This document shows, in pieces, positions 1 through 64,000 of a DNA stretch of 64,000 bases. Made by a program: the position numbers and the translations under genes. Below the pieces are notes generated by a model. The model was given only the letters and a program-made list of their open reading frames with translations, ran no database searches and had not been told where the DNA came from. This DNA comes from Bacteroidales bacterium (GTDB taxonomy: Bacteria; Bacteroidota; Bacteroidia; Bacteroidales; WCHB1-69). Numbering within the stretch: position 1 is the first letter of the stretch; every line of letters begins with the position of its first letter. Where the stretch lies: assembly GCA_031553535.1 (NCBI GenBank), contig JAVBLM010000001.1, positions 129,600 to 193,599 on the forward strand, given 5' to 3'.

Positions 1-1331
1 GTACGCGTTGTGTTCGTACATGTGCCCAATTGCAGGGAGTAAATGCCCTTACAATGGCCAACAAGGGAAATCTTGCAAAAATGAGTACGTTTAAAGAAAA
101 ACCGATGGCGGAAGTAGTCTGTACAAATTGCGGTCAATGTATCAACCGCTGCCCCACAGGAGCATTAACGGAAAGAACATATATTGAAGACGTATGGAAT
201 GCAATTTATGATCCTAAAAAACATGTCGTTGTTCAAACAGCCCCTGCGGTACGTGTTGCATTGGGAGAGCGTTTCGGCTTAAAGTCAGGACATCGTGTAA
301 CCGGAAAAATGGTTGCTGCCTTACGGGCAATGGGATTTGATTCTGTATTGGATACTGATTTTACAGCAGATCTCACTATTATGGAGGAGGGAACCGAGCT
401 TATATCGCGTCTGAAAAAAGTGCTGGTAGATGGTAATACCACTACTGCACTGCCCATGTTTACATCTTGCTCTCCGGGATGGATAAAATTTACTGAACAT
501 ATTTTTCCTGAGATGATTCCGAATTTATCGACATGTAAATCCCCGCAACAGATGTTTGGCGCTTTGGCAAAAACCTATTATGCGGAAAAAAGGGGAATTG
601 ATCCGAAAGATATTGTTTCGGTTTCAATTATGCCTTGTACAGCAAAAAAATACGAAGCCAACCGTTCGGAAATGCGGGATAGTGGATATCAAGATGTGGA
701 TTATGTATTAACTACACGCGAATTGGCAACAATGATTCAGCAATCGGGAATAAATGTCTTGACATTGAAAAATGAATCATACGATAGCATTATGGGAGAT
801 TCCAGTGGTGCAGGGGTTATTTTTGGTGCTACCGGCGGTGTAATGGAAGCCGCTATCCGTACTGCTTATGAACTTGTGACAGGAAAAGAAGTTCCCTTTG
901 AAGGACTACGTATTACTCCCGTACGCGGTTTTGATGGAATTAAAGAAGCATCCCTCTTGATTGAAAAAACAAAACCGGAGTATGAATTCTTAAAAGGAGT
1001 GGAATTGAAAGTGGCCATTGCCCATGGCCTGGCAAATGCCCGCAGATTGGTAGAAGCAATACAGGCAGGTAGTGTAAATTATCATTTTATAGAAGTAATG
1101 GCCTGTCCGGGTGGATGTTTAGGCGGTGGCGGTCAACCTATCCCTACCAACATAGACATTCGCAGCAAACGGATGGACGCCATTTACAAGGAGGATGAAA
1201 AAATGGCATACCGTAAATCACACGAGAATCCCGAAGTGATGGCATTGTACGAAGAATTTCTTGGGCAACCTAATGGAGAGGTATCCCATAAACTTTTACA
1301 TACATATTACACGGAAAGGAATAGATATTAA
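1..1331 (+). CDS. hydA: [FeFe]-hydrogenase catalytic subunit, H-cluster domain (5'-partial; frame already open at base 3)
   Basis: Frame 3 is open from the window edge (TRCVRTCAQLQG...). Ferredoxin-type CTNCGQCINRCP. H-cluster motifs FTSCSPGW, MPCTAKKYE and EVMACPGGCLGGGGQP. Stop TAA at 1329-1331. Confidence 0.9.
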   Translation, partial: TRCVRTCAQLQGVNALTMANKGNLAKMSTFKEKPMAEVVCTNCGQCINRCPTGALTERTYIEDVWNAIYDPKKHVVVQTAPAVRVALGERFGLKSGHRVTGKMVAALRAMGFDSVLDTDFTADLTIMEEGTELISRLKKVLVDGNTTTALPMFTSCSPGWIKFTEHIFPEMIPNLSTCKSPQQMFGALAKTYYAEKRGIDPKDIVSVSIMPCTAKKYEANRSEMRDSGYQDVDYVLTTRELATMIQQSGINVLTLKNESYDSIMGDSSGAGVIFGATGGVMEAAIRTAYELVTGKEVPFEGLRITPVRGFDGIKEASLLIEKTKPEYEFLKGVELKVAIAHGLANARRLVEAIQAGSVNYHFIEVMACPGGCLGGGGQPIPTNIDIRSKRMDAIYKEDEKMAYRKSHENPEVMALYEEFLGQPNGEVSHKLLHTYYTERNRY

Positions 1332-1337
1332 TTGATC

Positions 1338-1390
1338 CAAGATTAACTTCGTTGAGCTCGCAAGTTCAACGAAGTTAATCTTGAATTTTT
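1338..1390 (+). terminator. Intrinsic terminator-like hairpin between hydA and the hydS-like gene
   Basis: Perfect 18-bp stem: caagattaacttcgttga (1338-1355) pairs with tcaacgaagttaatcttg (1366-1383). The 10-nt loop is gctcgcaagt, followed by aattttt. Confidence 0.7.
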
Positions 1391-1402
1391 ATATGTAAAA
1401 TC

Positions 1403-3253
1403 ATGTTAGATAATATTATTCAGTTAGATAAAAGTAAATGCAAAGCATGTTATACATGTATCCGTGCCTGTCCTGTAAAGGCAATTCATGTTCGTAAAAA
1501 CAGTGTATTTCCCCATATTGAGGAAAGTAAATGTATTCTATGTGGTACTTGTATAGGTACATGCGCTTACAATGCCATTTCTTATATCGATTCCAAAAAG
1601 AGTGTAAAGCAATTATTAAATTCGGAAGAAAAAGTTGTTGCCATATGTGCACCTTCTATTGCAGGAGAATTTGATGATATTACGGATTATCGTAAATTCG
1701 TTAAAATGATCCGATTACTTGGTTTTTCCTATGTAACAGAAATGGCATTCGGAGTGGATATCATTGCTGAACGATATAAAAAGCTTACACATGATGAATT
1801 TAATGGAAAATATTACCTGACAAGCTGCTGTCCCTCAATAGTCGCTTTGATAGAAAAATTCTATCCGGAACTTATAGGAAACCTGACCCCATACGTCTCC
1901 CCTGCTTCTGCCTGTGCTATTGTTGCCAGAAAATCATATGGGAATAACCTGAAAGTTGTCCACATAACTCCATGTGTTGCCGCAAAGAAAGAAATTGACA
2001 GATATACCGGCTTGGCAAAAGTAAATGAGGTCTTGACATTTAAAGAATTGCGGGAATTATTTGATGAATTTAAAATCAATGAAACATTCAGCGAGTATTC
2101 CGATTTTGACGAACCGTTAGGATACAAAGGAAGCATGTATCCTATTTCCCAAGGTTTCTTAGAGGCAACGAGTTTAGATATCAGTCTATTAAAGGAGAAT
2201 ACAATTACTGCGGATGGTAAAAGTTCCGTTGACGCTGTTGAACAATTCCTGGAATATAATAAAACGATTAAACATAATTTTAACCTTTTCTTTTGTGAGG
2301 GATGCATTATGGGGCCGGGAAGCTCTGACGGAGGAGAAAAATATATGCGATATGCATTGGTTAAGGATTATATAAACAGAAGATTAACGAATTTTGATGT
2401 TGCAAAATGGCAATATAACATAGATCTTCATTCTAACTACAAAGAATTAAATGCGAAATTCATCAATAAAAAATATGAACTGCCTCCTCCGAGTGAATTT
2501 GAAATGAAAATAGCATTAAATCATATTACCGAACGAAATAATAATAAAGAAGTTAATTGTGGTGCATGTGGTTTCAATACCTGTAAAGGATTGGCCCGTG
2601 CAATCGCCCAAAATACAGCTATTCCCGAAATGTGCGTTACAAACTCCCAGATCGGTAATCGAGAAACATCCCACTCTTCGAAAAAGATCATTGAAGAACT
2701 GGATATGATCAAAAGTGAATTAAAAGTAACCAAAACGGCTCTTGACGAAACCAAGGAATTATTATATGCAAAGAATGAAGCATTATCTATTTTCATACGA
2801 GGACTTAATTCCGGAATCGTTTTCTGTGATGAAAATCTCAAAATCGTAGAGTCCAATCTCGGATTCATAGAAATCTTGGGAGAAGAGGTCAAAGAAATAC
2901 ATGATGTTATTCCTTATCTTATTGGGGCAGACCTTAAAACACTTTTGCCCGCTATGCTTATTTCCCAATTTCAATTCATATTAAATCATGATGAGACACG
3001 AATTAGCAGGGATGTGGAAATTGAGGAAAAATTAATAAATGTATCTATATTTCAACTAATACCAAAAAAATTAGTAGGCGCCGTATTTCGCAACCTGCAT
3101 TCCAAGGAAGAACGTCCTGAGGAAATTATACATCGTGTAACCGAAGTGATAGAAGAAAATCTAAGACAGGTACAACAAATCGGGTTTATCCTTGGAGAAG
3201 GAGCTGCAAAAACAGAAAAAATGCTCAATTCAATTATAAAATCATATGAATAA
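1403..3253 (+). CDS. Sensory-type (HydS-like, group C) [FeFe]-hydrogenase paralogue with C-terminal PAS domain
   Basis: N-terminal 2x[4Fe-4S] ferredoxin motifs (CKACYTCIRACP, CILCGTCIGTC). H-domain motifs are altered: TSCCPS, ITPCVAAKKE instead of MPC..K..E, and FFCEGCIMGPG instead of MACxxGCxxGGGQP. Extra CGACGFNTC-x16-C motif. PAS-like segment LNSGIVFCDENLKIVESNLGFIEILG.... Confidence 0.75.
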   Translation: MLDNIIQLDKSKCKACYTCIRACPVKAIHVRKNSVFPHIEESKCILCGTCIGTCAYNAISYIDSKKSVKQLLNSEEKVVAICAPSIAGEFDDITDYRKFVKMIRLLGFSYVTEMAFGVDIIAERYKKLTHDEFNGKYYLTSCCPSIVALIEKFYPELIGNLTPYVSPASACAIVARKSYGNNLKVVHITPCVAAKKEIDRYTGLAKVNEVLTFKELRELFDEFKINETFSEYSDFDEPLGYKGSMYPISQGFLEATSLDISLLKENTITADGKSSVDAVEQFLEYNKTIKHNFNLFFCEGCIMGPGSSDGGEKYMRYALVKDYINRRLTNFDVAKWQYNIDLHSNYKELNAKFINKKYELPPPSEFEMKIALNHITERNNNKEVNCGACGFNTCKGLARAIAQNTAIPEMCVTNSQIGNRETSHSSKKIIEELDMIKSELKVTKTALDETKELLYAKNEALSIFIRGLNSGIVFCDENLKIVESNLGFIEILGEEVKEIHDVIPYLIGADLKTLLPAMLISQFQFILNHDETRISRDVEIEEKLINVSIFQLIPKKLVGAVFRNLHSKEERPEEIIHRVTEVIEENLRQVQQIGFILGEGAAKTEKMLNSIIKSYE

Positions 3254-3426
3254 AAAATTAAGTATATTGATACCTTATCTATTATTTTTTCATCTTTTGG
3301 CAACTTTAATATTTTAACCTCTCATTTCTCATTTAAATTCTTAAACAAAATAAACATGTCAGATTGTCACTTCGGATTTATGGCATAAGTTTTGGATATT
3401 GAAAACATATCAAAAAAGAATCAATT

Positions 3427-5298
3427 ATGCAAAAAGGAAGTATAAGTATGCAATCGGAAAATATGTTTCCGATAATTAAAAAATTTTTATATTCTGATAA
3501 TGAAATATTTCTTCGTGAACTGGTTTCTAATGCGGTAGACGCTACAAAGAAATTACAAACCTTGACATCCATGGGAAAAGCGCAAGGAGAATTGGGCGAT
3601 CTCACCATAGAAATAAAGGTTGATGAAAAAAACAAAAGCCTGGTCATTTCCGACCGTGGTATTGGAATGACAGGCGAAGAAGTAGACAAATACATTAATA
3701 ATGTAGCCTTTTCCGGTGCAAACGAGTTCCTGGAAAAATACGAAGGAGTTGATGCAAATTCGTTAATTGGGCATTTCGGATTAGGTTTCTATTCCGCATT
3801 TATGGTGGCCGATAAAGTGGAAATTGTAACTAAATCTTATCTCCCTGATACCACTGCTGTAAAATGGACTTGTAACGGAAGCACTGAATATATAATTGAA
3901 GATACCGTAAAAGAAGATCGTGGAACAGACATTATTCTTTATCTGGCAGAAGATTCCATGGAATTTTTGCAAGAGAATCGGATCTTGAATATCCTTACAA
4001 AATATTGCCGGTTTTTGCCTGTCCCTATCCGTTTCGGAAATGAAAAGAAGTGGGAAAAGGTAGAAGGACAAGATAAAGATGTGGAAGTAGAAATACCAAG
4101 GATTATCAATGACACAAATCCTATTTGGAAGCTTTCCCCATCCGAACTAAAGAAAGAAGATTATGAGAAGTTTTACAGGGAGCTTTATCCGCACTCTTTC
4201 GACCAACCGTTGTTTAACATTCATATCAATATAGATTATCCTTTTGACCTTACGGGAATATTATATTTTCCCAAGATTAAACAACAGGTCGATTTTCAGA
4301 AAAACAAGATCCAACTATATTGCAATCAAGTGTATATTACAGATCAGCTGGAAGGAATCGTTCCTGAATTCCTGATGTTACTACAGGGGGTTATCGATTC
4401 TCCGGACATTCCATTGAATGTAAGCAGAAGTTATTTACAAAGCGATAGCAATGTCAAGAAAATATCATCGCATATCACCAAAAAGGTAGCCGATAAACTG
4501 GAAGAAATGTTTTCCAAGGACAGAGAAGATTTTCAAACAAAATGGGACGATATCCGAATGTTCATGCAATATGGTGTATTAACAGACGAAAAATTTTACG
4601 AACGTGCAAAAAAATTCCTCCTATTTAAGAATATCGATGGAAAATATTTTACCATTGAGGAATACAAAAAGCAAATCGAATCGTTACAAAAAGACAAAGA
4701 TGATACGTTGGTTATATTATACGCCACAAATAATGAAGAACAATATACGCAGATAGAAGCCGCCAAAGGAAAAGGATATGATGTTCTGCTGATGGATGGA
4801 GCACTGGATATACACTTTATCAATTTGTTGGAACAAACGTTAGAAAAAATAAAATTCGTCCGGGTTGATTCCGATGTTACGGACAAATTGATTGAAAAGG
4901 GAGATAAACCTGTCTCAAAATTAACGGAAGAGCAGCAGAAAAAGCTCAACACCATTTTTGAAGAAGCCACAAATAAAAATAAGTTTACAATTGTCTTTGA
5001 AAATCTAAGCGATACCGATTTTCCTGTTAGTATTACACACCCCGAGTTTATTCGTCGCTGGGCAGATATGCAAAAAATGACAGGGAGTGCACCTATGTTC
5101 GGAATGGATATCCAAAAAAGTAATCTGGTTGTAAATACCAACCATCCTATTATGGAGAAAATCCTGGAGGAAAAAAGCAAGAAAAAAAGATCCGTATTGG
5201 TTTCCCAGTTGATAGATTTATCCCTGTTGTCTCAACAAATGCTTACCGGGGAATCTCTGGCAGCTTTTGTAAAACGCAGTCTGGAAATATTGAATTAA
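3427..5298 (+). CDS. htpG: Molecular chaperone HtpG (Hsp90)
   Basis: 623 aa with GHKL N-box FLRELVSNAVDA, GIGMT and GQFGLGFYS-like HFGLGFYSAF. Full-length Hsp90 architecture. Confidence 0.95.
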   Translation: MQKGSISMQSENMFPIIKKFLYSDNEIFLRELVSNAVDATKKLQTLTSMGKAQGELGDLTIEIKVDEKNKSLVISDRGIGMTGEEVDKYINNVAFSGANEFLEKYEGVDANSLIGHFGLGFYSAFMVADKVEIVTKSYLPDTTAVKWTCNGSTEYIIEDTVKEDRGTDIILYLAEDSMEFLQENRILNILTKYCRFLPVPIRFGNEKKWEKVEGQDKDVEVEIPRIINDTNPIWKLSPSELKKEDYEKFYRELYPHSFDQPLFNIHINIDYPFDLTGILYFPKIKQQVDFQKNKIQLYCNQVYITDQLEGIVPEFLMLLQGVIDSPDIPLNVSRSYLQSDSNVKKISSHITKKVADKLEEMFSKDREDFQTKWDDIRMFMQYGVLTDEKFYERAKKFLLFKNIDGKYFTIEEYKKQIESLQKDKDDTLVILYATNNEEQYTQIEAAKGKGYDVLLMDGALDIHFINLLEQTLEKIKFVRVDSDVTDKLIEKGDKPVSKLTEEQQKKLNTIFEEATNKNKFTIVFENLSDTDFPVSITHPEFIRRWADMQKMTGSAPMFGMDIQKSNLVVNTNHPIMEKILEEKSKKKRSVLVSQLIDLSLLSQQMLTGESLAAFVKRSLEILN

Positions 5299-5323
5299 CA
5301 GAAGTTATTTTATTACTCACAAT

Positions 5324-5361
5324 GCGGACACTAAGGTTATCGAAGTGTCCGCGTTGTTTTA
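5324..5361 (+). terminator. Intrinsic terminator after htpG
   Basis: 8-bp GC-rich stem gcggacac (5324-5331) / gtgtccgc (5345-5352) followed by gttgtttta. Confidence 0.6.
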
Positions 5362-5467
5362 TATTGAGAGAGCATTTCGACAAGCTGAATAACCCTCAAT
5401 TTGTTTTTGGCCATCCTTTTTGAGAATAATATCTAAGAACAAATAAAATTCACTTCCAAAAAAAGTA

Positions 5468-5475
5468 TAATTTTG
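5468..5475 (+). promoter_or_regulatory. Bacteroidetes -7 promoter box (TAatTTTG) upstream of aspS
   Basis: Exact match to TAnnTTTG, 38 nt upstream of the ATG at 5513. Confidence 0.35.
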
Positions 5476-5512
5476 CTTTTATTTTTTGAAGAACTTTAAA
5501 CAAATACAAACA

Positions 5513-7261
5513 ATGTACAGAACAAATACTTGTGGCGAATTGAGCATATCTGATGTCGGACGAAAAGTAATACTTTGCGGATGGGTACAAAAATCAAGGG
5601 ATCTGGGGGGAATGACTTTTATTGATCTGAGAGACCGATATGGAATTACACAATTGGCTTTTAACATGGAAACAAATGCAACATTATGTGAACAAGCCCG
5701 GACATTGGGAAGAGAATATGTTATCCAAACAGAAGGTATTGTTGCTGAACGTTATAATAAAAACAAAAATATCCCTACCGGAGATATTGAGATCCAGGTA
5801 GAAAAGATAACCATACTTAACGAAGCGAAAACTCCTCCCTTTACCATCGAAGACAATACCGATGGAGGAGATGAGTTACGCATGCAATACCGGTACCTGG
5901 ATATTCGCCGCAACAGTGTAAAAAACAACCTGATGCTTCGTCATAGAATAGGTTTGGAAATCCGTAATTACCTAAGTGGAATAGGCTTTATTGAAATAGA
6001 AACTCCATTTTTGATTAGTTCCACACCCGAAGGTGCCCGTGATTTCCTTGTTCCTTCGAGGATGAATGAAGGAAAATTCTATGCCCTGCCCCAGTCCCCG
6101 CAAACGTTCAAACAGTTATTAATGATTGGTGGCATGGATAAGTATTTCCAGATAGTAAAGTGCTTCCGTGATGAAGACCTGCGGGCTGACCGTCAACCGG
6201 AATTTACGCAAGTAGATTGTGAAATGTCGTTTGTAACTCAGGAAGATGTTTTGCAGACATTCGAAGGACTATATAAATATTTGTTTCAAACAGTAAAAGG
6301 TATGTCTATGGAAAACTTCCAACGCATGACTTATGCCGATGCGATGAAATATTATGGTAGCGATAAACCGGATTTACGATTCGGGATGCCATTTGTAGAA
6401 CTGAACGAGCTATTGCAACACCGCGATTTTAAAGTATTCAACGAAGCCGAACATATAATCGGCATCTGTGCTGAAAACTGCGCCGGTTTCACCCGGAAAC
6501 AACTGGACTCGTTAACCGATTTTGTCAAGCGTCCTCAAGTTGGAGCTAGCGGATTGGTATATGTTTTATGCAATGAAGACGGCAGCTTTAAATCATCCGT
6601 AGATAAATTTTACTCGCAGGAGGATTTGCATGCCGTTTCGATAAAATGTAATGCCAAAGCCGGGGATTTAATTCTGGTACTATGCGGTAAAACAGAGAAA
6701 ACACAAAAAGCATTATGCGAATTACGTCTTGAAATGGGTTCTCTCCTCGGCTTACGCGATCCGGAGAAATTCAAACCTTTATGGGTAATTGATTTCCCAT
6801 TGTTGGAATGGGATGACGAAACACAACGTTTCTATGCCAAGCACCACCCTTTTACAGCCCCGAAGCCCGAAGACGAAGATTTGTTAAAGAGCGATCCCGC
6901 TGCCGTCCGCGCCAATGCATACGACTTGGTAATTAATGGCGTTGAAGTGGGCGGCGGTTCTGTTCGTATCTTCCAACGTGAATTACAGAAACAAATGTTT
7001 CGGGTATTAGGATTTTCCAATGAAGAAGCCCAAGCAAAGTTCGGCTTCCTGATGAATGCTTTTGAATACGGTGCTCCCCCGCATGCGGGAATTGCCTTTG
7101 GATTCGATCGTATGTGTGCTGTTTTCAATGGTGTTGATTCCATTCGTGATTTTATCGCTTTTCCAAAGAATAACTCGGGAAGAGATGTTATGATCGATGC
7201 TCCTTCTACTATCAGCGAAGAGCAACTTAAGGAACTTCATATTATTTCTACCGCGAAATAA
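5513..7261 (+). CDS. aspS: Aspartate--tRNA ligase
   Basis: Class II aaRS motifs [25 protein letters not shown] and GIAFGFDR. The track start at 5486 is TTG. The ATG at 5513 ([10 protein letters not shown]) fits the family N-terminus. Confidence 0.95.
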
Positions 7262-7306
7262 TAGAATAATTTATATTCTTTTTATTCGAATCGTATTTGA
7301 GGAAAC

Positions 7307-8281
7307 TTACAAAATATAAGTTTCTAATAACTTACATTGGGGTCCCGGGTGAATGATTGCACCTTCAATAGAAGCAGGCATGAATACACATTCTCCTATC
7401 TTAATTGTCTCTTCTCCCTCAGGACAGGTAATCTTAGCCTTTCCCGATAAACAGATATAAATAACAAATGAATCAATATCCGCATAAATCTTTTCCACCG
7501 GTTTATCAAAGTCCATAAAATTTGTTGCAAAAAATGGTGTGGAGACAATATTGTTCGTATTATTTTGCTGCCTCGAATATTGAATAAACCCATTATCCGT
7601 ATCGTTATAATGAATAGCATCCAAAGCATCTTCTATATGCAATGTCCTTAAACTTCCATCTTTATCTTTACGATTATAATCATGTAAGCGGTATGTAATG
7701 TCCGAGCTTTGCTGGATTTCAGCTAGTAAAATCCCCTTCCCGATTGCATGAACTTTTCCCGAAGGAATAAAAACAGCATCACCGGATTTTACAGTAACAA
7801 AATGCAAGACTTCCTCTATCGTATTATTCGTAATATGTTCTTTTAGTAATTGCTTATTCATGGGGATATTAAATCCGATATTAAGTTTGGCCCCCGGATC
7901 GGCATCGATAACATACCACATTTCTGTCTTGCCGTTACAACGATGTTTTTGTCCTGCAAGTTTATCATCAGGATGAACCTGCACAGATAAATCTTTTTCC
8001 GCATCAATAAATTTAATCAATAATGGAAACTCATGCCCAAATTTATCAAACACCTTCTCCCCTACCAAATCACCCATATAGATTTCAATAAGTTCATTCA
8101 GTGTATTTCCCTCTAAAAATCCATTATCAACCATGCTGGATTCAGGTTCTATTCCTGATATTTTCCACGCTTCACCACAATTGGGCAATGGAGAAAAATC
8201 CTGTCCTAAAATACGTTTTATCTTATCTCCCCCCCAAATCTTATCTTTAAAGATAGTCTTGAACTTTAATGGATACAGCAT
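7307..8281 (-). CDS. manA: Type I mannose-6-phosphate isomerase (cupin)
   Basis: 324 aa. N-terminus MLYPLKFKTIFKDKIWGG and metal-site motif LSVQVHPDD are typical of this family. Confidence 0.8.
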   Translation of the reverse strand: MLYPLKFKTIFKDKIWGGDKIKRILGQDFSPLPNCGEAWKISGIEPESSMVDNGFLEGNTLNELIEIYMGDLVGEKVFDKFGHEFPLLIKFIDAEKDLSVQVHPDDKLAGQKHRCNGKTEMWYVIDADPGAKLNIGFNIPMNKQLLKEHITNNTIEEVLHFVTVKSGDAVFIPSGKVHAIGKGILLAEIQQSSDITYRLHDYNRKDKDGSLRTLHIEDALDAIHYNDTDNGFIQYSRQQNNTNNIVSTPFFATNFMDFDKPVEKIYADIDSFVIYICLSGKAKITCPEGEETIKIGECVFMPASIEGAIIHPGPQCKLLETYIL

Positions 8282-8308
8282 ATCGAATTATTTATTATAA
8301 TGTTTATA

Positions 8309-8316
8309 CAAAGATA
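8309..8316 (-). promoter_or_regulatory. -7 promoter box (TAtcTTTG) upstream of manA
   Basis: The reverse complement of caaagata is TATCTTTG, 28 nt upstream of the manA ATG. Confidence 0.35.
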
Positions 8317-8455
8317 TAATTTTTATGTTATTTACGGAAGTCTGCATTGTATCACTTTTATCGGTTTTATCTATTTTATCGGCTTTATCCTTTCTGCTTG
8401 TTGCGTTTTTATATTTCCCGCTGACCTCGCAAACTTCCGCAGACAATCATTATTT

Positions 8456-9076
8456 CTAGTTCTTGCAATTGCATGATCTGGAAAACAGAAACTTTGTCTT
8501 GGGCAATGTAGCTTGCAAAAGTTCCCTGTATTCATCGCCTATATTAATAACACGCATGTCGACAGTCTTCAATGAATTTTCAAGCAGGTTAATTTCTGTC
8601 GGAAATTCAATGATTAAATTACTCCATAAATCCAAATAAGATAACTGAAGCAATTGGGCAATTTCCACCGGAAGAGAAAGTAAATAATTCCGGTTAACTA
8701 TTAATCGCTCTAAGTGAATCAGGTTTTTAATCTTATAAGAAAGACTGTCCAGTTTATTATTAGATAAATCTAGAACGGTCAGGTTGTCTAAGCTCCAAAC
8801 AGCATCCGGAACCTTCTTTAATCTCATACTATTAAGATGTAATTCCTGCAGGTTGGGGTACCGTACTATTTTTTCTTCAAAATCATCAGGAAGTTTTCTT
8901 TTAAAGGAAAAACGATATACACTATCTGCCGGAACAAGGTTAGCCTGTTCGAAAGAAGTATATAATGTCTGATTTTGCAGCTGGGAAGAATCCTGCAATT
9001 GCCCGTAAGAAAAGGATACGGAACACAAACAAAAAGAAAACAACAAAGATTTATTTACTAGTATTCTAAAAATCAT
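8456..9076 (-). CDS. Secreted leucine-rich-repeat (LRR) protein
   Basis: Signal peptide, then repeated LxxLxLxxNxL units (LQELHLNSMRL, LTVLDLSNNKL, LERLIVNRNYL, LSYLDLWSNLI). Confidence 0.7.
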   Translation of the reverse strand: MIFRILVNKSLLFSFCLCSVSFSYGQLQDSSQLQNQTLYTSFEQANLVPADSVYRFSFKRKLPDDFEEKIVRYPNLQELHLNSMRLKKVPDAVWSLDNLTVLDLSNNKLDSLSYKIKNLIHLERLIVNRNYLLSLPVEIAQLLQLSYLDLWSNLIIEFPTEINLLENSLKTVDMRVINIGDEYRELLQATLPKTKFLFSRSCNCKN

Positions 9077-9082
9077 AAATAA

Positions 9083-9661
9083 TTATTTTTTATAACAATA
9101 ATGTCCGATAATCACAAAATGAAATAACATATCCTCTTCCATTTGCCCAGCCCCAATATTATGAACTATTTTATAGCGCCGTCCATCGTCAGACTTTTTA
9201 TTAACAACAATTCCGATATGAGTAATGCCGCCATCGAGATTCCAACAAACAATATCTCCCGGCTGATAATCTTTCGCATTGTCCGTAATAGGCTTTATTT
9301 GCCCATGCCTGGAAAAAAAAGTCATTAAATTAGGAACCCTTCGATGGTCAATATTTTTATCGGGACTACTTAAGCCCCATTTCTTAGGGTATTTGGAAAA
9401 ATTAGCTGTCATGTCTTCATGCACTTCCTTTTGTAGATCAATTCCCATTTTCCGGTATGCCCGGATTATAACATCGGTACAAACACCTTTATTAGCCGCA
9501 ACATCTCCATTGGGATAGGCTATTTTTACATAAGACGGATCATAATCTACCGGTTGCTTTGTCAACTCAAGCGCCGCTTTCGAAAGGCTATCATAAAAGG
9601 TAGTTTGCCCTAGACCTCGTAAAGAGGTAATCAAAAGGAAAACTAGAAAGATTTTTTTCAT
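9083..9661 (-). CDS. DUF1287-family secreted protein
   Basis: GVCTDVIIRAYRKMGIDLQKEVHEDM and the C-terminal GDIVCW...THIGIV are typical of DUF1287. The start is moved to MKKIFLVFLL (ATG at 9661), which gives a signal peptide and removes the overlap with the neighbouring gene. Confidence 0.7.
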   Translation of the reverse strand: MKKIFLVFLLITSLRGLGQTTFYDSLSKAALELTKQPVDYDPSYVKIAYPNGDVAANKGVCTDVIIRAYRKMGIDLQKEVHEDMTANFSKYPKKWGLSSPDKNIDHRRVPNLMTFFSRHGQIKPITDNAKDYQPGDIVCWNLDGGITHIGIVVNKKSDDGRRYKIVHNIGAGQMEEDMLFHFVIIGHYCYKK

Positions 9662-9668
9662 ATCTTTA

Positions 9669-10628
9669 CTACTTCGGTATATAAAAAATCTTTGTTTTAT
9701 TCTCCCTTGGAGGAAGAGGCTTATCCGGATTACGTGCAATCACATCCGCTTTATACACCCATTTGCCATCGGTTTCTATAAATGCATCATTCATACTTGC
9801 TTCCCCCACCATAAACTGGGGGATCTGTTGCAACGACTCATCCATAGGAATCAACCGGTTAAAAATAATCATTTCCGTAAACACGGTATCTATCGTATAC
9901 TTATTCGTTTTTTTATCTCTTTTATCAGATTTTTTCGTATAAAATTGCTTCTCGTAACGCAATAAAAAAGGAGCCCGTTTTGCATATTCGAAGACAATCC
10001 GCATTGTACGATTCTTTGTATACCCTTTAAAGATGAGCGCTCCAAAAGATGGAACCCCTTTATTGTTTAGAGACAAAACCTCTATAAGCTTATGTTGGGA
10101 TAAAATATCTCCCCCATTCCATCCCAATAATGTATAATATGTCTTATCATTGGTTCCCTTTATTTCGATAAGTTCGGTGTATAAAGCCCCGTACCAATTC
10201 TCACATGTCAGAACCTGTGCAGCAGGAGTATTGATCCTTCGCCACTTATCAGTCAATGTATAGAGTTTATATTGTTTCTTTTCTTCATTGTAAGCTTGAA
10301 GAAATCCATAATGTTCATGAATTCCTTCATCACTGATAAGATACCAGGTAAAAATACGTACTTTCTTATCCGGAGAAGTTAATACGGATATAGTTTTCAG
10401 TGAATCAAAAGGGTAAGATATCGAATTTTTTAATTCAAGGGTTTCTTCAAGCAGGAGTAACAATTGTTCATTCTTTTGATAACGAGGTATGGTATTGCGT
10501 TCAGAAATAATGTCTTTATGCAACCTGACAATAGAATCTTCCAAGGTGACAAATGTCTCTTTTTTCTGAGCATATCCACTTACAGATATACCTAATACAA
10601 ACAAAAGTAATAATAATTGCTTTTCCAT
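9669..10628 (-). CDS. Hypothetical secreted protein
   Basis: 319-aa ORF with an N-terminal signal peptide (MEKQLLLLLFVLGISVSGYAQ). I do not recognise the family. Confidence 0.6.
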   Translation of the reverse strand: MEKQLLLLLFVLGISVSGYAQKKETFVTLEDSIVRLHKDIISERNTIPRYQKNEQLLLLLEETLELKNSISYPFDSLKTISVLTSPDKKVRIFTWYLISDEGIHEHYGFLQAYNEEKKQYKLYTLTDKWRRINTPAAQVLTCENWYGALYTELIEIKGTNDKTYYTLLGWNGGDILSQHKLIEVLSLNNKGVPSFGALIFKGYTKNRTMRIVFEYAKRAPFLLRYEKQFYTKKSDKRDKKTNKYTIDTVFTEMIIFNRLIPMDESLQQIPQFMVGEASMNDAFIETDGKWVYKADVIARNPDKPLPPRENKTKIFYIPK

Positions 10629-10706
10629 ATAAATTTATATCTTAAACGGAATCCTGATCCTGTTTAGTATTTTGTTATTTTTGCAAAAATAATCAAACAT
10701 ATTCAT

Positions 10707-11750
10707 ATGATGACCATCGAAGAAAGAATTTCTGCTTTCGAAAAACTTTCTATCCGTTTACAAGACACTTTAGAGGATAAACAAACCGGAAACCAAAAAT
10801 TAAAACAGCAAATAGAGCAAGAATATAATTACAATCCCTGGTTTATTCCCCTCTTCGTTCAGAAATCGATTGACGCTATTATTCAAATGCTGGATAAAGA
10901 AAAATTAACTCAATGGACTCTACCTTATCAAGGCATATCGAAAACATCGCAAAGATCGCTACGCATAGGAACTATTATGGCAGGGAACATTCCGCTTGTG
11001 GGATTTCATGATTTTTTGTCCGTACTTATAACCGGACATACATTCGTAGGGAAATTATCCTCGAATGATCCTCATTTATTACCTATCATTGCCGAAATAC
11101 TCTGCGAAATAGAACCTCGTTTTACAAATAAAATAGAATTCTGCTCCGGGAAACTTGGTAAAATAGACAGGCTTATTGCCACAGGCAGTAATAACTCGGC
11201 GCGTTATTTTGCTTATTATTTTCAAAAATATCCTTCTATTATTCGAAAGCATTGTAACAGCATTGCTATCCTAAATGGAAACGAATCCGAAGAGGAATTG
11301 AAGAAACTTGCCGATGATATTTTTTTATATTTCGGGCTCGGTTGCCGGAGTGTTTCCAAAATTTATATTCCTAAAGAATATGATTTTGAACCTTTATTCA
11401 TGGCTCTCGATCCCTATAAAAGCATTATGAACCAGCATAACAAATACCTGAACAACTTAGAGTATCAAAAAACAATCCATCTACTTAATTCTATCCCCTT
11501 TTTAGATCAAGGGATAACTATTTTTAAGGAAGATCCTGCTTTAGCATCTTCCATCAGTATTATCCATTATCAATATTATGACGATATGGATACTGTTTTA
11601 AAAGAAGTTTTATCTTTAGGCGATGAATTGCAATGTGCTGCAAGCAATATAATTCAAGATGGTTCCTTTGTCGCATTAGGGAAAACGCAATTTCCGGAAT
11701 TGGATGATTATGCCAATAGGATAAATACTTTATCTTTTTTGACTGAATGA
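10707..11750 (+). CDS. Acyl-CoA reductase (LuxC-like) family protein
   Basis: 347 aa. Overall resemblance to Bacteroidetes LuxC-like acyl-CoA reductases (GNIPLVGFHDFL, GLGCRSVSKIYIP). Assigned by recognition only. Confidence 0.55.
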   Translation: MMTIEERISAFEKLSIRLQDTLEDKQTGNQKLKQQIEQEYNYNPWFIPLFVQKSIDAIIQMLDKEKLTQWTLPYQGISKTSQRSLRIGTIMAGNIPLVGFHDFLSVLITGHTFVGKLSSNDPHLLPIIAEILCEIEPRFTNKIEFCSGKLGKIDRLIATGSNNSARYFAYYFQKYPSIIRKHCNSIAILNGNESEEELKKLADDIFLYFGLGCRSVSKIYIPKEYDFEPLFMALDPYKSIMNQHNKYLNNLEYQKTIHLLNSIPFLDQGITIFKEDPALASSISIIHYQYYDDMDTVLKEVLSLGDELQCAASNIIQDGSFVALGKTQFPELDDYANRINTLSFLTE

Positions 11751-11898
11751 TAGTGATAAAAGGAAAATTCCTTCGTTTTATTGAACTTACAAGTTCAGTT
11801 TTTATATATAAACAAGCCCTATCTGTTTTTACAGATAAAACATGCTTGAGATAATACAACTGAGGTATTTCACAATCTCTGCCGTACAAGAAAAATTC

Positions 11899-12245
11899 CC
11901 GAAAGACTCAAATGCTTTTTCAGGAAGTCTTGGAAGGTATCCGAAAGGGTTAATGTATTTGTTTTGGAAGCCTCGGAAGATATCCCAAAGACTCAGACAC
12001 TTTTTTAAGCGGTTTCCGGAATACCCGAAAGCTTCAAACCATTTGGTTTATGGGTTTCGGGAATTCCGAAAGGATTAAACCATTCGGTTTGGAGGTTTCG
12101 GGAATATCCGAAAGGCTCAAACCATTCGGTTTGGAGGTTTCGGAACTTCCGAAAGGTTCAAACCATTCGGTTTGGAGGTTTCGGGAACACCCGAAAGAGG
12201 CAAACCATTTGGTTTGGAGGTCTCGGAAACATCCGAAAGTGTCTT
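11899..12245. repeat. Tandem array, about 9 units of 41-43 bp, two short hairpins per unit
   Basis: CCGAAAG recurs at 11899, 11941, (11984), 12025, 12066, 12108, 12149, 12191 and 12233. Core unit: ccgaaaggctcaaaccattcggtttggaggtttcgggaatat. Hairpins are TTTCGG-n6-CCGAAA and AAACC-attc-GGTTT. Confidence 0.9.
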
Positions 12246-12353
12246 ATACTTTTATATCCGACCTTATTTAACATGAGCCAGGGGGTCAGAATTTAGTTTG
12301 TTTAAATAAAATCGAAATGATTTATATGATTTAATAACAGAATTTACAGGAAG

Positions 12354-12680
12354 TTATAACTCATGAACATCTTCGTATAGTTTCTTACAATAACTATATA
12401 ATAACTTGCTTACTTCCTCCGGTTTTTCTATTAAAAACAAGTATTGCTCATTGCTGAGATATTTTAAATCTTTTGACAGAATAAGATAATATTTGCATTC
12501 TTCGAGGCTTCCCTGGGAAATAGTAGAAAATCGAAGCTTTTCTGCTTTTCCTTTTCGTCGATATTCCTCTGCAATGTTAGCTGGTATTGAAACAGCGGAT
12601 CTTCTTAGTGGGGAAACAAGCCCGAATAATTCTTCTTTAGGATAATTTTCTATTATCTTGTAAGATTCGAGTTCAAAATT
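12354..12680 (-). pseudogene. 5'-truncated four-helix-bundle (23S rRNA intervening-sequence protein family) gene remnant
   Basis: The minus-strand frame reads KKSHNFELESYKIIENYPKEELFGLVSPLRRSAVSIPANIAEEYRRKGKAEKLRFSTISQGSLEECKYYLILSKDL...HEL*. It is bounded upstream by TAG and contains no Met, so it is absent from the ORF track. Confidence 0.55.
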
Positions 12681-12741
12681 ATGTGATTTCTTCTACCTAT
12701 ATAATCAAATCAATAAAAGAATTTGTTTTCTCCATCCCCTG

Positions 12742-12787
12742 TAACTTTATTTAACTTCTGAAACTTCTGTAACTTCTGTAACTTCTA
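12742..12787. repeat. 9-bp microsatellite (A/T)AACTTCTG x4-5
   Basis: taactttat ttaacttctg aaacttctg taacttctg taacttcta. Confidence 0.7.
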
Positions 12788-13075
12788 TTAAATAGTTTTT
12801 ATCCTGTTAAAATAAACGACTCCTATTCTCATCTTTATCAAACATTAAAATAATCAATTACAATAAATAAATCCCTCCGGATAATAATTCTTCATGAAAC
12901 GATTAAACATTAGAAAGTCAATATTTGTTATAGGGGAGTAATTTATTCTTATATACATATTTCAAAATAAATAAGAAAAATATATAAGAAAAAATCATTA
13001 TGGAATGGTTTTTGAAACTCAAGATACAATAACTGATAAATAATAAAATAATAGTTTAACTTTAAAAAAATAGAT

Positions 13076-13588
13076 ATGGGAAAAGAAGCCGTAGAAATTG
13101 CAGGTGTAGACGTAAAAAAACTTTTAGAAATGCTAAATGGTGCACTATCGGAAGAATGGTTAGCATATTATCAATATTGGGTAGGGGCACGTTTAATGGA
13201 GGGTCCAATGAGAAGTGAAATTGAACCGGAATTACTCGTACATGCGAATGAAGAACTTAACCATGCGGTTTTAGTAGTTAACAGAATCATCCAATTGAAC
13301 GGGACACCGGTAATAAATCCAAATGAATGGACGAAATTAGCTCGTTGTAAATATGAAGCGCCATCGGATCCTTATGTGGAAGTTATTCTGGAACAAAACT
13401 TAAGGGGAGAAAGATGTGCTATCAAGCGTTATGAAGAAATCGCAAATTATACCGTAGGAAAAGATCATGCAACATATCAAATGGCTGTAACTATTCTTGA
13501 AGATGAATTGGAACACGAACATGATATCGAAGATTGGATCAGAGACTTAGCCAGAATGAAAGAAGACTGGAAAAAAATCAGAATGTAA
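13076..13588 (+). CDS. DPS-like (DPSL) ferritin-superfamily protein
   Basis: 170 aa with ferritin-like di-iron ligand pattern (EE...EELNH...EDELEHEHD) and two Cys (CKYE..., ERCAIKRYEE), as in DPSL/thioferritin proteins. Confidence 0.8.
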   Translation: MGKEAVEIAGVDVKKLLEMLNGALSEEWLAYYQYWVGARLMEGPMRSEIEPELLVHANEELNHAVLVVNRIIQLNGTPVINPNEWTKLARCKYEAPSDPYVEVILEQNLRGERCAIKRYEEIANYTVGKDHATYQMAVTILEDELEHEHDIEDWIRDLARMKEDWKKIRM

Positions 13589-13592
13589 TAGT

Positions 13593-14300
13593 ATGGAACA
13601 AGAAATATTTTCAATGCCCCGTATAGGAGATAATGCTCCTGAATTCAAAGCATCAACAACACAAGGACCGGTTAATTTCCCTTCGGATTATAAGGGAAGT
13701 TGGGTGATATTATTTAGCCATCCGGCTGATTTTACTCCGGTTTGTACATCCGAATTTGTAACGTTTGCATCGATGGAAAAACAATTCAATGAAGCAAACT
13801 GTAAGTTGATAGGTCTTTCTGTAGATGGTTTATACAGTCATATTGCTTGGTTACGCACTATCAAAGAAAAGATTGAATACAAAGGAATGAAGGATGTAGA
13901 TGTCAAATTTCCTTTGATAGATGACGTTTCAATGAACGTTGCTAAAAAATACGGCATGATCATGGAAGGAGAAGCAACTACTTCCGCTGTACGTGCGGTA
14001 TTCGTAATCGATCCTAATGGAATAGTGCGGGCAATTATATACTATCCTTTGAGTTTGGGCCGTAACTTTGATGAATTGTATCGTATTGTTATTGCTCTAC
14101 AGACAGCGGATGAATTCAAAGTTGCTACTCCCGCTGATTGGAGACCTGGAGACGACGTAATTGTTGGCGCAGCAGGAACTTATAATGCAGCACAGGATAG
14201 GATGGATGGAAAAGAATCCGGACTTATGTGCAAAGATTGGTTCTTCTGTACCAAGAAACTTGACAAAGATACTGTTTTGAAAAAAATCATCAAGAAATAG
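13593..14300 (+). CDS. Peroxiredoxin, Prx6-type with C-terminal Cx5C
   Basis: Peroxidatic motif FSHPADFTPVCTSEF. C-terminal CKDWFFC. Confidence 0.9.
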   Translation: MEQEIFSMPRIGDNAPEFKASTTQGPVNFPSDYKGSWVILFSHPADFTPVCTSEFVTFASMEKQFNEANCKLIGLSVDGLYSHIAWLRTIKEKIEYKGMKDVDVKFPLIDDVSMNVAKKYGMIMEGEATTSAVRAVFVIDPNGIVRAIIYYPLSLGRNFDELYRIVIALQTADEFKVATPADWRPGDDVIVGAAGTYNAAQDRMDGKESGLMCKDWFFCTKKLDKDTVLKKIIKK

Positions 14301-14315
14301 CCCTAAGAAAATACA

Positions 14316-14346
14316 AAGGCTTGGTTATAAATCAAGCCTTTTTCCT
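14316..14346 (+). terminator. Intrinsic terminator after the peroxiredoxin gene
   Basis: Stem aaggcttg (14316-14323) / caagcctt (14333-14340) followed by tttcctt. Confidence 0.65.
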
Positions 14347-14397
14347 TTATATTTCAATATTGATTAAATTACTATTTTTGCGGGAAATATAAACGAT

Positions 14398-15180
14398 ATG
14401 AATCAAGACAATTTAAATTGCTGTTTAATACAATCTGATATTCACCCTGTGAATATAAAAGATAATTTGAACAGGTATGAAATGCTTTTGGAAAGCATAG
14501 AAAAGAATCCTGATATTATTATCTTTCCGGAAATGTTTGCATGTGGATTTTCAGAGAATATTGCACAAATTGCAGCAAGCTATACAAAAACATGCCTTGA
14601 TCTTTTATATCAGACTTCTCAAAAATATCATGCCGATATTGTAGCAAGTCTTCCGGTGATAGAAAAAGAATATCTTTTTAATCGACTTGTTTGGATCAGA
14701 GAAGGTAGAATAATTGCTCAATATGATAAAAGACATTTATTCTTCGGGTGTGAAAAACAATTGTGTACAAGAGGGGAAACAAAAGTAATTGTAAATAAAA
14801 ATGGCTGGAATTTTTTACCTTTGGTTTGTTATGATATTCGATTCCCCAACTGGTGTAGAAATCATTATAAAGATGATGCATTCACATACGACTGCCTACT
14901 GTTTATTGCTAACTTTCCAACACCACGTGTCGACACGCTAAAATTATTATTAAGAGCACGTGCGGTAGAAAATCAAGCTTATGTAATAGGAATCAACCGA
15001 ATAGGAGAAGATGGCATCGGGAATAAACACTGCGGAGGAAGCATGGTTATCAGCCCGGCGGGAGAAATAATCGCAGAAGCGCCATACAACAAAAATTTTT
15101 TATTAACTGCGACGATTGGAAAACCTGTTTTAGAGAAATTACGTTCAGATTTTCCTGTCTATAAAGACTGGGATGAATAA
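14398..15180 (+). CDS. Carbon-nitrogen hydrolase (nitrilase-superfamily amidohydrolase)
   Basis: Catalytic E-K-C context: IIFPEMF, YDKRHLF, LVCYDIRFP. Confidence 0.8.
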   Translation: MNQDNLNCCLIQSDIHPVNIKDNLNRYEMLLESIEKNPDIIIFPEMFACGFSENIAQIAASYTKTCLDLLYQTSQKYHADIVASLPVIEKEYLFNRLVWIREGRIIAQYDKRHLFFGCEKQLCTRGETKVIVNKNGWNFLPLVCYDIRFPNWCRNHYKDDAFTYDCLLFIANFPTPRVDTLKLLLRARAVENQAYVIGINRIGEDGIGNKHCGGSMVISPAGEIIAEAPYNKNFLLTATIGKPVLEKLRSDFPVYKDWDE

Positions 15181-15397
15181 AATTTGCTTCTTTAAACATA
15201 TAATTAACAACTTTATTAACAATTATTTTTTTATAAAACAAACGAAATCAGAATAATAATAAAAGTAAATATTTTTTTATCAACAATTCATTATTAACAA
15301 CTTATTAATAATGGAAAATGTTTTACATTTGCAAGAGATTATATTTAGTTTTAGGCATATTGTAAATACACTGGATATAAGCACATAAGAAAACTTA

Positions 15398-15405
15398 TAT
15401 ATTTG
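15398..15405 (+). promoter_or_regulatory. -7 promoter box (TAtaTTTG) upstream of the dcw cluster
   Basis: Exact TAnnTTTG match about 160 nt upstream of the mraZ ATG. Confidence 0.3.
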
Positions 15406-15500
15406 TTCTTTGTTTTTATCTTGTTTTCAAACCATGAGAAATGGATTTAATTTATTGAAAATTAACGGAATGTAGCATGTCCGTATTTTTTTGAAATCCA

Positions 15501-15550
15501 AATGGGAAAAAATGGGAAAAAACGAGAAAAAACGGGAAGAATAGGAAATA
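15501..15550 (+). promoter_or_regulatory. Candidate MraZ operator: five 10-bp phased (T/C)GGGA-type boxes
   Basis: aaTGGGAaaa aaTGGGAaaa aaCGAGAaaa aaCGGGAaga aTAGGAaata. The period is exactly 10 bp and the run ends 12 nt before the mraZ ATG. Confidence 0.5.
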
Positions 15551-15562
15551 AAAAAGAAAAAA

Positions 15563-16039
15563 ATGGTACCGGAAAAAAAGCACAATAGCACAATGGATAG
15601 CAACGGGAGATTCCTGTTACCGGCTTCCATTTTGCGGGAATGGCCCGCAAAAATGGAAGAGGGCTTTGTGATTAGCAGAAGTACTTCCGGTAAATGTTTG
15701 ACTCTCTATCCCATGAAAATTTGGAATACCTACAAGGAAAAGTTAAACAAACTCAATCCTTTTGACCAGAAAAATCGTGCTTATATTCGTGCATTTACTG
15801 GCGGGGCTACCGAAATAAAATCGGATGCCAAAGGACGACTGTTGATTCCTCAACATTTGCAGGAATATGCCCAACTAGGAAAAGAATTATATGTTGTGCA
15901 ATTCAGTTTTTTGGTAGAAATCTGGAATCCGAGTTTATATGATAATTGTAATGTTGATTTCATAGCAAACAATCAGGAATTTATTAGTGAAAAATCGAAT
16001 GAAATTTATGGAGATGGAAGCGAATTCTCTTTATCATAA
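15563..16039 (+). CDS. mraZ: Transcriptional regulator MraZ
   Basis: Two SpoVT/AbrB-like halves (DSNGRFLLPASILRE and DAKGRLLIPQHLQEY). First gene of the dcw cluster. Confidence 0.9.
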   Translation: MVPEKKHNSTMDSNGRFLLPASILREWPAKMEEGFVISRSTSGKCLTLYPMKIWNTYKEKLNKLNPFDQKNRAYIRAFTGGATEIKSDAKGRLLIPQHLQEYAQLGKELYVVQFSFLVEIWNPSLYDNCNVDFIANNQEFISEKSNEIYGDGSEFSLS

Positions 16040-16925
16040 TCCGGTAATGCTTACTCAAAGCATTGTTGGGCTTAATATCAAGCCCAATGGGATTTATGTT
16101 GACCTGACTTTCGGTTCGGGTGGGCACAGTCGTGCCATTCTAGAACATCTCGATGAAAACGGAAAACTATTTGCTTTCGACCAGGATCAGGATAGCAAAC
16201 GTAACCTGATTGATGACTCTCGTTTTGTATTTATCAATCAAAATTTCAAACACATAAAAAATCATCTAAAATTCTATGGTGTTGAAAAGGTGGATGCTAT
16301 ATTAGGTGACTTGGGCGTATCTTCCCACCAATTCGATTGTGAAGAGCGTGGATTTTCTATTCGTTTTGACGGTCCCCTTGACATGAGGATGGATAATAGA
16401 AAATCGTTAAAAGCCAGTGATATTTTAAACACATTCGAAGAAGCTGAATTAATCCGCATATTTTATCAATATGGAGAAATACAAAATGCAAGAAAGTTAG
16501 CAGAACTCATTATTAAAGAGAGAGAGATAATGCCATTCTCCACATCCCAGGATTTAATAAAACGAATCAACATATGCATTCCTAAACACAGAGAATTCAA
16601 ATATTTAGCCCAATTATATCAATCACTTCGTATAGAGGCAAATGATGAAATGAATGCACTGCGTACTCTTTTGGAACAAAGTACCTCGCTGTTAAATTCC
16701 GGTGGAAGGCTGGTTATCATTTCTTACCATTCCCTCGAAGACCGAATGGTTAAGATATTTATGAGAAGTGGAAATTTCAATGATATAATAGAGAAAGACA
16801 TGTATGGAAATATCTTATCTCCATATACTTTGATAAATCGCAAAGCAATTACTCCTGATGAGCAAGAACTAAAAGATAATAATAGAAGTAGAAGTGCAAA
16901 ATTAAGAATCGCAGAAAAAAAATAA
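16014..16925 (+). CDS. rsmH: 16S rRNA (cytosine1402-N4)-methyltransferase RsmH
   Basis: YHNPVML N-terminus and SAM motif DLTFGSGGHS. The track start at 15987 is GTG. ATGs at 16008 or 16014 fit family length better. Confidence 0.9.
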   Translation: MEANSLYHNPVMLTQSIVGLNIKPNGIYVDLTFGSGGHSRAILEHLDENGKLFAFDQDQDSKRNLIDDSRFVFINQNFKHIKNHLKFYGVEKVDAILGDLGVSSHQFDCEERGFSIRFDGPLDMRMDNRKSLKASDILNTFEEAELIRIFYQYGEIQNARKLAELIIKEREIMPFSTSQDLIKRINICIPKHREFKYLAQLYQSLRIEANDEMNALRTLLEQSTSLLNSGGRLVIISYHSLEDRMVKIFMRSGNFNDIIEKDMYGNILSPYTLINRKAITPDEQELKDNNRSRSAKLRIAEKK

Positions 16926-16926
16926 A

Positions 16927-17388
16927 ATGGCAAATAAATTTAGACCGATTGTAAATACTCCTATACCTGAAGAAGACTATTCAGAAATGAATAAGCCTAA
17001 GAATCGGCCTATACCTTCTAAGAAGAAAAAGCCAAAAAGTAAGAGTAAAATAGGAAAAAAAATCCGTAAAGCATTCGATAATATTTTCGGATTGGGAATA
17101 TTGAGGAAAATAAATTTCCGAAAGAATCTCCCCTATTTTATCATGATCATAATTATGATTATTGCATTGATATATAATAATTTGAACACTCAATCAAAAA
17201 GACTGAAAATCGAAAAACTTGAAGATGAAATTACCAAAGTCAACGATTTGCTGATGGACGTAATTGAAGAAGAATACAGTGTGGACGATAAACAGGAGAA
17301 AGAACTTTTACAGACGGCCAAAGAAGAAGGCTTTCAAAGTAACGGATACATTCCATATACAATAAAAGTAGAAAAAAAAGAAAAATAA
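16927..17388 (+). CDS. ftsL: FtsL-like cell-division protein
   Basis: Position between rsmH and ftsI. Lys-rich N-terminus, a single TM (LPYFIMIIIMIIALIY), then a coiled-coil. Confidence 0.6.
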   Translation: MANKFRPIVNTPIPEEDYSEMNKPKNRPIPSKKKKPKSKSKIGKKIRKAFDNIFGLGILRKINFRKNLPYFIMIIIMIIALIYNNLNTQSKRLKIEKLEDEITKVNDLLMDVIEEEYSVDDKQEKELLQTAKEEGFQSNGYIPYTIKVEKKEK

Positions 17389-17395
17389 TAATAAC

Positions 17396-19621
17396 GTGAA
17401 GAACTTTAAAATAAGTGTTTTCTTTGTATATGTCGTATTTCTAATCATAGGAATCATGGCAATGTATCGCATTGTCTCTTTAGCCGTTGCAAAAGGAAAA
17501 TATTACAGGGGCGAAATAGATGATGACAAGGAAATGGTTATTGATGGTCGAATTTTCAAAATAGAAACAAACACAATTTCCGGTAAAAGAGGAAATATTA
17601 TTTCGGATGATGGAACTGTTTTACTATCTACTGTTTATATCTATGATTTATATTGGTATCCATCTTATATATATACAAACAAGGTAAACGACAGTTTATT
17701 CATGTTGAACGTAGATTCGTTAATCCAAATTTTTCATCGGATAAACCCGAAAAAATCAATTGATTCTTATAATAAACTTATCAAAGAAGAATATCTGAAT
17801 TGTCGTCAAGCATACAAAAAAGCTATCAAACAAACAAAAAGCAACGAGAAGAAAGAAAAAGAAAAAGGTTATCTCGCTATTAAGAACCTGCAAAAAGAAT
17901 ATGTTCAAATAAAAGTCTCGAATGTCAGTCGTACAAACGAATGGGTTCGTCAGAAAGATATTGATGAAATTGATTCTTTATTCGCTGCCTGGAAAGGAGG
18001 TGGCAATTTTAGAGGAGGCTGTAAAAAAGACAGACGGGATGTAAGAAGGCAATTGACAGGTGGCTATCCTAAAAGCATTTTAGGAATGTTCGAAAGTGTA
18101 TCTTCCAGCAACAGAACCGATTCTATCATCTTTAAAAAAGGAATAGAAGGGTACTATGATTCTACACTTAGAGGAAAATGTATCACTTACCGCATATTAA
18201 AAGTAAATAATGAAACCGTCCGTCTAAAAGAAAACAGAGATATTTCACCCAGTAATGGCTGCGACGTAGTAACGACTATCAACAACGATATACAACGTGT
18301 AACTAAAAATGCATTAGAGAAACAACTTTTATTATCGGGAGCAGCTTGGGGTTGTGCCGTTGTGATGGATGTAAAAAGCGGAGAAATTAGAGCCATTTGT
18401 AATTTGGACAAAGTAGGGAATATCTATGAAGAACGGATTGACCATGCAACAACCGAACGATATGAACCGGGGTCAACATTTAAATTAATGACTTTATTAG
18501 CAGCATTAGAATCCGGAAAAATAGATACCAATACAATTGTTGAATGCGATAAAGGCAATTATTATTCTCTGAAAAAAGCATTTGTTATTTCCGATAACAA
18601 AGGATTATACAATGCTGCCAGAATGACCCATAAAAATATCAGTTCATTTCTTCTATCTCTAAAAGGAATGTCTTTAGAAAAAGATTTGAAAATCGAAACT
18701 GCACAGGCACGAATCCCGATATTAATTCCGATCACTTCAAAAGAATCTGATTTTCGGAATGTTACACATGGGTATAGCGTTAAAATACCTCCTGTCTATA
18801 TGCTCGCTTATTATAATGCTATTGCTAATGATGGTAAATATATAAAACCTACGTTAGTAAAATCAATAACTTGTCCTGATAAAGGGTCTTCTACCTCTCA
18901 ACATGAAATAATAAATGCAGCTATTTGTTCTCCACAAACAATTGCCAAAGCAAAAGATTGTCTGGAAGCCGTTGTTACTGAGGGAACTGCAAGAAGGGCA
19001 AGAGATAATCAATATTTAGCGTACATTAAAAATAAAGATACAAACATAATACATTATCCATTAATAGCAGGAAAAACAGGCACTGCTTTTATATATGATG
19101 AGAAAGAGAAAAAATATTCTCCTACACTTAAAAATTCTTCTTTTATCGGTTATTTTCCCAGTCAAAAACCAAAATACACTTGTTTGGTATTGGTTTCAGG
19201 AACTCCTTTGGATGCAAGTATTGTCGCTGTACCCGTTTGCAAGGAAATTGCCGAAAAATTAAACATGCATGATATAGAAATCGAATTAAGCGAGTCCAGA
19301 CAGAATAGTAAAAAAAATATTCCTACCAGTCGATTTGCCTATACAAAAGACATACAAACAATCTATAATGAACTTCATATTCCTATAAGCCTGTCAAACG
19401 AAAATCAATATGTTAGTCTTACAAAAAATGATAATAATGATATTGTCTCTATTCCCAGAAAGATTCCAAATCGCTCTGTTGCCGAATTAAAACATGCAAC
19501 AGTAAAAGATGCAACTTATATTTTGGAAAAAATGGGATATACAGTACAAATAAGAGGAAAAGGAAAAGTTAACGACATACAGATAGCCGGAACAACAGCA
19601 ATCGTGTTTTTAAAAGATTAA
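17396..19621 (+). CDS. ftsI: Penicillin-binding protein 3 (FtsI) with C-terminal PASTA domain
   Basis: Transpeptidase motifs STFK, SDN and KTGT. N-terminal TM. C-terminal PASTA-like VKDATYILEKMGYTVQIRGKG. GTG start. Confidence 0.9.
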   Translation: MKNFKISVFFVYVVFLIIGIMAMYRIVSLAVAKGKYYRGEIDDDKEMVIDGRIFKIETNTISGKRGNIISDDGTVLLSTVYIYDLYWYPSYIYTNKVNDSLFMLNVDSLIQIFHRINPKKSIDSYNKLIKEEYLNCRQAYKKAIKQTKSNEKKEKEKGYLAIKNLQKEYVQIKVSNVSRTNEWVRQKDIDEIDSLFAAWKGGGNFRGGCKKDRRDVRRQLTGGYPKSILGMFESVSSSNRTDSIIFKKGIEGYYDSTLRGKCITYRILKVNNETVRLKENRDISPSNGCDVVTTINNDIQRVTKNALEKQLLLSGAAWGCAVVMDVKSGEIRAICNLDKVGNIYEERIDHATTERYEPGSTFKLMTLLAALESGKIDTNTIVECDKGNYYSLKKAFVISDNKGLYNAARMTHKNISSFLLSLKGMSLEKDLKIETAQARIPILIPITSKESDFRNVTHGYSVKIPPVYMLAYYNAIANDGKYIKPTLVKSITCPDKGSSTSQHEIINAAICSPQTIAKAKDCLEAVVTEGTARRARDNQYLAYIKNKDTNIIHYPLIAGKTGTAFIYDEKEKKYSPTLKNSSFIGYFPSQKPKYTCLVLVSGTPLDASIVAVPVCKEIAEKLNMHDIEIELSESRQNSKKNIPTSRFAYTKDIQTIYNELHIPISLSNENQYVSLTKNDNNDIVSIPRKIPNRSVAELKHATVKDATYILEKMGYTVQIRGKGKVNDIQIAGTTAIVFLKD

Positions 19622-19627
19622 ATACAA

Positions 19628-21088
19628 ATGAAAACAATTAAAGAACTAATTAACAATATTTCTACAATTCAGATAATTGGCTTGATCGATAAGCAGATCG
19701 AAGCCATCTGTTTTGATACACGGGAAGTGAAAAGTTCTTCTTTATTTGTAGCGCAAAAAGGGACAAAAGTAGATGGGCACAAATATATTGACCAAGCTAT
19801 TGAAAAAGGGGCAACTTGCATTGTTGCGGAACAACTTCCCGTAACATTACACGAAGATGTGACCTATTTGCAAGTAAAATCTTCTCCTCATACACTCGCT
19901 CTTTTGGCATGTAACTTTTATGGCAATCCTTCCTATAAATTAAAATTAATAGGAATTACAGGAACAAATGGTAAAACAACAACCGCTACCCTACTCTATC
20001 GATTATTTACAAATCTGGGATTTAAAGCAGGGTTATTGAGTACAGTTGAGAATAAAATCGGACAAACGACAATTCCCTCTACACATACAACTCCCGATGC
20101 TATAAAAATAAATCAATTATTATCGCAGATGGTATCCGAGGGCTGTGAATATTGTTTTATGGAAGTAAGCTCGCATGCGATTGTACAAGAACGTATCACA
20201 GGATTACATTTCGTTATTGGAATTTTTACTAACATCACGCATGATCACTTGGATTATCACAAAACATTTAAAGAATATATTGCAGCAAAAAAACTATTTT
20301 TCGATAATCTACCGAAAACAGCATTTGCTTTAACTAACATTGATGATCCAAATGGAAAAGTAATGCTACAAAACACTGCTGCGCAATGTAAAACATATAG
20401 CTTACAAACCATCAATTCTGATTTTAAAGCTAAAGTCAATGAAGATAGTTTGGAAGGAATGAATTTAATCATTGATAACGAAGATGTTTGGTTTAGATTA
20501 ATTGGAAAATTTAATGCTTACAATTTACTTTCAATTTACGCAACAGCTTTACTTTTAGGAGTTAATAAAAAAGATGTATTACGAGAAATGAGCATGCTTG
20601 AGTCAGCAGAAGGCAGATTTTCTACTATCAATAAAAATGGGAAAACGGTAATTATTGACTATGCTCATACTCCTGATGCACTGTTAAATGTTCTTAATAC
20701 GATAAGGGAAATAAGCAAAAACGACCAGAAAATAACTACTGTTGTCGGTTGTGGAGGAGACCGGGATAAAACAAAGCGTCCCGAAATGGCAAAAATTGCA
20801 TACAACCTAAGCGACAAAGTAATTCTTTCTTCTGATAATCCACGAAGTGAAGACCCTGATTCTATTCTCAATGATATGGTTAAGGGAATTCCAAGCGATG
20901 ATGAAAGTAATGTATTTGTTATTGTCGATAGAAAGCAAGCTATTAAATTGGCCATTGCCACATCACAAACAGGAGATATTATTCTGATTGCAGGCAAAGG
21001 TCATGAAAAATACCAAGAAATAAACGGAGTGAAATACGAATTCGATGATATCGAAATTGCTAAAAACTATTTAGAAAATCTAAAATAA
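19628..21088 (+). CDS. murE: UDP-MurNAc-L-Ala-D-Glu--2,6-diaminopimelate ligase
   Basis: GITGTNGKTT P-loop. The DNPR motif (SDNPRSEDP) indicates meso-DAP specificity. Confidence 0.95.
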   Translation: MKTIKELINNISTIQIIGLIDKQIEAICFDTREVKSSSLFVAQKGTKVDGHKYIDQAIEKGATCIVAEQLPVTLHEDVTYLQVKSSPHTLALLACNFYGNPSYKLKLIGITGTNGKTTTATLLYRLFTNLGFKAGLLSTVENKIGQTTIPSTHTTPDAIKINQLLSQMVSEGCEYCFMEVSSHAIVQERITGLHFVIGIFTNITHDHLDYHKTFKEYIAAKKLFFDNLPKTAFALTNIDDPNGKVMLQNTAAQCKTYSLQTINSDFKAKVNEDSLEGMNLIIDNEDVWFRLIGKFNAYNLLSIYATALLLGVNKKDVLREMSMLESAEGRFSTINKNGKTVIIDYAHTPDALLNVLNTIREISKNDQKITTVVGCGGDRDKTKRPEMAKIAYNLSDKVILSSDNPRSEDPDSILNDMVKGIPSDDESNVFVIVDRKQAIKLAIATSQTGDIILIAGKGHEKYQEINGVKYEFDDIEIAKNYLENLK

Positions 21089-21094
21089 TGATAT

Positions 21095-22348
21095 ATGTTC
21101 TACTATCTTTTTAATTGGTTAGATAAGACTTTTAATATACCCGGAGCAGGAGTCTTTCAATATATTTCCTTTCGGACTGCAATGGCGGGATTGGTATCTC
21201 TATTTTTATCATTGATAATCGGAAAATATGTAATCCGATTACTACAAAAGAAACAAATTGGAGAAGATATTCGTGATTTGGGTTTGGAAGGTCAAATACA
21301 GAAGAAAGGAACCCCTACCATGGGAGGGATTATTATCTTATTCAGCATATTAGTTCCGGTTTTATTGTTCAATAAATTGGACAATATCTATATTATTCTC
21401 ATGATTATCACTACGATATGGCTCGGACTACTTGGATTTATCGACGATTATATCAAGGTGGCAAAAAAGAATAAGGGAGGAATTTCTTCCAAGGTGAAAC
21501 TGATAGGACAATCCATTTTAGGTTTGGTAGTTGGTTTGGTTCTCTTTTTCAATCCTAATGTGGTGATAAAAGAAAAACTTCCCGATTCCAATTTTGTAAA
21601 GACAGAAGAAGTATTTCGTGTAGAAAACAGTTCCGATGGAGAAAAAACCAAAACGGCTAAATTTACAAAATCAACCAAAACGACTATTCCATTTTTCAAA
21701 AATAATGAATTCGATTATGCCAGCCTGTTAAAATGGTTGGGCGACGGTTATGAAAAATGGGCGTGGATTATTTATATTCCCATTATTATTTTTATTATCT
21801 GCGCAGTTAGTAACGGAGCTAATCTTACCGACGGGTTGGACGGATTGGCCATTTCAGTCTCGGGAATTATAGGAGCAACCTTGGGAGTATTGGCATATGT
21901 ATCGGGAAACACCATCTTTGCTGAGTATTTGAATATCATGTATATTCCTAATACCGGCGAGCTGATGATTTTTGCCGGAGCACTTGTCGGCGCCTGTTTA
22001 GGATTTTATTGGTGGAATACCTATCCCGCACAAGTATTCATGGGAGATACAGGATCTTTAGCTTTGGGAGGCATTATCGCTGTTTTTGCAATTATTATAC
22101 GTAAAGAATTGTTAATTCCTATTTTATGTGGAATCTTTTTTGTCCAAAGCATCTCCGTAATCGCCCAGGTAACTTACTTTAAATATACAAAGAAAAAATA
22201 TGGAGAAGGAAGGCGTATTTTTTTAATGACCCCGATCCATCATCATTACCAGAAAAAAGGCATGCATGAAGCAAAGATAGTACAACGGTTTATTGTCATC
22301 GCTATCATACTGGCCGTAGTAACCATAGTAACATTAAAATTACGTTAA
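21095..22348 (+). CDS. mraY: Phospho-N-acetylmuramoyl-pentapeptide transferase
   Basis: [13 protein letters not shown] and [12 protein letters not shown] signatures. Polytopic membrane protein. Confidence 0.95.
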
Positions 22349-22365
22349 ACAAAAATATATCAATC

Positions 22366-22911
22366 ATGAAATTTGAAGATTTAATGATCGACCGATCGCA
22401 AACTGTTGCCGAGCAGGCTGCCATTCTAGAAAATAGACTGATTGCCATTCGTAGATCAAATAGACAAGAAATTGTCAACCAGTTTGATAAAGAAGAACAT
22501 CGATTAGAGCATGTCACCCTGTTCCGAGGGGTGAATTTTATCAATGATTCCAAAGCGTGTACAATCAATGCAACTTATTATAGCTTTGAAACCATGAAAA
22601 GTGACATCATCTGGATGGCAGGGGGGAATGATTCTTCAATGAATTATATGGAGCTGATAGGACATGTGTCACAAAAGGTCAAAGCATTGATTTGTATTGG
22701 CAATAACAATAAAACGCTAATGAAAACATTTGTCAAATATATTGCATCTATTCAAGAACAAAAGAACATGGAAGATGCCGTACGGACAGCCTTTTATTCG
22801 GCACAAAAAGGCAATATTGTACTATTATCCACAGGGTGTGAGTGTGATGAATTGTACACAGATTATCAAGAGCGAGGAACTACCTTTAAAAAAGCAATAG
22901 CTCAATTATAA
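22366..22911 (+). CDS. murD: MurD C-terminal-domain-only ORF (murD lacking N-terminal and ATP-binding domains)
   Basis: 181 aa. HRLEHV, GVNFINDSKA, GGNDSSMNY, VLLSTGCECDELYTDYQERG and F.KAI align with the last ~140 residues of MurD. No GxNGKT P-loop. Only 17 nt separate the ORF from the mraY stop. Confidence 0.7.
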   Translation: MKFEDLMIDRSQTVAEQAAILENRLIAIRRSNRQEIVNQFDKEEHRLEHVTLFRGVNFINDSKACTINATYYSFETMKSDIIWMAGGNDSSMNYMELIGHVSQKVKALICIGNNNKTLMKTFVKYIASIQEQKNMEDAVRTAFYSAQKGNIVLLSTGCECDELYTDYQERGTTFKKAIAQL

Positions 22912-22912
22912 A

Positions 22913-24064
22913 ATGGAGAACAAAAAACTTATCGGGAAATTGAAAGGAGACCGCATAATATGGGGAATAATTGTTCTATTATCTGTGTTTTCCATATTCG
23001 TTGTATACAGTACCGGCTCAAAACTAGGGGATCCGTTACATAAAGAAAGTATATGGTTTCTTATTCGCGGACATGTTTTTTATCTTGTCCTGGGATTCCT
23101 GGTAATGTATATTATGAGCAATGTCAATTACAGATGGATCGGTCGGTTATCGAAAATCGGATTTCTGATAGGTTTACTGTTGGTATTTCTAACATTTATC
23201 TTTGGAGAAAATATGGGAGATGCCAAACGAAGTTTACGAATTTTTGGTATCTCTTTCCAAACGATACAATTAGCGGAAGTATTATTTATCATCTATTTTG
23301 CTCAATGGATTTCCCGGGTAAAAGGTGAAATTAACGATCTCAAAAGAGTTCTTTTACCTATGATTATTTATATTGTTGTAACCTGTTTACTCATTACTTC
23401 CCAAAAAACATCAGGGGGAATTATCATGGGTGCTACTTTCTTTGTTCTCTTATTTGTATCTCAACTAAAGAAAAAATACTTTTTTGCTCTATTGGGTAGC
23501 ATTGTAATTATAGGGGGATTATTCCTGTTTGTCGTCATGAATAGCAATACTTCCCTTTTCCGACTTGATACAGCAAAAGCACGTATTGAGGCTTTTACAG
23601 GTAAATCGGAATTAAATAAGGAAACAATCATTACCGAAGCGGCAATTGCAAGAGGCGGTATTTTGCCTAATCCGGGAGGATCGGTTTTGATGGGTTCGGT
23701 AGGTGAAAGCTTCTCCGATTATATTTATGCTTTTCTTGTAGAAGAGTATGGCATTCTGATGGGTATTGTTGTTATTTTATTGTATTTAGCGTTATTTTAC
23801 CGGGTACGGAAAGCAGCAGTGAATATACAATCTACTTTTGGAGCTTATTTATCAATAGGACTAGGATTCTTCATTGTATTTCAAGCATTCACACATATAT
23901 TAGTTTGTATCGGTTATTTTCCTGCAACGGGAGAAACTTTACCAATGATCAGCCGAGGGGGAATGTCTATTTTAACAATGTCATTCTGTCTTGGTATCTT
24001 ATTAAACATAAGTGAAGAAGCCAAAGAAGATAAGAAAAGATTAAAAGAAGAGCAATCGAATTAA
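22913..24064 (+). CDS. ftsW: SEDS-family peptidoglycan glycosyltransferase FtsW
   Basis: Polytopic membrane protein with PATGETLPMISRGGMS. Position in the dcw cluster. Confidence 0.9.
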   Translation: MENKKLIGKLKGDRIIWGIIVLLSVFSIFVVYSTGSKLGDPLHKESIWFLIRGHVFYLVLGFLVMYIMSNVNYRWIGRLSKIGFLIGLLLVFLTFIFGENMGDAKRSLRIFGISFQTIQLAEVLFIIYFAQWISRVKGEINDLKRVLLPMIIYIVVTCLLITSQKTSGGIIMGATFFVLLFVSQLKKKYFFALLGSIVIIGGLFLFVVMNSNTSLFRLDTAKARIEAFTGKSELNKETIITEAAIARGGILPNPGGSVLMGSVGESFSDYIYAFLVEEYGILMGIVVILLYLALFYRVRKAAVNIQSTFGAYLSIGLGFFIVFQAFTHILVCIGYFPATGETLPMISRGGMSILTMSFCLGILLNISEEAKEDKKRLKEEQSN

Positions 24065-24086
24065 ATTAAAAATAAATAATAATAGC

Positions 24087-25199
24087 ATGGCAAAAAAAAT
24101 GATCATTTCAGGTGGTGGCACAGGAGGACATATCTTTCCGGCAATTGCAATTGCCAATGCTGTAAAAGAAGAATTGTCCGATATTGAAATCCTATTTGTA
24201 GGAGCCAATGGACGAATGGAAATGAAACGTGTACCCGAAGCCGGGTTTCCTATAGAAGGATTGGATATTTATGGTCTTCAACGTAAATTGAATTTGAGAA
24301 ATATTCTTGAAAACCTGAAACTTCCTTTCCGTTTGTATCGCAGTAGTAACAAAGCAAAAGAAATCATCAAGAGATTTCATCCTGACGTAGTTGTAGGTGT
24401 TGGAGGATATGCAAGTGGCCCTACATTGAGAGTTGCGGCATCCATGGGAATCCCAACATTGATACAAGAACAAAATTCATATCCGGGAATTACCAATAAA
24501 ATACTGGCAAAAAAAGTTAACGTAATTTGTACTGCTTATGACAACCTGGATCGGTTTTTCCCTGCCGGTAAAATAATCAAAACAGGAAATCCCATTCGAA
24601 AAGATATCCTAAACTCTATAGACAAAAAAGAAGGATATGCTTATTTCCAGTTGGATGAGAATAAGAAAACAGTTGCTGTTGTCGGAGGCAGTTTGGGTTC
24701 CCGTACTATCAATGAAAGTGTTTGTACATTTGTAAAAGAGCTATCAGATAAAAAAGTTCAAATGATATGGCAAACAGGAGAATATTACTATCAGAATCTT
24801 CCGGATGAATATAAAAGGCTGGAAGGAGTAAAAGTAATGCCTTTTGTACAACGGATGGATTATTTATACGGCATTGCCGATGTAGTAGTTTCCCGCGCAG
24901 GAGCTATTGCACTTTCGGAATTATGTGTTGTAGCAAAACCTTGCATCTTAATCCCTTCCCCAAATGTTTCGGAAGATCATCAGACAAAAAATGCAAAAGT
25001 ACTTTCCAATGCAGGAGCCGCTATTTTAATACCTGACAATAAAGCACGCGAAGAACTGAAAGATGCCGTATTTGAACTTATTGTAGATGAAGGTCGCTGT
25101 ACTACTATGAAAGAAAATTTGAAAAAAATGGCACAACCTAATGCAGCCAAACAAATTGCAAAAGAGATAATTAAATTAATGGATAAGAAAAATGGATAA
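24087..25199 (+). CDS. murG: UDP-GlcNAc--MurNAc-(pentapeptide)-PP-undecaprenol GlcNAc transferase
   Basis: GGGTGGHIFPAIAIA N-terminus. The C-terminal region SRAGA...E is typical of MurG. Confidence 0.95.
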   Translation: MAKKMIISGGGTGGHIFPAIAIANAVKEELSDIEILFVGANGRMEMKRVPEAGFPIEGLDIYGLQRKLNLRNILENLKLPFRLYRSSNKAKEIIKRFHPDVVVGVGGYASGPTLRVAASMGIPTLIQEQNSYPGITNKILAKKVNVICTAYDNLDRFFPAGKIIKTGNPIRKDILNSIDKKEGYAYFQLDENKKTVAVVGGSLGSRTINESVCTFVKELSDKKVQMIWQTGEYYYQNLPDEYKRLEGVKVMPFVQRMDYLYGIADVVVSRAGAIALSELCVVAKPCILIPSPNVSEDHQTKNAKVLSNAGAAILIPDNKAREELKDAVFELIVDEGRCTTMKENLKKMAQPNAAKQIAKEIIKLMDKKNG

Positions 25200-26553
25200 A
25201 ATTCCCGTTGATATAAAAAGCATCTATTTCTTAGGAATAGGGGGCATCGGAATGAGCGCCCTTGCTCGCTATTTCCATAGACAGGGAATTTTTGTATCCG
25301 GATACGACAAGACACCCTCTCCCCTGACCGATGAATTGATTGCCGAAGGAATATCCGTTCATTTTGAGGATGATATTTCTCAAATACCGGATTCGTTGTC
25401 CATGGCAATATATACTCCTGCTGTTCCAAAAGGGAATAAAGAATATGAATTCTTACAAAAATCCAGAACACCTTTTTTGAAGCGTTCGCAGTTATTAGGC
25501 TTGCTTACGCATGGAAAAACAACATTTGCAATAGCGGGAACACATGGAAAAACCTCCACGACCGCAATGACGGCACATATACTACATGGAGAAAAAAAAA
25601 TAATTGCATTTATCGGAGGAATTGCCTCCAATTACAACTCTAATCTAATTTACGATAACAATCCGGAGATTATACTTGTAGAAGCGGATGAATACGACCG
25701 TTCTTTTCTAACCCTTCATCCTGATATTGCCGTAATTACAGCAATGGATGCCGACCATTTAGATGTTTATGGAAATAATAACGGTTTGATAGAATCATTC
25801 AACGATTTTGCAAACAACATCAAAAAAGGGGGAACTCTTATTACAAAGAATTCATTAGTAAAGAATATCCATACAAAAGCAAATATAAAAACATACGGTC
25901 TGGAACCCGGTATTTCGGATTATTATGCTACAAACATACATATTAAAAACGAAAAGCAATACTTTGATATAGTTACTCCCAATGGAATTATTGAGAATAT
26001 TTCTTTCGAAGCGGGAGGATTACACAATGTAGAAAATGCAGTAGCGGCAACAGCTATTGCTGATATTGCAAATGTAAATCATCAAACGATAAAAAAACAA
26101 TTAGAATCTTATAAAGGGGTAAAACGGAGATTCGAATATATTATACGTAGAGAAAATTGTATTTATATCGACGATTATGCACATCATCCGCAGGAAATAA
26201 AGGCTTGTATTGCCTCTGCTAAAATGATGCATCCCGGCAAGAAAATATGCGGGATATTTCAACCTCATCTCTATAGTAGAACCAGGGATTTTGCCGATGA
26301 ATTTGCAAGAAGCCTGGAAGAGTTGGACCATGTTATCCTGCTCGACATTTATCCTGCCAGGGAGTTACCGATAGAAGGAGTAAGTTCCAAAATGTTATTG
26401 AAAAAAATAAACAAAACAGAAAAGATATTAGTAAACAAAGAACAACTTCTCCAATATCTGGAGATCATAAAACCGGAGGTGCTTATTACAATGGGAGCAG
26501 GAGACATCGATCGATTAGTAAAGGATATAAAAAAAGTGTTTGATCATGAGTAA
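25192..26553 (+). CDS. murC: UDP-N-acetylmuramate--L-alanine ligase
   Basis: FLGIGGIGMSALA and GTHGKTSTTAM motifs. 453 aa. Confidence 0.95.
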   Translation: MDKIPVDIKSIYFLGIGGIGMSALARYFHRQGIFVSGYDKTPSPLTDELIAEGISVHFEDDISQIPDSLSMAIYTPAVPKGNKEYEFLQKSRTPFLKRSQLLGLLTHGKTTFAIAGTHGKTSTTAMTAHILHGEKKIIAFIGGIASNYNSNLIYDNNPEIILVEADEYDRSFLTLHPDIAVITAMDADHLDVYGNNNGLIESFNDFANNIKKGGTLITKNSLVKNIHTKANIKTYGLEPGISDYYATNIHIKNEKQYFDIVTPNGIIENISFEAGGLHNVENAVAATAIADIANVNHQTIKKQLESYKGVKRRFEYIIRRENCIYIDDYAHHPQEIKACIASAKMMHPGKKICGIFQPHLYSRTRDFADEFARSLEELDHVILLDIYPARELPIEGVSSKMLLKKINKTEKILVNKEQLLQYLEIIKPEVLITMGAGDIDRLVKDIKKVFDHE

Positions 26554-27355
26554 GAAAAACATCATTATTTATTCTATATTCGGCATTATTTTTATTGCAT
26601 GTTTTGTCTTTTATGCTATCCTGTCAAAAGACAAAAAATACACGGAGATAATATATAAGATCGAATATCCATCAGATACTTTATTTACCGAAAAAGAATT
26701 CACTCAATATGTTTCCAAAGTTCATCCGTCAATCATTGGAAAACCTTTTGACAGTGTAAACCTCTCTACTCTTGAGAAAAAAATAGAAAAGTATCCATAC
26801 ATATCCAATGCCGATGTGATCAATAATCGCGGAACATTAATAATAAAGGCTACACAGGAAAAAATTATTGCAAAGGTATTCAATAGTAAAGATCAGCAAT
26901 TTTTCCTGGCAGAGAGTGGGAAACTAGTTCCTAAATCAAAAAACACGGCAGGAAGAATTGTTATTGCGAATGGAAATATAAACAAACAATATACGGATAA
27001 CTATTTTGTCTACAATGAAGACAGTCTCAATAAAGATAAGTCAAAAACAAAATATTCTCAGCTACATATTGTTTGGAAAATGGCATCTTTCATAGAAAAA
27101 GATCCTTTCTGGAATGCACAAATAAGCCAAATCTACGTTAATAATAAACAGGAAATCGAGCTCATTCCTACAATAGGGGATCATGTGATTCTATTTGGAA
27201 GTATTGGGCTTCAAGAAAACATCGATAATGTTATTAAACAACGTTTAGATAATTTAAGAAATTTATATATTGATGGATTTAAAATAACCGGATGGGAGAA
27301 ATATAAATCCATTAACTTAAAATATGGAACAGAAATTTCTTGTGAAAGAAAATAA
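26546..27355 (+). CDS. ftsQ: Cell-division protein FtsQ
   Basis: Position in the cluster, a single N-terminal TM and a POTRA-like region. The track start at 26540 is TTG. ATG at 26546. Confidence 0.75.
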   Translation: MSKKNIIIYSIFGIIFIACFVFYAILSKDKKYTEIIYKIEYPSDTLFTEKEFTQYVSKVHPSIIGKPFDSVNLSTLEKKIEKYPYISNADVINNRGTLIIKATQEKIIAKVFNSKDQQFFLAESGKLVPKSKNTAGRIVIANGNINKQYTDNYFVYNEDSLNKDKSKTKYSQLHIVWKMASFIEKDPFWNAQISQIYVNNKQEIELIPTIGDHVILFGSIGLQENIDNVIKQRLDNLRNLYIDGFKITGWEKYKSINLKYGTEISCERK

Positions 27356-27378
27356 TTAACCCACGATAAATAAATATT

Positions 27379-28773
27379 ATGTTAGATCTAAGTTTCAAAA
27401 AATCGAGAAAAAAGCACCTTGATCAAACAGAAGAAGCAAAAATTGCAGTAGGACTTGACATTGGAACGACAAAAGTCGTCGCATTTGTCGGACAACGGAA
27501 TAAAGATGGGAAAATACATATACTGGGTCACGGCAAACATGTATCACTCGGCGTACAACGAGGACAGGTTATCAATATTGATAAAACGGCCGATGCTATC
27601 AGGCAGGCAATCTCCCAAGCAGAAAATAAAGCCAATATTGACATTGACACAGTAATGGTTGGAATTGCAGGCCAGCATATCAACAACACTCAAATTCTGG
27701 GTGAAATTAAGCGTCGTAATCCGGATTCGGAAATAACAAAAGAAGATGTCCGGATGTTGATTGACGATATGTTTAAGGTAGCGGTAAACCCCGGAACACA
27801 AATCATTGATATTATTCCCCAGGAATATACTGTAGATAGCTTTATCGGTTTGGATGATCCTATCGGTGTATTAGGGATACAGTTAAGTTCGGTATTCAAT
27901 GTAATTACAGGAAATTCGCAACATATCAAAAACATAGCCAGATGTGTCAAACGTTGTAAATTAGAAATGGACGGACTGGTGTTGGAACCGATAGCTTCTG
28001 CTGAAGTTGTTCTGGATAAAAGGGAAAAAGAAACCGGAGTTGCGTTGGTTGACATCGGAGGCGGAACAACAGATATCGCCGTATTTATTAATGGCATTCT
28101 GCGGCACACCGCTGTAATTCCTATCGGAGGAGATGTAATTACCGATGATATCAAAGCTGTATTCAAGGGAATTGTCAAAGAGGAAGCCGAGACATTAAAA
28201 ATAAAACATGGTTCATGTATTCCAAATAAAGGGAATGAAAATCATGTTATTTCTATTCCCGGCATAAAAGGTCGCCCGGCTACCGAAATCCCCGTAGTGG
28301 ATTTGGCAGAAGTAATCGCTGCGCGAACCAAAGAAATTATTCAGCGTATAGCCGATGAGCTTAAAAACGCCAATTGTTTCAACAAGCTTGGCTGCGGAAT
28401 AGTATTAACCGGAGGCGGTGCACAATTAAAAGATATTAAGGAATTTACCGAATACAATACCGGGTTATCCGTACGGATAGGCAATCCGGAAGAAAAGATT
28501 GTAATTGAAAAAGAAGCTGAATGGAATCATCCCATGTATGCTACCGGATTAGGGCTTATGATACTCGGAATAGAGAAAGATGAAGACCTGCATGCAATCA
28601 GGGATGAAAGAGATGAAAACACATCCGCATCTAAAAAGCCAAGTAAACAAATTAGAAATACAGAGGCCAGAGATGGAGAAAGAGATAAATACCGTCCGTG
28701 GGAAAAAATCAGGGAAGTGGTTTATTCATTGGTAAGCGATGATGACATGGACGATGATTTCGAAGATGATTAA
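27379..28773 (+). CDS. ftsA: Cell-division protein FtsA
   Basis: Actin-fold motifs GLDIGTTKV and DIGGGTTDIAVF. Long acidic C-terminal tail (DDDMDDDFEDD). Confidence 0.95.
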   Translation: MLDLSFKKSRKKHLDQTEEAKIAVGLDIGTTKVVAFVGQRNKDGKIHILGHGKHVSLGVQRGQVINIDKTADAIRQAISQAENKANIDIDTVMVGIAGQHINNTQILGEIKRRNPDSEITKEDVRMLIDDMFKVAVNPGTQIIDIIPQEYTVDSFIGLDDPIGVLGIQLSSVFNVITGNSQHIKNIARCVKRCKLEMDGLVLEPIASAEVVLDKREKETGVALVDIGGGTTDIAVFINGILRHTAVIPIGGDVITDDIKAVFKGIVKEEAETLKIKHGSCIPNKGNENHVISIPGIKGRPATEIPVVDLAEVIAARTKEIIQRIADELKNANCFNKLGCGIVLTGGGAQLKDIKEFTEYNTGLSVRIGNPEEKIVIEKEAEWNHPMYATGLGLMILGIEKDEDLHAIRDERDENTSASKKPSKQIRNTEARDGERDKYRPWEKIREVVYSLVSDDDMDDDFEDD

Positions 28774-28819
28774 CTAATAATTATAATACAGTATATATAA
28801 CATTAAAAACTCATTAACA

Positions 28820-30151
28820 ATGATAAATTTTGACAACGGAAATCTAATGGAAATAACACCTTATATGGATGATCAAACAGCCGGAACATCTTCAATAATT
28901 AAGGTGATTGGTGTTGGCGGCGGCGGAAGCAATGCGGCCCGGCACATGTACAATATGGGTATTATCGGGGTTGATTTTATGATATGCAACACCGACAAAC
29001 AAGCCTTGGAAAGTAATCCTATCCCTATAAAAATACAATTGGGGAAAAATGGATTAGGCGCCGGAGCGATCCCTGAAGTTGCCAGAGATGCAGCGCTGGA
29101 CAGTGAAGAAGAAATAAAAGCTGCCCTTGCCGGAACAAAAATGTTGTTTGTAACAGCCGGTATGGGTGGAGGTACCGGAACAGGAGCCTCCCCTATTGTG
29201 GCTTCTATTGCCAGAGACTTGGGGATTTTAACGGTCGGTATTGTTACTTATCCGTTCAACTTCGAACAAAAAGACAAGTTTGACCTTGCCAATGAAGGGA
29301 TTAATGAATTAAGCCAAAACGTAGATGCCCTTATCGTCATTAAAAACGAAGCATTAAAAAGCTTTTACCCTGATTTAAAGCTATCCAATGCTTTTGCAAA
29401 GGTAGATGATGTTTTGTTAATCGCAGCAAAAAGCATTGCGGAACTTATCACGTTGGAATCCATTATCAATGTGGATTTTAATGATGTAAAAACTATTTTA
29501 CAGAACAGCGGAACCGCATTGATCGGTTCGGGAGAAGCTGAAGGGGAAGATAGAGCCTTTAAAGCAGTGGAAGCAGCAATTAACAGCCCGTTATTAGATC
29601 AAAATTCAATCTATGGTGCTGAAAAGTTATTATTCTTTATTTCATATAGCGACGATAATCAGATTACCATAAACGAACTGGAAAAAATAACCGAGGAACT
29701 GGAAAACAAAACCTGTACTACAAGTAAAAAACTAATCTGGGGACATGGAATTGACGATAACCTCGGAGATAAAGTACGGGTAACTGTCATTGCTACGGGA
29801 CTACACAACAATACAGGGACATATGGAAGCAAGGCATCTCCCGGAAAGGAAAATGCACCAGGTGAACAGGTTAAAATCCCTTATGATACGGATAACGCAC
29901 CTAAAGAAGAAAAGAAAACAAATGAATCTACGGTTATTAAAGTTCCTCTAGGCGAGGTTCCGGATAATAACCAATTACGAGGCAAATCGGAAGAAGAAGT
30001 AACGGAATATCTTAATAAGCCTGCTTATATCCGGGAAAGGGAATTGAAAAAATTCGACAGTAACTCGAATGATGAAATCTCCAATTACAAAGCAGGGGCA
30101 AACGGATTAGAATGTAATGCACCCTCTTTTCTAAACAACGTGGTTGACTAA
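28820..30151 (+). CDS. ftsZ: Cell-division GTPase FtsZ
   Basis: GVGGGGSNA and the tubulin signature GMGGGTGTGA. C-terminal PSFLNN peptide. Confidence 0.95.
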   Translation: MINFDNGNLMEITPYMDDQTAGTSSIIKVIGVGGGGSNAARHMYNMGIIGVDFMICNTDKQALESNPIPIKIQLGKNGLGAGAIPEVARDAALDSEEEIKAALAGTKMLFVTAGMGGGTGTGASPIVASIARDLGILTVGIVTYPFNFEQKDKFDLANEGINELSQNVDALIVIKNEALKSFYPDLKLSNAFAKVDDVLLIAAKSIAELITLESIINVDFNDVKTILQNSGTALIGSGEAEGEDRAFKAVEAAINSPLLDQNSIYGAEKLLFFISYSDDNQITINELEKITEELENKTCTTSKKLIWGHGIDDNLGDKVRVTVIATGLHNNTGTYGSKASPGKENAPGEQVKIPYDTDNAPKEEKKTNESTVIKVPLGEVPDNNQLRGKSEEEVTEYLNKPAYIRERELKKFDSNSNDEISNYKAGANGLECNAPSFLNNVVD

Positions 30152-30213
30152 CGATAAAATCTTTTTCATAATTCAAATTATGGCTACCTCCCCGGTAGCC
30201 TTTTTTATTTTTT
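30150..30213 (+). terminator. Conserved stop-proximal module plus intrinsic terminator (copy 1 of 3)
   Basis: aacgataaaatctttttcataattcaaattatGGCTACCtccccGGTAGCCttttttatttttt. Stem at 30182-30188 / 30194-30200. Near-identical modules are at 40290-40355 and 50090-50151. Confidence 0.8.
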
Positions 30214-30375
30214 CCCATAGGCATCCCTACTGTTCATCCATAGTTATCCCTACGTATTACCCGTAAGGATAACTACGGTTCATCCGTAGGCATACCTACT
30301 GACAATACGTAGGAGTAACTACTTTTCATCCATAAGATAGCTACCGGTAATATAAAGGCATACCCTAAGTATAAA
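30214..30375. repeat. Tandem array of 46-bp units (two 23-bp hairpin half-units each), about 3.5 copies
   Basis: TTCATCC recurs at 30233, 30279 and 30325. Half-units carry short stems such as GTAGG-cata-CCTAC, CGTA-aggataac-TACG and GTAG-gagtaa-CTAC. Confidence 0.65.
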
Positions 30376-30529
30376 GTAAAAACAGGGAGGATTTTTCCCA
30401 CTTCGTTTCAATAAGCTCGCAAACTTGGTTCCTGGCTGCCTTGAAATAATAAAGATAAAGGGAATCTCAAGGTTCTCAATAATGCGATTGTTAGCATACT
30501 TTTACAGGCTAAAACAGTACAGAAAGTCA

Positions 30530-30563
30530 TTTAGGACGACACATATCACGGAGTAGTCCTAAA
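30530..30563 (-). terminator. Possible terminator hairpin downstream of the esterase gene
   Basis: Stem tttaggac (30530-30537) / gtcctaaa (30556-30563) with an 18-nt loop. The U-tract is weak on the minus strand and better on the plus strand. Confidence 0.35.
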
Positions 30564-30599
30564 CTTTTTCTTCCGGTTTTAGGTTGTTCTTTATTTTCA

Positions 30600-31817
30600 T
30601 TATTCTAAAGTTATTTCTTTATTATTTATATTATACTTTGGATTAGCCATATGATGAAACAGGAATTGGTTAATCTCTTGTTTCACGATATTGAGATTTC
30701 CATTGAAAGAGCCATCTTTTTCGGCATGAGGTGCATGTTTGCAATCGACAAACGGAACATATCTTACATTCATATTATACCCGGACATGTGTTTGTAAAT
30801 GGCATACGAACCATATAATTCCTGAGCACCAAAGAAAATATCCTTCATATATGAACTCAGATAATCCTGGAATGGAATTCCGGATTCATTGTATAAAATA
30901 TTATCCTCTGTCCCATGAAATAACAAAACAGGTATATTATTGCGTTCATCAATCATGTTAAGGTCATTGATTCCTCCCCACAAGGCAATTATTCCTGCTA
31001 ACTTAGGAGTACATGTTAAGGAATTGCCTGATTCATTAATGCCTCCAAACCGTTTCTTAAAGCCTTTTGTTTGGCAGCATTTAAACACTTCATCTTCATT
31101 CATAAACCCTGTTGTCAAGGCAATAATAGCTCCGGAACTGCTTCCGCCAAGATAAATCTGATCCGGGTCAATCTTAAGTTCATCGGCATAATAAGTAAGA
31201 TACCTCAGAGCGGAACGAACATCTTGCACACAGCAATAAATTCCCTTTTTAATATCACTATATCCCCGCAATTTTGTTCCCAACCGGAAATTGATGGAGG
31301 CAACCACAAAACCATTATCTACTAACTCTTTGGTCAATTCCATCTGTAAATCATTTTCTTTATCCCCAAAAAAGAAACCTCCTCCATGTACAAATAAAAA
31401 AACAGGTTTAATCCGGTTTTCGTCCTTTTCCGAACGATAAATATCCATATGCAAAGGAAGAAAATCCCGTTTATCGGAAACGGTAGCCAAGATACTAACA
31501 ACTTCTTTCAACAATTGATATGTCGTTTTATCGGCAACATTCATTGTCTTGGAAGTATAAAATCCTTTTGCATATCCATACAAAATATCCCTTTGAACAA
31601 CATAATGTGTGTTGATTTCCTTAGGATATATATCAGGATTTGCTACATTAGGATACCGTTCCACGGGGAAAATATGATTGTTTTGTATGTCATAATCTTG
31701 CGCACTTAACGATTGACAAGACATATTAATTAAAAAGAATGCTATGATAAACACAAAGTTTTTTGTGTTACAAAAGTATTCTTTAAATACACTTCTACAA
31801 AATATATTTATTTTCAT
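30600..31817 (-). CDS. Secreted alpha/beta-hydrolase (carboxylesterase/lipase-type)
   Basis: HGGGFFFG oxyanion motif and nucleophile elbow GGSSGA. N-terminal signal or lipoprotein-like sequence. Confidence 0.75.
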   Translation of the reverse strand: MKINIFCRSVFKEYFCNTKNFVFIIAFFLINMSCQSLSAQDYDIQNNHIFPVERYPNVANPDIYPKEINTHYVVQRDILYGYAKGFYTSKTMNVADKTTYQLLKEVVSILATVSDKRDFLPLHMDIYRSEKDENRIKPVFLFVHGGGFFFGDKENDLQMELTKELVDNGFVVASINFRLGTKLRGYSDIKKGIYCCVQDVRSALRYLTYYADELKIDPDQIYLGGSSSGAIIALTTGFMNEDEVFKCCQTKGFKKRFGGINESGNSLTCTPKLAGIIALWGGINDLNMIDERNNIPVLLFHGTEDNILYNESGIPFQDYLSSYMKDIFFGAQELYGSYAIYKHMSGYNMNVRYVPFVDCKHAPHAEKDGSFNGNLNIVKQEINQFLFHHMANPKYNINNKEITLE

Positions 31818-31984
31818 GACTCTGCATTTTTATTATACTTGATGAATTTATTTAAAGTTGTCTTTGTTTGTTTCGGGTTCACCCCTAATCTCTGCCTATA
31901 TCCCCTCCGGGATTTTTCCAAAAAGAGGGAAGAAAAAGGAAAAGAACTTTTGAGGATTTGTCAGTGGTTAATTCGCTAGTTACT

Positions 31985-32182
31985 AACTTCATTCCGAACA
32001 ACATATCCATATTACTTTTATTATGTATTGAAATAAGTGGTGGAATCCGCAACCTGAGAGCTTCTAACAAGGGAATTCCATCACCTCGCTTTTACTTCTA
32101 TTCCAAACAATACTTCTTGTTCATTCATCATTCCTATTAAAAGTCTTTCATCTTGCAAGAACACTCCGTTCGGAATGAAGTT
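31985..32182. promoter_or_regulatory. Candidate invertible DNA segment (168 bp flanked by a perfect 15-bp inverted repeat)
   Basis: aacttcattccgaac (31985-31999) is the exact reverse complement of gttcggaatgaagtt (32168-32182). The segment lies upstream of the esterase gene and contains a near -7 box (TAttgTTTG on the minus strand, about 32100-32110) that points toward the esterase. Confidence 0.4.
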
Positions 32183-32200
32183 CTTATCAAAAACTTATTG

Positions 32201-32494
32201 TCATATTGTCCTTTCGACCTTTAATACAAATGCCCGTAATCCTTGTGCTTCCGACTGGATGTCAAGTTCATGTAATAAATTAAGAAACGAATCTACTTTT
32301 TCGTCGTCAATCATTGTCCAAATGGCGCCATTCAATGCGGGCCAGGCATGGTCTCCATAACGAGGGTCGCCCGTACGGCTGCCTCTTCCGGCAACGGTAT
32401 CCCAATAGGTAAATCCACGAATTTCACATCTGTCCATTATGGATAAGATATCTTCGTAATACGCTTGATTAAATGCTACAAATATTGCTTTCAT
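32201..32494 (-). CDS. Small transporter-associated protein (P-II-like, family seen after Bacteroidales RND pumps)
   Basis: 97-aa ORF, last gene of the efflux operon. I recognise it as a small conserved protein commonly encoded downstream of Bacteroidales RND permeases. No motif-level proof. Confidence 0.5.
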   Translation of the reverse strand: MKAIFVAFNQAYYEDILSIMDRCEIRGFTYWDTVAGRGSRTGDPRYGDHAWPALNGAIWTMIDDEKVDSFLNLLHELDIQSEAQGLRAFVLKVERTI

Positions 32495-32573
32495 TTCATT
32501 TATTTTTTAAATTATTTTATTTCTGAATTATCTCGCTAACGCTTTGATGCACTCCCATGCTTCGCGTTCAGGT

Positions 32574-32634
32574 GCTTCGTTCGTCGCAATGACGTTCTTA
32601 AGTTTGTTCAGTGCGTCATTGCGACGAGCGAAGC
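32574..32634 (-). promoter_or_regulatory. Intercistronic 21-bp-stem GC-rich hairpin
   Basis: gcttcgttcgtcgcaatgacg (32574-32594) pairs with cgtcattgcgacgagcgaagc (32614-32634) at 20 of 21 positions, with a 19-nt loop. It lies between the RND stop (32654) and the small-gene start (32494). Confidence 0.6.
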
Positions 32635-32653
32635 AATCCCGTTTCCGTTTTCT

Positions 32654-35600
32654 TTATGAATTATTTTCTACCACAACCGATATATTTTGCTGATTCTTTT
32701 CCGCTTTCTTTCCTCTTTTTGCAGAGAAAATGCAATAAACAACAGGTATAAGGAAGAATGTCACCAAAGTTCCTATAGAAAGTCCCCAGGCAACCGTTGT
32801 TCCCATTGCCCGCCACATTTCCGAACCTTCTCCGGTTCCGAGCGCCATGGGCAACATTCCCAAAACAGTTGTCAATGTGGTCATCAAAACAGGACGTAAA
32901 CGTGATTTGCCGGCAGTAACGATAGCATCAGCCAAGCTCATTCCCCTTTCACGGCACATTTTGATATAATCTACCAACACAATCCCGTTTTTAGCAACAA
33001 TTCCCACAAGCATCAGCACCCCGATAAGAGCCATTACACTTAATGGTGTACTTGAAATGGATAATCCCAATATTACACCCACCATGGCAAAAGGAAGGGA
33101 AAACATAATCACAAACGGGTCTTTGAACGAGCCGAATTGAGCTGCCATCACCAGAAAGACCAGCGTGATAATTAAAATCAGCAAGGTAAAAAGATTGGAA
33201 AACGTTTCCTGTTGTGTTTCCAATGTTCCGGCTAAGCGGTATGTTACATCGGATGGCATATCAATCTGCGGCATAACCGTTTGAATAACGGTTACCAAGT
33301 CACTTAAAGCATATCCGCTGGCAACGGCTGCCGATACGGTAAGCACACGTTCACGGTCTTTTCGTTCAATAGTTGGCGGAGTCATTACTTCAACTACTGT
33401 TCCCAGATCGCGGATACGTATTCCCCTGCCTTGTGGATTATATACCAGAATATCTTCAATAGCATCGATAGATTCACGATATTCGGGAGCATAGCGGATC
33501 CGGATGTCATATTCTTCTCCGGCTTCGCGATAATAAGACGGTACCACTCCATTAATTCTATTGCGGAGGTATTGGGCGACAGTGGTTACATTCAAACCGT
33601 TCAATGCCAATTTCTCACGGTCAAAATCCACTTGGATTTCCGGCACATAATCACCCCTGCTGATGTCAACCTGGGTACATTCCGGCACATTCTTCAGTTT
33701 TTCCGCCAATTGAGCTGCAATAGCATCTGTTGCCGCAAAATCATAGCCGTAAATTTCCACATCCACCGTACTTTCGCCGCCCGTTCCACTGCCGCCTGCC
33801 GTTACTTTGTAATCTTCCAATTCGGTATATTTTTCCAGATCTTCACGCATCAAATCACTAATTTCCGTCATACTGCGTTTGCGTTCTTCCATCGGATAAA
33901 GCGTGATATTAAAACTGATAAAGTGGGTTCCGTTTTCGCTCAGGTTGCCAAAAGCATTATCCGCATCCGCTTGCCCTACGGAAAAATTGATGACCTCTAT
34001 TTCAGGATATTTTTCGGTAAACTCATCATTAACCGCCATGGCTAAATCTTTGGCAATATCCTGACGCGTGGAAACAGGAAGTTCAAGATCGATATTAATC
34101 CTGCCGTTATCCTGCGTGGGGAAAAATTCCGTTTTAATTCCCGGAGCAAGAAGCATTGTAGCTCCGAATATCGCTATTGCCCCAACGACAATAATTGTCC
34201 GGTGGTTAACCGACCAATGGAGCAATCTTCCGTATCCGCTACTCAAAGAGTTAAGTCCTCTATCTATAGGAGCATATAGTCTTGTTAACAAGCCTGCTTT
34301 CTTTTTTCCATCTTTTTTGTTTTCATTTTTTAATAATATGGAAGCCAACATCGGAATCAGCGTTAAAGCAGCTATCATGGAAATAGTCATGATGATAGCA
34401 ATCATCCAACCCAATTGTTTGAACAAAATCCCAGCCATTCCCGAAACCATTGTAATGGGAATAAATACCGCCAACATGGTCAAACAGGAACCGACAACCG
34501 ATTTCCCCACTTCCTTCGCTCCGAAGATGGCTGCCTGCTTGGGGCGGCTTCCGCTTTTGAGGTGCGTCATGACATTTTCCGTAACTACAATAGAATCGTC
34601 CACCACCATTCCGATAGCCAACGAAAGGGAAGATAGAGAAATGATATTTAGCGTATTTCCACTTACAAATAAATAGATAAGGGATGCAATCAGGGAAATG
34701 GGAATCGTTATGAGAATGATAATAGTCGCCCGCCATTTTCCCAAAAAGAAGAATACCACAAGCACCACAAGTAACAATATGATTAGAATTGTTTCCTGCA
34801 AAGAATTCATGGTGTTGAGGATATTTGTGGAAGTATCCGTGATAACTCCCAACTTTACATCCGAAGGCAATGTTTTTTGGATTTCCGGTAATTTTTCACG
34901 CACTTCTTCAGCAATATTTACCGTATTGGCGCCGGTTTGTTTTTGAATGACAATCATCGCTCCGCGTTGTCCGTTGGTATATGTTTCCTGCGCTCTTTCC
35001 TGCAAGGCATCTTCAACACGGGCAACATCACGCAAATAAATGGTTTTCCCCTCACGGCTTCCCACAACGATATCCAACATTTCCGAAGGGTCGTCAAATT
35101 CTCCCTGAACCCTCAAAGAATAGGTATTGGAACCTATATCCATATTTCCACCCGGAATATTCCTGTTTTCCATTCCCACCAATTGAGCGATAGCTTCCAC
35201 CGACAATCCGTAAGCATCCATTTTGAGCGGATCACAGTAAATATTTATCTCTCTTTGAGCCGTTCCCGAAACGGAAACCGTTCCCACTCCGTTTATCCGC
35301 GCCAACGGATTTGCGACTTTATCGTCCAAAATCTTGTACAACCCATTAGTACTTTCGTCGGAGATTACCGACAGAATGATTATCGGAATATCATTCGCCC
35401 CGAATTTAAAAATAATGGGATTTTGCGCATCATCAGGGAGACTGGTTTTCAACAATTCAAGCTTATCCCGCACATCATTCATTTTCATATCTATATCCAC
35501 CCCAAATTCAAATTCAAGATTTACAATAGATACATTTTCTTTTGAAGAAGAAGTGATGTGTTTGAGGTTGCTGATACTGTTTAACGTATTTTCAACCGGA

Positions 35601-35794
35601 CGCGAGATATTATTTTCCACATCGTTGGCATTGGCGCCGGGATAGGCGGTCATAACCAACAGGGAATTTGTCTCGATATTGGGAAGCAAATCCACCGATA
35701 ATTTACTGTAGGAAAAAAGTCCAAGTATGACGACTGCTATAAAGCATACCGCAGTCAGGACAGGATTTTTAACGGCTATTGAAGGTAATTTCAT
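32654..35794 (-). CDS. RND-family efflux permease (AcrB/HAE1-type)
   Basis: 1046 aa with 12-TM RND architecture and two large periplasmic loops. Typical N-terminus MKLPSIAVKNPVLT. Confidence 0.95.
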   Translation of the reverse strand: MKLPSIAVKNPVLTAVCFIAVVILGLFSYSKLSVDLLPNIETNSLLVMTAYPGANANDVENNISRPVENTLNSISNLKHITSSSKENVSIVNLEFEFGVDIDMKMNDVRDKLELLKTSLPDDAQNPIIFKFGANDIPIIILSVISDESTNGLYKILDDKVANPLARINGVGTVSVSGTAQREINIYCDPLKMDAYGLSVEAIAQLVGMENRNIPGGNMDIGSNTYSLRVQGEFDDPSEMLDIVVGSREGKTIYLRDVARVEDALQERAQETYTNGQRGAMIVIQKQTGANTVNIAEEVREKLPEIQKTLPSDVKLGVITDTSTNILNTMNSLQETILIILLLVVLVVFFFLGKWRATIIILITIPISLIASLIYLFVSGNTLNIISLSSLSLAIGMVVDDSIVVTENVMTHLKSGSRPKQAAIFGAKEVGKSVVGSCLTMLAVFIPITMVSGMAGILFKQLGWMIAIIMTISMIAALTLIPMLASILLKNENKKDGKKKAGLLTRLYAPIDRGLNSLSSGYGRLLHWSVNHRTIIVVGAIAIFGATMLLAPGIKTEFFPTQDNGRINIDLELPVSTRQDIAKDLAMAVNDEFTEKYPEIEVINFSVGQADADNAFGNLSENGTHFISFNITLYPMEERKRSMTEISDLMREDLEKYTELEDYKVTAGGSGTGGESTVDVEIYGYDFAATDAIAAQLAEKLKNVPECTQVDISRGDYVPEIQVDFDREKLALNGLNVTTVAQYLRNRINGVVPSYYREAGEEYDIRIRYAPEYRESIDAIEDILVYNPQGRGIRIRDLGTVVEVMTPPTIERKDRERVLTVSAAVASGYALSDLVTVIQTVMPQIDMPSDVTYRLAGTLETQQETFSNLFTLLILIITLVFLVMAAQFGSFKDPFVIMFSLPFAMVGVILGLSISSTPLSVMALIGVLMLVGIVAKNGIVLVDYIKMCRERGMSLADAIVTAGKSRLRPVLMTTLTTVLGMLPMALGTGEGSEMWRAMGTTVAWGLSIGTLVTFFLIPVVYCIFSAKRGKKAEKNQQNISVVVENNS

Positions 35795-35808
35795 ATCTTT
35801 ATAATTTT

Positions 35809-36840
35809 TTACTTGTTAATACTTGTTACTTCTACCTGAATGCCATCGTTAAGACGGTTTTGTCCGGTAACGGCAACTACATCGCCTTTTTTCAAACCGG
35901 ATACTATTTCATATTCATCACCTATCCTGCGACCGATATCGACTTTCCGGTAATTTGCAACACCATTTTTACAAATATAGACATACCTGTCTCCCGAACC
36001 GGTTTGTTTGAGTATGGCACGGTCGGGCAAAACGATACTTTCCGCCGAACCGTAATTTAAGGTTACACGTGCAAACATTCCCGGAAGAACACGCTCATTT
36101 TTGTTGTCAATCCGGATTTCGACCGGAAACGTATGGGTAGCCGGGTCAATGCTGGGATGTATCAAGGTAACTACTCCTTTAAACTTTTCATCCCCATAAA
36201 CATCCAATGTGACAGTTACCTCCATTCCTTTTTTTACTTTTGTAAATAAAGCTTCAGAAACATTTACCTTTACCTTAACCGGTTGGATTTGCTCCACTAC
36301 ATAAATGGGGGCCATTCCATTGTACATATCACCGATATCATAATTGCGCTTGGTGATAATTCCGCTGATTGGACTGCGTAATATAGTATTTTCCAATAGA
36401 TTTTCATACGTTTCTTTGGAAAGTTCGTACGCCATCTTTTTCCCGTCCCACACCGATTTGGCAATTCCACCGACTTTGTAGAGTTCATCGACCCTTTCAA
36501 AATCAATTTTGTCGTTTTCCAGTTTAAGTTTGGCTTGGTTAAGGTTAGCAGCATCCATTTCGACCAAAATTTGTCCTTTTTTAACATGGTCGCCCACTTC
36601 GGCGGAAATCCGTTTGATGCGTACTGGTTGTTGCGGAGCAATATTGTTTACAATTTCCGCTTCGACGGTTGCCGTAAATGTTCCTGCATGATCAACATCA
36701 CGTATGGATGCTGTTACTGTCTGCACTTTTACAACTTCGGGGACATCCGCTTGAACTGTATCCTGTTTTTTGTCGCTGCATGATGAAGCGATTAAAGTTA
36801 CTGCAATGGCATAAGCTCCTATTAATTTTTTCCTGTTCAT
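35809..36840 (-). CDS. RND efflux periplasmic adaptor (MFP/HlyD family) lipoprotein
   Basis: Lipobox-like LIASSCS. Barrel-sandwich and coiled-coil layout. Position directly upstream of the RND permease. Confidence 0.9.
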   Translation of the reverse strand: MNRKKLIGAYAIAVTLIASSCSDKKQDTVQADVPEVVKVQTVTASIRDVDHAGTFTATVEAEIVNNIAPQQPVRIKRISAEVGDHVKKGQILVEMDAANLNQAKLKLENDKIDFERVDELYKVGGIAKSVWDGKKMAYELSKETYENLLENTILRSPISGIITKRNYDIGDMYNGMAPIYVVEQIQPVKVKVNVSEALFTKVKKGMEVTVTLDVYGDEKFKGVVTLIHPSIDPATHTFPVEIRIDNKNERVLPGMFARVTLNYGSAESIVLPDRAILKQTGSGDRYVYICKNGVANYRKVDIGRRIGDEYEIVSGLKKGDVVAVTGQNRLNDGIQVEVTSINK

Positions 36841-36892
36841 GACTATTTCTATTTTAATGATTTATTACTGATTTTAATTTTTAACTCTTAAT

Positions 36893-38233
36893 TTATTCTT
36901 GTTTACTTTCTCCTGTTAATTTTTCCAATGATGATTTGGCTACTAAATAATTGTATATAGCATAATTCAGATTCAGTTGGGATTGTATCATCGACAATTG
37001 CGCCTGATTGACATCCAGAAATGTCCCCTCTCCGGTTTCGTAGCGTTTCATAGTAATGGTGTAGCCTTTTTCCGATTCTTCAACGCTTGCTTTTGCCGCC
37101 GAATATTGTTTTATGGATGTATTCATCTGGTCAACAGCTTGTTTCACTGCCATATTCAGGTTGCGTTCAACATCAATTCGCTGATTTTCAAGCTGCATCA
37201 TGTTTATTTTCGATTGTTTAACATCAAACATCCGTTTTCCACCGGAAAATATCGGAACATTCAAGGAAACGGCCACTGTTGAATATGGGTCCCACCTAAA
37301 CTTCCTAAAGTTGTCGCTCATCGACATCCAACTGTATCCAAATTGTGCACTTATGGAAGGATAATACTGGGCAATCTGCATCTGGCGTACTTTCCTCAAT
37401 TGAGCGTATTGTATATCCATTTGCCAAAGTGTACTGTTGTTTGCCAGAGAAGTAAACGGTACGGGATTCTCTGAAAACAGGCTATTTTCGTAATCATCCA
37501 AAGAATTGGCACAGGTTACATTTTTCTCCAAATCCAAGCCCAGCAATACTTTCAATTGCCAATGCGCCAGAATCAACGAATTTTCGGCGTTATAGACTTC
37601 CGGTTCGGCATTTTTCATACTTACATTCGCCCGGATAAGATCATATTCGGAAAGATAGCCTTTATCTACTTTCACCTTGATTTCATTATAGTTATAGACC
37701 GTATTGTCATAAGCCTGTTTATACACTTCATAAGCATTTGCCGCCAAAAGAACCATATAGTATGCTCGCTTTACTTGATCAATCATATCAAGTCTTGATG
37801 AACGCGCCTTTTCTACTGCCAGTTCAACATCGTAGGCAGAAAGCTTGAAACTCTGCCATAAAGGAACAGAGACGACAGGCATTCCGGCGGAAAAGCCTAA
37901 CGACCAAGTATTGTTCATCCCCATTTTTATCCCGTCTTCCATTCCCGGAATACCATCCATGTAAATGGTTTGCTTTTCAATGGAGTACTGATAAGCTCCA
38001 CTGAAATCTATTTGCGGAAAAAGAGAAGAAAAACCACCTTTACGGGCATATCGTTGTTTTGTAATTTCCTGATCGGCAATTTTAATCGTCAGATTCTCAC
38101 TTAATGCTATTTCAAGTGCATCTTTTAAAGTGAGGCGTAAAGTATCGGTATTCGTTTGCGCTTTGAGCAAAGTACCGCATAACAACACGGTAATCAAAAC
38201 TGCGAATTTCCTGTTTTTTATTATTGTATTCAT
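36893..38233 (-). CDS. TolC-family outer-membrane efflux protein
   Basis: 446 aa with a signal peptide and duplicated OEP repeats. First structural gene of the efflux operon. Confidence 0.9.
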   Translation of the reverse strand: MNTIIKNRKFAVLITVLLCGTLLKAQTNTDTLRLTLKDALEIALSENLTIKIADQEITKQRYARKGGFSSLFPQIDFSGAYQYSIEKQTIYMDGIPGMEDGIKMGMNNTWSLGFSAGMPVVSVPLWQSFKLSAYDVELAVEKARSSRLDMIDQVKRAYYMVLLAANAYEVYKQAYDNTVYNYNEIKVKVDKGYLSEYDLIRANVSMKNAEPEVYNAENSLILAHWQLKVLLGLDLEKNVTCANSLDDYENSLFSENPVPFTSLANNSTLWQMDIQYAQLRKVRQMQIAQYYPSISAQFGYSWMSMSDNFRKFRWDPYSTVAVSLNVPIFSGGKRMFDVKQSKINMMQLENQRIDVERNLNMAVKQAVDQMNTSIKQYSAAKASVEESEKGYTITMKRYETGEGTFLDVNQAQLSMIQSQLNLNYAIYNYLVAKSSLEKLTGESKQE

Positions 38234-38263
38234 GATATTGATTTTTAATAGATTATTTATATT

Positions 38264-38812
38264 TTATGTTAATATTGTTAATTCATGTAATCCTTTTTCG
38301 GTACATATTCCCTGTATGAATGCCAAAATGGAAGTATGCTGATACTTAAAGTCCAACATGCTTATTTCCTCCACAAAAATGGAAGCAATCGGCTCATAGC
38401 TCAATCCGGGAATAAAATATCCTTCTTCGGCTCCCTGTATGAAATAGAGTGTGCACTTTTCGCGAAATTTGGCTCTAACCATAGAGAAGAATTGGACGGC
38501 TCTGGAAAATTTTCTTATATCCTTATAAAATGCCGGAGATAAAGTCGAAAATTCACGAAAGACATCAGAACTGACTTTGAGAATTATCTCAGGAATAGAT
38601 TTAGCTTCTTTTATTATTTCTTCTTCTGAAAGGCATGCCTTTTTTGCTGCATGGCCCAGACATCGCAAAAGCAATTCCTCTTTATCTTTGAAATATATAT
38701 ATATAATATCCTCCGAAATATTCAAATTTCCGGCAAGTTGTTCCATGCTTACTCTTTCGATACCATCTTTGGCATAAAGTATACTTGCCGCTTCTATTAT
38801 TTTATTTTTCAT
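38264..38812 (-). CDS. TetR-family transcriptional regulator
   Basis: N-terminal HTH IIEAASILYAKDGIERVSMEQLAGNLNISEDIIYIYFKDKEEL. The start is moved to MKNK (ATG at 38812), because the upstream extension in the track has no family counterpart. Confidence 0.85.
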   Translation of the reverse strand: MKNKIIEAASILYAKDGIERVSMEQLAGNLNISEDIIYIYFKDKEELLLRCLGHAAKKACLSEEEIIKEAKSIPEIILKVSSDVFREFSTLSPAFYKDIRKFSRAVQFFSMVRAKFREKCTLYFIQGAEEGYFIPGLSYEPIASIFVEEISMLDFKYQHTSILAFIQGICTEKGLHELTILT

Positions 38813-38936
38813 CGTTATTTTATTTTTGATTTTTATATTCCAAAAATCAGACAAAAGAATGGATTTTAATAGGCTGAAACCGTCTAGAATTCGTCCAAAA
38901 CCGATAAGTTTATTTTTTGGAAAGTCTTTAATAATC

Positions 38937-38953
38937 AATATTTGATAAATATT
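38937..38953. promoter_or_regulatory. Palindrome AATATTT-gat-AAATATT in the tetR/araC divergent intergenic region (candidate operator)
   Basis: Perfect 7-bp inverted repeat with a 3-bp spacer. AT-only, so specificity is low. A second one, GATTTTT-n7-AAAAATC, is at 38828-38848. Confidence 0.25.
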
Positions 38954-39059
38954 CGTCCGTTTTTGACATCGAAAGATTTCAAGCTTAGAAAAAATAAAAT
39001 AACACGTAAAATATCTTAGGAACGATATTTGCTAATTATTACAAAAAATAAATCGTAAA

Positions 39060-39986
39060 ATGAACCAGCCTATAGGTGTAGAACTTGAGAATTTTGTTCG
39101 AGAAAAACATCCGAATAAGTATATTTTTAAGAATGAATTAATTATTTATGAAATTGATCAGGTTGATATGGAAATTGCAAAACAAATCCAAGAACAACCT
39201 CCAACCCGGATAAATGCGTCTTCATTCTTTTTTACGACACAAGGAGGAATGAGTGTTGATGTTGATTATCAAAAATATAGATTATCGGAAAACACGATAT
39301 TACAAATATCCAATATCCATATTCTTGACAAACTGAATTTTTCTCCTGACTTCAAAGGATATGTTCTGTTTGTGTCTCAAGACTTATTCAGCGTTATTAA
39401 AACAGAAGTTTTTTCTTTAAAATCATTAGGTTTTGAAACAAATCTTTTCCACCCTATTCTACAATTAAACAGAAAATCAACCCTCCTTCTGGAAGACATT
39501 ATTCACCGCATCCAAGGGCATATAAAAGATACAAATCATATCTTCCAGAGAAACCTCATCAAAAATGAAGTCAGCAACTTTTTGCTGGAACTTGCAGATA
39601 TGAATATTAAAAATGATAAAACTCCTGATCTTGTTTCGGAAACAAATCATAAAGAAGAGGTTTTACAGAAGTTTATCAAATTGATCATTTCGCATTGCAA
39701 AGAACAACATCTGGTCTCTTTTTATGCTTCCGAACTCTGCATGACACCGGAAAATTTATCCAGAATTATAAAAGCTATCAGTGGGGAAACTGTCAATGTA
39801 TGGATAGCAAATGCTTTGCTTGCTGAGTCGAAAATATTGTTGAGGAAACCTAAAATGAGCATTCAACAAGTGGCACAGGAATTGAATTTCGGAAATCAAT
39901 CTTCTTTTGGGAAATTCTTTAAAAAACACACTGGGAAAACCCCACTGGAATATAGAAGTGATGTCCTTTCAGATAAGGGAAATTAG
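39060..39986 (+). CDS. AraC-family transcriptional regulator
   Basis: C-terminal double HTH (ASELCMTPENLSRIIK... IQQVAQELNFGNQSSFGKFFKKHTGKTPLEYR). Confidence 0.85.
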   Translation: MNQPIGVELENFVREKHPNKYIFKNELIIYEIDQVDMEIAKQIQEQPPTRINASSFFFTTQGGMSVDVDYQKYRLSENTILQISNIHILDKLNFSPDFKGYVLFVSQDLFSVIKTEVFSLKSLGFETNLFHPILQLNRKSTLLLEDIIHRIQGHIKDTNHIFQRNLIKNEVSNFLLELADMNIKNDKTPDLVSETNHKEEVLQKFIKLIISHCKEQHLVSFYASELCMTPENLSRIIKAISGETVNVWIANALLAESKILLRKPKMSIQQVAQELNFGNQSSFGKFFKKHTGKTPLEYRSDVLSDKGN

Positions 39987-40046
39987 TAAATAAGACTTTT
40001 TGTAAGTCCGGACGAAAGTAGTAGCTTCTTTGCTTTATCAATAATT

Positions 40047-40301
40047 GGTGTATGACTATATCGTACTTTTGCGTACGAAAGTATCGTTCCACTGCGTACG
40101 TATGTATTGTCCACCTGCATATGCTTGTATCATACTATTTCTTCAATAAACGGACAAATATTATACAATAAATCCATGGAAAGCGAGTTAGGTATACACT
40201 CAATAGACATGAATGTGTCTCATTTAGCTGCCGGGATTTATTTCTACTCCATGGAATTCAACGGACAGAAGATCACCAAGCGAATGAGCATTAAACGATA
40301 A
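40047..40301 (+). pseudogene. Remnant of a T9SS cargo gene: C-terminal sorting domain fragment only
   Basis: ...LYHTISSINGQILYNKSMESELGIHSIDMNVSHLAAGIYFYSMEFNGQKITKRMSIKR* parallels the last ~55 aa of the 2772-aa protein (HVHSISGKLLY...AAGIYIYSMEFNGQRIVKRMSIKR*). There is no body of the gene upstream. Confidence 0.75.
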
Positions 40302-40325
40302 AATCTTTTTCATAATTCAAATTGT

Positions 40326-40355
40326 GGCTGCCTCCCCGGCAGCCTTTTTTATTTT
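40326..40355 (+). terminator. Intrinsic terminator (module copy 2 of 3)
   Basis: GGCTGCC-tcccc-GGCAGCC followed by ttttttatttt. Confidence 0.8.
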
Positions 40356-40449
40356 CTGTGAATTAGCAGGTAATACCTAAGAGATAAAGTAAATAAAATC
40401 AACACCTCCACAGAACAGGATATATACTTCATCTTGAAGGATGTATCTT

Positions 40450-40541
40450 CTTAGGCTCGGAAGCTATTTCCGCTTAGGCAAAGAAGATGCTTCCGCTTAG
40501 GCTCGAAAGGTATGTTCGCTTAGGCTATGATGATACTTTAG
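40450..40541. repeat. Tandem array of four 23-bp hairpin units
   Basis: CTTAGGC recurs at 40450, 40473, 40496 and 40519. Stems are CGGAA/TTCCG, GAAG/CTTC and CGAA/TTCG. A further 2-unit 23-bp repeat (tatcgtacttttgcgtacgaaag / tatcgttccactgcgtacgtatg) is at 40061-40106. Confidence 0.7.
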
Positions 40542-40839
40542 ATTAAAATCCTCCATTCGGGCAAAGCCTCTCCCTTCGTAATGATGCTTTTTACTGTTTT
40601 CTGCATGTTGCTTATTGCACACTCTCTTCCTTTCCGGATTGGTGCATTACATGTAAGAATATCAATTTTCATCTTTCAAATTGAATTAGCATGAACAATC
40701 AAGACTAATTTCACGCATAAATCGAACGTTATTGTCGACTTTTTTATATTTATTTGATTTTTTCTCATTCACTAACAAATACATACATTTTATTGTGCGA
40801 TTATTTTACACAAATGCTCATACCATTCATATTTTATGT

Positions 40840-40847
40840 ATTTTTGC
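40840..40847 (+). promoter_or_regulatory. -7 promoter box (TAttTTTG) upstream of the leader-repeat array
   Basis: Exact TAnnTTTG match. I could not find any other exact match between 40302 and 41780. Confidence 0.3.
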
Positions 40848-40921
40848 TTCGTAGAAACAAAATTATGAGACAAAGATGAAGAAAACATAATTAATAAAGT
40901 TATTTACAAAAATAAAAAAAG

Positions 40922-41780
40922 ATGGAAAAGGTTTTTATTTTTAAAAAAGGTTTTATTATTGTTGACTATACTCCATTCGTCAAGCGAAAGGTTTTTCTTT
41001 ACTAGAATTTAGTCCTTGCTATTCAAGGGCTAAAAAAGTTACTCTTATTCCTATTCCTTAATAATCTTAAAGAATTATTTTCTTTAAACTATTTACAGGT
41101 TTAGCTATAGTGTTACAAGTATTGCTTATTTGTATACTTAAATTCTATCAGAATAAGGAGGAAGCTGAAAATCCTAATTTACAACAGAGTAAGCATAATA
41201 AATAAAAATAAAACAAGATGAAGAAGGTTTTTATTATTATCGACGATACCTATTTCGTCAGGCGAAAGATTTTTCTTTACTAGAATTTAGTCCTTGCTAT
41301 TCAAGGGCTAAAAAAGTTACTCTTATTCCTATTCCTTAATAATCTTAAAGAATTATTTTCTTTAAACTATTTATAGGTTTAGCTATAGTGTTACAAGTAT
41401 TGCTTATTTGTATACTTAAATTCTATCAGAATAAGGAAGAAGCTGAAAATCCTAATTTACAACAGAGTAAGCATAATAAATAAAAATAAAATAAGCCATG
41501 ATGAAGAAGGTTTTTATTATTATCGACGATTCCCATTTCGTCAAGCGAAAGGTTTTTCTCTACTAGGTTTTAGCCCTTTATATCTAAAGGCTAAAGAAGT
41601 TACTCTTATTCCTATTCCTTAATAGTCTTAAAGAATTACTTTCTTTAAACTATTTACAGGTTTAGTTATATCACTACAGGTATTATCTATTTGTATACCT
41701 AAATTGTATCAGAATAAGGAGGAAGCTGAAAATCCTAATTTATAACAGAGTAAGCATAATAAATAAAAATAAAATAAGCC
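40922..41780 (+). repeat. Three head-to-tail copies (296, 280/283, 283 bp) of the giant gene's upstream region plus its first ~20 coding nt
   Basis: ATG(ATG)AAGAAGGTTTTTATT occurs at 41218, 41498 and 41781, and in diverged form (ATGGAAAAGGTTTTTATT) at 40922. The intervening sequence is collinear in all copies. Confidence 0.9.
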
Positions 41781-44700
41781 ATGATGAAGAAGGTTTTTAT
41801 TTTTGTGTTAGGAATATTATTTCTTAACTTAACAGGACATTCCCAATCGGGAGTTCGAAAATGGATAGAGGATTTCGACGGAAGTACAGTTTCGTATGCC
41901 CAGAATCCTCAAGGCTCATGGGTGTTTAACACCGATTATTATCTTCCCAGCTTGAGCGGGTCGAGTGTATCAAAGTCTTATTTGGGATTTGTTCCCAGCA
42001 GAGAGGGAGATACAATTATTTTACAAACCGCCAGTGCATATGATTTGAGTAATTACGACTATGTTCAGTTACGCTTCAGTCACATTTGCAAGGTTTCCCC
42101 CATGGATATTGCAAAGATACAATACCGTATAGCCGGACAACGGTTTTGGGAAGACATCGATCCTGCTGACTATAAAGGAGGCGCTTCTAATTACACAAAA
42201 GCAAGAGGGTTTAATGCTGCAAGTTATCCCGAATGGCAAGCCAGAGACAGTACGGTTATTCCAATGCAATCGTGGTGGAAAGAAGAATTTTTCGACCTGA
42301 CTGTCAACATAAAGAAAATGAGTGGAGTGGAAATCCGTTTTTTGATTATACACGGGGATGTCCCACACACGCAGGCTTCTTTTGGCTGGCTACTGGAAAA
42401 CATCCAGTTAACGGCATCTACCCATGAATTAAGCCCTCCTATCGTAAAGTTCATCCCGCCATCGGTAAAAAATACCGTATATACTACCGGCCCTCATGAA
42501 ATAAATGCGAAGGTAAAAACCACTACCAACGCTCCTATCAAACATCCCTGGCTGAAATATACGGCAACCGAACCCGGTAAACCCGCCGTAACAGATTCCA
42601 TATCAATGACAAAGATAGCAGGAGATAGCTTGTGGAAAGCTACCATACCGCAATATATAGCAGGTACGAAAGTTGAATATTCTATTACAGGAAGAGACAC
42701 TATAGGAAATGAGGCAATCGATATGTCTGGATATGTGATAGTAAGGCCATCGGGAGGAGATAAAACAGGTTATGTCATAGTAGGTACCGGAACAACAACC
42801 ACCTCAACTTATTATTTTCCGGTAGGCCAATATTATGGTACCAGTTGGTCACGACAGATATATTTAGCCTCCGAACTAAATTCTACCTCTGCAGGAGGAA
42901 TAATTACAGAGTTCGCATGGGATTACGCCTCAAGCGGCACATTTAGTAAAACGAATCAATACTGCTATTTTCAAGTGGTAGATGATGTTGCAACTGTTTC
43001 AGGATATACAGATCCTGTTGCCAATGGAGCTACTTTAGTATGGTCGGGCACTTTTTCTGCCTCCGGCGGGCGTACATGGATAAATCTACAATTAGACCAG
43101 CCATTTTATTTACCCCCCGGAAAAAATTTGATGGTGTATTGGATAAATAATAATGGCACATCATATACTTCAACAACCTTATTTAATGGAACCTCCACCT
43201 CGCCAACAAACAGAACAATCTATGCAGGTGCTTTTAGTACAGTTTTTCCATCTACAAGTACCGGAACTCTCACGACAAACAGGCCCAATGCACGTTTTTA
43301 TATTATAGGGACTCCCCCTCTTAATTACTCCGCAGGAACTTTTTCTATAGATATGTCCGATACAATAATAGTATCTCCCGGACTAAGTGTTCCTATTGTG
43401 GCAACAATAAAAAACAAAGGGAAATCGAATCTGGATTCGGTGACGGTATCGTATTCTATCAATAATGCTGCTCACGTATCGAAAAAACTATATTTTAATC
43501 CGGGCTTGCCGTGGGATCACAATTACCAGGATACCCTGGGATATTATGTTCCCGGAGCAGCGATAAACAATGCTATTACCGTATGGATTTCATCTCCCAA
43601 TGGCGTACATGATTCCACTACCTGGGATGATACCTTAACAAAAAATGTATATGGAAGCAGTGATCTACTGGTAGCATTTGTTAGCCCGCCGGCTAATACC
43701 GTATATACCACCGGTCCATATGGGATAAAAGCTTCTATAAAGAGTATTACCGGAGCTGCACTCCCTGTCACTATTTCCTTACATGTAGATTATACCTATC
43801 AGGGAGTAACCACCAGTGATGTATTGCCCATGCTGTTGGATGCATCGGATAATTTATGGAAAGCCACCATACCCCAAAAACGCTTTAACAATCATGTTGA
43901 ATATTCAATTAGCCTGATAGATATAGTGGGTAATACTGTCGTCTTATCAAATAGCTATGATATCAAACGTTTGTGCGAAGGAACATCTAAGGGCTGCGAT
44001 ACCAATTCGGTGGGATTGGTTTCTATCGATTCACCGGAAAAAACAGGAGTACTCGCAGGCTATGATAAACCGGTACGGGTAACGTTGAAAAACAAGGGAG
44101 TGGCAGACTTGGATTCCTGTTATCTCAATTGGAGCCTCAACGGAGTACAACAACCGGGCACAGCTGTCTATAGAGGGCCATTGCCGGATGATTTTACCGA
44201 TACGATTACCGTAGGGTCGTACATGCCTGTAGCGAATCAAAGGGATACGATAAAGGTATGGGTAAGCATGCCCAACGGGAAGGTAGATCCTGTTAAAACG
44301 GATGATACATTGACGGTATCTCCATTGGGATGCGGAACTATTTTATCGGGTTATCACCAGATAGGGGAAGGCAGAACGTATACAAAATTGACCGATGTGT
44401 TAAATATAATACGTAATTGCGGAGTAAGCGGAAATCTTATTTTGCAGTTGAAAGGAGAACATCCGGGTGCGGATTTGAATGGCATATCGAATTATCTGCA
44501 AGGATATACTCTAACAATTACCTCGTATGATAATGATCCGGATAGTGCTAGAATAAAGGTTACCAGCGGAGCCGGCATTACACTCAATAACAGCAACAAT
44601 ATTGTAATAAAAAGCATTACTGTCGATGCAACCAAAGCATCGTATGCGATTCAGTTTACGGGAACATGCACCAATGTGGTCATACGCGATTGCAAGTTAT

Positions 44701-47700
44701 TAACCGATACTGCTTCTACAGCAACTACAGTAGCTCCTATCTATAAAGCATCTGCTACAGGAGTAGTAGACAGTATATTTATTATCCATAATCTTTTAGA
44801 TGGGGGATACGATGGGTTTAGTTTCTATGGAGCTCCGTCAACTTCCGTTTATGGGACCAATGTAATATTTGACAGTAATATAGTTCGCAATCAATCTCAT
44901 TACGCTTGCGCTCCGCAACATGTTGATTTTATAAGTTACTCTCATAACACCATATTGAGCAGAACTGCAAATATAGCCACAGCATGGCATGGCTTACGGG
45001 CAGTTTATTGCAATGGTCCTATTATTGGCAACCGCATACACCAACGCAATACAGGTATTACAAGTCCCGATGGAATACTAATACAATACTATAATCAATA
45101 TCCGGCTTCCAAGCTTCATCAAAGGACATTGGTTGCGAATAATGAAGTCATTACATCTCCAACCGGTGGTATTTCCGCACTACATTTCACTTCGGCAAAA
45201 GCCGAATGTATAAATAATTCTCTACATGTATCCGGAAGCGGCAATGCATATGGAATTTATATTGTCAATTCAACAATGAATGATCTGGCCATTAAAAACA
45301 ATAACATTGTCATGACAAGTGCTACCGCTCGTCCAATAGAGTTTAGCGGTACAGGCAATCTGCAATTATATGATATTGACTATAACAATTTATATGCCCC
45401 TACAAATATAGGGTTTTATGGGGTACTTATTACCTCAATGCAGACCTGGCAGCAAACAATACCCACCGATCGTCATTCAAAAAACATTATGCCTGTTTTT
45501 GTAGATCCGTCAATGAAAACAAGTCTGGAAATAGTTAAAGATTTACGCTTTTTATGCAATGTAATACCACCTGTTATAACGGATATACGTGGTAATATAA
45601 GGGCTGTTACTACAACTATGGGATGTTATGATGTGGGTTCTTACCAAGCAAATGCCACACTTTGGGAAATTACAGGGCTAACCGACGGACATACCCCGGG
45701 ACAAACAGAAGATGTTAATGTGGTTGTATTTAATACCGGAGAAGACGACATAACATCTATCAACCTGGAATGGTCGGTGAATGGAACATCAAAAGGAAGT
45801 GCAAATCATCCGGTATCATTATCCAGAGGCGACTCTACAACAATTATGGTAGGACAACTCACCTACCCGTCGGCAAATGTAACGGTAAAAGTGTGGATCA
45901 ACAATTTGAATAATGATCCCCAATTGGACGAATATGCCGGGGATGATACAGTGAGCCGGTTTGTTAATGTTTGTAACGGAGGAGGCTATAGCGGAGTGGT
46001 AAAAGTAGGCAAGAGTGTGGGAGCTTTCCCCTCTTTTGAAGCGGCTTATCAAGCATTGACCTTATGTGGTGTATTAAGCAATATAACGATTGAAATTGAG
46101 CCGGGTACATATCCGGATAACCTGAGCATATCGAATAATGCAACCGCATTTGGGACTCATAAGCTGACAGTTACTTCTTCCACTTCCAATGCAAGTGATG
46201 TAATCGTTAATTCTACCATACGCATTGAGAATGCAACCAATGTTACCTTTAAAAACATAACGGTAGACGTAGATTCTGTAAGTAATGCCTGTGGGATTGT
46301 ATTTGCAGGAACCTGTTCTAATATTGAAATAAACGCATGTACTATTCTGGCTGATCCGACAACAACTTCTTCTACTGTCCATGGAATATGGTATAATAAT
46401 ACAAATGGTTCTGGAAATCAAATTTCAAATATATCCATTATTAATAATACGATAGATGGAGGATATTGTAATGTTTATTTTAATTATTTAGGTGGGGCTG
46501 TTGGGCAAGGTTTGAATAATATAATAGATAATAATATTTTCTTGCGAGCCTGTAGCAGCGTATATATTATTCAATACGGACATGTGAGAAGTGTATCCAA
46601 TAATACCATTATTACTCGAAATACAAGCACTCAACAATATGGCATACATTTCAGGACGAATACCTGTGTGGATACGATTGCAAATAATAAAATCTTAATG
46701 CAGGGAACAGGCACATGTTACGCATTAGATTTGTATGAACAAATAAATAGTACAACCAATGGGGCTACCCATCCGGTATTGCTTGTCAATAATGAAATAC
46801 GTCATCTTGCATTGTCAGGAGGAACTTATGGAATACTTATGTACCAAACACGGGCAGATATCTTGCATAATTCTGTTTATTTCAAAGGGACATCAAGTGC
46901 TTATGCTATGTATATAAATAATACAAGAACAACCGATTACCTCAACATTAAGAATAACATCTTTTCAGTGGAAACTTCTGGAGCGGGATATCCACTTTAT
47001 GTAAACACAGCTACACATGTTACACAAGCCTTTAATACATTTATGGATTATAATGATTATCACAATACAGGTGCTAATTTTGCTTATTTAGGAGGAACTA
47101 CTATCACAACATTACCTGCTTTGCAGACGGCAACAGGCCAGGATGCCAACTCGGTAAGTGTAAAACCATTGTATATAGATACCGCTGTAAGCCTGGAATG
47201 TTCCTCGTATGATGATAAGATGGAGTGTCCTTTGCCTAACGGTGTTACGACCGACATAGAGGGAACTACCCGCCTGTTAATCACCACAATGGGGGCATAC
47301 ACCGATCAACCGGTAGGATTGGATTTAAGGGCTCAGGCAATTACACCCTGGAATACAAAAGTAGTAAAGGATCAGGTAGTTCAGGTAAATTTAAATGTAG
47401 CCAGCGGCGGGACAACACCTGTCTCTTCTGCCACCTTCGGCTGGAGTTTGAATGGACAAACCCAACAAACCGGTATTCCATGGAATCCTGCCCAGCCATT
47501 GGGATTAGCACAACAAGCCAATGTTACCATAGGCAGTTTCACCGTTACCAATACTACCAATACATACAATATAGTAGTGTGGATAGAGCGTGCCAACGGG
47601 CAACAGGATATGAAACAGAAGAATGATACGGTAAGAACATCCGCTACACTTGTTCCTTTGGCAGAGTGGGTAAAACCATTTAATGGGGATACAATATCCA

Positions 47701-50099
47701 TCCTTTCTTTTGATGTACCTGCAATTATATATACGAGTACAGGTGCTCCTCAAACTCCACCGGAATTAATAGTTGTTACAACAATCGGTACGTCTGTTTT
47801 CCAGAATACAGCACCTATGACATTGTCGAATGGTGTATGGACGGCGAATGTTCCGCAGCAATATTACGGAAGCAAGGTTGTATATTCTCTGAATGTCTCG
47901 GACACAAAGAGTAACAGTATTTCTTTGAAGGATTCGGTTTATATAATTTCCGGTGTGGGGACAGAACTCTATACAGGCCATGATTTAGCCGTATTCTCAC
48001 TGGTATCCCCGGTAACGAATCCTGATGACCTCTGCGTTCCGAATTATTTACCGGTGCAAGTACCCATTCTTAATTTGGGAGAGGATGATTATGATTTTAC
48101 ACAGGATTCCATAAAAGTATGTGCAGAGATCATCGATCCTAAAGGGTTTATTCATTCGATAATACATACTGTCAAGACGGGAACATTAGAGTCGGGACAT
48201 ACCGATACTGTAGAAATAATGTCCGCTTTGCCGGTGTATGCCGGTCTCTATAAGATTAAAACATGGGTAAGCAGTTCTGTAGATCATATTATATATGATG
48301 ATACATTAATTACCACCTATGCATCACCCAAAATAGGTTTACCTCTGTATACGAACTTCAGTACGGGCATTCCTATCGAATTTGTTTCTTCTCCGAGAAA
48401 TGGTAATAGCGTATGGGAACATTACTATGACCCAGGTTCTACCGTTCAGCCCGATTCGGGAACAGCGATGATACGGTTTAACGGCACTCCGGGTTCGATA
48501 GCACGTTTGAGTACCGGTCAATTGGATTTGTTCCAAGCCTTCAATCCCTTTGTAGAGTTCTGGTATTACCATGACGCGACAACATCAACCAGTGACTATA
48601 CGAATACGGAGATCAATGTATTAGTGAATGATGTAAGGCATAATATAGGTACAATCTATTTGAAAGATTCGTCAGGCCGTCACGGTTGGACACATTATAA
48701 ATATGATCTAAGTGCATTTACGACGGTTAATGCCTGTATTTTGATACAGTTTGAATCTATCAATAAGTATTCGGGTTCCGCTCAGCATATAGATTATATA
48801 GGAATATCTTCCGAACCTGACGCAGCTGTTTCTGGGATCATTATAACCCCTGCACCTGATTTATGCCATCGTTCGAACAAGAATATTTCTGTGGTATTGA
48901 CAGCTACCCGCTCCCAGGCAATACATTTTGACAATGCATCGGCTTTGATACTGGACATGAATGGAATTATCCATACTGTTTCCTTACAGGGCATAGTTTT
49001 AGATGGCAATAGCTCTGATACAGTACCCGTATTATCCAATATTACTATCCCGGTTGGAATTACTGACATGAAAGCCTATTTTAATACTCCGGTAGATAAT
49101 ATCCATGCCAATGATACGGCTGACCTTTCATTGGATATACGTCCTGCAATGTCTCTAACGGCGCAATCCATATCAGGAGGAACGAATTGCCTGGCAAAAG
49201 GGGGACCGGCGCAACAAGAAGTGAAGATAAAGAATATGGGTAATATAGAGATTCCCGGGATTGAGTTGGTATTAAATGTAATGACTTCTCCTCAACAAAC
49301 CCTTACAAAATCAGTAGGGAATTTGGCTCCGGGAGATTCTGCTATTATCCTCTTCGATGCTTATACCGTTCCTGCCGAGGCACAATATCAGGTACAGATA
49401 GCAGGATATATGAGTTGTGATTCGGTTTTGGTAAACGCCAGCACTCCTGTCACGGAATGCGTAGATATGGATGACCTTGTCCTGGTAGAAACCTTAAGTC
49501 CCGATCCTCTGGATGGAGGGATCGATCAGGTTGGTTCTACCAAGGAAATAGAAGTTTCCTTAACGAATACAAGTGATATGAAAAACTATCAGAACGTGGA
49601 TGTTACTACATTAATCGAGAATGCGAGCGGTCAGATACTGGCCCGGCATGTAGATATTATCCCTGCAGTTAATGTCTCGGAAAGTAATAAGCCGTTTAAA
49701 TTCACAGACAAGTACACCGTTCCTAACGAGGGAGTATATTATGTAAGGGTGTTTATAAGCAAAGTAGATAATTATCAGGAAAATGATACGATTCTGATAA
49801 CACGTACTACATCAAACAACTTACAGGGAACAGGGAATAATGTCTTTGCAATGGAGCAAAATATCCCCAATCCTGCCAATACCGGCACGACAATACGTTA
49901 TCATATACCGGAACCGGGAGAAGTAGTTTTCCATGTTCACAGCATAAGCGGTAAATTGCTGTATACCAAAGTACTGCAAGCCGAACCGGGAAAGCATACT
50001 ATAAATGTAAACACAAGTAGTTTTGCCGCAGGAATCTATATTTACTCCATGGAATTCAATGGACAACGGATTGTTAAGCGAATGAGCATCAAACGATAA
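41781..50099 (+). CDS. Giant (2772 aa) T9SS-secreted surface protein with jelly-roll, Ig/FN3-like and CARDB-like domains and two right-handed parallel beta-helix modules
   Basis: Signal peptide MMKKVFIFVLGILFLNLTGHSQ. Repeated CARDB-like segments (...NKG..DL.S..L.WSLNG...). PbH1-type repeats (NNSNNIVIKSITVDA..FTGTCTNVVIRDCKLL; FAGTCSNIEINACTIL). MAM-like jelly roll near the C-terminus. Type A T9SS C-terminal domain. Confidence 0.9.
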   Translation: MMKKVFIFVLGILFLNLTGHSQSGVRKWIEDFDGSTVSYAQNPQGSWVFNTDYYLPSLSGSSVSKSYLGFVPSREGDTIILQTASAYDLSNYDYVQLRFSHICKVSPMDIAKIQYRIAGQRFWEDIDPADYKGGASNYTKARGFNAASYPEWQARDSTVIPMQSWWKEEFFDLTVNIKKMSGVEIRFLIIHGDVPHTQASFGWLLENIQLTASTHELSPPIVKFIPPSVKNTVYTTGPHEINAKVKTTTNAPIKHPWLKYTATEPGKPAVTDSISMTKIAGDSLWKATIPQYIAGTKVEYSITGRDTIGNEAIDMSGYVIVRPSGGDKTGYVIVGTGTTTTSTYYFPVGQYYGTSWSRQIYLASELNSTSAGGIITEFAWDYASSGTFSKTNQYCYFQVVDDVATVSGYTDPVANGATLVWSGTFSASGGRTWINLQLDQPFYLPPGKNLMVYWINNNGTSYTSTTLFNGTSTSPTNRTIYAGAFSTVFPSTSTGTLTTNRPNARFYIIGTPPLNYSAGTFSIDMSDTIIVSPGLSVPIVATIKNKGKSNLDSVTVSYSINNAAHVSKKLYFNPGLPWDHNYQDTLGYYVPGAAINNAITVWISSPNGVHDSTTWDDTLTKNVYGSSDLLVAFVSPPANTVYTTGPYGIKASIKSITGAALPVTISLHVDYTYQGVTTSDVLPMLLDASDNLWKATIPQKRFNNHVEYSISLIDIVGNTVVLSNSYDIKRLCEGTSKGCDTNSVGLVSIDSPEKTGVLAGYDKPVRVTLKNKGVADLDSCYLNWSLNGVQQPGTAVYRGPLPDDFTDTITVGSYMPVANQRDTIKVWVSMPNGKVDPVKTDDTLTVSPLGCGTILSGYHQIGEGRTYTKLTDVLNIIRNCGVSGNLILQLKGEHPGADLNGISNYLQGYTLTITSYDNDPDSARIKVTSGAGITLNNSNNIVIKSITVDATKASYAIQFTGTCTNVVIRDCKLLTDTASTATTVAPIYKASATGVVDSIFIIHNLLDGGYDGFSFYGAPSTSVYGTNVIFDSNIVRNQSHYACAPQHVDFISYSHNTILSRTANIATAWHGLRAVYCNGPIIGNRIHQRNTGITSPDGILIQYYNQYPASKLHQRTLVANNEVITSPTGGISALHFTSAKAECINNSLHVSGSGNAYGIYIVNSTMNDLAIKNNNIVMTSATARPIEFSGTGNLQLYDIDYNNLYAPTNIGFYGVLITSMQTWQQTIPTDRHSKNIMPVFVDPSMKTSLEIVKDLRFLCNVIPPVITDIRGNIRAVTTTMGCYDVGSYQANATLWEITGLTDGHTPGQTEDVNVVVFNTGEDDITSINLEWSVNGTSKGSANHPVSLSRGDSTTIMVGQLTYPSANVTVKVWINNLNNDPQLDEYAGDDTVSRFVNVCNGGGYSGVVKVGKSVGAFPSFEAAYQALTLCGVLSNITIEIEPGTYPDNLSISNNATAFGTHKLTVTSSTSNASDVIVNSTIRIENATNVTFKNITVDVDSVSNACGIVFAGTCSNIEINACTILADPTTTSSTVHGIWYNNTNGSGNQISNISIINNTIDGGYCNVYFNYLGGAVGQGLNNIIDNNIFLRACSSVYIIQYGHVRSVSNNTIITRNTSTQQYGIHFRTNTCVDTIANNKILMQGTGTCYALDLYEQINSTTNGATHPVLLVNNEIRHLALSGGTYGILMYQTRADILHNSVYFKGTSSAYAMYINNTRTTDYLNIKNNIFSVETSGAGYPLYVNTATHVTQAFNTFMDYNDYHNTGANFAYLGGTTITTLPALQTATGQDANSVSVKPLYIDTAVSLECSSYDDKMECPLPNGVTTDIEGTTRLLITTMGAYTDQPVGLDLRAQAITPWNTKVVKDQVVQVNLNVASGGTTPVSSATFGWSLNGQTQQTGIPWNPAQPLGLAQQANVTIGSFTVTNTTNTYNIVVWIERANGQQDMKQKNDTVRTSATLVPLAEWVKPFNGDTISILSFDVPAIIYTSTGAPQTPPELIVVTTIGTSVFQNTAPMTLSNGVWTANVPQQYYGSKVVYSLNVSDTKSNSISLKDSVYIISGVGTELYTGHDLAVFSLVSPVTNPDDLCVPNYLPVQVPILNLGEDDYDFTQDSIKVCAEIIDPKGFIHSIIHTVKTGTLESGHTDTVEIMSALPVYAGLYKIKTWVSSSVDHIIYDDTLITTYASPKIGLPLYTNFSTGIPIEFVSSPRNGNSVWEHYYDPGSTVQPDSGTAMIRFNGTPGSIARLSTGQLDLFQAFNPFVEFWYYHDATTSTSDYTNTEINVLVNDVRHNIGTIYLKDSSGRHGWTHYKYDLSAFTTVNACILIQFESINKYSGSAQHIDYIGISSEPDAAVSGIIITPAPDLCHRSNKNISVVLTATRSQAIHFDNASALILDMNGIIHTVSLQGIVLDGNSSDTVPVLSNITIPVGITDMKAYFNTPVDNIHANDTADLSLDIRPAMSLTAQSISGGTNCLAKGGPAQQEVKIKNMGNIEIPGIELVLNVMTSPQQTLTKSVGNLAPGDSAIILFDAYTVPAEAQYQVQIAGYMSCDSVLVNASTPVTECVDMDDLVLVETLSPDPLDGGIDQVGSTKEIEVSLTNTSDMKNYQNVDVTTLIENASGQILARHVDIIPAVNVSESNKPFKFTDKYTVPNEGVYYVRVFISKVDNYQENDTILITRTTSNNLQGTGNNVFAMEQNIPNPANTGTTIRYHIPEPGEVVFHVHSISGKLLYTKVLQAEPGKHTINVNTSSFAAGIYIYSMEFNGQRIVKRMSIKR
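44000..47300 (+). repeat. Two copies of a ~1.65-kb CARDB + beta-helix supermodule (protein-level repeat) inside the 2772-aa gene
   Basis: The marker motif F.GTC(T/S)N..I..C.(L/I)L occurs at about 44652 and about 46300 (spacing ~1645 nt). Each copy is preceded by a CARDB-like W(S)(L/V)NG segment. Confidence 0.7.
49836..50096 (+). other. T9SS type A C-terminal sorting domain of the 2772-aa protein
   Basis: NNVFAMEQNIPNPANTGTTIRYHIPEPGEVVFHVHSISGKLLY...AGIYIYSMEFNGQRIVKRMSIKR. The N.PNPA start and G.Y......NG......K.... end are typical of Por_Secre_tail domains. Confidence 0.8.
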
Positions 50100-50122
50100 A
50101 ATCTATACATAATTCAAATCAT

Positions 50123-50151
50123 GGCTGCCTCCCCGGCAGCCTTTTTTATTT
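50123..50151 (+). terminator. Intrinsic terminator (module copy 3 of 3)
   Basis: GGCTGCC-tcccc-GGCAGCC followed by ttttttattt. Confidence 0.8.
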
Positions 50152-50154
50152 CAC

Positions 50155-50460
50155 AGGTTTCCTTGTTATTCGAAGGCATAGCTCCATGTTGTTTTAAAGA
50201 AGTCCATAGGCACTACAAGGTTGGGAAAGGGATATTCATTCTTGTTTAAAGATGTCCCAAGGCTGGGAAAGGGATTTTCATCTTTGTTTGGAGGTGTCCC
50301 AGAATTGGGAAAAGGATTTTCACTCTTATTTGAAGGTGTCCCAAAGTTGGGAAAGGGGTTTTCATCCTTGTTTAGAGATGTCCCAGAATTGGGAAAAGGA
50401 TTTTCACCCTTATTTGAAGGTGTCCCAGGGTTGGGAAAGGTTCATGCAGCTATTACAAGG
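50155..50460. repeat. Tandem array, about 7 units of exactly 42 bp, two hairpins per unit
   Basis: TGGGAAA recurs at 50222, 50264, 50306, 50348, 50390 and 50432, with one or two degenerate units to the left. Unit: tgggaaagggattttcatctttgtttggaggtgtcccagaat. Hairpin TCCCA-gaat-TGGGA. Confidence 0.9.
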
Positions 50461-50575
50461 GAAAATAATACAATATATCTTTAACCTCCTATCAAAAAGA
50501 AATATATTCCGGTCATTATAGGACTATCTTTGCATCAACTTTTGATAATTTTATTACAAGTATTTAATATTTGTT

Positions 50576-50583
50576 TATATTTG
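50576..50583 (+). promoter_or_regulatory. -7 promoter box (TAtaTTTG) upstream of the TPR-LuxR regulator gene
   Basis: Exact TAnnTTTG match 27 nt upstream of the ATG at 50610. Confidence 0.35.
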
Positions 50584-50609
50584 TATTTCATATTTTCGAG
50601 AACATTATA

Positions 50610-52286
50610 ATGATAAAATCATTTTTCTTCAAAAAAGCTATCTTATTGTTATTGATGCTATTTCCGATTATCGGTCAAGGAAATAATAATCGCTCCTATT
50701 GTGAAGAACTTCTTGAGCAGTCGAAAAAAGAACGTATTGAGGGGAATTATATAAAATCCATAGAACTTCTCTCCGAAATTAAAGTGCTTTCAATAAATAA
50801 TGACTGGACAGATCTGCTAACGTATGCCCTCAATATTGAAGGTACTATCTATATGGATTTATTGGATTATCAGAAAGCAATGGAATGCTTTCTATCCGGC
50901 TATGAAATCGCTATAAAACAATCCTATAAAACGCAGCAAATAATGATATTGAACAATATCTCGCAGATATATTACATTAATAATGAAACAGACAAAGCAA
51001 AAGAATATCTTGATAAAGCATATGAAATATCCGAACAACTACAAGACAGTGCAAAACTAGGAATCGTGAGCATGAATCTGGGTGTAGTTTTCAATAAAAC
51101 CGGGGATCTCAACCAGGCGGAAAAATATCTGGATATTGCTATCAAATTGTCAAGTAAAGTAAAAGATACGATAACATGGATCGCATCAAAAGTAATAAAA
51201 ATAGAGAACCTGTATCTGAAAAAAGAATACGATAAGGCAGAATCACTGGCACTGGAAATTCTGGAAGAGACCCAATCTGAAATGGATGATGATCAGAATG
51301 CACAGTGTTTGCTATTGCTTTCCCAGATCCACGACCAAAAGAAAAACTATCCCAAGGCCATTTCATATGCCCGTGAAGCACTAAACAATCATGTTAAGTT
51401 AACACTAAAGATCGAAATCTATGAACAATTATCAAAATTATACAGGAGTAATAATGCTCTGATTTTAGCTCTCGACTATCAAGATTCTTTATCCATAGCG
51501 AAAGATTCGTTAATGAAAATAAATGATATGGCACAAGTGGCCAATAATCAAATACGCTTCGACCTGATTAATTCTGAAAAGGAATTAGCAGAAAATAAAG
51601 CAAAACAAAAGACGGAACGAACCTTCTTTATCTTTGTTGTTATTTTTATGATCATACTTTCTATTATCGCTATATGGATATACCGTATTAAGCTGGAAAA
51701 AAATAAGCAACAAAAGATAATCGCAGAGAATGAACAAAAGATCATAAAGTTAAAACTGGAAAAAGAACAAAACGAACGTTTATTATTAGAGCAACAATTA
51801 AAAGAACAAGAAACGCTATCATTATTGGAACAAGAAAAACTAAACAATGAAATCGATACAAAAAACAGACAACTTGCATCGAAGGCCTTATTCCAATCGA
51901 ACAGAAATGAATTGATCAAAGAAATTATCGACACCTTTTCCAATATTGTATCAAACAAAGTAAAAAACGATGTACTTGAGTCAGCTATTCAACAATTGAG
52001 ACTGCAACTAAAGGAATCTGCGGAATGGGATGGTTTTTTAGTCTATTTCGAGAAAATCAACCCCCTGTTTTTATCATCCTTAAAAGAGAAGCATCCTACA
52101 CTCAATGCCAGTGAAATCCGGTTCCTTTCCTATATTTACCTTAACCTGGACACAAAAGAAATTGCCAAACTATTAAATATTACCCCGGGACATTGTAGAA
52201 AAAAACGGTTACGGCTTGCCAATAAGATGCATGTATCCATAGCTGAATTATACAGCTACCTGATAAATGAAATAGATTCAAATTAG
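50610..52286 (+). CDS. Membrane-anchored one-component regulator: signal peptide, extracytoplasmic TPR region, TM helix, coiled coil, LuxR-type HTH
   Basis: MIKSFFFKKAILLLLMLFPIIGQG. TPR-like repeats over ~300 aa. TM helix TFFIFVVIFMIILSIIAIWIY. Coiled coil KLEKEQNERLLLEQQLKEQE. C-terminal LNASEIRFLSYIYLNLDTKEIAKLLNITPGHCRKKRLRLANKM. The track start at 50571 is TTG. Confidence 0.8.
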   Translation: MIKSFFFKKAILLLLMLFPIIGQGNNNRSYCEELLEQSKKERIEGNYIKSIELLSEIKVLSINNDWTDLLTYALNIEGTIYMDLLDYQKAMECFLSGYEIAIKQSYKTQQIMILNNISQIYYINNETDKAKEYLDKAYEISEQLQDSAKLGIVSMNLGVVFNKTGDLNQAEKYLDIAIKLSSKVKDTITWIASKVIKIENLYLKKEYDKAESLALEILEETQSEMDDDQNAQCLLLLSQIHDQKKNYPKAISYAREALNNHVKLTLKIEIYEQLSKLYRSNNALILALDYQDSLSIAKDSLMKINDMAQVANNQIRFDLINSEKELAENKAKQKTERTFFIFVVIFMIILSIIAIWIYRIKLEKNKQQKIIAENEQKIIKLKLEKEQNERLLLEQQLKEQETLSLLEQEKLNNEIDTKNRQLASKALFQSNRNELIKEIIDTFSNIVSNKVKNDVLESAIQQLRLQLKESAEWDGFLVYFEKINPLFLSSLKEKHPTLNASEIRFLSYIYLNLDTKEIAKLLNITPGHCRKKRLRLANKMHVSIAELYSYLINEIDSN

Positions 52287-52336
52287 CTTCTCAGAATTAA
52301 TTTAAATCACTAAATTTCAAATAAAAACACAATAAT

Positions 52337-52372
52337 GTCTCGTTTTTGCTCGTTATTGTCTTGTTTTTGCTC
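52337..52372 (+). promoter_or_regulatory. Direct repeat TGTCT(C/T)GTTTTTGCTC x2 (20-bp period) upstream of the second giant gene
   Basis: tgtctcgtttttgctc (52337-52352) and tgtcttgtttttgctc (52357-52372). An imperfect inverted repeat tttgtaaaga-n13-tcttttacaaa follows at 52408-52441. Confidence 0.3.
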
Positions 52373-52452
52373 TCTTATATAAATAATGGAAAAAGATTTT
52401 TTCTCATTTTTGTAAAGATATTCTTATTAATCTTTTACAAATTTTACGTGTT

Positions 52453-55400
52453 ATGAAAAAATGGATGTTTTTATTACTGGTAACTTTAATTTCTCTACAA
52501 GCAAGCTATTCTCAAAATGTTTCTTATGAAAGAGAAAATTTTGATGGAAACAGTATCAGCTTTGTTTCTCAACCTTCCTCGTCATGGAGAATTGACAAAA
52601 ATTACTATGTAAGTTCTCCTAATTCTTATCGAGGTGTTGTCCCCAATAAGTCAGGAGACTCAACGATTTTAACCTCTCCTCCTTATGATTTTTACACGAA
52701 TGGTTATTCCAATATATTACTTCGGTTCAACCATATCTGCAAAATATCTCCCCGGGATATCGTCCGGATAGAATATAAGATTCAAAATCAAGGCTGGCTT
52801 CCAATACCGGCAACTGCTTATTTGGGAAAAGCCGCCAATTATATAACCACCGGATTCAATGCCGCCAGCTATACTCAATGGCAAGCCAACGATAGTACAG
52901 CCCTTCCTACAAACAACTGGTGGAAAGAAGAAACATTTGACCTGGGCTTTTTAATGGGATATGCCCCTAATGCTCAAATCCGGTTTATTATAAAGCACGG
53001 CAGTACACCCGGAACACAAATTTCATACGGGTGGCTACTGGACAACATTGAGATAACTGCTTCCACTTATCTGGTTCGGGATCCTATTGTAGAATTTATA
53101 GGTAGTGTTGTAAAGGACACCGTTAACAGTACCGGGCCTTATACTATAAATGCAAAAGTACAAACCACAACAAGTGCTCCAATTAAGACCCCTTTCCTGA
53201 CATATACATATACTTTGAATGGAGTATCTACTACAAATTCCATCGAAATGGATCCTGTATCCGGGGATTCTTTATGGAGAGGTGTTTTACCTCAAATTGA
53301 AGGAGGAAGCACTGTTTCGTATTCCATCACAGGCTATGATACAAATGGGAATAATGCAACAGTACAAGAGCGTTATTTCATTAAGAAACCCTCCGGCAAT
53401 GATAGTGTTTCAGTTGCATTAACAAGCATAAACTCTCCCGCGAAAGGAGAAAACCCAGTAGGGGCTACCCCTGTAACAGCTACATTCCGTAACAAAGGTG
53501 ATTCCACGTTAAGAGCTGTGGAGATCAATTGGAGTTTAAATGGAGTGTTGCAAACAGTACAACCTCATACCTGGACAGGGGGTCTACCCTGGGATTTTGA
53601 ACATACGGAGCAATTAGGCACCTTCAACCCTCGTTTAAGAATGTCGGATACTATTGTTATATGGGTAAACAATCCCAATGGCATACAAGACCCCAAGCAT
53701 TCGGATGACACCTTATCCATTATTACTTATGGTTGTCCAGTAGATGTATCGGGCAGTTTCCCTGTAGGGAAGAACAGTGAATTCAAAACGATACAGGAAG
53801 CTTTTAACTCTTTTCAAAAATGCAGCCCTACCGGAAATATCACCCTCGAACTGGAATCCGACACGATCCGTGAAAACTGGGATTTCTCCAATATCAATTC
53901 TTTTATGAATGGATACATGCTGACGATAACATCGTTAAAACATCACAGGGATAGTGTCGTTCTTCGTCCAAATACAGGAGGAATAGGTATAACATTGGGA
54001 AATACAAGAAACCTTACATTGGATGCGATTACAGTTGATGTTAGCCATTTAATTCCTCAGATTCCTGTTATGATGAATGTATATGCTATCTATTTCAGTA
54101 ATACATGTACCAACATTATCATTAATAATTGTAATATAAAAGCACACAAAACATCTAACTCAACTAATATACATCCAATCTTTAAAGGAAGTACAGGGCT
54201 TGCAGACAGTATTTATATAACAAATAATATCTTAGATGGAGGATATTCGGGATTTACTTTTCCCGGTGGAAATACAAATCAATATGGAAAGAATATAGTT
54301 TTTGACAGCAATACACTCACTAATCAGTATTATTATGGAATAAATGCTTCTTATACCGATTTTAAAAGCATATCCAATAACACAATTCTTAGCAGGGAAG
54401 CTGCCAATTTCAGCGCAACATGGATTGCCATATATATGAACAATGCCAACGGTAATATTACAGGGAACCGGATCCGGCAACGTAATACATCAAACATTAC
54501 CAACCCGAGAGGGATTTTCAGTTATTACCATAATTATTACTTTACGAACGACACCGCGCTTATTGCCAACAATGAAATTATAATTTATACAACCGGAGAA
54601 TATGAAGGAATACAGGTAAATTATTCCCGTTCGAAAATCATACACAATTCCATATATGTAAAAGGATCCGGATCTTCAAGAGGGATTTACATCAATGAGC
54701 CCGGATATGTTAATATCCATGTTATCAAGAACAATAATATAATTATGGAATCTGCTGCTGCATACCCTATCCAGATTTCAAAGGCAACAAATATAAGGAG
54801 TTATGATATAAACAGTAATAACTATTATGCTCCGACTTATATTGGAAATATAGGAGGAACAGGAGGGGATAAACTAACAATGGATGCCTGGCAAAAGATG
54901 GTTACAACAGACGTGAATTCCGTAAGAATCCGAAGTTCTTTCATAGACAGCACCAAAAACCTGAAGATGCGTGACTATACGGGACTGGAATGCAAGCCTC
55001 TTCCGGAAGTACCTAAAGATATTGATAATACACCGCGCCTGGGATTAACAACGATGGGTTGTTACCATTACGATCCGATGTATACGGTAAATGCAAGATT
55101 AACAGACCTCCAGGGATGGAGGGAAGGAAACATTTCGGGAGAATCCGATACGGTAAAAGTATTACTGACCAATACAGGAGCAACTCCTTTGACAAATGCC
55201 AATTTAACATGGATATTCAATGGGGCAGAAACAACAACAGCATGGTCGGGAACTTTAGCCAAAGGGGAAAGCACTACTGTCACATTAGGGAAAATAACCT
55301 ATATCTCGGGTAATTATACAATAACCGCCAGAATAGATAACTTGGGCGGCTCTTTGCAAGACGATTTTTTACAGGATGACACTACTTCCGTTTCAATATT

Positions 55401-58400
55401 TGTATGTTCATCTATATACAGTACAGGAATATATACTATCGGAAAAACAGCAAGTTCTTTTACATCGGTAGAAGAAGCTATTAAGAAGCTATCTCTTTGC
55501 GGAGCAAACGGAGACATTACACTGGAAATAAAAAACGGTACATACGCCAACACCGTCGACCTGACCGGTATTTCTTCTTTGTTAGGGAACAATAAATTGA
55601 CCATCAAATCCCAAAGCGGAAACCCCGGAGATGTTATTCTACAAACAACCAATATCGGATTTACATTAGCACGAAGCAATAACATTGTAATAGATGGCGT
55701 AACAATAGATGCAAAGGGAGGAATAGTAGGCATACAGTTTTTAGATACATGTACAAATGTTGTCATTCAAAATTGTATATTATTGGTTGATACAACCGTC
55801 ACATCCAACAAATATGGTGGGATTTATAAGCCCAGTATTGCCAATGTTGCAGATAGCATCTTTATACTAAATAATATTATAGAAGGAGGGCATTTTGGGA
55901 TCTGGCTTTATGGTGTCAGCTCAAGTGTCTATGACAGTAATATTTTTATAACCGGTAATGCTATCTCCAAACAATCACATTATGGAATTTATTTATATTA
56001 TACTGATTTTAGAATTATATCAAACAATATAATAACAAGCAGATTGTCCAACATAAATACTTCATGGACAGGAATAAATACTTCAAATACGAATGGAGAC
56101 ATTATTGCAAATAAAATAAAACAATTAAACAGGGCAATATCATATGCAGTAGGAATAAGTCTTTCAAATCATAATAATAACAAAACGGAGTTAGCGCTGA
56201 TTGTAAACAATGAAATAAATGGTTATGTGGGAAATGGTTATGCTGCATTAGCTCTTTCAAGTACTCGTGCCGATATTATACATAATTCTATATATGTTCG
56301 AAGAGTTGCAGGTTCAAAGGGTATTGGTATAAGTGACGGAACCAGTAATCGTCTCAATATTAAAAATAATAATATTATAATGGACACTACGGGTACCTTC
56401 CCTATCTATATTAATGGTTCTTCAAATGCAGCTTTGTATAACTTTGAATCTAACAACTATTATTCGCCAAGTTACATAGGATACGCAGGTGCAAATAAAG
56501 TAACAATGGAGCAATGGCAAGATGTGTTCTTTACAGATATTAATTCCGTAAAGGTTCGTCCTACCTTTATAGACAGTACTATTAATTTAAAATTCATAAA
56601 TTATGACAGTGTAAAATGTCCTGTTTTGTCAGATGTTGATACCGATTTGGAAGATAGCATCCGGGCAGGGGCATTTACAGCAATGGGATGTTATCATGGA
56701 TTTGCACCTTTTTCGAAGAATATTAAACTAACGGAAATCCTTAATTGGAATGAAGGGCCAGTCTATGGAACAAATGATACGGTTAAGGCTGTAATTATAA
56801 ATACCAGTTTATCCTCTTTCTTGCCACAAACTATTAATTGGTCTTTTAATGGAAATTCCAGAACAGGAGTTCCATCAAACAAGACATTGGCATATGGGGA
56901 AAGGGATACCATTACGTTAGGAATAATAAATTACGGTTTGGGACATAATATATTAACTGCATGGATCGATAATTCTCAGGACAATTATCTCGAAGATGAT
57001 ACGATACTGGCAACAAGTTATATATGTTCTACAGCCGGAATTAACGGTACTTTCACGGTAGGAAAAACAGGGGATTTTAAAACCATAAATCTTGCACTAC
57101 AACAAATAGAAGACTGCGGAGTAAATGGAAATATTATACTGAAAGTACAACCCGGCCTGTATGTTGAAGACATAGACTTAACTGACTATGCTTTAATATT
57201 AGGTAATAATAAATTGACGATTACCTCTACTACAGGAAATGCTGAAGACGTTGTTTTTAAAACACTGTCAGTGGGAATGATATTGTCCCAAAGTAATAAT
57301 ATCGTTATAGATGCCATTACAATTGATGCAACAAAAGGGAAGTTTGCAATACAATTTAAAGGCGCTTGCACCAATGTTGTAATTAGTAATAATATTCTAT
57401 TAGCAAACCTAACTACAACTTATAGCGATTATAATCCTATACATAAAGGTAGCAATACAGGTGTAGTTGATAGTATTTTTATTGTAAATAATGAATTAAA
57501 CGGAGGATATATTGGTTTTAATTTTATTGGAGGAGTAGCTTCGACCCTTGGAACAAATGTGGTTTTTGACAGTAATCGAGTTTTCAATACACATACTTCG
57601 GGAATATATCCGCAATATACTCATTTTACCAGTATTTCGAATAATACCATATTAAGCAGAACGGAAAATACAATAACCAGTACATGGTATGCAATGCGTT
57701 TTGAAAGTTGCAATGGCCCCATTACAAATAACCGGATAAAACAACAAAGTAATGTGATTGCACAACCTTACGGAATATATCTTAATAATTATAGTATCAA
57801 TTCAACAGCAGATACTGCATTGATTGCCAACAATGAAGTCATGCTTAATGTTGCAACAGGTACAACAGGTGGCATATATACAAATGTTTCCCGTACAAAA
57901 ATTATCAATAATTCCATTTACGTATCCGGTGCTGCTGCAGCAAGGGGAATGTATATTGCTAATGATAATAATAGCCGTACTGTCGCAAAAAACAATAATA
58001 TTGTTGTGGCATCTTCTTCTGCATATCCTATTTATCTGAATTACGTAACCAATATGAGTTTATGTGATCTGGATTACAACAATATGTACGGCACCGGATA
58101 CGTGGGATACTGCGGAAGTACCGGAGGTGCAAAAGCCACCATAGATGCCTGGCAACAATTTGTTACCAGTGATAAGCATTCAGTGAGTGTTTATCCGAAT
58201 TTTATTGATCTTACCAAAAATATGGATCTATTGGATAGTGTATTGAGTTGCCCTGTATTTGAAAATGTTACAGAAGATATAAATAAGAATACTCGTGTTT
58301 CTCCCAACACTACAATGGGTGCATATCAATATATAGGTACAACACACGATGTCCATCCTGTTGAATTTGTAAATTTATCTCCAACTTATCCGCTTGGAAC

Positions 58401-61400
58401 GCTTATTCCATTGCAGGTTGCCATTACAAATTCCGGAACCGATACATTAAAATCAGCTTTGATCAGTTGGACTGCCAATGGAGTATTACCATACAAAGTA
58501 CAACCCTGGCAAGGAAACCTGGCACCGGGAGAAACAGAAGTCGTTCCTGTAACAACAGGTAGCCTGACACTTGGAGCAGGAAATACAGACTTAATATTAT
58601 TCACCAGTATGCCTAATAATGTTCCGGACACGAGAACATTTAATGATACGTTGAGAACCTCTATCTATGCATGCGACAGTATGCTTAACGGGACATACCT
58701 GGTTGGTACCGGAGAAGATATCGAAGATTTAAAAACCGTTTTTGAATTATTATCCAAATGTGGAATTGATGGAACCGTTACGTTCAAGCTAACTCCGGAT
58801 ACCTACACATGGAATCAAAATATAGGGACATATCCGGGAGTAAATTATTACAACAGGATTATCTTCACATCATCCACTTCAAATGCCGGAGATGTAACTA
58901 TACTTTCTACAGGTACCGCTTCCATGACTTTAAGCCAGGCAAAATATATTACCCTAAAAGATATTACTATCGGTAATTCATCCGCTGCCGTAGCTTTACG
59001 TTTCTCCGGAACATGTAGTGATATTGAAATCAATGGCTGTATTATTTCAGCTAATCCGACAACAACAGTTGCCACATCAAGGGCTATTGAGTATGTCGAA
59101 ACATACGGGAGCGGAAACAAACTGGATAATATCCGAATAGTAAACAACACAATAAACGGCGGATATTATAATGTATATTTTGATTATCCCGGCAGTTCGG
59201 AAAATGCCGTGTCGGACATTACTTTTGATAACAATATATTAACGAATGCATATTCGTATGGTTTCTATTCGAAGAACTGGGGATATTATCGCAGTATTTC
59301 GGATAATACAATTAAAACACGAAATGCAAATACTACTCAATATGGTATATATGCAGAGGCCAACACAAATATTGATAATTTGAACCGGAATAAAATACAT
59401 CTGTATGGAACATCCAATTCCAATGGTATTTATTTATCCGGGATTAATTCCTCTACATATCTGACAAGATACAATGCCCAAATAATAAACAATGAAATAA
59501 TTATTTCAAGTGCCGGAGGCAGCAACCCCAGTTACGGAATATCTACATCCAACACTAATGCAACCATGTTCCACAACTCTATCTATTTGCAAGGAACCGC
59601 CGGTTGCTACGGATGGAATATCGCTTCAACCGCGGCTACATATTCCCTTATCTCCAAAAACAATCTATATGTAACCAAGACAACAGGGGCAGGCTATCCT
59701 CTTTATGCAAGCAATGCCACCTTTGTAACAACGGCAGGAGGGACAATTTCAGATTACAATAATTATTACACCACAGGAACAAATATTGCTTTTATTGGAT
59801 CTCCTGTAGCAACACTTGCCAATTTACAAACCGCAACGGGGCAGGATGCTAACTCAACAAACAAAGAACCGGTATTTACCGATGTTACCAAAAGTTTGGA
59901 AATTGCAGATGCGGCAAATATAATATGTCCTGTCAATCCGGTTGTATTATCTGATATCAGAGATGTTTTACGTGTTGATTCAACCAACATCGGAGCATAC
60001 GGAATTGCGTTAAAGAAACTGGATGCTATGGCCACGGAGATTATTCTGTCTTCCGACCAGAGCACCCCTACCCTCAAAATTAAAAACACAGGAAAGGACA
60101 CTATTAAATCAATAGAAATTAATAGTTTGTACAACGGAAGAGTAAAATCACCTGTATCATGGAATGGCTCCATTGCTTCCATGGAGGAAGTATCGATTGT
60201 TTTGGATACAATTATGGCCGACCCGGATTATAATACAATCACTGCGTGGATCAGCAATGTAAACGGTGGAGGATTGGATTCCTTACAGTTAAATGATACT
60301 GCAAGTACTGCATTCTATCTATGCCAAGGAGGGTTAGCCGGAATATATACTGTCGGGAATTCAGGCAAGTTTAAAACGATTGATAATTTTATAGATGTGA
60401 TAAGCAAATGTGGAGTAAGTGGAGCTATTACTTTAGCATTTGAAGATGGAACACACAATATAACATTCGATGTATCGTCTATCTCTACCATATTAAACTC
60501 TCACCCATTGACTATTACTTCCGAAAACCAGGATTCTTCTTTAGTTAAGCTTATCGCGTTGAAAGATGCGGTTATATTATTAGGGAATAATACAAATGTT
60601 ACAATTAAAGATCTGACGATAAATGCGAAACAAGCCAAATATGGAATACAATTTACAGCAGCATGTTCGAATATTGTCATTGACAAATGTGCTATATTGG
60701 CAAACCCAACAACAACACAGAATAATAGCTATCCTATTTTTAAAGGAGATAAAACAGGTATTGCGGACAGTATCCGTATTACAAATAATCTTCTTGATGG
60801 CGGCTATACCGCATTGTGGTTTTATGGCGGAATTGACAATAATACATACGGAAAAAATATAGTCCTGGACAGTAATACGATAAGCAATCAATCCCATTAT
60901 GGAATATATCCGCAATATGTAGATTTTTTCAGTGTATCTTATAATACGGTTTTAAGTAGAACTGCAAACATAAATACAACATGGATAGGATTGCGAATGC
61001 AATATGCAAATGGTCCCGTTATCGGCAATAGTGTTATCCAAAGAAGTAATGACATAACACATCCAACAGGTATTTACGCATATTACTATAATTATTATCT
61101 TGCCGGCAACAACATAGGTCGCATAATAAACAATGAAGTTATCTTGAATACCACAGATATGCAAAGCGGGATAGAAATAGGTTACTCTAATGTTGACGTT
61201 ATCCATAATTCCATATACATAACAGGAACAGGAGCTGCCCGTGGAATTACAACCCGTGCTGAGATTAATAACCTGACTATCAAAAACAACAATATAGTAA
61301 CAACAGCGACCAGTTCATACCCTATCAGTATTACAAATAGATTGGTATTAAGACCTAATAATATCGATTATAATAACTATTACGCACCTACATACATCGG

Positions 61401-64000
61401 ATCTGTCGGATACGCATACACGTCTTTATCCGATTGGAGATCAGTAGTAACTTCGGATCAGAATTCCGTAAGTGTCATGCCGAATTTCAAGAATCCAACT
61501 ACAAGCCTGGAACTATCCGATTATTCCCACTTATTATGTCCGCTGTATACAAATGTGACAACAGATATACTGGGAGAAACCAGGGAAAGCCTGACAACAA
61601 TGGGAGCATATACTCAGATCATCTCTCCATTTGACTTAATGCTTAGCAATATAAGTGTAGACAAAGAGATTGTGAATAATCAGAAAGTTCCCATAAGCAT
61701 TAAGGCCATAAATGTCGGGCATACTCCTATAAATGAAGCCGATCTCGGATGGAGCATTAATGGTGTACCGCAAATACCTGTCACATGGACAGCTGCTAAC
61801 AGCCTGAATCTTTTCGATGAAGAAGATATCTACATTGGTACATTCGAAGCACGCGATACAAATACATTCGACATTGTTGTTTGGATAGAAAATATCAATG
61901 CCTTTCCGGATCCTGTAAATTGGAACGATACCGTATCTGCTTCATCTATTGTTGTTCCCCTGATAGAATTTGCAGCACCATTCGTGCCGGATACTGTCTA
62001 TGCCCGTTCTTTCGATGTATATGTAAAAATAATGGAAGGAACCGGTGCTACCATGGTAACGCCTGCATTAAATGTACAATCCTTATTCAATGATACTACA
62101 TTTTACGATACGATAGCTATGAGTCTGGAGAATAATGGATTATGGAAAGCCCAAGTCTCTCAACAATATTATTACAGCAAAATCAATTACGATATAACCG
62201 TAACGGATACCGTTGGAAATAGCATTACACTATTCGATACCACATATATTAAATTTGCTTCCGGAAGTGAATTATACCCCGGAAATAATTTAAGTTTGAT
62301 AGCGGTAAATGATCTCGTAGATCCTAATGCGCTTTGTTCGCCGGATTATACTTCCGTATCGGTTGATATATTAAATACCGGGGAGAACAATCAAGATTTC
62401 TCCGTCAACAATATCACCTTAAGCTTACGGGTAACGGAGCCTATTGTATTCAGCGTAGATACAATAATTAAAACAGGATCTTTGGTTGCAGGCAAGGTAT
62501 CCACCATAAAAATAACCGACATGATGCCTATTGTTACGGCAGGAGCATACGATCTTAAAATATGGATGGATAATCCGATAGATGGTATCGTGCATGATGA
62601 TACCTTATGGTTCAACTATGTAACCGGAAGATTTGCCCTGCCTGTTGATGAAGACTTCAGCAATGGTATTCCTATGGTATTCACAGTAAAGACAAATAAT
62701 GATCCTTATAAATGGGATACAATAGTGAAAGGAACAGGAAGCGATACCGCAGTTAAACCTGTATATGGAACAAAAATGTTATCCTTTACCGGAACTCCCG
62801 GTTCCATGTCTACATTATCTACGCGTCAGCTGGATTTGAGCAGGACGATCGATCCGTCCCTGACGTTCTGGTATTTCCATGATACCGTTGCCGGAGAAGA
62901 TTACACGGATGTGCGCATTACCGTAGACGGAGGAGACTCCTACTCTACCCTGTTCTCTCTTACAAAATACGATCCTGCTTATTGGGGGTGGAAAGAATAC
63001 AATATTGACCTGCCGTCTTTTGCTATCAATCAATGTGTGATCATTGCATTCGAAGCAATGGAAAAAACACATGGTAAAAGCGTTGTTCAATACATTGACC
63101 GGATTCTTATCACCTCCAGCCAAAATCTTTCATTAGATACATTATTATTACCTGAGGTATCTGCATGTGATCTGAACGGACAGGAATTGAAAGTCGTTTT
63201 AAGAAATACGACCGGACAACGGATTAATTTCTCAGATGCCCCGATGGAAATACATATCAATGTTACGGGAGCTCTGAATAGAAAGATCACTTATCCATTA
63301 CGTGGCGCTATGGACGGATTAGAAGTTGATACGCTTACAATAACTACACATTTTGATTTTGCCGCCATGGGAGATTATTATTTTAAAGCCTACATAAGTA
63401 CGCTTGCGGCAGATTTCAACCGCAAGGATGATACTACGACAAACCATCTTCTTATTAATCCGAGACTGGATCTGAGAATCATTCCTAACTCAAATGGTTT
63501 CGATAATTGTCTCTTGGCAGGAACAAAAATAAATCAAGAGGTTATCGTTAAGAATAACGGAAATATGGATCTATCCGGTATTGAACTTACATTGCGCATA
63601 GACGCTCCCGAAGCAACTCCTCCTTATTTTGAGATTATACGAAATACTATATCCGGAACTATTGCTGCCGGGGATTCTATCCGGTACCCGTTCACCGATT
63701 TCTATACTGTGCCCTGGAGCCCGACTTATCAATTACAGGTATTCGCCAACCTGAATTGTAATCCCGGTCTACTAAATCCAAGAACATCGGCTGAGGAATG
63801 TGTCAATATAGATGATCTCGCACTTATTGCTATCAGTAATCCTCCCAGGCAAATTGACACGGTGGGATCGAATATCAATATTGAGGTAATTCTGGAAAAC
63901 AGAAGTGATGTCGTTTCTTACTCCGGTGTAAAAATACATGCACGGATAGAAGACTCTAAAGGAAATATAAAAGCCGACATATCGGAAGCTATTTCCAATA
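52453..64000 (+). CDS. Second giant T9SS-type beta-helix surface protein, paralogue of 41781-50099 (3'-partial; at least 3849 codons in window)
   Basis: ATG at 52453 with signal peptide MKKWMFLLLVTLISLQASYSQ. The N-terminal domain is collinear with the first giant protein (FNHICKISPRD vs FSHICKVSPMD; SYGWLLDNIEITAS vs SFGWLLENIQLTAS). Frame 1 yields no terminated ORF in the track across 11.5 kb, which is consistent with one unbroken frame. The frame is still open at 64000 (..VKIHARIEDSKGNIKADISEAISN). Confidence 0.88.
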   Translation, partial: MKKWMFLLLVTLISLQASYSQNVSYERENFDGNSISFVSQPSSSWRIDKNYYVSSPNSYRGVVPNKSGDSTILTSPPYDFYTNGYSNILLRFNHICKISPRDIVRIEYKIQNQGWLPIPATAYLGKAANYITTGFNAASYTQWQANDSTALPTNNWWKEETFDLGFLMGYAPNAQIRFIIKHGSTPGTQISYGWLLDNIEITASTYLVRDPIVEFIGSVVKDTVNSTGPYTINAKVQTTTSAPIKTPFLTYTYTLNGVSTTNSIEMDPVSGDSLWRGVLPQIEGGSTVSYSITGYDTNGNNATVQERYFIKKPSGNDSVSVALTSINSPAKGENPVGATPVTATFRNKGDSTLRAVEINWSLNGVLQTVQPHTWTGGLPWDFEHTEQLGTFNPRLRMSDTIVIWVNNPNGIQDPKHSDDTLSIITYGCPVDVSGSFPVGKNSEFKTIQEAFNSFQKCSPTGNITLELESDTIRENWDFSNINSFMNGYMLTITSLKHHRDSVVLRPNTGGIGITLGNTRNLTLDAITVDVSHLIPQIPVMMNVYAIYFSNTCTNIIINNCNIKAHKTSNSTNIHPIFKGSTGLADSIYITNNILDGGYSGFTFPGGNTNQYGKNIVFDSNTLTNQYYYGINASYTDFKSISNNTILSREAANFSATWIAIYMNNANGNITGNRIRQRNTSNITNPRGIFSYYHNYYFTNDTALIANNEIIIYTTGEYEGIQVNYSRSKIIHNSIYVKGSGSSRGIYINEPGYVNIHVIKNNNIIMESAAAYPIQISKATNIRSYDINSNNYYAPTYIGNIGGTGGDKLTMDAWQKMVTTDVNSVRIRSSFIDSTKNLKMRDYTGLECKPLPEVPKDIDNTPRLGLTTMGCYHYDPMYTVNARLTDLQGWREGNISGESDTVKVLLTNTGATPLTNANLTWIFNGAETTTAWSGTLAKGESTTVTLGKITYISGNYTITARIDNLGGSLQDDFLQDDTTSVSIFVCSSIYSTGIYTIGKTASSFTSVEEAIKKLSLCGANGDITLEIKNGTYANTVDLTGISSLLGNNKLTIKSQSGNPGDVILQTTNIGFTLARSNNIVIDGVTIDAKGGIVGIQFLDTCTNVVIQNCILLVDTTVTSNKYGGIYKPSIANVADSIFILNNIIEGGHFGIWLYGVSSSVYDSNIFITGNAISKQSHYGIYLYYTDFRIISNNIITSRLSNINTSWTGINTSNTNGDIIANKIKQLNRAISYAVGISLSNHNNNKTELALIVNNEINGYVGNGYAALALSSTRADIIHNSIYVRRVAGSKGIGISDGTSNRLNIKNNNIIMDTTGTFPIYINGSSNAALYNFESNNYYSPSYIGYAGANKVTMEQWQDVFFTDINSVKVRPTFIDSTINLKFINYDSVKCPVLSDVDTDLEDSIRAGAFTAMGCYHGFAPFSKNIKLTEILNWNEGPVYGTNDTVKAVIINTSLSSFLPQTINWSFNGNSRTGVPSNKTLAYGERDTITLGIINYGLGHNILTAWIDNSQDNYLEDDTILATSYICSTAGINGTFTVGKTGDFKTINLALQQIEDCGVNGNIILKVQPGLYVEDIDLTDYALILGNNKLTITSTTGNAEDVVFKTLSVGMILSQSNNIVIDAITIDATKGKFAIQFKGACTNVVISNNILLANLTTTYSDYNPIHKGSNTGVVDSIFIVNNELNGGYIGFNFIGGVASTLGTNVVFDSNRVFNTHTSGIYPQYTHFTSISNNTILSRTENTITSTWYAMRFESCNGPITNNRIKQQSNVIAQPYGIYLNNYSINSTADTALIANNEVMLNVATGTTGGIYTNVSRTKIINNSIYVSGAAAARGMYIANDNNSRTVAKNNNIVVASSSAYPIYLNYVTNMSLCDLDYNNMYGTGYVGYCGSTGGAKATIDAWQQFVTSDKHSVSVYPNFIDLTKNMDLLDSVLSCPVFENVTEDINKNTRVSPNTTMGAYQYIGTTHDVHPVEFVNLSPTYPLGTLIPLQVAITNSGTDTLKSALISWTANGVLPYKVQPWQGNLAPGETEVVPVTTGSLTLGAGNTDLILFTSMPNNVPDTRTFNDTLRTSIYACDSMLNGTYLVGTGEDIEDLKTVFELLSKCGIDGTVTFKLTPDTYTWNQNIGTYPGVNYYNRIIFTSSTSNAGDVTILSTGTASMTLSQAKYITLKDITIGNSSAAVALRFSGTCSDIEINGCIISANPTTTVATSRAIEYVETYGSGNKLDNIRIVNNTINGGYYNVYFDYPGSSENAVSDITFDNNILTNAYSYGFYSKNWGYYRSISDNTIKTRNANTTQYGIYAEANTNIDNLNRNKIHLYGTSNSNGIYLSGINSSTYLTRYNAQIINNEIIISSAGGSNPSYGISTSNTNATMFHNSIYLQGTAGCYGWNIASTAATYSLISKNNLYVTKTTGAGYPLYASNATFVTTAGGTISDYNNYYTTGTNIAFIGSPVATLANLQTATGQDANSTNKEPVFTDVTKSLEIADAANIICPVNPVVLSDIRDVLRVDSTNIGAYGIALKKLDAMATEIILSSDQSTPTLKIKNTGKDTIKSIEINSLYNGRVKSPVSWNGSIASMEEVSIVLDTIMADPDYNTITAWISNVNGGGLDSLQLNDTASTAFYLCQGGLAGIYTVGNSGKFKTIDNFIDVISKCGVSGAITLAFEDGTHNITFDVSSISTILNSHPLTITSENQDSSLVKLIALKDAVILLGNNTNVTIKDLTINAKQAKYGIQFTAACSNIVIDKCAILANPTTTQNNSYPIFKGDKTGIADSIRITNNLLDGGYTALWFYGGIDNNTYGKNIVLDSNTISNQSHYGIYPQYVDFFSVSYNTVLSRTANINTTWIGLRMQYANGPVIGNSVIQRSNDITHPTGIYAYYYNYYLAGNNIGRIINNEVILNTTDMQSGIEIGYSNVDVIHNSIYITGTGAARGITTRAEINNLTIKNNNIVTTATSSYPISITNRLVLRPNNIDYNNYYAPTYIGSVGYAYTSLSDWRSVVTSDQNSVSVMPNFKNPTTSLELSDYSHLLCPLYTNVTTDILGETRESLTTMGAYTQIISPFDLMLSNISVDKEIVNNQKVPISIKAINVGHTPINEADLGWSINGVPQIPVTWTAANSLNLFDEEDIYIGTFEARDTNTFDIVVWIENINAFPDPVNWNDTVSASSIVVPLIEFAAPFVPDTVYARSFDVYVKIMEGTGATMVTPALNVQSLFNDTTFYDTIAMSLENNGLWKAQVSQQYYYSKINYDITVTDTVGNSITLFDTTYIKFASGSELYPGNNLSLIAVNDLVDPNALCSPDYTSVSVDILNTGENNQDFSVNNITLSLRVTEPIVFSVDTIIKTGSLVAGKVSTIKITDMMPIVTAGAYDLKIWMDNPIDGIVHDDTLWFNYVTGRFALPVDEDFSNGIPMVFTVKTNNDPYKWDTIVKGTGSDTAVKPVYGTKMLSFTGTPGSMSTLSTRQLDLSRTIDPSLTFWYFHDTVAGEDYTDVRITVDGGDSYSTLFSLTKYDPAYWGWKEYNIDLPSFAINQCVIIAFEAMEKTHGKSVVQYIDRILITSSQNLSLDTLLLPEVSACDLNGQELKVVLRNTTGQRINFSDAPMEIHINVTGALNRKITYPLRGAMDGLEVDTLTITTHFDFAAMGDYYFKAYISTLAADFNRKDDTTTNHLLINPRLDLRIIPNSNGFDNCLLAGTKINQEVIVKNNGNMDLSGIELTLRIDAPEATPPYFEIIRNTISGTIAAGDSIRYPFTDFYTVPWSPTYQLQVFANLNCNPGLLNPRTSAEECVNIDDLALIAISNPPRQIDTVGSNINIEVILENRSDVVSYSGVKIHARIEDSKGNIKADISEAISN
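53400..61620 (+). repeat. Five copies of the ~1.63-kb CARDB + beta-helix supermodule inside the second giant gene
   Basis: Marker motifs: FSNTCTNIIINNCNI (~54092), FLDTCTNVVIQNCILL (~55738), FKGACTNVVISNNILL (~57355), FSGTCSDIEINGCIIS (~59002) and FTAACSNIVIDKCAIL (~60650). Spacing is 1615-1650 nt. Confidence 0.75.

What the first reader, a model, noticed from the sequence alone, without database searches (positions are those of the whole stretch)
11899..12245. 42-bp tandem array with two hairpins per unit, sopC-like architecture in a housekeeping context
Seen: about nine contiguous units of 41-43 bp, with no unique spacers. The central units are nearly identical and the flanking ones decay. 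Each unit contains the inverted repeat TTTCGG-n6-CCGAAA, a second small one AAACC-attc-GGTTT, and the linear motifs GAAAGG and GTTTGGAGGT. 42 bp is four helical turns, so all sites lie on one DNA face. Established: F-plasmid sopC consists of tandem 43-bp units that each carry a short inverted repeat bound by SopB. Iteron and centromere-like arrays share this design. Inference: this could be an array of phased binding sites for a DNA-binding protein (nucleoprotein scaffold, insulator or decoy). It could also be a structured RNA if transcribed. Two or three reading frames stay open through the array, which argues against coding.
Basis: partly seen in the sequence, partly recalled or inferred. 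Interest (0 to 1): 0.65.

Follow-up and report, generated by a model that had tools for sequence, protein, structure and literature searches.

The report
Hairpin minisatellite family in Bacteroidota
The array is a real, non-coding tandem repeat of about 42 bp, and it belongs to a repeat family scattered through Bacteroidota genomes in which each unit carries a fixed 9-base motif next to a small hairpin; it behaves like a copy-number-variable, MITE/REP-like repeat, not like a plasmid-style partition site.

Summary
Window 11899-12245 has nine GAAAG anchors spaced 41-43 bp apart. Five to six units (12011-12245) are well conserved and three on the left are decayed. The array is intergenic and non-coding.

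It is not unique. A second 42-bp array lies at 50216-50440. Collection scans found about 25 more arrays in Flavobacterium, Chitinophagaceae and Bacteroidales DNA.

The family unit is GTTTGRAGG, then a 7-bp hairpin (TTTC-NNN / NNN-GAAA), then a 12-13 nt variable linker. The three inner hairpin pairs covary (92.5% of cells paired against 80.2% in shuffles). The motif and stems vary less than the loop and linker inside arrays. A1's second hairpin and its strong overall fold are A1-specific.

Units occur only in head-to-tail arrays. Copy number differs between samples at the same locus. One composite array sits at two unrelated loci. In one genome an array is bracketed by 47-nt inverted repeats.

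No copy was found on plasmids, phages or viral contigs. The period is 41 bp in most members, so exact helical phasing is not conserved.

Best reading: a hairpin minisatellite of the MITE/REP-like kind, closest to P. gingivalis MITEPgRS and BrickBuilt. The sopC-like reading is not supported. A role as RNA or as a protein-binding scaffold is not excluded.

The parts
11899..12010 (+). Three decayed units at the 5' (left) side of array A1, with GAAAG/CAAAG anchors at 11901, 11943 and 11986.
   Evidence: Anchor spacing is 42 and 43 bp. The covariance model R1 does not hit these units. The sequence is identical in the independent Logan contig L009.
12011..12245 (+). Well-conserved part of array A1. 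Motif starts are at 12046 (weak), 12087, 12129, 12170 and 12212. H1 hairpins are at 12013-12030, 12055-12071, 12096-12113, 12138-12154, 12179-12196 and 12221-12238. The array begins and ends with a hairpin.
   Evidence: TRF gives period 42, 5.5 copies, 85% matches. R1 hits score 36-39 bits with E about 1e-7, plus 16.8 bits at 12046. Units are shown stacked.
50216..50440 (+). Sister array A2 of the same family. It has five units of exactly 42 bp (motif starts 50244, 50286, 50328, 50370, 50412), hairpin TCCCA-n4/5-TGGGA, and decayed units on its left (about 50160-50243).
   Evidence: TRF gives period 42, 5.4 copies. R1 hits score 33.7-41.2 bits. The Logan contig L097 starts inside the array, at about window 50378.
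11816..11841 (-). Terminator-like palindrome between the LuxC-like gene and A1. The T-run is on the minus strand.
   Evidence: It is the only terminator-like site found in 11500-13200.
12346..12681 (-). Four-helix-bundle gene of the 23S_rRNA_IVP / bAvd-like family with no canonical start codon. It reads towards A1, so A1 would lie in its 3' UTR in antisense orientation if it is transcribed.
   Evidence: Translation is. Pfam PF05635 matches at 1.1e-30 over profile positions 7-105 of 106. A Bacteroidetes-type -7 box TAATTTTG lies at 12681 on the minus strand.
10707..11750 (+). Upstream neighbour of A1: a LuxC-like acyl-CoA reductase.
   Evidence: Pfam PF05893. Orthologues at 66-76% identity in related Bacteroidales contigs have other downstream genes (L008, L010), and R1 finds no unit in L008 or L010.
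13076..13588 (+). Downstream neighbour of A1: a ferritin/Dps-like protein, 830 bp from the array.
   Evidence: Pfam PF00210 at 1.5e-25.
50108..50151 (+). Intrinsic-terminator module of the 2772-aa ORF, immediately upstream of A2. The module is itself repeated in the window.
   Evidence: BLAST finds copies at 30167-30210 (93%) and 40311-40354 (95%). The hairpin GGCTGCCTCCCCGGCAGCC followed by T6 is visible.

Best explanation
A1 is a non-coding hairpin minisatellite. It is one of at least two arrays in this window that belong to a Bacteroidota-wide repeat family.

Shown:
- The 41-43 bp unit is a fixed single-strand motif GTTTGRAGG, then a 7-bp hairpin, then a 12-13 nt linker that differs between arrays.
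- The four outer hairpin pairs, TTTC/GAAA, are nearly fixed. The three inner pairs covary. The loop is 3-6 nt.
- Units exist only in head-to-tail arrays that start and end with a hairpin.
- Arrays sit in intergenic DNA next to unrelated housekeeping genes.
- Copy number differs between samples at the same locus.
- A whole composite array occurs at two unrelated loci, and in each copy every unit carries that copy's own hairpin core.
- In one GC-rich Bacteroidales contig the array lies between 47-nt terminal inverted repeats.

Inferred:
- An array grows from one founder unit by slipped-strand or unequal-exchange events.
- Arrays are occasionally copied to new sites as part of a MITE-like element.
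- The motif-plus-hairpin module is kept because it must form as a hairpin in single-stranded nucleic acid (DNA during replication or transposition, or RNA). There it is recognised by whatever enzyme or binding protein propagates or uses it.

It is not a partition site, an iteron set, a CRISPR array or a gene.
For: Family membership:
- A two-unit pattern found 7 stretches in genome representatives, including arrays in Flavobacterium aureirubrum, Flavobacterium sp., a Chitinophagaceae MAG and a Tannerella MAG.
- A scan that required only three periodic GTTTGRAGGT motifs found 69 stretches. About 25 of them also carry TTTC-stem-loop-stem-GAAAG, which the scan did not ask for.

Hairpin:
- On 22 seed units 89.6% of cells pair, against 77.2% in shuffles. 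Covariation is 0.293 against 0.108 (0 of 500 shuffles reach it). Slid registers give 72.7% or less.
- On 95 covariance-model hits (60 distinct) 92.5% pair, against 80.2%. One inner pair is CG 39 / GC 18 and another is GC 33 / CG 21.
- At least six different stem cores occur, all complementary.
- Non-Watson-Crick cells on the + strand are G.T 25 against A.C 5.

Constraint inside arrays: pairwise difference per site is 0.246 in the loop, 0.115 in the linker, 0.039 in the motif and 0.006-0.034 in the stems.

Arrays only: R1 run without filters on the 64-kb window hits only A1 and A2.

Copy-number variation: the same locus has 4, 5 and 4 model hits in L020, L048 and L073, and 3 against 2 in L034 and L039.

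Duplication to a new site: L046 and L062 share the composite array, have unrelated flanks, and differ by a uniform core swap, CTTCAAG against TAGCTTA.

Terminal inverted repeats: 47 nt at 87% complementarity bracket the L034 array.

Non-coding: Pfam finds nothing in the array ORFs. The 41-bp period in most members and the 41/42/43 mix in A1 break any frame.

Published analogues in the same order: MITEPgRS has tandem Repeat C, up to 14 copies, inside ISPg1-type TIRs (PMC2575886); PMC4596501 gives the internal tandem repeat of this element (464/PgRS) as 41 nt. BrickBuilt has 23-nt tandem repeats without spacers, is always intergenic, and occurs 19 times per genome (PMC4596501).
Against: - No transposase, TIR or target-site duplication was found around A1 or A2. 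The only flanking inverted repeat is 17 nt at 82%, no better than a second, probably chance, pair in the same region.
- A purely selfish repeat does not obviously explain why GTTTGRAGG and TTTC/GAAA stay nearly invariant across three orders, with GC content from 0.34 to 0.61, while everything else changes. Nor does it explain why the motif and stems are conserved within arrays. Both hint at a cellular function.
- The within-array motif value is biased low, because units were found by anchoring on the motif.
- The G.T excess rests on non-independent units.
- Homology with MITEPgRS Repeat C could not be tested because its sequence is not held. The exact two-unit pattern listed no Porphyromonas record among the genome representatives; whether P. 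gingivalis is in that collection was not checked.
- Hairpin covariation could also arise mutationally, by template switching in quasi-palindromes, without selection.
Confidence: 0.55

Rival explanations
1. The array is a multivalent structured RNA, either a protein sponge or scaffold, or a UTR element. It is transcribed, and each unit presents GUUUGRAGG next to a hairpin as a binding site for an RNA-binding protein. Alternatively the hairpins stabilise or insulate neighbouring mRNAs, as REP/BIME elements do.
For: - The hairpin covaries.
- G.U-compatible cells outnumber A.C cells 25 to 5 on the + strand.
- The motif and stems are conserved relative to the linker inside arrays.
- A1 folds with z = -7.4 on the + strand and -9.8 on the minus strand.
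- A1 lies between a minus-strand gene and the only terminator-like site on that strand.
- In 6 of 9 loci the array points the same way as the downstream gene.
Against: - No expression data are available.
- No Rfam family matches.
- A2 does not fold better than shuffles (z = -0.1 and -1.7).
- A2 sits between a strong terminator and the next gene's -7 box.
- No Bacteroidetes-type promoter box lies upstream of A1 on the + strand.
- The transcript implied by A1's context would be the C-rich antisense strand, which conflicts with the G.T bias.
- Neighbouring genes have nothing in common.
Confidence: 0.2
2. This is the first reader's model: an array of phased double-strand binding sites for a DNA-binding protein. 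It would act as a sopC-like centromere, a nucleoprotein scaffold, an insulator or a decoy.
For: - The layout matches sopC: tandem units of 41-43 bp, each with a short inverted repeat and no spacers.
- The outer half-sites TTTC-N9/10-GAAA and the adjacent GTTTGRAGG are nearly invariant across the family.
- Many arrays lie in divergent promoter regions.
Against: - No par/sop or rep gene is adjacent.
- The arrays are absent from the plasmid and phage collections.
- Several arrays occur per genome. In this window two arrays 38 kb apart have different inner repeats.
- The inner stem changes sequence while keeping complementarity, which a sequence-reading dimer does not require.
- Most members have a 41-bp period, so sites would rotate by about 34 degrees per unit.
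Confidence: 0.12
3. The array is a CRISPR-related relic or decoy. Its units derive from, or mimic, type VI-B (Cas13b) direct repeats, which are also confined to Bacteroidota. On this view the array is a CRISPR-like array with 4-6 nt 'spacers' (the hairpin loops).
For: - The A2 unit GTTGGGAAAG...TTTGAAGGT shares GTTGGGAAAG and TTTGAAGG with the F. columnare repeat GTTGGGAAAGCCCTTATTTTGAAGGGTATCTACAAC (PMC5395568, Table 4).
- TTTGRAGG(G)T recurs in two of the three published repeats checked here, F. columnare and F. branchiophilum (PMC5395568); the Prevotella sp. Cas13b repeat has TTTTGAGGGG instead (10.1101/2023.03.10.532141).
- Summed local-alignment scores exceed shuffled repeats at p = 0.01-0.06.
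Against: - A type II repeat used as a control scores p = 0.03 in the same test.
- The GTTG...CAAC ends that characterise these repeats are not conserved in the family.
- There are no unique spacers and no cas gene in the window or the fetched loci.
- No Rfam CRISPR-DR family matches.
Confidence: 0.02
4. The array encodes a 14-residue repeat protein, or is a pseudogene of one.
For: - Plus-strand frames lack stop codons over long stretches (ORFs 11842-12078 and 12050-12271; 167-172 aa ORFs across the Flavobacterium array).
- One frame gives ...LEV....ER... in several arrays.
Against: - Unit lengths of 41, 42 and 43 bp shift the frame inside A1.
- Most family members have a 41-bp period.
- The conserved residues keep identical codons across orders while the variable part covaries as a hairpin.
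- Pfam finds no match.
- All three + frames are open at once, which is an effect of base composition.
Confidence: 0.01

Closest known systems
MITEPgRS (MITE464) of Porphyromonas gingivalis, with its tandem 'Repeat C' (PMC2575886; PMC4596501)
   Same: It occurs in the same bacterial order. It has an internal head-to-tail array of 41-nt units with variable copy number (up to 14). It is intergenic, with about 20 copies per genome. The array is flanked by other repeats and terminal inverted repeats, as seen here for the GC-rich Bacteroidales locus L034.
   Different: No ISPg1-type TIR (GAGACCATTGCA) and no Repeat A/B modules were found around A1 or A2. The Repeat C sequence is not in the held text, so homology is untested. 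The exact two-unit pattern listed no Porphyromonas record among the genome representatives; whether P. gingivalis is in that collection was not checked.
BrickBuilt MITE/minisatellite of P. gingivalis (PMC4596501)
   Same: It has spacer-less tandem repeats, is always intergenic, occurs at many loci, varies in copy number, and has decaying or partial copies. The window also holds 23-bp hairpin arrays at 30261-30344 and 40450-40526. Some BrickBuilt 3' TIRs read CCGAAAGGTCTC, close to CCGAAAGGCTC in the A1 unit.
   Different: Its unit is 23 nt. [quoted passage not shown] It was reported only in P. gingivalis and P. gulae, whereas this family spans three orders. The TIR resemblance is 9 of 12 bases and may be chance.
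BOX elements (tandem boxB) of Streptococcus pneumoniae and REP/BIME arrays of enterobacteria (REP background: PMC3733652; BOX from my own knowledge)
   Same: These are short intergenic repeats built around a hairpin with a conserved tag next to it. They can form arrays, their function is debated (mRNA stability, termination, protein binding), and they are thought to be mobilised in trans.
   Different: REPs carry GTAG or CGTC tags, occur mostly as singles or inverted dimers, and are linked to RAYT transposases. Here no solitary unit exists in 64 kb, all units are head-to-tail, and the tag is GTTTGRAGG. A1 and A2 do not share boxA/boxC-like flanking modules.
F-plasmid sopC and iteron arrays
   Same: Tandem units of about 43 bp, each carrying a short inverted repeat, without spacers.
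   Different: This array is chromosomal, occurs in multiple copies, has variable inverted-repeat cores, has no adjacent partition or replication genes, and is absent from 72,556 plasmid records.

Membership tests
sopC-type partition site (centromere-like array) | Tandem units of about 43 bp, each with a short inverted repeat | tested here: met
   Unit spacing is 41-43 bp. TTTCGG-n5/6-CCGAAA is present in six units.
sopC-type partition site (centromere-like array) | Adjacent parA/parB (sopA/sopB) operon, on a plasmid or one site per replicon | tested here: not met
   The neighbours are a LuxC-like reductase, a four-helix-bundle gene, ferritin/Dps, peroxiredoxin and a TPR protein. Two arrays lie within 38 kb. 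blastn finds no plasmid match.
sopC-type partition site (centromere-like array) | Inverted repeat of fixed sequence read by the cognate ParB/SopB | tested here: not met
   The inner stem differs between A1 (CGG/CCG) and A2 (CCA/TGG). It covaries across the family.
Iterons | 17-22 bp direct repeats next to a rep gene or origin | tested here: not met
   The period is 41-43 bp and no rep gene is nearby.
CRISPR array, including type VI-B | Repeats separated by unique spacers of about 30 nt | tested here: not met
   Units are contiguous. The 12-13 nt linker is nearly identical within an array.
CRISPR array, including type VI-B | Repeat of the family's type (GTTG...CAAC ends for VI-B) and cas genes nearby | tested here: not met
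   The ends are not conserved. Alignment to published repeats is barely above shuffles and no better than a control repeat. No Rfam CRISPR-DR hit. No cas gene was seen among the neighbouring ORFs examined.
REP/BIME | Imperfect palindrome of 20-40 nt with a GTAG or CGTC tag | tested here: not met
   The palindrome is 17-18 nt and the tag is GTTTGRAGG.
REP/BIME | Dispersed single or inverted copies, with an associated RAYT transposase | tested here: not met
   The covariance model without filters finds no solitary or inverted unit in 64 kb. A RAYT could not be sought genome-wide.
MITEPgRS / BrickBuilt-type MITE with internal minisatellite | Internal head-to-tail array of variable copy number, intergenic, at several loci per genome | tested here: met
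   There are two arrays in this window. Copy number differs at shared loci. All family arrays examined lie between predicted ORFs (crude ORF calls, unreliable in the GC-rich loci).
MITEPgRS / BrickBuilt-type MITE with internal minisatellite | Terminal inverted repeats matching an IS element, plus leader/tail or Repeat A/B modules | tested here: inconclusive
   47-nt inverted repeats bracket the array in L034. Nothing convincing was found around A1 or A2. No IS element is available for comparison.
MITEPgRS / BrickBuilt-type MITE with internal minisatellite | Sequence homology of the unit to Repeat C or to the 23-nt BrickBuilt unit | not testable with these tools
Repeat-protein gene | Continuous reading frame with period divisible by 3, and homologous proteins | tested here: not met
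   The 41/42/43 bp units break the frame. Most members have a 41-bp period. Pfam finds nothing.
Described RNA family (Rfam 15) | Match at or near a family's gathering score | tested here: not met
   There is no hit on either array. The best hit is an unrelated miRNA model at 26.5 bits against a threshold of 93.

The most novel reading that the evidence does not exclude
The invariant 29-nt module (single-stranded GTTTGRAGG followed by the TTTC...GAAA hairpin) is the recognition site of a dedicated Bacteroidota protein that binds RNA or single-stranded DNA. The arrays would then be multivalent scaffolds or sponges for that protein, analogous to CsrB/RsmZ for CsrA, in a phylum that lacks Hfq, ProQ and CsrA. 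Copy number would set the titration capacity.
Probability: 0.1. Interest if true: 0.75.

Novelty: new member of a known kind. Interest (0 to 1): 0.4.

Why it matters
Intergenic hairpin repeats of Bacteroidota have been described only case by case, as MITEPgRS and BrickBuilt in Porphyromonas. This work defines a repeat family by an explicit module: a motif plus a covarying hairpin. The module is recognisable from Flavobacterium to termite-gut Bacteroidales.

The definition is practically useful. These arrays break short-read assemblies, as both arrays do here. They generate spurious ORFs and are the kind of repeat that can be reported as a 'questionable CRISPR'. They could also serve as VNTR markers.

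The conservation of the module across orders and inside arrays is more than a neutral satellite predicts. The family is therefore a concrete place to look for a Bacteroidota-specific protein that recognises a hairpin with an adjacent tag, whether a transposase, a nuclease or an RNA binder. One member sits in a culturable strain, Flavobacterium aureirubrum J3, where this can be tested.

Tried and rejected
- **Rfam.** Gathering thresholds on the whole window and E-value thresholds on both arrays gave nothing relevant.
- **Cas13b direct-repeat similarity.** I followed this through the literature and a shuffle test. It is weak and matched by a control repeat, so I dropped it.
- **Pairing of GGAGG and GAAAGG with the 16S anti-Shine-Dalgarno tail.** I rejected this by reasoning alone. 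Any purine-only motif pairs with that all-pyrimidine tail, so the coincidence carries little weight.
- **Second hairpin as a family feature.** The folding energy of linker plus motif is no better than shuffles (p = 0.39).
- **A pyrimidine-tract / RAGG mini-hairpin around GTTTG.** The pairing register differs between arrays, so I did not pursue it.
- **TIRs or target duplications around A1.** I found only a 17-nt, 82% inverted pair.
- **Shared flanks between A1 and A2.** There are none, apart from a terminator module upstream of A2 only.
- **Array at the orthologous locus in relatives.** Synteny downstream of the LuxC-like gene is not kept, and the model finds no unit there.
- **tRNA adjacency.** None.
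- **Literature search by sequence.** Searching for the unit returned no relevant paper.
- **MITEPgRS Repeat C sequence.** The W83 genome paper is not held and the ATCC 33277 paper has no text supplements.
- **Alignment register.** The first pair count, on an ungapped MAFFT alignment, was blurred by 17-nt against 18-nt hairpins. I redid it on equal-length seeds and on a model-based alignment.
- **Exact-protein look-up of the Dps-like neighbour.** Not on record.
Full report
**1. The observation**

GAAAG-type anchors lie at 11901, 11943, 11986, 12027, 12068, 12110, 12151, 12193 and 12235. That makes nine contiguous units of 41-43 bp with no unique spacers. Tandem Repeats Finder scores 12011-12239 as period 42, 5.5 copies, 85% matches.

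The pattern GTTTGRAGGT-N13-GAAAGG, with up to two mismatches, occurs 7 times in the window against 0.05 expected from shuffles. Decay is one-sided. The three left units (11899-12010) are degenerate, and the array stops abruptly on the right, just after a hairpin.

The array is intergenic. It lies between a LuxC-like reductase (10707-11750, +) and a ferritin/Dps-like gene (13076-13588, +). Short + strand ORFs cross it (11842-12078 and 12050-12271), but the mix of 41, 42 and 43 bp units shifts the frame, and Pfam finds nothing in them.

An independent short-read assembly of the same organism (Logan, SRR23967709) carries the left flank and the decayed units identically. It breaks at 12015, where the near-identical units begin.

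**2. It is not alone**

A second array of exactly 42-bp units lies at 50216-50440. It sits just after the terminator of a 2772-aa ORF and 130 bp before a TPR gene. Its unit shares GTTTGRAGGT and GAAAGG with A1, at the same spacing, but the inverted repeat between them differs: TCCCA/TGGGA instead of TTTCGG/CCGAAA. The Logan assembly also breaks inside this array.

A two-unit pattern scanned over one genome per GTDB species gave 7 stretches. They include arrays of 41-42 bp units in:
- Flavobacterium aureirubrum (42 bp, 9.9 copies);
- another Flavobacterium;
- a Chitinophagaceae MAG;
- a Tannerella MAG;
- a low-GC contig binned as Desulfovibrionaceae, which is probably mis-binned.

A metagenome scan that required only three GTTTGRAGGT motifs at 41-43 bp spacing gave 69 stretches. 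About 25 of them also have TTTC-stem-loop-stem-GAAAG directly after the motif, although the scan did not require it. Host GC content ranges from 0.34 to 0.61. The remaining hits, and all 16 viral-contig hits, are unrelated repeats.

The window itself comes from an uncultured Bacteroidales bacterium. The closest homologues of the flanking protein are from Bacteroidales MAGs and termite-gut metagenome contigs.

**3. Anatomy of the family unit**

The unit has four parts, in order:
- the motif GTTTGRAGG;
- an 18-nt (sometimes 17-nt) hairpin, here called H1. Its four outer pairs are T-A, T-A, T-A and C-G. Its three inner pairs change between arrays but stay complementary. At least six cores occur: CGG/CCG, CCA/TGG, CGA/TCG, GCA/TGC, GCT/AGC and GTA/TAC;
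- a G;
- a 12-13 nt linker that differs between arrays.

On 22 equal-length units, 89.6% of cells pair against 77.2% in shuffles. The covariation score is 0.293 against 0.108, and 0 of 500 shuffles reach it. Every slid register is worse, at 72.7% or less.

I built a covariance model from these units (R1). It recovers 95 units in the fetched DNA, including arrays that were not in the seed. On that alignment 92.5% of cells pair against 80.2% in shuffles. One inner pair is CG 39 / GC 18 and another is GC 33 / CG 21. That alignment is fitted to the structure and leans towards it. The ungapped seed alignment gives the same answer.

Non-standard cells in the stem are G.T 25 against A.C 5 on the motif strand. 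This suggests the motif strand is the one that folds, but the units counted are not independent.

- **The second inverted repeat (AAACC-attc-GGTTT).** Over 15 array types, the folding energy of linker plus motif is no better than with a shuffled linker (p = 0.39). Only A1 and one other array stand out, at p = 0.03 each.
- **The strong overall fold.** A1 folds with z = -7.4 on the + strand and -9.8 on the minus strand. A2 does not (z = -0.1 and -1.7).

**4. How the arrays behave**

- **Arrays only.** R1 run without filters over the 64-kb window hits only A1 and A2. It finds no solitary or inverted copies.
- **Boundaries.** Arrays begin and end with an H1 hairpin.
- **Neighbours.** The arrays lie between predicted ORFs, and the flanking genes share no function. 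By my reading of the translations (only the window's own neighbours were checked against Pfam) they include YchF-, rhomboid-, RarA- and GtrA-like proteins, a histidine kinase, a glycosyltransferase, and LolA-, S4- and TPM-domain-like proteins. Gene calls in the GC-rich loci are crude.
- **Copy-number variation.** The same locus sampled in different metagenomes has different copy numbers: 4, 5 and 4 model hits in L020, L048 and L073, and 3 against 2 in L034 and L039.
- **Duplication to a new site.** Two contigs of one termite-gut metagenome (L046, L062) have unrelated flanks but carry the same composite array. It consists of a diverged sub-array, then GTTTGGAGG units, then the same tail, GTTTACCCTTTT. 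The units are identical except for the hairpin core, which is CTTCAAG in every unit of one array and TAGCTTA in every unit of the other. So a whole array was copied to a new place, and each array was homogenised or re-expanded from one unit.
- **Inverted repeats.** In a GC-rich Bacteroidales contig the array is bracketed by 47-nt inverted repeats at 87% complementarity. Around A1 I found only a 17-nt, 82% inverted pair, which is not convincing. A1 and A2 share no flanking module.
- **Constraint inside arrays.** Pairwise difference per site is 0.246 in the loop, 0.115 in the linker, 0.039 in the motif and 0.006-0.034 in the stems. The motif value is biased low because units were located by the motif. 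The stem values are not.
- **Not at the orthologous site.** Orthologues of the LuxC-like gene in related contigs have other downstream genes and no unit.
- **No tRNA association.** No tRNA gene is adjacent to any array.

**5. Transcription context in the window**

A minus-strand gene of the 23S_rRNA_IVP / bAvd-like four-helix-bundle family lies at about 12346-12681. Pfam matches it at 1.1e-30, and it has no canonical start codon. It reads towards A1. A Bacteroidetes-type -7 box lies at 12681 on that strand. The only terminator-like site in the region, 11841-11816, is also on the minus strand, just beyond the array. If transcribed, A1 would therefore be a 3' UTR in the C-rich orientation.

No -7 box precedes A1 on the + strand. 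A2 lies between an intrinsic terminator (about 50124-50150) and the -7 box of the next gene at 50525.

Over the family, the array points the same way as the downstream gene in 6 of 9 loci and the same way as the upstream gene in 3 of 10. These numbers are too small to decide, and the gene calls behind them are partly crude. I have no expression data.

**6. Interpretation**

What is shown fits a hairpin minisatellite of the MITE/REP-like kind. It is non-coding, occurs only in arrays, varies in copy number, is occasionally copied to new loci, and is sometimes bounded by inverted repeats.

The hairpin is real at the single-strand level. Which molecule forms it (DNA during replication or transposition, or RNA) is inferred, not shown. 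The near-invariance of GTTTGRAGG and of the outer stem across three orders, and their conservation inside arrays, suggest that the module is recognised by a protein. Whether that protein is a mobilising enzyme or a cellular binder is unknown.

Covariation alone does not prove selection. Template switching in quasi-palindromes can create complementary changes mutationally; that is established knowledge, not tested here.

The rival readings fare as follows:
- **sopC-like.** It matches only the layout. There are no par genes and no plasmid or phage copies. Several arrays occur per genome with different cores. Most members have a 41-bp period, so the sites would not stay on one face of the helix.
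- **CRISPR or Cas13b link.** This is a weak resemblance. Alignment p values are 0.01-0.06, and a control repeat gives 0.03.
- **Coding.** It is excluded by the 41-bp period and the frame shifts.

**7. Comparison with what is known**

The closest published systems are in the same order:
- **MITEPgRS of P. gingivalis.** It has TIRs like those of ISPg1, Repeats A and B just inside them, and Repeat C in tandem up to 14 times (PMC2575886). PMC4596501 gives the internal tandem repeat of this element (464/PgRS) as 41 nt.
- **BrickBuilt.** It has 23-nt tandem repeats without spacers, leader and tail segments, and IS5-type TIRs. It has 19 copies per genome, is always intergenic, and contains promoter activity (PMC4596501).

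I could not test sequence homology, because the consensus sequences appear only in figures and no P. gingivalis DNA was reachable. The exact two-unit pattern listed no Porphyromonas record among the genome representatives; I did not check whether P. gingivalis is in that collection. So any relationship would be distant.

BOX elements (tandem boxB) and REP/BIME arrays resemble this family in design but differ in tag, arrangement and dispersal (PMC3733652 for REPs; BOX from my own knowledge).

I file this as a new member of a known kind. The new content is the explicit, phylum-wide module.

**8. Verdict**

- Interest is moderate (0.4). The most novel reading still open is a multivalent scaffold or sponge for a Bacteroidota-specific protein that recognises a hairpin with an adjacent tag. 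I put its probability at about 0.1.

Noticed in passing
window 40947-41801: A 283-bp tandem repeat of 3.0 copies at 91% identity ends at the start of the 2772-aa ORF (41781-50099). It contains two matches above the gathering score to the Rfam motif DUF805b, at 41155-41195 and 41716-41756. The 'cis-regulatory' motif is therefore part of a repeated unit here. In P. gingivalis, two BrickBuilt copies flank DUF805 genes (PMC4596501, Table 1).
   Followed up: no
window 30167-30210, 40311-40354, 50108-50151: A terminator module of about 44-55 bp (CGATAAAATC...GGCTGCCTCCCCGGCAGCC followed by a T run) occurs three times at 93-95% identity: after ftsZ, after a gene fragment, and after the 2772-aa ORF. 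Each copy is followed within about 60-100 bp by a tandem hairpin repeat: 23-bp units at 30261-30344 and 40450-40526, and the 42-bp array A2.
   Followed up: partly
window 40200-40354: This stretch duplicates the 3' end of a T9SS-type C-terminal sorting domain (...YSMEFNGQKITKRMSIKR*) together with its terminator. It matches the end of the 2772-aa ORF at 50040-50151 and looks like a gene-end fragment left by recombination.
   Followed up: no
window 40450-40526 and 11944-12004: The 23-bp units (CTTAGGCTCGGAAGCTATTTCCG) resemble the decayed left units of A1 (GCCTCGGAAGATATCCCAAAGAC). This suggests that the 23-bp and 42-bp arrays of this genome are related, in parallel with the 23-nt and 41-nt arrays of P. 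gingivalis.
   Followed up: no
window 12346-12681 (minus strand): A four-helix-bundle gene of the 23S_rRNA_IVP / bAvd-like family (Pfam 1.1e-30) is nearly full length but has no ATG, GTG or TTG start. It is either a pseudogene or uses an unusual start. The ORF listing does not list it for that reason.
   Followed up: partly
window 12739-12786: A 9-bp tandem repeat, CTGTAACTT, of 5.2 copies lies in the 1.3-kb intergenic region between the array and the Dps-like gene.
   Followed up: no
window 52465 to beyond 64000: No ORF of 100 aa or more is listed on the + strand after 52286, because a giant gene runs off the end of the window. In the Logan contig L097 the next called gene after the TPR gene encodes 3887 residues. 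Together with the 2772-aa ORF this makes two giant genes in a row; the 2772-aa ORF ends in a T9SS-type C-terminal sorting sequence.
   Followed up: partly
L046 7184-7566 and L062 272-752: Both loci carry a composite array: a sub-array of diverged units (GCATGGGAAAATTGCAGCCTGCGAAAATCCATTACACGGCT) directly followed by canonical GTTTGGAGG units. The composite sits at two unrelated loci of one termite-gut metagenome, and each copy has its own uniform hairpin core.
   Followed up: yes
L034 3185-3231 / 3457-3503; also flanks in L020, L023, L069: In the GC-rich Bacteroidales contigs the arrays sit in nests of other short repeats (GTACCnGGCAAACTTCGCC followed by a GC-rich hairpin) in inverted orientation. 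In L034 these form 47-nt terminal inverted repeats around the array.
   Followed up: partly
L004 3413-3852 (Flavobacterium aureirubrum J3): A 10-unit array lies between divergent rhomboid-like and RarA-like genes. Its higher-order periods of 125 and 167 bp are caused by a variant unit (GCAATTTGCAGGGAGG). All three + frames are open for 90-170 codons, so it is likely to be annotated as hypothetical proteins.
   Followed up: partly

Follow-up and report, generated by a model that had tools for sequence, protein, structure and literature searches.

A conserved gene for domain 3 of MurD alone lies in the murD slot of a Bacteroidales dcw cluster

The D-glutamate (D-Glu) ligase MurD is regarded as a universal and essential enzyme that consists of a single polypeptide, and it is an antibiotic target. 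MurC makes the substrate of MurD, and the product of MurD, UDP-MurNAc-L-Ala-D-Glu, is in turn the substrate of MurE. A precedent for the re-use of a Mur ligase domain in a multi-protein arrangement is MurT of the MurT/GatD lipid II amidotransferase, a protein of the Mur ligase family that is missing a canonical domain and works only with its partner. MurT retains the ATP-binding central domain and is catalytic, whereas the protein described here, which we call MurD-C, has no central domain. Rearranged Mur architectures are likewise found in dcw clusters as MurE-MurF and MurC-Ddl fusions (PMC10214165), which keep all of their catalytic domains, whereas MurD-C would come from a fission or truncation after which a single, non-catalytic domain remained. 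In the literature that we searched, we found no description of a domain-only MurD or of accessory MurD paralogues.

The D-Glu pocket of MurD is made up of Lys348, Thr321, Ser415, Leu416 and Phe422 (PMC3527612), and its hinge comprises Arg302 and the loop 294-304, with a contact to the ADP alpha-phosphate (PMC4816537). Compared with E. coli MurD (PDB 1UAG, 2UAG and 3UAG), MurD-C is homologous to residues ~260-437, that is, to the last helices of the central domain, the hinge and domain 3. The two proteins share HRxE, NDSK, GG, LLS, Y422 and RG, the Rossmann-like fold of domain 3 and the position of their genes in the murD slot, but MurD-C is without the UDP-binding domain 1 and almost all of domain 2, which holds the P-loop, Mg and carbamyl-Lys sites.

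MurD-C was found in the window (the whole 64-kb stretch of DNA analysed here) within a cluster of the standard Bacteroidota dcw order: mraZ, rsmH, ftsL, ftsI, murE, mraY, the MurD-C ORF, ftsW, murG, murC, ftsQ, ftsA and ftsZ. It takes the murD slot between mraY and ftsW (Table 1). An earlier note, made from the sequence of this stretch, had described a 181-aa ORF placed 17 nt past the mraY stop, derived from MurD but limited to the last central-domain helices and domain 3, with altered residues in its conserved motifs, with no room for the missing domains in any frame, and surrounded by full-length mur genes. All of this is borne out by our analysis. The coordinates of the ORF are confirmed, and the motifs quoted in the note (HRLEHV, GVNFINDSKA, GGNDSS and VLLSTGCECDELYTDYQERG) are present in MurD-C. 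The 17-nt spacer, together with a six-frame search that found none of the missing domains, leaves no place for them, and murE, murC, mraY and murG (297 bits, cut-off 250) all score above the cut-offs of their NCBIfam equivalog models. The best NCBIfam model for ftsW is that of ftsW itself (TIGR02614), at 179.6 bits and under the cut-off of 337.5. At the junction between mraY and MurD-C, ~0.8 kb of murD, encoding the N-terminal and central domains, is missing; the reading frame of MurD-C is open only from 22270, and there is no start codon in it before that of MurD-C.

Table 1. Features of the window and free-standing MurD domain-3 genes at other loci. Clusters of the replacement type lack a full murD; in the accessory type the ORF lies beside a murD gene.
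Feature	Locus	Coordinates	Strand	Evidence or remarks
murE, 486 aa, meso-DAP type, intact	window	19628..21088	+	NF001126, 627 bits (cut-off 373); three Mur ligase domains
mraY, 417 aa, intact, directly upstream of MurD-C	window	21095..22348	+	TIGR00445, 325 bits (cut-off 192); Pfam; stop at 22346-22348
AT-rich spacer, 17 nt, mraY stop to MurD-C start	window	22349..22365	.	Sequence read
MurD-C, free-standing MurD domain-3 gene, 181 aa	window	22366..22911	+	ATG start, stop included; PF02875 only
N-terminal tail of MurD-C, residues 1-44, remnant of last MurD central-domain helices	window	22366..22497	+	Start Met; GxHNxxN alignment
Hinge and ATP-contact motifs: HRLE (residues 45-48 = E. coli H301-E304), NDSKAC (60-65 = N316-T321)	window	22498..22560	+	Alignment
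GGNDSS, residues 86-91, GGxDKG loop without Lys348	window	22621..22638	+	Alignment
CECDELY (residues 158-164) in the D-Glu pocket, rebuilt with Cys for S415 and Asp for F416; family-specific CxCD motif	window	22837..22857	+	Alignment
ftsW, 383 aa, intact, starts 1 nt past MurD-C stop	window	22913..24064	+	PF01098, E 2e-49
murC, 453 aa, intact	window	25192..26553	+	TIGR01082, 382 bits (cut-off 335); three Mur ligase domains
Replacement type, outside the family	L007			
Replacement type	L035			'Bacteroidetes bacterium 4572_112'
Replacement type	L060			MAG labelled Flavobacteriales; 172 aa, different start point
Replacement type	L064			
Replacement type	L173 (P0183)			
Replacement type	L174 (P0437)			407-kb JGI contig
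Replacement type	L175/L176 (P0355)			NCBI GCA_964395505.1
Accessory type, 173 aa, domain 3 only	L177	566-1087		Between MurD gene and ftsW
Accessory type, 168 aa	L026	10515-11021		After complete 443-aa murD
Accessory type, 174 and 172 aa in tandem	L079	10517-11041 and 11043-11561		After complete murD

The assignment of MurD-C to domain 3 of MurD rests on profile matches, alignments and a structure model. Mur_ligase_C (PF02875) is its sole Pfam match (E 4e-9, 37.8 bits, cut-off 28.4), and a search with Pfam for the central ATP-binding domain (PF08245) or a GxxGK[ST] P-loop gave no match in the protein. Residues 16-178 match positions 277-439 of the 441 in the NCBIfam murD model TIGR01087 with an E value of 9e-38, at 130.5 bits compared to an equivalog cut-off of 211.95. 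Because the match is confined to these positions, MurD-C has neither the UDP-binding domain nor the P-loop; its start corresponds to about residue 258 of MurD, and the N-terminal Rossmann-like domain that binds UDP-MurNAc is absent. MurD chains in the PDB align with MurD-C from residue ~270-300 to their ends, and the residues of a domain-3 fold with its hinge motifs are present (H45, R46, E48, D61 and K63). The AlphaFold2 model is of only moderate confidence, having a mean pLDDT of 67, with values of 70-88 over most of the protein from about residue 90 onward and a low-confidence helix at residues 3-38 in the tail. When this model was compared to the PDB with Foldseek, the best 33 matches were all MurD, over ~145 aligned columns.

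MurD-C belongs to a family of its own. A search of 5.8 billion proteins with MurD-C gave 52 matches, all of 175-224 aa and all containing Mur_ligase_C only; 48 of the 52 fall in the family, which comprises at least 48 protein clusters of 175-215 aa that are 48-100% identical. The earlier note had proposed a comparison with the dcw clusters of relatives, and we find the short ORF, in the same slot and at the same length, in independent assemblies. The layout mraY, short ORF, ftsW is shared by the assemblies of L001-L012 and L093-L113. Wherever the flanking sequence suffices (L002-L006, L010-L012 and L093-L111), mraY is followed after 13-30 nt by the short ORF and then by ftsW; the exception is L008/L009, in which two unrelated genes are inserted between mraY and the ORF. 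Spacers equivalent to that of the window measure 13-40 nt in the relatives. Over 81 loci, the distance from the mraY stop to the murD stop is bimodal, with one class at 545-590 nt and the other at 1328 nt or more. The short ORF is without frameshifts or stops in about 35 loci. In the databases, the proteins of the family are named in different ways: where NCBI gives a name it is 'hypothetical protein', from Bacteroidales or Lentimicrobiaceae MAGs, while JGI uses 'UDP-N-acetylmuramoylalanine--D-glutamate ligase' or 'MurD', and one related domain-only match is named 'cyanophycin synthetase, partial' by NCBI.

There is clear purifying selection on MurD-C, similar in magnitude to that on its essential neighbours. 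Since dS calculated by the NG86 method is saturated in most pairs, we give pN and pS (Nei-Gojobori) in place of a precise dN/dS: between the window and L010, pN is 0.127 and pS is 0.691 for MurD-C, compared to 0.124 and 0.626 for murE, 0.092 and 0.678 for mraY, and 0.090 and 0.655 for ftsW. The dN/dS test that the earlier note had suggested for the ORF speaks, in this form, against decay. The marks of a pseudogene (frameshifts or stops, drift in length, a dN/dS near 1) are not seen in MurD-C.

The residues that the family has kept, lost and replaced were determined from an alignment that set the 48 family members against 59 full-length MurDs of Bacteroidota and against E. coli MurD, the numbering of which was checked against known motifs. 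Fifteen positions are invariant in the 59 full-length proteins (H267, N268, N271, H301, R302, D317, K319, T321, K348, C413, S415, F416, Y422, R425 and G426), while those invariant in the 48 family members are H301, E304, D317, Y422 and G426; 45 of the 48 retain R302 and 36 retain K319. The adenine-binding GxHNxxN motif (H267, N268, N271) is lost in the family, and the corresponding region reads DRSQTVAE in the window. K348 is conserved in none of the family members, T321 is replaced by Cys in 31, S415 by Cys in 45 and F416 by Asp in 43 of them, and a CxC[DGQN] motif is found in 36. In MurD-C itself, the residues at the D-Glu-binding positions T321, K348, S415 and L/F416 are C65, S90, C160 and D161. 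New residues that are conserved across the family are Cys415, Asp416 and a C-terminal AIAQL, and a C-E-C that resembles the family motif is present in L173 (P0183), a lineage that branches apart from the family. Set against the canonical MurD pattern, the face of the domain that meets the central domain and ATP has therefore been kept, and the amino-acid site has been lost and rebuilt in a conserved way. From its sequence, MurD-C is predicted to be incapable of serving as a D-glutamate ligase by itself, the UDP-MurNAc domain, the P-loop, the adenine-binding Asn residues and T321, K348 and S415 all being gone.

Free-standing domain-3 genes are also found beyond this family. A HMMER scan of 1.84 billion representatives gave 290 matches with E ≤ 1e-30, among which are many proteins of 170-190 aa with a decayed GxHN. 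We did not count every database protein of ~182 aa as a short form, and included only inspected loci in which mraY and the ORF lie on one contig, because two such proteins, P0049 and P0379, are contig-edge fragments of full-length MurD. The short forms outside the family are of two types (Table 1). K348 is lost in the replacement-type genes of L035, L060, L007 and L173, as it is in the family, and kept only in those of L064, L174 and L175. The branches of these three are short, like those of the full-length proteins. All three also keep every catalytic residue of domain 3, and L175 has in addition GKHNxxN.

The four accessory ORFs (one each in L177 and L026, and two in L079) match only the last third of TIGR01087 and have lost K348. 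The murD gene upstream of the ORF in L177 is cut by the contig edge; it shares 98% identity with P0351, a partial MurD of 245 aa that reaches upstream into the central domain. Since these domain-only ORFs have an intact murD on one side and ftsW on the other, a domain 3 that stands free can be an accessory protein. MurD-C has the features of this type, being of ~170-180 aa, consisting of domain 3 only, lying upstream of ftsW and lacking Lys348; as in MurD-C, the accessory ORFs are directly upstream of ftsW and have a degenerate pocket. They differ from the window in that a full-length murD is directly upstream (the copy in L177 being the one cut by the contig edge), whereas the cluster of the window has none, and they do not group with the window family in a tree of C-domains, the backbone of which is weakly supported.

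The placement of these genes in trees suggests that they did not arise once. In a neighbor-joining (NJ) tree of concatenated MurE, MraY, FtsW, MurG and MurC, the window family forms one clade on a long stem, L173 and L174 adjoin the full-length lineage L038, and L175 lies elsewhere; L060 groups with Flavobacteriales in a tree of MraY. The monophyly of the family has an NJ bootstrap of 94, and the trees, which have weak backbones, are used only for this monophyly and for a rough placement of the other short forms, which are on long terminal branches. Taken with the differing start point and patterns of decay, these rough trees indicate that free-standing domain 3 had several independent origins within Bacteroidota.

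The start of these genes points to a way in which they may have arisen. In 51 of the 59 full-length Bacteroidota MurDs there is a Met nine residues before GxHN, which is the position at which MurD-C starts, and the ORFs of the family, L035, L064 and L173-L175 all begin at a Met that is internal to a normal MurD. A deletion that runs from the murD start to this internal Met codon would leave a translatable gene for domain 3. By such an event, the first ~265 codons of the murD gene of the dcw cluster may have been lost, with translation restarting at the conserved internal Met.

D-Glu must still be added in the organism because MurE needs UDP-MurNAc-L-Ala-D-Glu and the pathway is under selection; likewise, that murC, murE, mraY and murG all score above equivalog cut-offs implies that the pathway, and hence D-Glu addition, is still in use. 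We looked for a second murD or for the missing half of this one. With murE, murC and the short ORF as queries, phmmer gave nothing new among the ORFs in the six frames of the 64-kb window. A profile HMM of the N-terminal and central domains, built from 10 full-length Bacteroidota MurDs, found only murE and murC when it was run in six frames against the window and the short-form loci (~20 kb per locus, 535 kb). No full-length murD is present in the dcw cluster, in the 64-kb window or in the 535 kb of short-form loci, and the 9 kb upstream of the window (L091) carry MutS and hydrogenase genes and no murD. The same N-terminal and central profile was also run against 5.8 billion proteins, a search that was not directed at particular genomes; the 8000 candidates that were scored all lay within the E-value threshold, and the best 120 of the 8000 were ordinary MurDs. 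Four shorter matches among these 120, considered as possible half-MurD genes, proved to be contig-edge or frameshifted fragments. Similarly, the ORFs inserted in L008/L009 were considered as diverged halves of MurD and were discarded, as they match Bro-N, Schlafen/AlbA_2 or nothing, and a fusion of MraY to MurD-C by frameshifting was set aside as the overlap of their open frames is not conserved in the relatives.

Two readings would make the short gene either unreal or inert. That the ~0.8-kb deletion is spurious, an artefact of assembly or binning, might be supposed from the source, which is an assembly of an uncultured organism, and from the ~182-aa database proteins that are contig-edge fragments of full-length MurD (P0049 at L090 and P0379 at L177). 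However, the Logan assembly of SRR23967707 (L001) spans positions 13057-30052 of the window with 18 mismatches in 16,996 nt (99.9% identity) and has the identical junction, which is also present in many diverged relatives from ENA, JGI, NCBI and Logan with mraY and ftsW on one contig; an artefact is effectively excluded and is scarcely credible. The gene might instead be the decaying remains of a pseudogene, itself functionless and open by chance or only because of DNA signals for the expression of ftsW. The loss of substrate-binding residues and an evolution of the C-domain faster than in full-length C-domains could both be taken in its favor, but the selection data contradict it: at least 48 clusters, with identities as low as 48%, preserve the length and frame of the ORF, pN is much smaller than pS and like that of the essential neighbours, the new residues Cys415, Asp416 and AIAQL are conserved, and frameshifts and stops are absent from the loci inspected. 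The pseudogene reading is also effectively excluded and, in our estimate, very improbable. The earlier note had called the ORF a 'decaying or repurposed remnant', and of these words the first fails on the number of conserved clusters and on a pN/pS like that of murE; the second fits better, given the conserved replacement of residues and the paralogues that lie beside murD.

We favor, with slightly better than even confidence, the reading that MurD-C is a non-catalytic, repurposed MurD domain and that the true D-Glu ligase is encoded elsewhere, because the D-Glu and adenine ligands have been lost, new residues have become conserved, an accelerated divergence has been followed by purifying selection, and similarly degenerate paralogues stand beside an intact murD. 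The long stem of the family and the long branches of the short forms are as expected after a change of function. Three observations count against this reading. In the 535 kb covered, at ~20 kb per locus, there is no full-length murD for the genomes in which only the short form is present. The near-invariance of H301, R302, E304 and D317, which contact ATP and the central domain, would also be expected of a domain acting in trans, and the intact domain-3 residues of L064, L174 and L175 appear to fit either a split enzyme or very recent truncations. All three belong to the case for the main rival, in which the N-terminal and central domains come from a separate gene and MurD-C supplies domain 3 in trans, giving a ligase for D-Glu or for an altered substrate. 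To that case can be added the strength of purifying selection, equal to that on essential neighbours, and an intact MurE, with its D-Glu-containing substrate. We nevertheless consider a split enzyme unlikely: the window family has lost T321, K348 and S415, which bind D-Glu, and, in the tail that is retained, the adenine ligands N268 and N271, none of the loci has an ORF that encodes just the first two domains of MurD, equally degenerate domain-only ORFs coexist with intact murD, and, as weak evidence from a search that was not directed at genomes, no such half-enzyme is among the best 120 of 8000 profile matches. Less probable still is a route with no MurD-type core, in which D-Glu would be added by another Mur ligase (for example MurC, with MurD-C as a specificity domain), by a ligase that salvages dipeptides or tripeptides, or by a non-homologous enzyme, MurD-C being the surviving or re-tooled part. 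This would agree with the absence of the N-terminal and central domains of MurD from the window and related loci, with a pocket rebuilt in a conserved manner (CxCD) and not at random, and with the similar C-E-C of L173, which branches apart from the family. However, it depends entirely on a gene not having turned up in data that are incomplete, both MurC and MurE are of ordinary appearance and score above their equivalog cut-offs, and salvage would make MurC and MurE dispensable, yet both are conserved; we know of no precedent for the addition of D-Glu without a MurD-type core.

On the reading of a repurposed domain, MurD-C would be a real, expressed and selectively maintained protein that consists of MurD domain 3 and a short helical tail. 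It is predicted to serve the operon for cell wall and division as a pseudoenzyme, a module without catalytic activity that would be co-transcribed with mraY and ftsW. It may act by binding proteins or a ligand through its hinge face (HRxE, NDSK) and its rebuilt pocket rich in Cys and Asp, while the gene for the enzyme that adds D-Glu would lie outside the window and would most likely be a full-length murD that is unlinked.

The finding itself is a conserved family that consists of the substrate-binding domain of MurD alone and takes the murD slot in a dcw operon that is otherwise intact. Across Bacteroidota, genes of this kind have arisen more than once, some replacing murD and others adjoining it. 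Because annotation pipelines name the short forms inconsistently, pathway reconstructions may wrongly score MurD as present. If MurD-C is a pseudoenzyme, domain 3 of MurD would have an unrecognised non-catalytic role, for example as a scaffold or regulator between the Mur ligases, MraY and FtsW. Should it act in trans, domain 3 would be an exchangeable specificity module, and this would be, to our knowledge, the first natural split Mur ligase. A more far-reaching proposal, which we hold to be quite improbable, is that this Bacteroidales clade, and independently other Bacteroidota, would have no canonical MurD: domain 3 with its Cys/Asp site could be a trans module that docks on another Mur core, such as that of MurC, or a half-enzyme, and in either form would attach the amino acid at position 2 of the stem peptide, or it could be a new regulatory pseudoenzyme that couples precursor synthesis to FtsW, with the internal Met serving as a latent, reusable start site. 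A murD that has been relocated would be the ordinary outcome, while the lack of any relocated murD would be the remarkable one, as it would touch an enzyme that is assumed to be universal.

Domain-3-only ORFs of MurD are found beside intact murD genes as well as in place of murD. In L079, a locus from another assembly, a tandem pair of such ORFs is flanked by intact murD and ftsW, while the loci L026 and L177 contain only a single one each; all of these ORFs look like the result of a partial tandem duplication of murD, limited to its 3' third. True short forms can be confused with spurious database entries. In murD genes truncated at a contig edge, a conserved internal Met is often taken as the start by gene callers, and thus public collections contain many spurious 182-aa 'MurD C-domain' proteins (examples are P0049 from L090 and P0379 from L177).

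The short form P0183 has 'SPACECSD' at the position equivalent to 'GCECDE' in the family of proteins related to the window's free-standing MurD domain, and it falls on a branch separate from that family; the C-E-C motif may have arisen in the two by convergent evolution. Lying where the D-Glu pocket used to be, the motif might be a sign of a metal or redox site. The N-terminal tail of the family tolerates insertions, since in some members (P0014, P0016, P0027, P0034 and P0036; 205-215 aa) it is extended by a charged insert, 25-35 residues long, immediately before the HRLE hinge (columns about 112-170 of A1, the alignment of MurD sequences); the tail probably forms a flexible helix or linker. 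P0186 (207 aa) combines an N-terminus resembling ECF sigma-factor region 2 with a full MurD domain 3; this could be either a real fusion or a chimera of assembly or gene calling.

In L008, from a MAG labelled Lentimicrobiaceae, unrelated genes break the dcw cluster at several places, and the same interruptions are seen in L009 and L102. Two genes, encoding Bro-N proteins or unknowns, lie between mraY and the short murD; the products of the other inserts include a Schlafen/AlbA_2-HATPase_c_4-wHTH protein, an N6_N4 methyltransferase, a PDDEXK_3 protein and a RhuM-like protein. A Bro-N gene also occurs in L007, where it precedes mraY. Mobile- or defence-type genes within an essential operon are unusual.

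Elsewhere in the window, two giant ORFs, separated by a TPR protein, have only weak, CARDB-like matches, and probably encode huge surface proteins. Upstream of htpG is an [FeFe]-hydrogenase-type gene cluster, which extends into L091, the region upstream of the window, and encodes NuoE/NuoF-like subunits, a HydA-like protein and a second Fe_hyd_lg_C protein with an additional FeS domain. This cluster points to a fermentative anaerobe as the window's organism.

Coordinates of the features described, by source sequence
Feature	Sequence	Positions	Detail
Hydrogenase-type cluster	window	30-3253	
Hydrogenase-type cluster	L091	5585-10960	
C-E-C motif	window	22837-22845	within 'GCECDE'
Giant ORF 1	window	41781-50099	2772 aa
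TPR protein	window	50571-52286	
Giant ORF 2	window	52387-64000	>3870 aa, continues past window end
Domain-3-only pair	L079	10517-11561	174 + 172 aa
P0183	L173	10001-10549	
P0379	L177	15-563	
Interrupted dcw cluster	L008	2999-9965, 11762-16260

Follow-up and report, generated by a model that had tools for sequence, protein, structure and literature searches.

A plausible SusR-like membrane regulator paired with giant T9SS cargo proteins of CARDB and beta-helix modules in an uncultured Bacteroidales bacterium

Introduction

ToxR and CadC each combine a periplasmic sensor and a cytoplasmic DNA-binding domain in a single protein, which binds direct repeats upstream of its target promoter while anchored in the membrane. 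Among the proteins secreted by the T9SS, SprB and RemA of Flavobacterium johnsoniae are very large, repetitive surface adhesins; of the two, SprB functions in gliding together with dedicated partner proteins, its C-terminal domain is of type B, and its repeats differ from those described here. The control of fimbriae in Porphyromonas gingivalis involves FimS, a histidine kinase with a periplasmic TPR sensing domain that works with a response regulator, and PfbA of Streptococcus pneumoniae (3zpp) is a surface adhesin without catalysis that consists of a single right-handed parallel beta-helix with a Gram-positive anchor. SusR of Bacteroides thetaiotaomicron and the DUF6377 proteins join an extracytoplasmic helical-repeat sensor, one transmembrane (TM) helix, and a C-terminal HTH domain; SusR is encoded beside the genes it controls and has no kinase partner. 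The DUF6377 proteins are described as predicted regulators that associate with the membrane and are encoded in carbohydrate loci (bioRxiv 10.1101/2024.03.25.586180; 10.64898/2025.12.01.691665). Past the regulators of the secretion machinery, little is known about how Bacteroidota choose among T9SS-secreted proteins.

Here we analyze a 64,000-nt stretch of DNA (the window) from an uncultured Bacteroidales bacterium, in which a putative membrane regulator is encoded between two giant genes for T9SS cargo. The regulator apparently shares with SusR and the DUF6377 proteins the domain order and, most likely, the topology, and, like SusR, it adjoins the genes it putatively controls and has no kinase partner. 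Unlike in the SusR and DUF6377 loci, however, the neighbors are T9SS cargo genes rather than SusC/SusD or glycoside hydrolase genes, the signal need not be a sugar, and the protein scores far under the cut-offs of both families. With ToxR and CadC, it would share the placement of sensor and DNA-binding domain in one membrane protein, but these regulators have the opposite orientation, with an N-terminal winged helix of the OmpR-like fold, as opposed to the LuxR-like fold here, and a C-terminal sensor; no sequence relationship to either was found. The TPR sensing domain, the occurrence in Bacteroidota, and the association with a gene for a surface appendage recall FimS, and the TPR region indeed matches the NCBIfam FimS model (5e-15, 55 bits, with a cut-off of 600), but the regulator lacks a kinase domain and has an HTH fused to the sensor instead. 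The giants, in turn, resemble SprB and RemA in being very large, repetitive, predicted T9SS type A cargo and differ from SprB in the type A domain, the CARDB and beta-helix repeats, and the absence of adjacent gliding genes; they resemble PfbA in the predicted right-handed parallel beta-helix and non-catalytic surface role, whereas PfbA lacks the pairing with CARDB and the tandem supermodules. The reading that we favor, with moderate confidence, is that of a regulated surface-display cassette in which a SusR-like membrane regulator controls the downstream giant gene, and the product of the latter is displayed via the T9SS as a non-enzymatic fiber.

Results

Organization of the locus and the giant proteins

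Proteins related to those of the host are annotated as originating from Bacteroidales MAGs, and two [FeFe]-hydrogenase genes were found in its DNA, which indicates that the bacterium is an anaerobe. An initial annotation, made from the letters of the DNA alone, listed an AraC-family regulator, the remnant of a T9SS C-terminal domain, a repeated leader, two giant genes, an array between them, and a regulator with TPR, TM, and LuxR-like parts; all these elements are present, at or close to the positions it gave. Its description of the locus as self-contained does not hold, because no genes of the T9SS machinery were found among the scanned ORFs of the window, those outside 9083-9739, 13076-13588, and 15563-28773.

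The first giant gene, giant 1 (41781..50099, plus strand), encodes a protein of 2772 amino acids (aa). It begins with a signal peptide and a jelly-roll and Ig head, followed by an insert of its own (approximately aa 330-500) and a CARDB/Ig region; next come two supermodules, each consisting of a CARDB domain and a right-handed beta-helix (approximately aa 745-1300 and 1301-1860), then an Ig/CARDB/jelly-roll-like tail, and, at the end, a T9SS type A C-terminal domain, the sorting domain known as TIGR04183 and PF18962. As the initial annotation had proposed, the latter is a bona fide match, scoring 35.2 bits against TIGR04183 (cut-off 23) over residues 2696-2771 of 2772. A sequence search of the PDB with giant 1 yielded no match. 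Giant 2 (52453..64000, plus strand) is open at the end of the window, with 3849 aa encoded inside it; the complete protein has 3996 aa and extends approximately 441 nt further. The library protein P0137 (3992 aa) is full-length giant 2, with no mismatches over the 3845-aa overlap, and provided the last 147 aa. Giant 2 consists of a signal peptide, a jelly-roll and Ig head, five supermodules of the same kind (approximately aa 335-3085, repeating every 550 aa or so), a tail like that of giant 1, and also a type A C-terminal domain, which lies beyond the window and scores 47.7 bits against TIGR04183 in P0137. Pfam recognizes in this protein Beta_helix (PF13229, 30.5 bits compared to a cut-off of 25.9) and CARDB (PF07705, 53.6 and 22.7, respectively). 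The N-terminal Sec signal peptides of the giants, read from the sequence, are MMKKVFIFVLGILFLNLTGHSQS and MKKWMFLLLVTLISLQASYSQ.

The two giants share one scaffold, as originally suggested, with 47% identity in the head and 32-35% identity over more than 1300-2000 aa (BLASTP). The "MAM-like" domain and the C-terminal run of CARDB domains are identified by the homology between giant 1 and giant 2 and by weak Pfam matches; an NCBIfam scan at E <= 0.01 recovered only the type A domain, in giant 1 and at the C-terminus of giant 2. The model of the head (AF2 pLDDT 87), for which the alignment consisted of the 15 short contig-end fragments that were the only homologs found, combines a jelly roll and an Ig domain similar to MAM-Ig, meprin MAM, and ephrin-receptor modules (Foldseek). 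The possibility that the giants recently underwent gene conversion, or vary rapidly relative to each other, was considered and rejected; their DNA identity reaches at most 73%, in short patches.

The supermodule is predicted to be a scaffold rather than an enzyme

The AF2 model of the supermodule (pLDDT 81) consists of a CARDB Ig domain, with a TM-score of 0.69 to the CARDB domain of PF1109 (3idu) in a Foldseek search, and a right-handed beta-helix. The top Foldseek matches of the helix are to GH28 exopolygalacturonase (1e-5), GH87, chondroitinase B, PL6 alginate lyases, and phage tailspikes. One could therefore propose that each giant is a secreted polysaccharide lyase or hydrolase in which every beta-helix serves as a catalytic module acting on plant or host glycans, with the regulator sensing the products, in the way SusR does with maltose; the SusR-like architecture of the regulator and the similarity of the head to the sugar-binding jelly rolls of GH2 enzymes (Foldseek) would fit. 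These helix matches are, however, generic, with about 10% identity and TM-scores of 0.25-0.38, and the adhesin PfbA matches equally well (3zpp, approximately 0.27-0.34).

The conservation profile that we derived from 648 supermodules of 150 giants also argues against enzymatic activity. The residues conserved in at least 80% of the modules are an Asn ladder, Gly, two Asp of the CARDB domain, and a C-terminal cap (D, D, R). In the helix body, in contrast, no charged residue reaches this level, with Asp, Glu, Lys, and Arg all under 80%, whereas the catalytic sites of GH28, PL1, PL6, and PL9 are invariant; only His 386 (51%) and Asp 441 (63%; profile positions) are found there in at least half of the modules. 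This lack of conserved charged residues favors a scaffold or adhesin over an enzyme. Furthermore, the window and the related loci alike contain neither SusC/SusD genes nor other CAZyme genes beside the giants. We consider the enzymatic explanation unlikely, with the qualification that an active site that is not conserved or is specific to individual modules is possible, given that the best helix matches are glycoside hydrolases and lyases. Thus, from the earlier proposal of a surface adhesin or glycan-interacting system, the adhesin or scaffold part is favored, and glycan cleavage is not; likewise, the search for catalytic constellations in a supermodule that had been recommended at that point recovered enzyme-like folds but no conserved catalytic constellation in the helix body.

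The supermodule is by no means confined to this locus, which had seemed to match no named system: it recurs in 3263 protein clusters at E <= 1e-30. Giants of 1,200-7,800 residues made of CARDB and beta-helix modules form a very large, unstudied family, and are likely to be major determinants of the attachment of uncultured anaerobic Bacteroidales to particles, hosts, and partner cells.

A putative one-component membrane regulator

Between the giants lies the gene for the regulator (50610..52286, plus strand, with an alternative TTG start at 50571). The protein consists of a signal peptide, a TPR domain of approximately 300 aa (Pfam TPR_12, 8e-19), a TM helix (approximately residues 340-362 when numbered from the ATG, or 353-375 from the TTG), a coiled coil, and a LuxR/sigma70-r4-like HTH that occupies the last 65 aa or so. 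With this order of parts, the TPR domain would be periplasmic, and the coiled coil and HTH, cytoplasmic. Judging from the sequence, the product of this gene could plausibly be a one-component regulator of the SusR-like kind that is dedicated to T9SS cargo.

The similarity to characterized regulators is remote. The protein scores 20.2 bits against the SusR model NF058541 (cut-off 480) and 17.6-18.4 bits against DUF6377 (cut-off 36.7); the match to the BT3442 family (NF053779; 50.5 bits, cut-off 940) aligns residues 78-554 with model positions 109-562, that is, nearly the full length of the regulator. The family to which it belongs includes at least 218 matches, with mean identity of 38% in the TPR domain, the most divergent part, 64% in the coiled coil, and 55% in the HTH. 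Among 39 members, DUF6377 matches 18, weakly, over the TM and coiled-coil part, Sigma70_r4_2 matches 14, and GerE matches 13, with a best E-value of 5.7e-4 and a score that falls short of the Pfam threshold. When a profile of the C-terminal region was compared with the PDB, the only natural proteins to match were of the LuxR/FixJ type (3clo, E = 0.007; EvgA, 0.04; FixJ, 0.2; EsrB, 0.4), all at profile positions 65-123 and all weakly. A literature search found no description of this family paired with T9SS cargo.

The weakness of the HTH scores leaves room for a different role, namely, that of a membrane-anchored periplasmic chaperone or assembly factor for the neighboring giant, in which case the DNA repeat described below would be no more than a common promoter element. 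Proteins or peptides are the usual ligands of TPR domains, a TPR domain is present in the T9SS component PorE (PMC12773672), and the pairing of one regulator with one cargo gene would suit such a function as well. Yet conservation of the protein is highest in the coiled coil that follows the TM helix and in the last 65 aa, the C-terminal profile matches exclusively LuxR/FixJ DNA-binding domains among the natural PDB proteins, some family members carry the JGI annotation "CsgD-family regulator", and a dimeric activator would require a phased direct repeat of the kind found directly in front of the cargo promoter. A chaperone function is, in our opinion, very unlikely, and we proceed with the regulator assignment.

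The regulator gene is linked to T9SS cargo genes

The initial annotation would have been contradicted by a lack of conserved linkage between the regulator and the giants in related genomes; we found that the linkage is retained across paralogs and across orders. The survey rests on about 20 loci, rather than hundreds, with 14 informative contexts in which the regulators are at least 36% identical; a profile scan of contigs retrieved mostly generic TPR proteins, with the family represented only in L011, L012, L062, L091-L093, L096, and L107. In 10 of the 14 contexts (the window, L002, L003, L005, L172, L006, L173, L009, L010, and L175), the next gene on the same strand encodes T9SS cargo or a giant. 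The type A domain was recorded for eight of these ten genes; in L005, which comes without Pfam data, and L172, where the gene is cut at the contig end, the cargo was assigned by homology of the N-terminal head to the giants. Cargo is encoded one gene further on in two contexts (the first regulator of L003, and L091), and no cargo gene is found downstream in the remaining two (L011 and the second regulator of L009). In Bacteroidales, the cargo is a beta-helix giant; in a distant clade of regulators, which includes Chryseobacterium and Epilithonimonas, it is a 760-780-aa BNR/Sortilin protein. Because both the type of cargo and the flanking genes differ, it is the regulator-cargo pair itself that is conserved. 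No SusC/SusD pair adjoins the regulator, whether in the window or in those loci of the family that were examined; L006 and L173 contain TonB-dependent receptor genes, located apart from the regulator and without a SusD gene.

Linkage of this kind might reflect inheritance alone, with a two-gene cassette copied repeatedly within one lineage and no regulatory meaning. Such copying is apparent from the numerous paralogs per contig (one contig of 119,843 bp has five, and another, of 41,086 bp, has three) and from the order giant-regulator-regulator-giant in L003, and the linkage within the close clade could indeed stem in part from cassette duplication rather than selection. However, regulators with only 36-42% identity precede another class of T9SS cargo in two different neighborhoods, a direct repeat of the type described below, with its copies equally far apart, is also present in the loci of the distant clade, and the paralogous pairs are old, with DNA identity of at most 73% between the giants and about 50% protein identity between the regulators. 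Hence, we view inheritance as the sole cause of the linkage as highly improbable and retain the interpretation of a regulator and its cargo.

A candidate operator between the regulator and giant 2

The spacer 3' of the regulator gene contains a candidate operator (52337..52372, plus strand), a direct repeat TGTCTCGTTTTTGCTC / TGTCTTGTTTTTGCTC with the copies 21 bp apart, which lies 81-116 nt before the ATG of giant 2. There are weaker copies at 52401 and 52421. Its general form, GTC-N4-5-T-rich present twice at a distance of 21-22 bp, recurs in the same place in L002, L003, L005, L172, L091, and the BNR clade. An unbiased test for self-repeats (13-mers at offsets of 21-22) gave a mean best score of 10.2/13 in 12 regulator-to-cargo spacers, compared to 8.1 +/- 1.1 in shuffled sequences and 8.0 in 28 further intergenic regions taken from these loci, none of which reached 11; the GTC motif was the best pair in 10 of the 12 spacers. 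A scan with a PWM, which was built from the same loci that it scores and yields a background of 10 pairs in 1.8 Mb, detected two sites outside the training set, at L091 11713, directly 3' of the regulator, and at L009 14271, in front of a second cargo gene. In several loci, a -7-like xAnnTTTG box follows the second repeat by approximately 45-48 nt.

Neither upstream of giant 1 nor upstream of the regulator gene was such a repeat found. The candidate operator is thus present only between the regulator and giant 2, which is evidence for control of the downstream giant and not of both: the earlier suggestion that the TPR-TM-LuxR protein drives the two flanking giants is plausible for giant 2 and does not extend to giant 1.

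Under the favored scenario, the periplasmic, variable TPR domain would receive a signal, and the active regulator would bind the two GTC direct repeats, which are separated by two helical turns, just ahead of the next gene's promoter, activating giant 2. The protein would then be exported by Sec, pass through the T9SS by means of its type A C-terminal domain, and probably become anchored on the cell surface, where it could form a long fiber, with five CARDB and beta-helix modules bearing the jelly-roll and Ig head. Such a fiber may serve as an adhesin or a structural surface layer rather than as an enzyme. The linkage of regulator and cargo behind a common repeat points to an undescribed mode of switching on secreted surface proteins. 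Together with its relatives, the locus provides a testable unit in which a single membrane-spanning regulator is combined with a single DNA repeat and a single cargo gene; this unit is also found in culturable Chryseobacterium and Epilithonimonas, where genetics is possible.

A broader hypothesis, which we put forward as a long shot, is that the TPR-TM-LuxR proteins are an unrecognized class of T9SS cargo regulators in which the TPR domain monitors the state of the cargo or of secretion, and that the cassettes make up a repertoire of alternative fibers. If so, production of each giant would be limited to times when its export is possible, the TPR domain might watch the C-terminal domain of the neighboring giant in transit, and the expanded cassettes of this Bacteroidales lineage would encode condition-dependent surface fibers.

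An argument against the favored scenario is that paralogous regulators have very similar HTH domains and repeats, so that it is hard to see how each of them would act on its own giant alone.

Giant 1 has a different control region

Giant 1 is a paralog built on the scaffold of giant 2 but differs from it in the control region, namely, a triplicated leader (40947..41801, plus strand) that consists of 3.0 tandem copies of a 283-nt unit with 91% matches (TRF). Each copy terminates in the giant 1 start codon and the first codons of the ORF and contains the DUF805b RNA motif (Rfam RF02914). The gathering score of 35.6 bits is reached by two of the three copies, the first (41155..41195, plus strand; 36.5 bits) and the third (41716..41756, plus strand; 39.7 bits), which is followed after 25 nt by the ATG of giant 1; the second (41433..41473, plus strand; 33.5 bits) falls just short of it, with an E-value of 1.5e-7 in a local search.

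The nearest regulator gene upstream of giant 1, on the same strand, is that of the AraC family (39060..39986, plus strand; Pfam HTH_18, 9.5e-19). If it controlled giant 1, the locus would comprise two regulator-giant pairs, and TIGR04094, the model of an AraC-type surface antigen regulator, does match the gene product weakly (47 bits, far under the cut-off of 200). Nevertheless, 1.8 kb with the remnant, a strong terminator, and repeat arrays separate the two genes, the AraC gene is divergent from a TetR-TolC-MFP-RND efflux operon (32654-38938), and none of the 16 related loci has an AraC homolog. Control of giant 1 by this gene accordingly seems quite unlikely to us, and its membership in the system, which had been assumed at first, is not supported: it is a mere neighbor.

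Remnant, terminators, and tandem repeats

Downstream of the AraC gene is the remnant of a type A C-terminal domain from a lost giant-type gene (40068..40301, plus strand), which scores 29 bits against TIGR04183 (cut-off 23) and is 46% identical to residues 2689-2772 of giant 1 and 67% identical to the last 54 aa of giant 2 (tblastn). A terminator scan located a hairpin with a T-run 3' of the remnant (40326..40355, plus strand), and a homologous one was read from the sequence 3' of giant 1 (50123..50150, plus strand). Both are part of a 62-nt module that recurs after the remnant, giant 1, and ftsZ (40294-40355, 50091-50151, and 30150-30211; 84-95% mutual identity) and also matches the locus L003 at 8049-8201 (blastn). 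We also sought the paralog P0030 of the same contig, without locating its position.

The intergenic regions contain two more tandem repeats identified with TRF, a 23-nt unit in 3.3 copies (40450..40526, strand unassigned) and a 42-nt unit in 5.4 copies with an 84-nt super-period (50216..50440). The latter had been described as a hairpin array but amounts to a simple tandem repeat, whose RNA folding does not exceed that of shuffled sequences (z = 0.15). It has no match in loci L002-L170, L003 and L005 included, and was found elsewhere only in L001, which comes from the same organism. By eye, the 23-nt repeat and the 42-nt array have an AGGCTnGGAA core in common.

Organization of the locus

The locus comprises, in order, an AraC-family gene (39060-39986), a remnant of 77 codons from a T9SS type A C-terminal domain (40068-40301) with a strong terminator after it, a 283-nt leader unit in three copies (40947-41801), giant 1 (41781-50099; 2772 aa), a 42-nt tandem repeat (50216-50440), a gene encoding a TPR-TM-HTH regulator (50610-52286), and giant 2 (52453 to the window end). 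This is the gene order proposed in the initial annotation, with each element present at or near its expected position. The explanation that we favor, with moderate confidence, is that the regulator is a SusR-like membrane protein that turns on the downstream T9SS cargo gene via phased GTC repeats, the cargo being a giant, non-enzymatic surface fiber.

The AraC-family gene, listed in the initially proposed gene order, was dropped as a member of the system: it lies in divergent orientation to a TetR-TolC-MFP-RND efflux operon, and no homolog was found in 16 related loci, so that control of giant 1 by this gene finds no comparative support.

Linkage of the regulator to T9SS cargo genes

The regulator family includes at least 218 members, with several paralogs on some contigs (five on 119,843 bp and three on 41,086 bp). 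Among members of the close clade (45-57% identity), the next gene is a giant in the window and in L002, L003, L005, and L172; in L003, the order is giant-regulator-regulator-giant, such that the giant of the first regulator comes after the second regulator. In L091 of the same clade, the giant lies 2.1 kb beyond the regulator, and a downstream giant is missing only in L011, a short contig. In the distant clade (36-42% identity), which takes in Epilithonimonas pallida and Chryseobacterium, the next gene encodes a BNR/Sortilin-Vps10 protein of 760-780 aa that carries a T9SS C-terminal domain, in two distinct neighborhoods (L006 and L173 versus L009, L010, and L175). In L009, a single regulator is followed by three tandem T9SS cargo genes (11755-18487; two BNR/Sortilin, one FG-GAP/Kelch). 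Even more divergent members (23-27% identity) lie ahead of genes for a Sortilin/BNR protein (L092) and an Omp28/CarboxypepD_reg protein (L107), each truncated at a contig end.

The conserved unit is the pair of a regulator followed by a T9SS cargo gene, with varying flanking genes and cargo type. The comparative check on regulator-giant co-occurrence called for in the initial annotation thus shows the linkage to giants retained in the close clade and a linkage to T9SS cargo in the distant one. Duplication of a cassette could by itself produce such a linkage; however, this explanation is weakened by the persistence of the pair in the distant clade. The regulator, the repeat, and the cargo together make up a simple, testable unit of cargo-specific T9SS regulation, and a literature search found no paper that links this family of regulators with T9SS cargo.

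Past the third cargo gene of L009 comes another regulator of the family (18725-20329), which has no cargo gene downstream. Tandem regulator pairs with overlapping or abutting ORFs (L062, 3-3512; L003, 8250-11713) hint at heterodimers or recent duplication.

A putative one-component membrane regulator

The regulator consists of a signal-peptide-like N-terminus, ~300 aa of TPRs (TPR_12, 8e-19), a single hydrophobic helix (FFIFVVIFMIILSIIAIWIY), a coiled coil, and a C-terminal helical domain. Among the NCBIfam models, only sub-threshold matches were obtained, to FimS (TPR region), the BT3442 family (nearly full length), and SusR. A profile of the last ~130 aa, built from 25 regulator homologs and compared with the PDB, matched, with weak scores, four natural LuxR/FixJ-type DNA-binding domains (3clo, 0.007; EvgA, 0.04; FixJ, 0.2; EsrB, 0.4), all covering the same profile positions, as well as one unrelated protein, an Obg-like ATPase (E 0.66). 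Single-member Pfam scans of 39 homologs detected GerE in 13, Sigma70_r4_2 in 14, and DUF6377 in 18; DUF6377 proteins are SusR-like, membrane-associated predicted regulators of carbohydrate loci (bioRxiv 10.1101/2024.03.25.586180; 10.64898/2025.12.01.691665). Mean pairwise identity among the 39 homologs is lowest in the TPR region (38%) and highest in the coiled coil (64%) and the HTH (55%), the pattern expected of a diversifying sensor with a conserved output. To bind DNA, the C-terminus has to lie in the cytoplasm, which would place the TPR domain in the periplasm. The regulator might instead be a chaperone rather than a transcription factor, but the LuxR/FixJ-type profile matches and the preferential conservation of the coiled coil and HTH make this less likely.

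On this computational reading, the regulator would work similarly to SusR and, more loosely, to ToxR/CadC. However, it falls below the curated thresholds for SusR, DUF6377, and BT3442 alike and, unlike SusR, is located outside any polysaccharide utilization locus.

A phased GTC repeat between regulator and cargo genes

The spacer between the regulator gene and giant 2 contains TGTCTCGTTTTTGCTC and TGTCTTGTTTTTGCTC, 21 bp apart. This repeat occupies the equivalent position in L002, L003, L005, and L172, and the BNR-clade loci carry a variant (GTCAC.CT.TTTC / GTC.T..TATTTCT) with a 22-bp spacing. In a motif-free test, the best 13-mer self-match at an offset of 21-22 averaged 10.2 across 12 regulator-to-cargo spacers, compared with 8.1 +/- 1.1 for shuffles and 8.0 for 28 further intergenic regions from these loci, none of which reached 11; the GTC motif itself was the best pair in 10 of the 12. 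Such a signal in these spacers is further evidence against the chaperone function. A PWM pair scan, with a background of 10 pairs in 1.8 Mb, recovered two sites outside the training set, one directly after the regulator in L091 and the other before the second cargo gene in L009 (14271). In several loci, a -7-like box (xAnnTTTG) lies ~45-48 nt past the second repeat, which would put the GTC repeats just upstream of the promoter, the place of an activator. Neither giant 1 nor the regulator gene has the repeat upstream.

In the proposed mechanism, the one-component membrane regulator would act through the phased repeats to switch on the downstream T9SS cargo gene, in the window a non-enzymatic surface fiber of the giant 2 type. 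Given that paralogous regulators have similar HTHs and repeats, something else must keep the pairs private; specificity perhaps comes from the membrane-tethered position of each regulator beside its own gene. All functional statements on the locus are computational.

The only other PWM pair in the window (15504-15540, minus strand) lies just upstream of the dcw cell-division cluster, on the opposite strand, and is unremarkable because the background allows one chance match in 64 kb.

Architecture and fold of the giants

The two giants can be aligned end to end, with 47% identity in the head and 32-35% in the remainder (BLAST). The previously noted common scaffold, with two supermodules in giant 1 and five in giant 2, each of ~550 aa, was upheld by windowed BLAST and pairwise alignment. 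The complete giant 2 protein (P0137; 3992 aa), identical to the window translation across an overlap of 3845 aa, ends in a type A sorting domain, as does giant 1. In Porphyromonas gingivalis, type A domains mediate outer-membrane translocation and are removed by PorU, with attachment to anionic LPS (PMC8545088); by analogy, the giants would be anchored at the cell surface. In size and secretion route, they are similar to SprB-type adhesins, from which they differ in having a type A domain and different repeats.

An AlphaFold2 model of the supermodule, with the seven copies from the window as the alignment (pLDDT 81, pTM 0.76), consists of an Ig-like CARDB domain, a right-handed parallel beta-helix of ~13 rungs, and a lower-confidence cap. 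In Foldseek searches, the CARDB part resembles the PF1109 CARDB domain (TM 0.69), and the helix matches GH28, GH87, chondroitinase B, PL6 lyases, phage tailspikes, and the adhesin PfbA, all at ~10% identity and TM 0.25-0.38; therefore, only the fold is in common. The N-terminal 315 residues are modeled as a jelly roll and an Ig domain (pLDDT 87), and the structures closest to the head are MAM-Ig of RPTP-mu, meprin MAM, ephrin-receptor ligand-binding domains, and GH2 sugar-binding plus Ig modules. Farther along, the MAM-like domain and the run of CARDB domains toward the C-terminus are homologous between the giants, with marginal Pfam detection.

Giant 1 contains an extra Thr/Ser/Gly-rich domain of ~170 aa (42771-43310, residues ~330-510; weak Pfam DUF4082 match, 0.02) that giant 2 lacks. 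Comparison of the two giants revealed no sign of recent gene conversion.

Enzyme or structural fiber

At E <= 1e-3, a supermodule profile search of 1.84 billion proteins retrieved 9214 cluster representatives, a number that falls to 3263 at E <= 1e-30. The best 150 matches are 1,198-7,814 aa long and contain 1-11 complete modules (median 4); 92 of these end in a C-terminal domain like that of giant 1, 89 start with the same head, 79 have both, and the MAM-like segment is also matched in 79. The architecture is therefore a trait of the family rather than a peculiarity of this locus, and the giants are members of a large, unstudied family of surface proteins.

Known beta-helix lyases and hydrolases (GH28, PL1, PL6) possess invariant acidic or basic groove residues. 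In an alignment of 648 near-complete modules from the best 150 proteins, the positions conserved at 80% or more are an Asn ladder, several Gly, two Asp of CARDB, and D...D.....R......G in the C-terminal cap. Within the helix body (giant 1 residues ~860-1210), no charged residue reaches this level in the 648 modules, and only His 386 (51%) and Asp 441 (63%; profile positions) are conserved at 50% or more. Thus, of the structural and catalytic check proposed initially, the beta-helix fold was borne out and a conserved catalytic constellation was not. The possibility that the giants are multi-catalytic glycan-degrading enzymes is weakened by this lack of conserved charged residues, and the alignment favors a structural or adhesive fiber, with binding sites specific to single modules being possible.

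Leader, terminator, and repeat elements around giant 1

Each of the three leader copies closes with the first codons of the giant 1 ORF and matches DUF805b, a cis-regulatory motif in Rfam with a gathering score of 35.6, at 41155-41195 (36.5 bits), 41433-41473 (33.5 bits), and 41716-41756 (39.7 bits). In this motif, the purine-rich AAGGAGGAAG pairs with UCCU 25 nt ahead of the start codon. None of the other giants examined has the motif in front of it, and we know of no tie between the motif and T9SS cargo.

The remnant with its terminator and a 23-nt repeat parallels the 3' end of giant 1 with its terminator and the 42-nt repeat, and resembles the remains of a deleted cassette. A module of 62 nt, made up of a stop codon context, AAAATCTTTTTCATAATTCAAATTG, and a GGCTGCC...GGCAGCC hairpin with a T-run behind it, is found after ftsZ (30150-30211), the remnant (40294-40355), and giant 1 (50091-50151), with 84-95% identity, and also after a giant in another organism's contig (L003, 8049-8201); possible explanations are a terminator cassette that is reused or mobile and a scar left by recombination.

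The 42-nt array, initially described as a hairpin array, folds no better than shuffled sequence and has no match in the other loci compared except L001, from the same organism. One reading frame through it stays open and forms an ORF of 89 codons with an ATG start (50252-50521) that would yield 14-residue repeats of the type VSQxWE(R/K)xFHxxLx; this ORF is probably non-coding because most differences between the repeats alter the amino acid.

Genomic neighborhood

Two adjoining [FeFe]-hydrogenase genes lie at the window start (30-3253; Fe_hyd_lg_C, 4e-98 and 1.5e-40), near genes for HtpG, AspRS, a peroxiredoxin, and a small leucine-rich-repeat protein (8456-9076, minus strand); this region fits a strictly anaerobic, fermentative member of the Bacteroidales. 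The giant locus (39060-64000) is located ~10 kb downstream of ftsZ (cell-division region 15563-30151). In Bacteroides thetaiotaomicron, a cluster of surface and pore-forming lipoproteins that begins with the TPR protein BT_3442 comes directly after the same cell-division operon (PMC2954219), and the BT3442 family is the best, albeit sub-threshold, full-length NCBIfam match of the regulator. The shared position after the cell-division operon may reflect an old positional relationship or coincidence.
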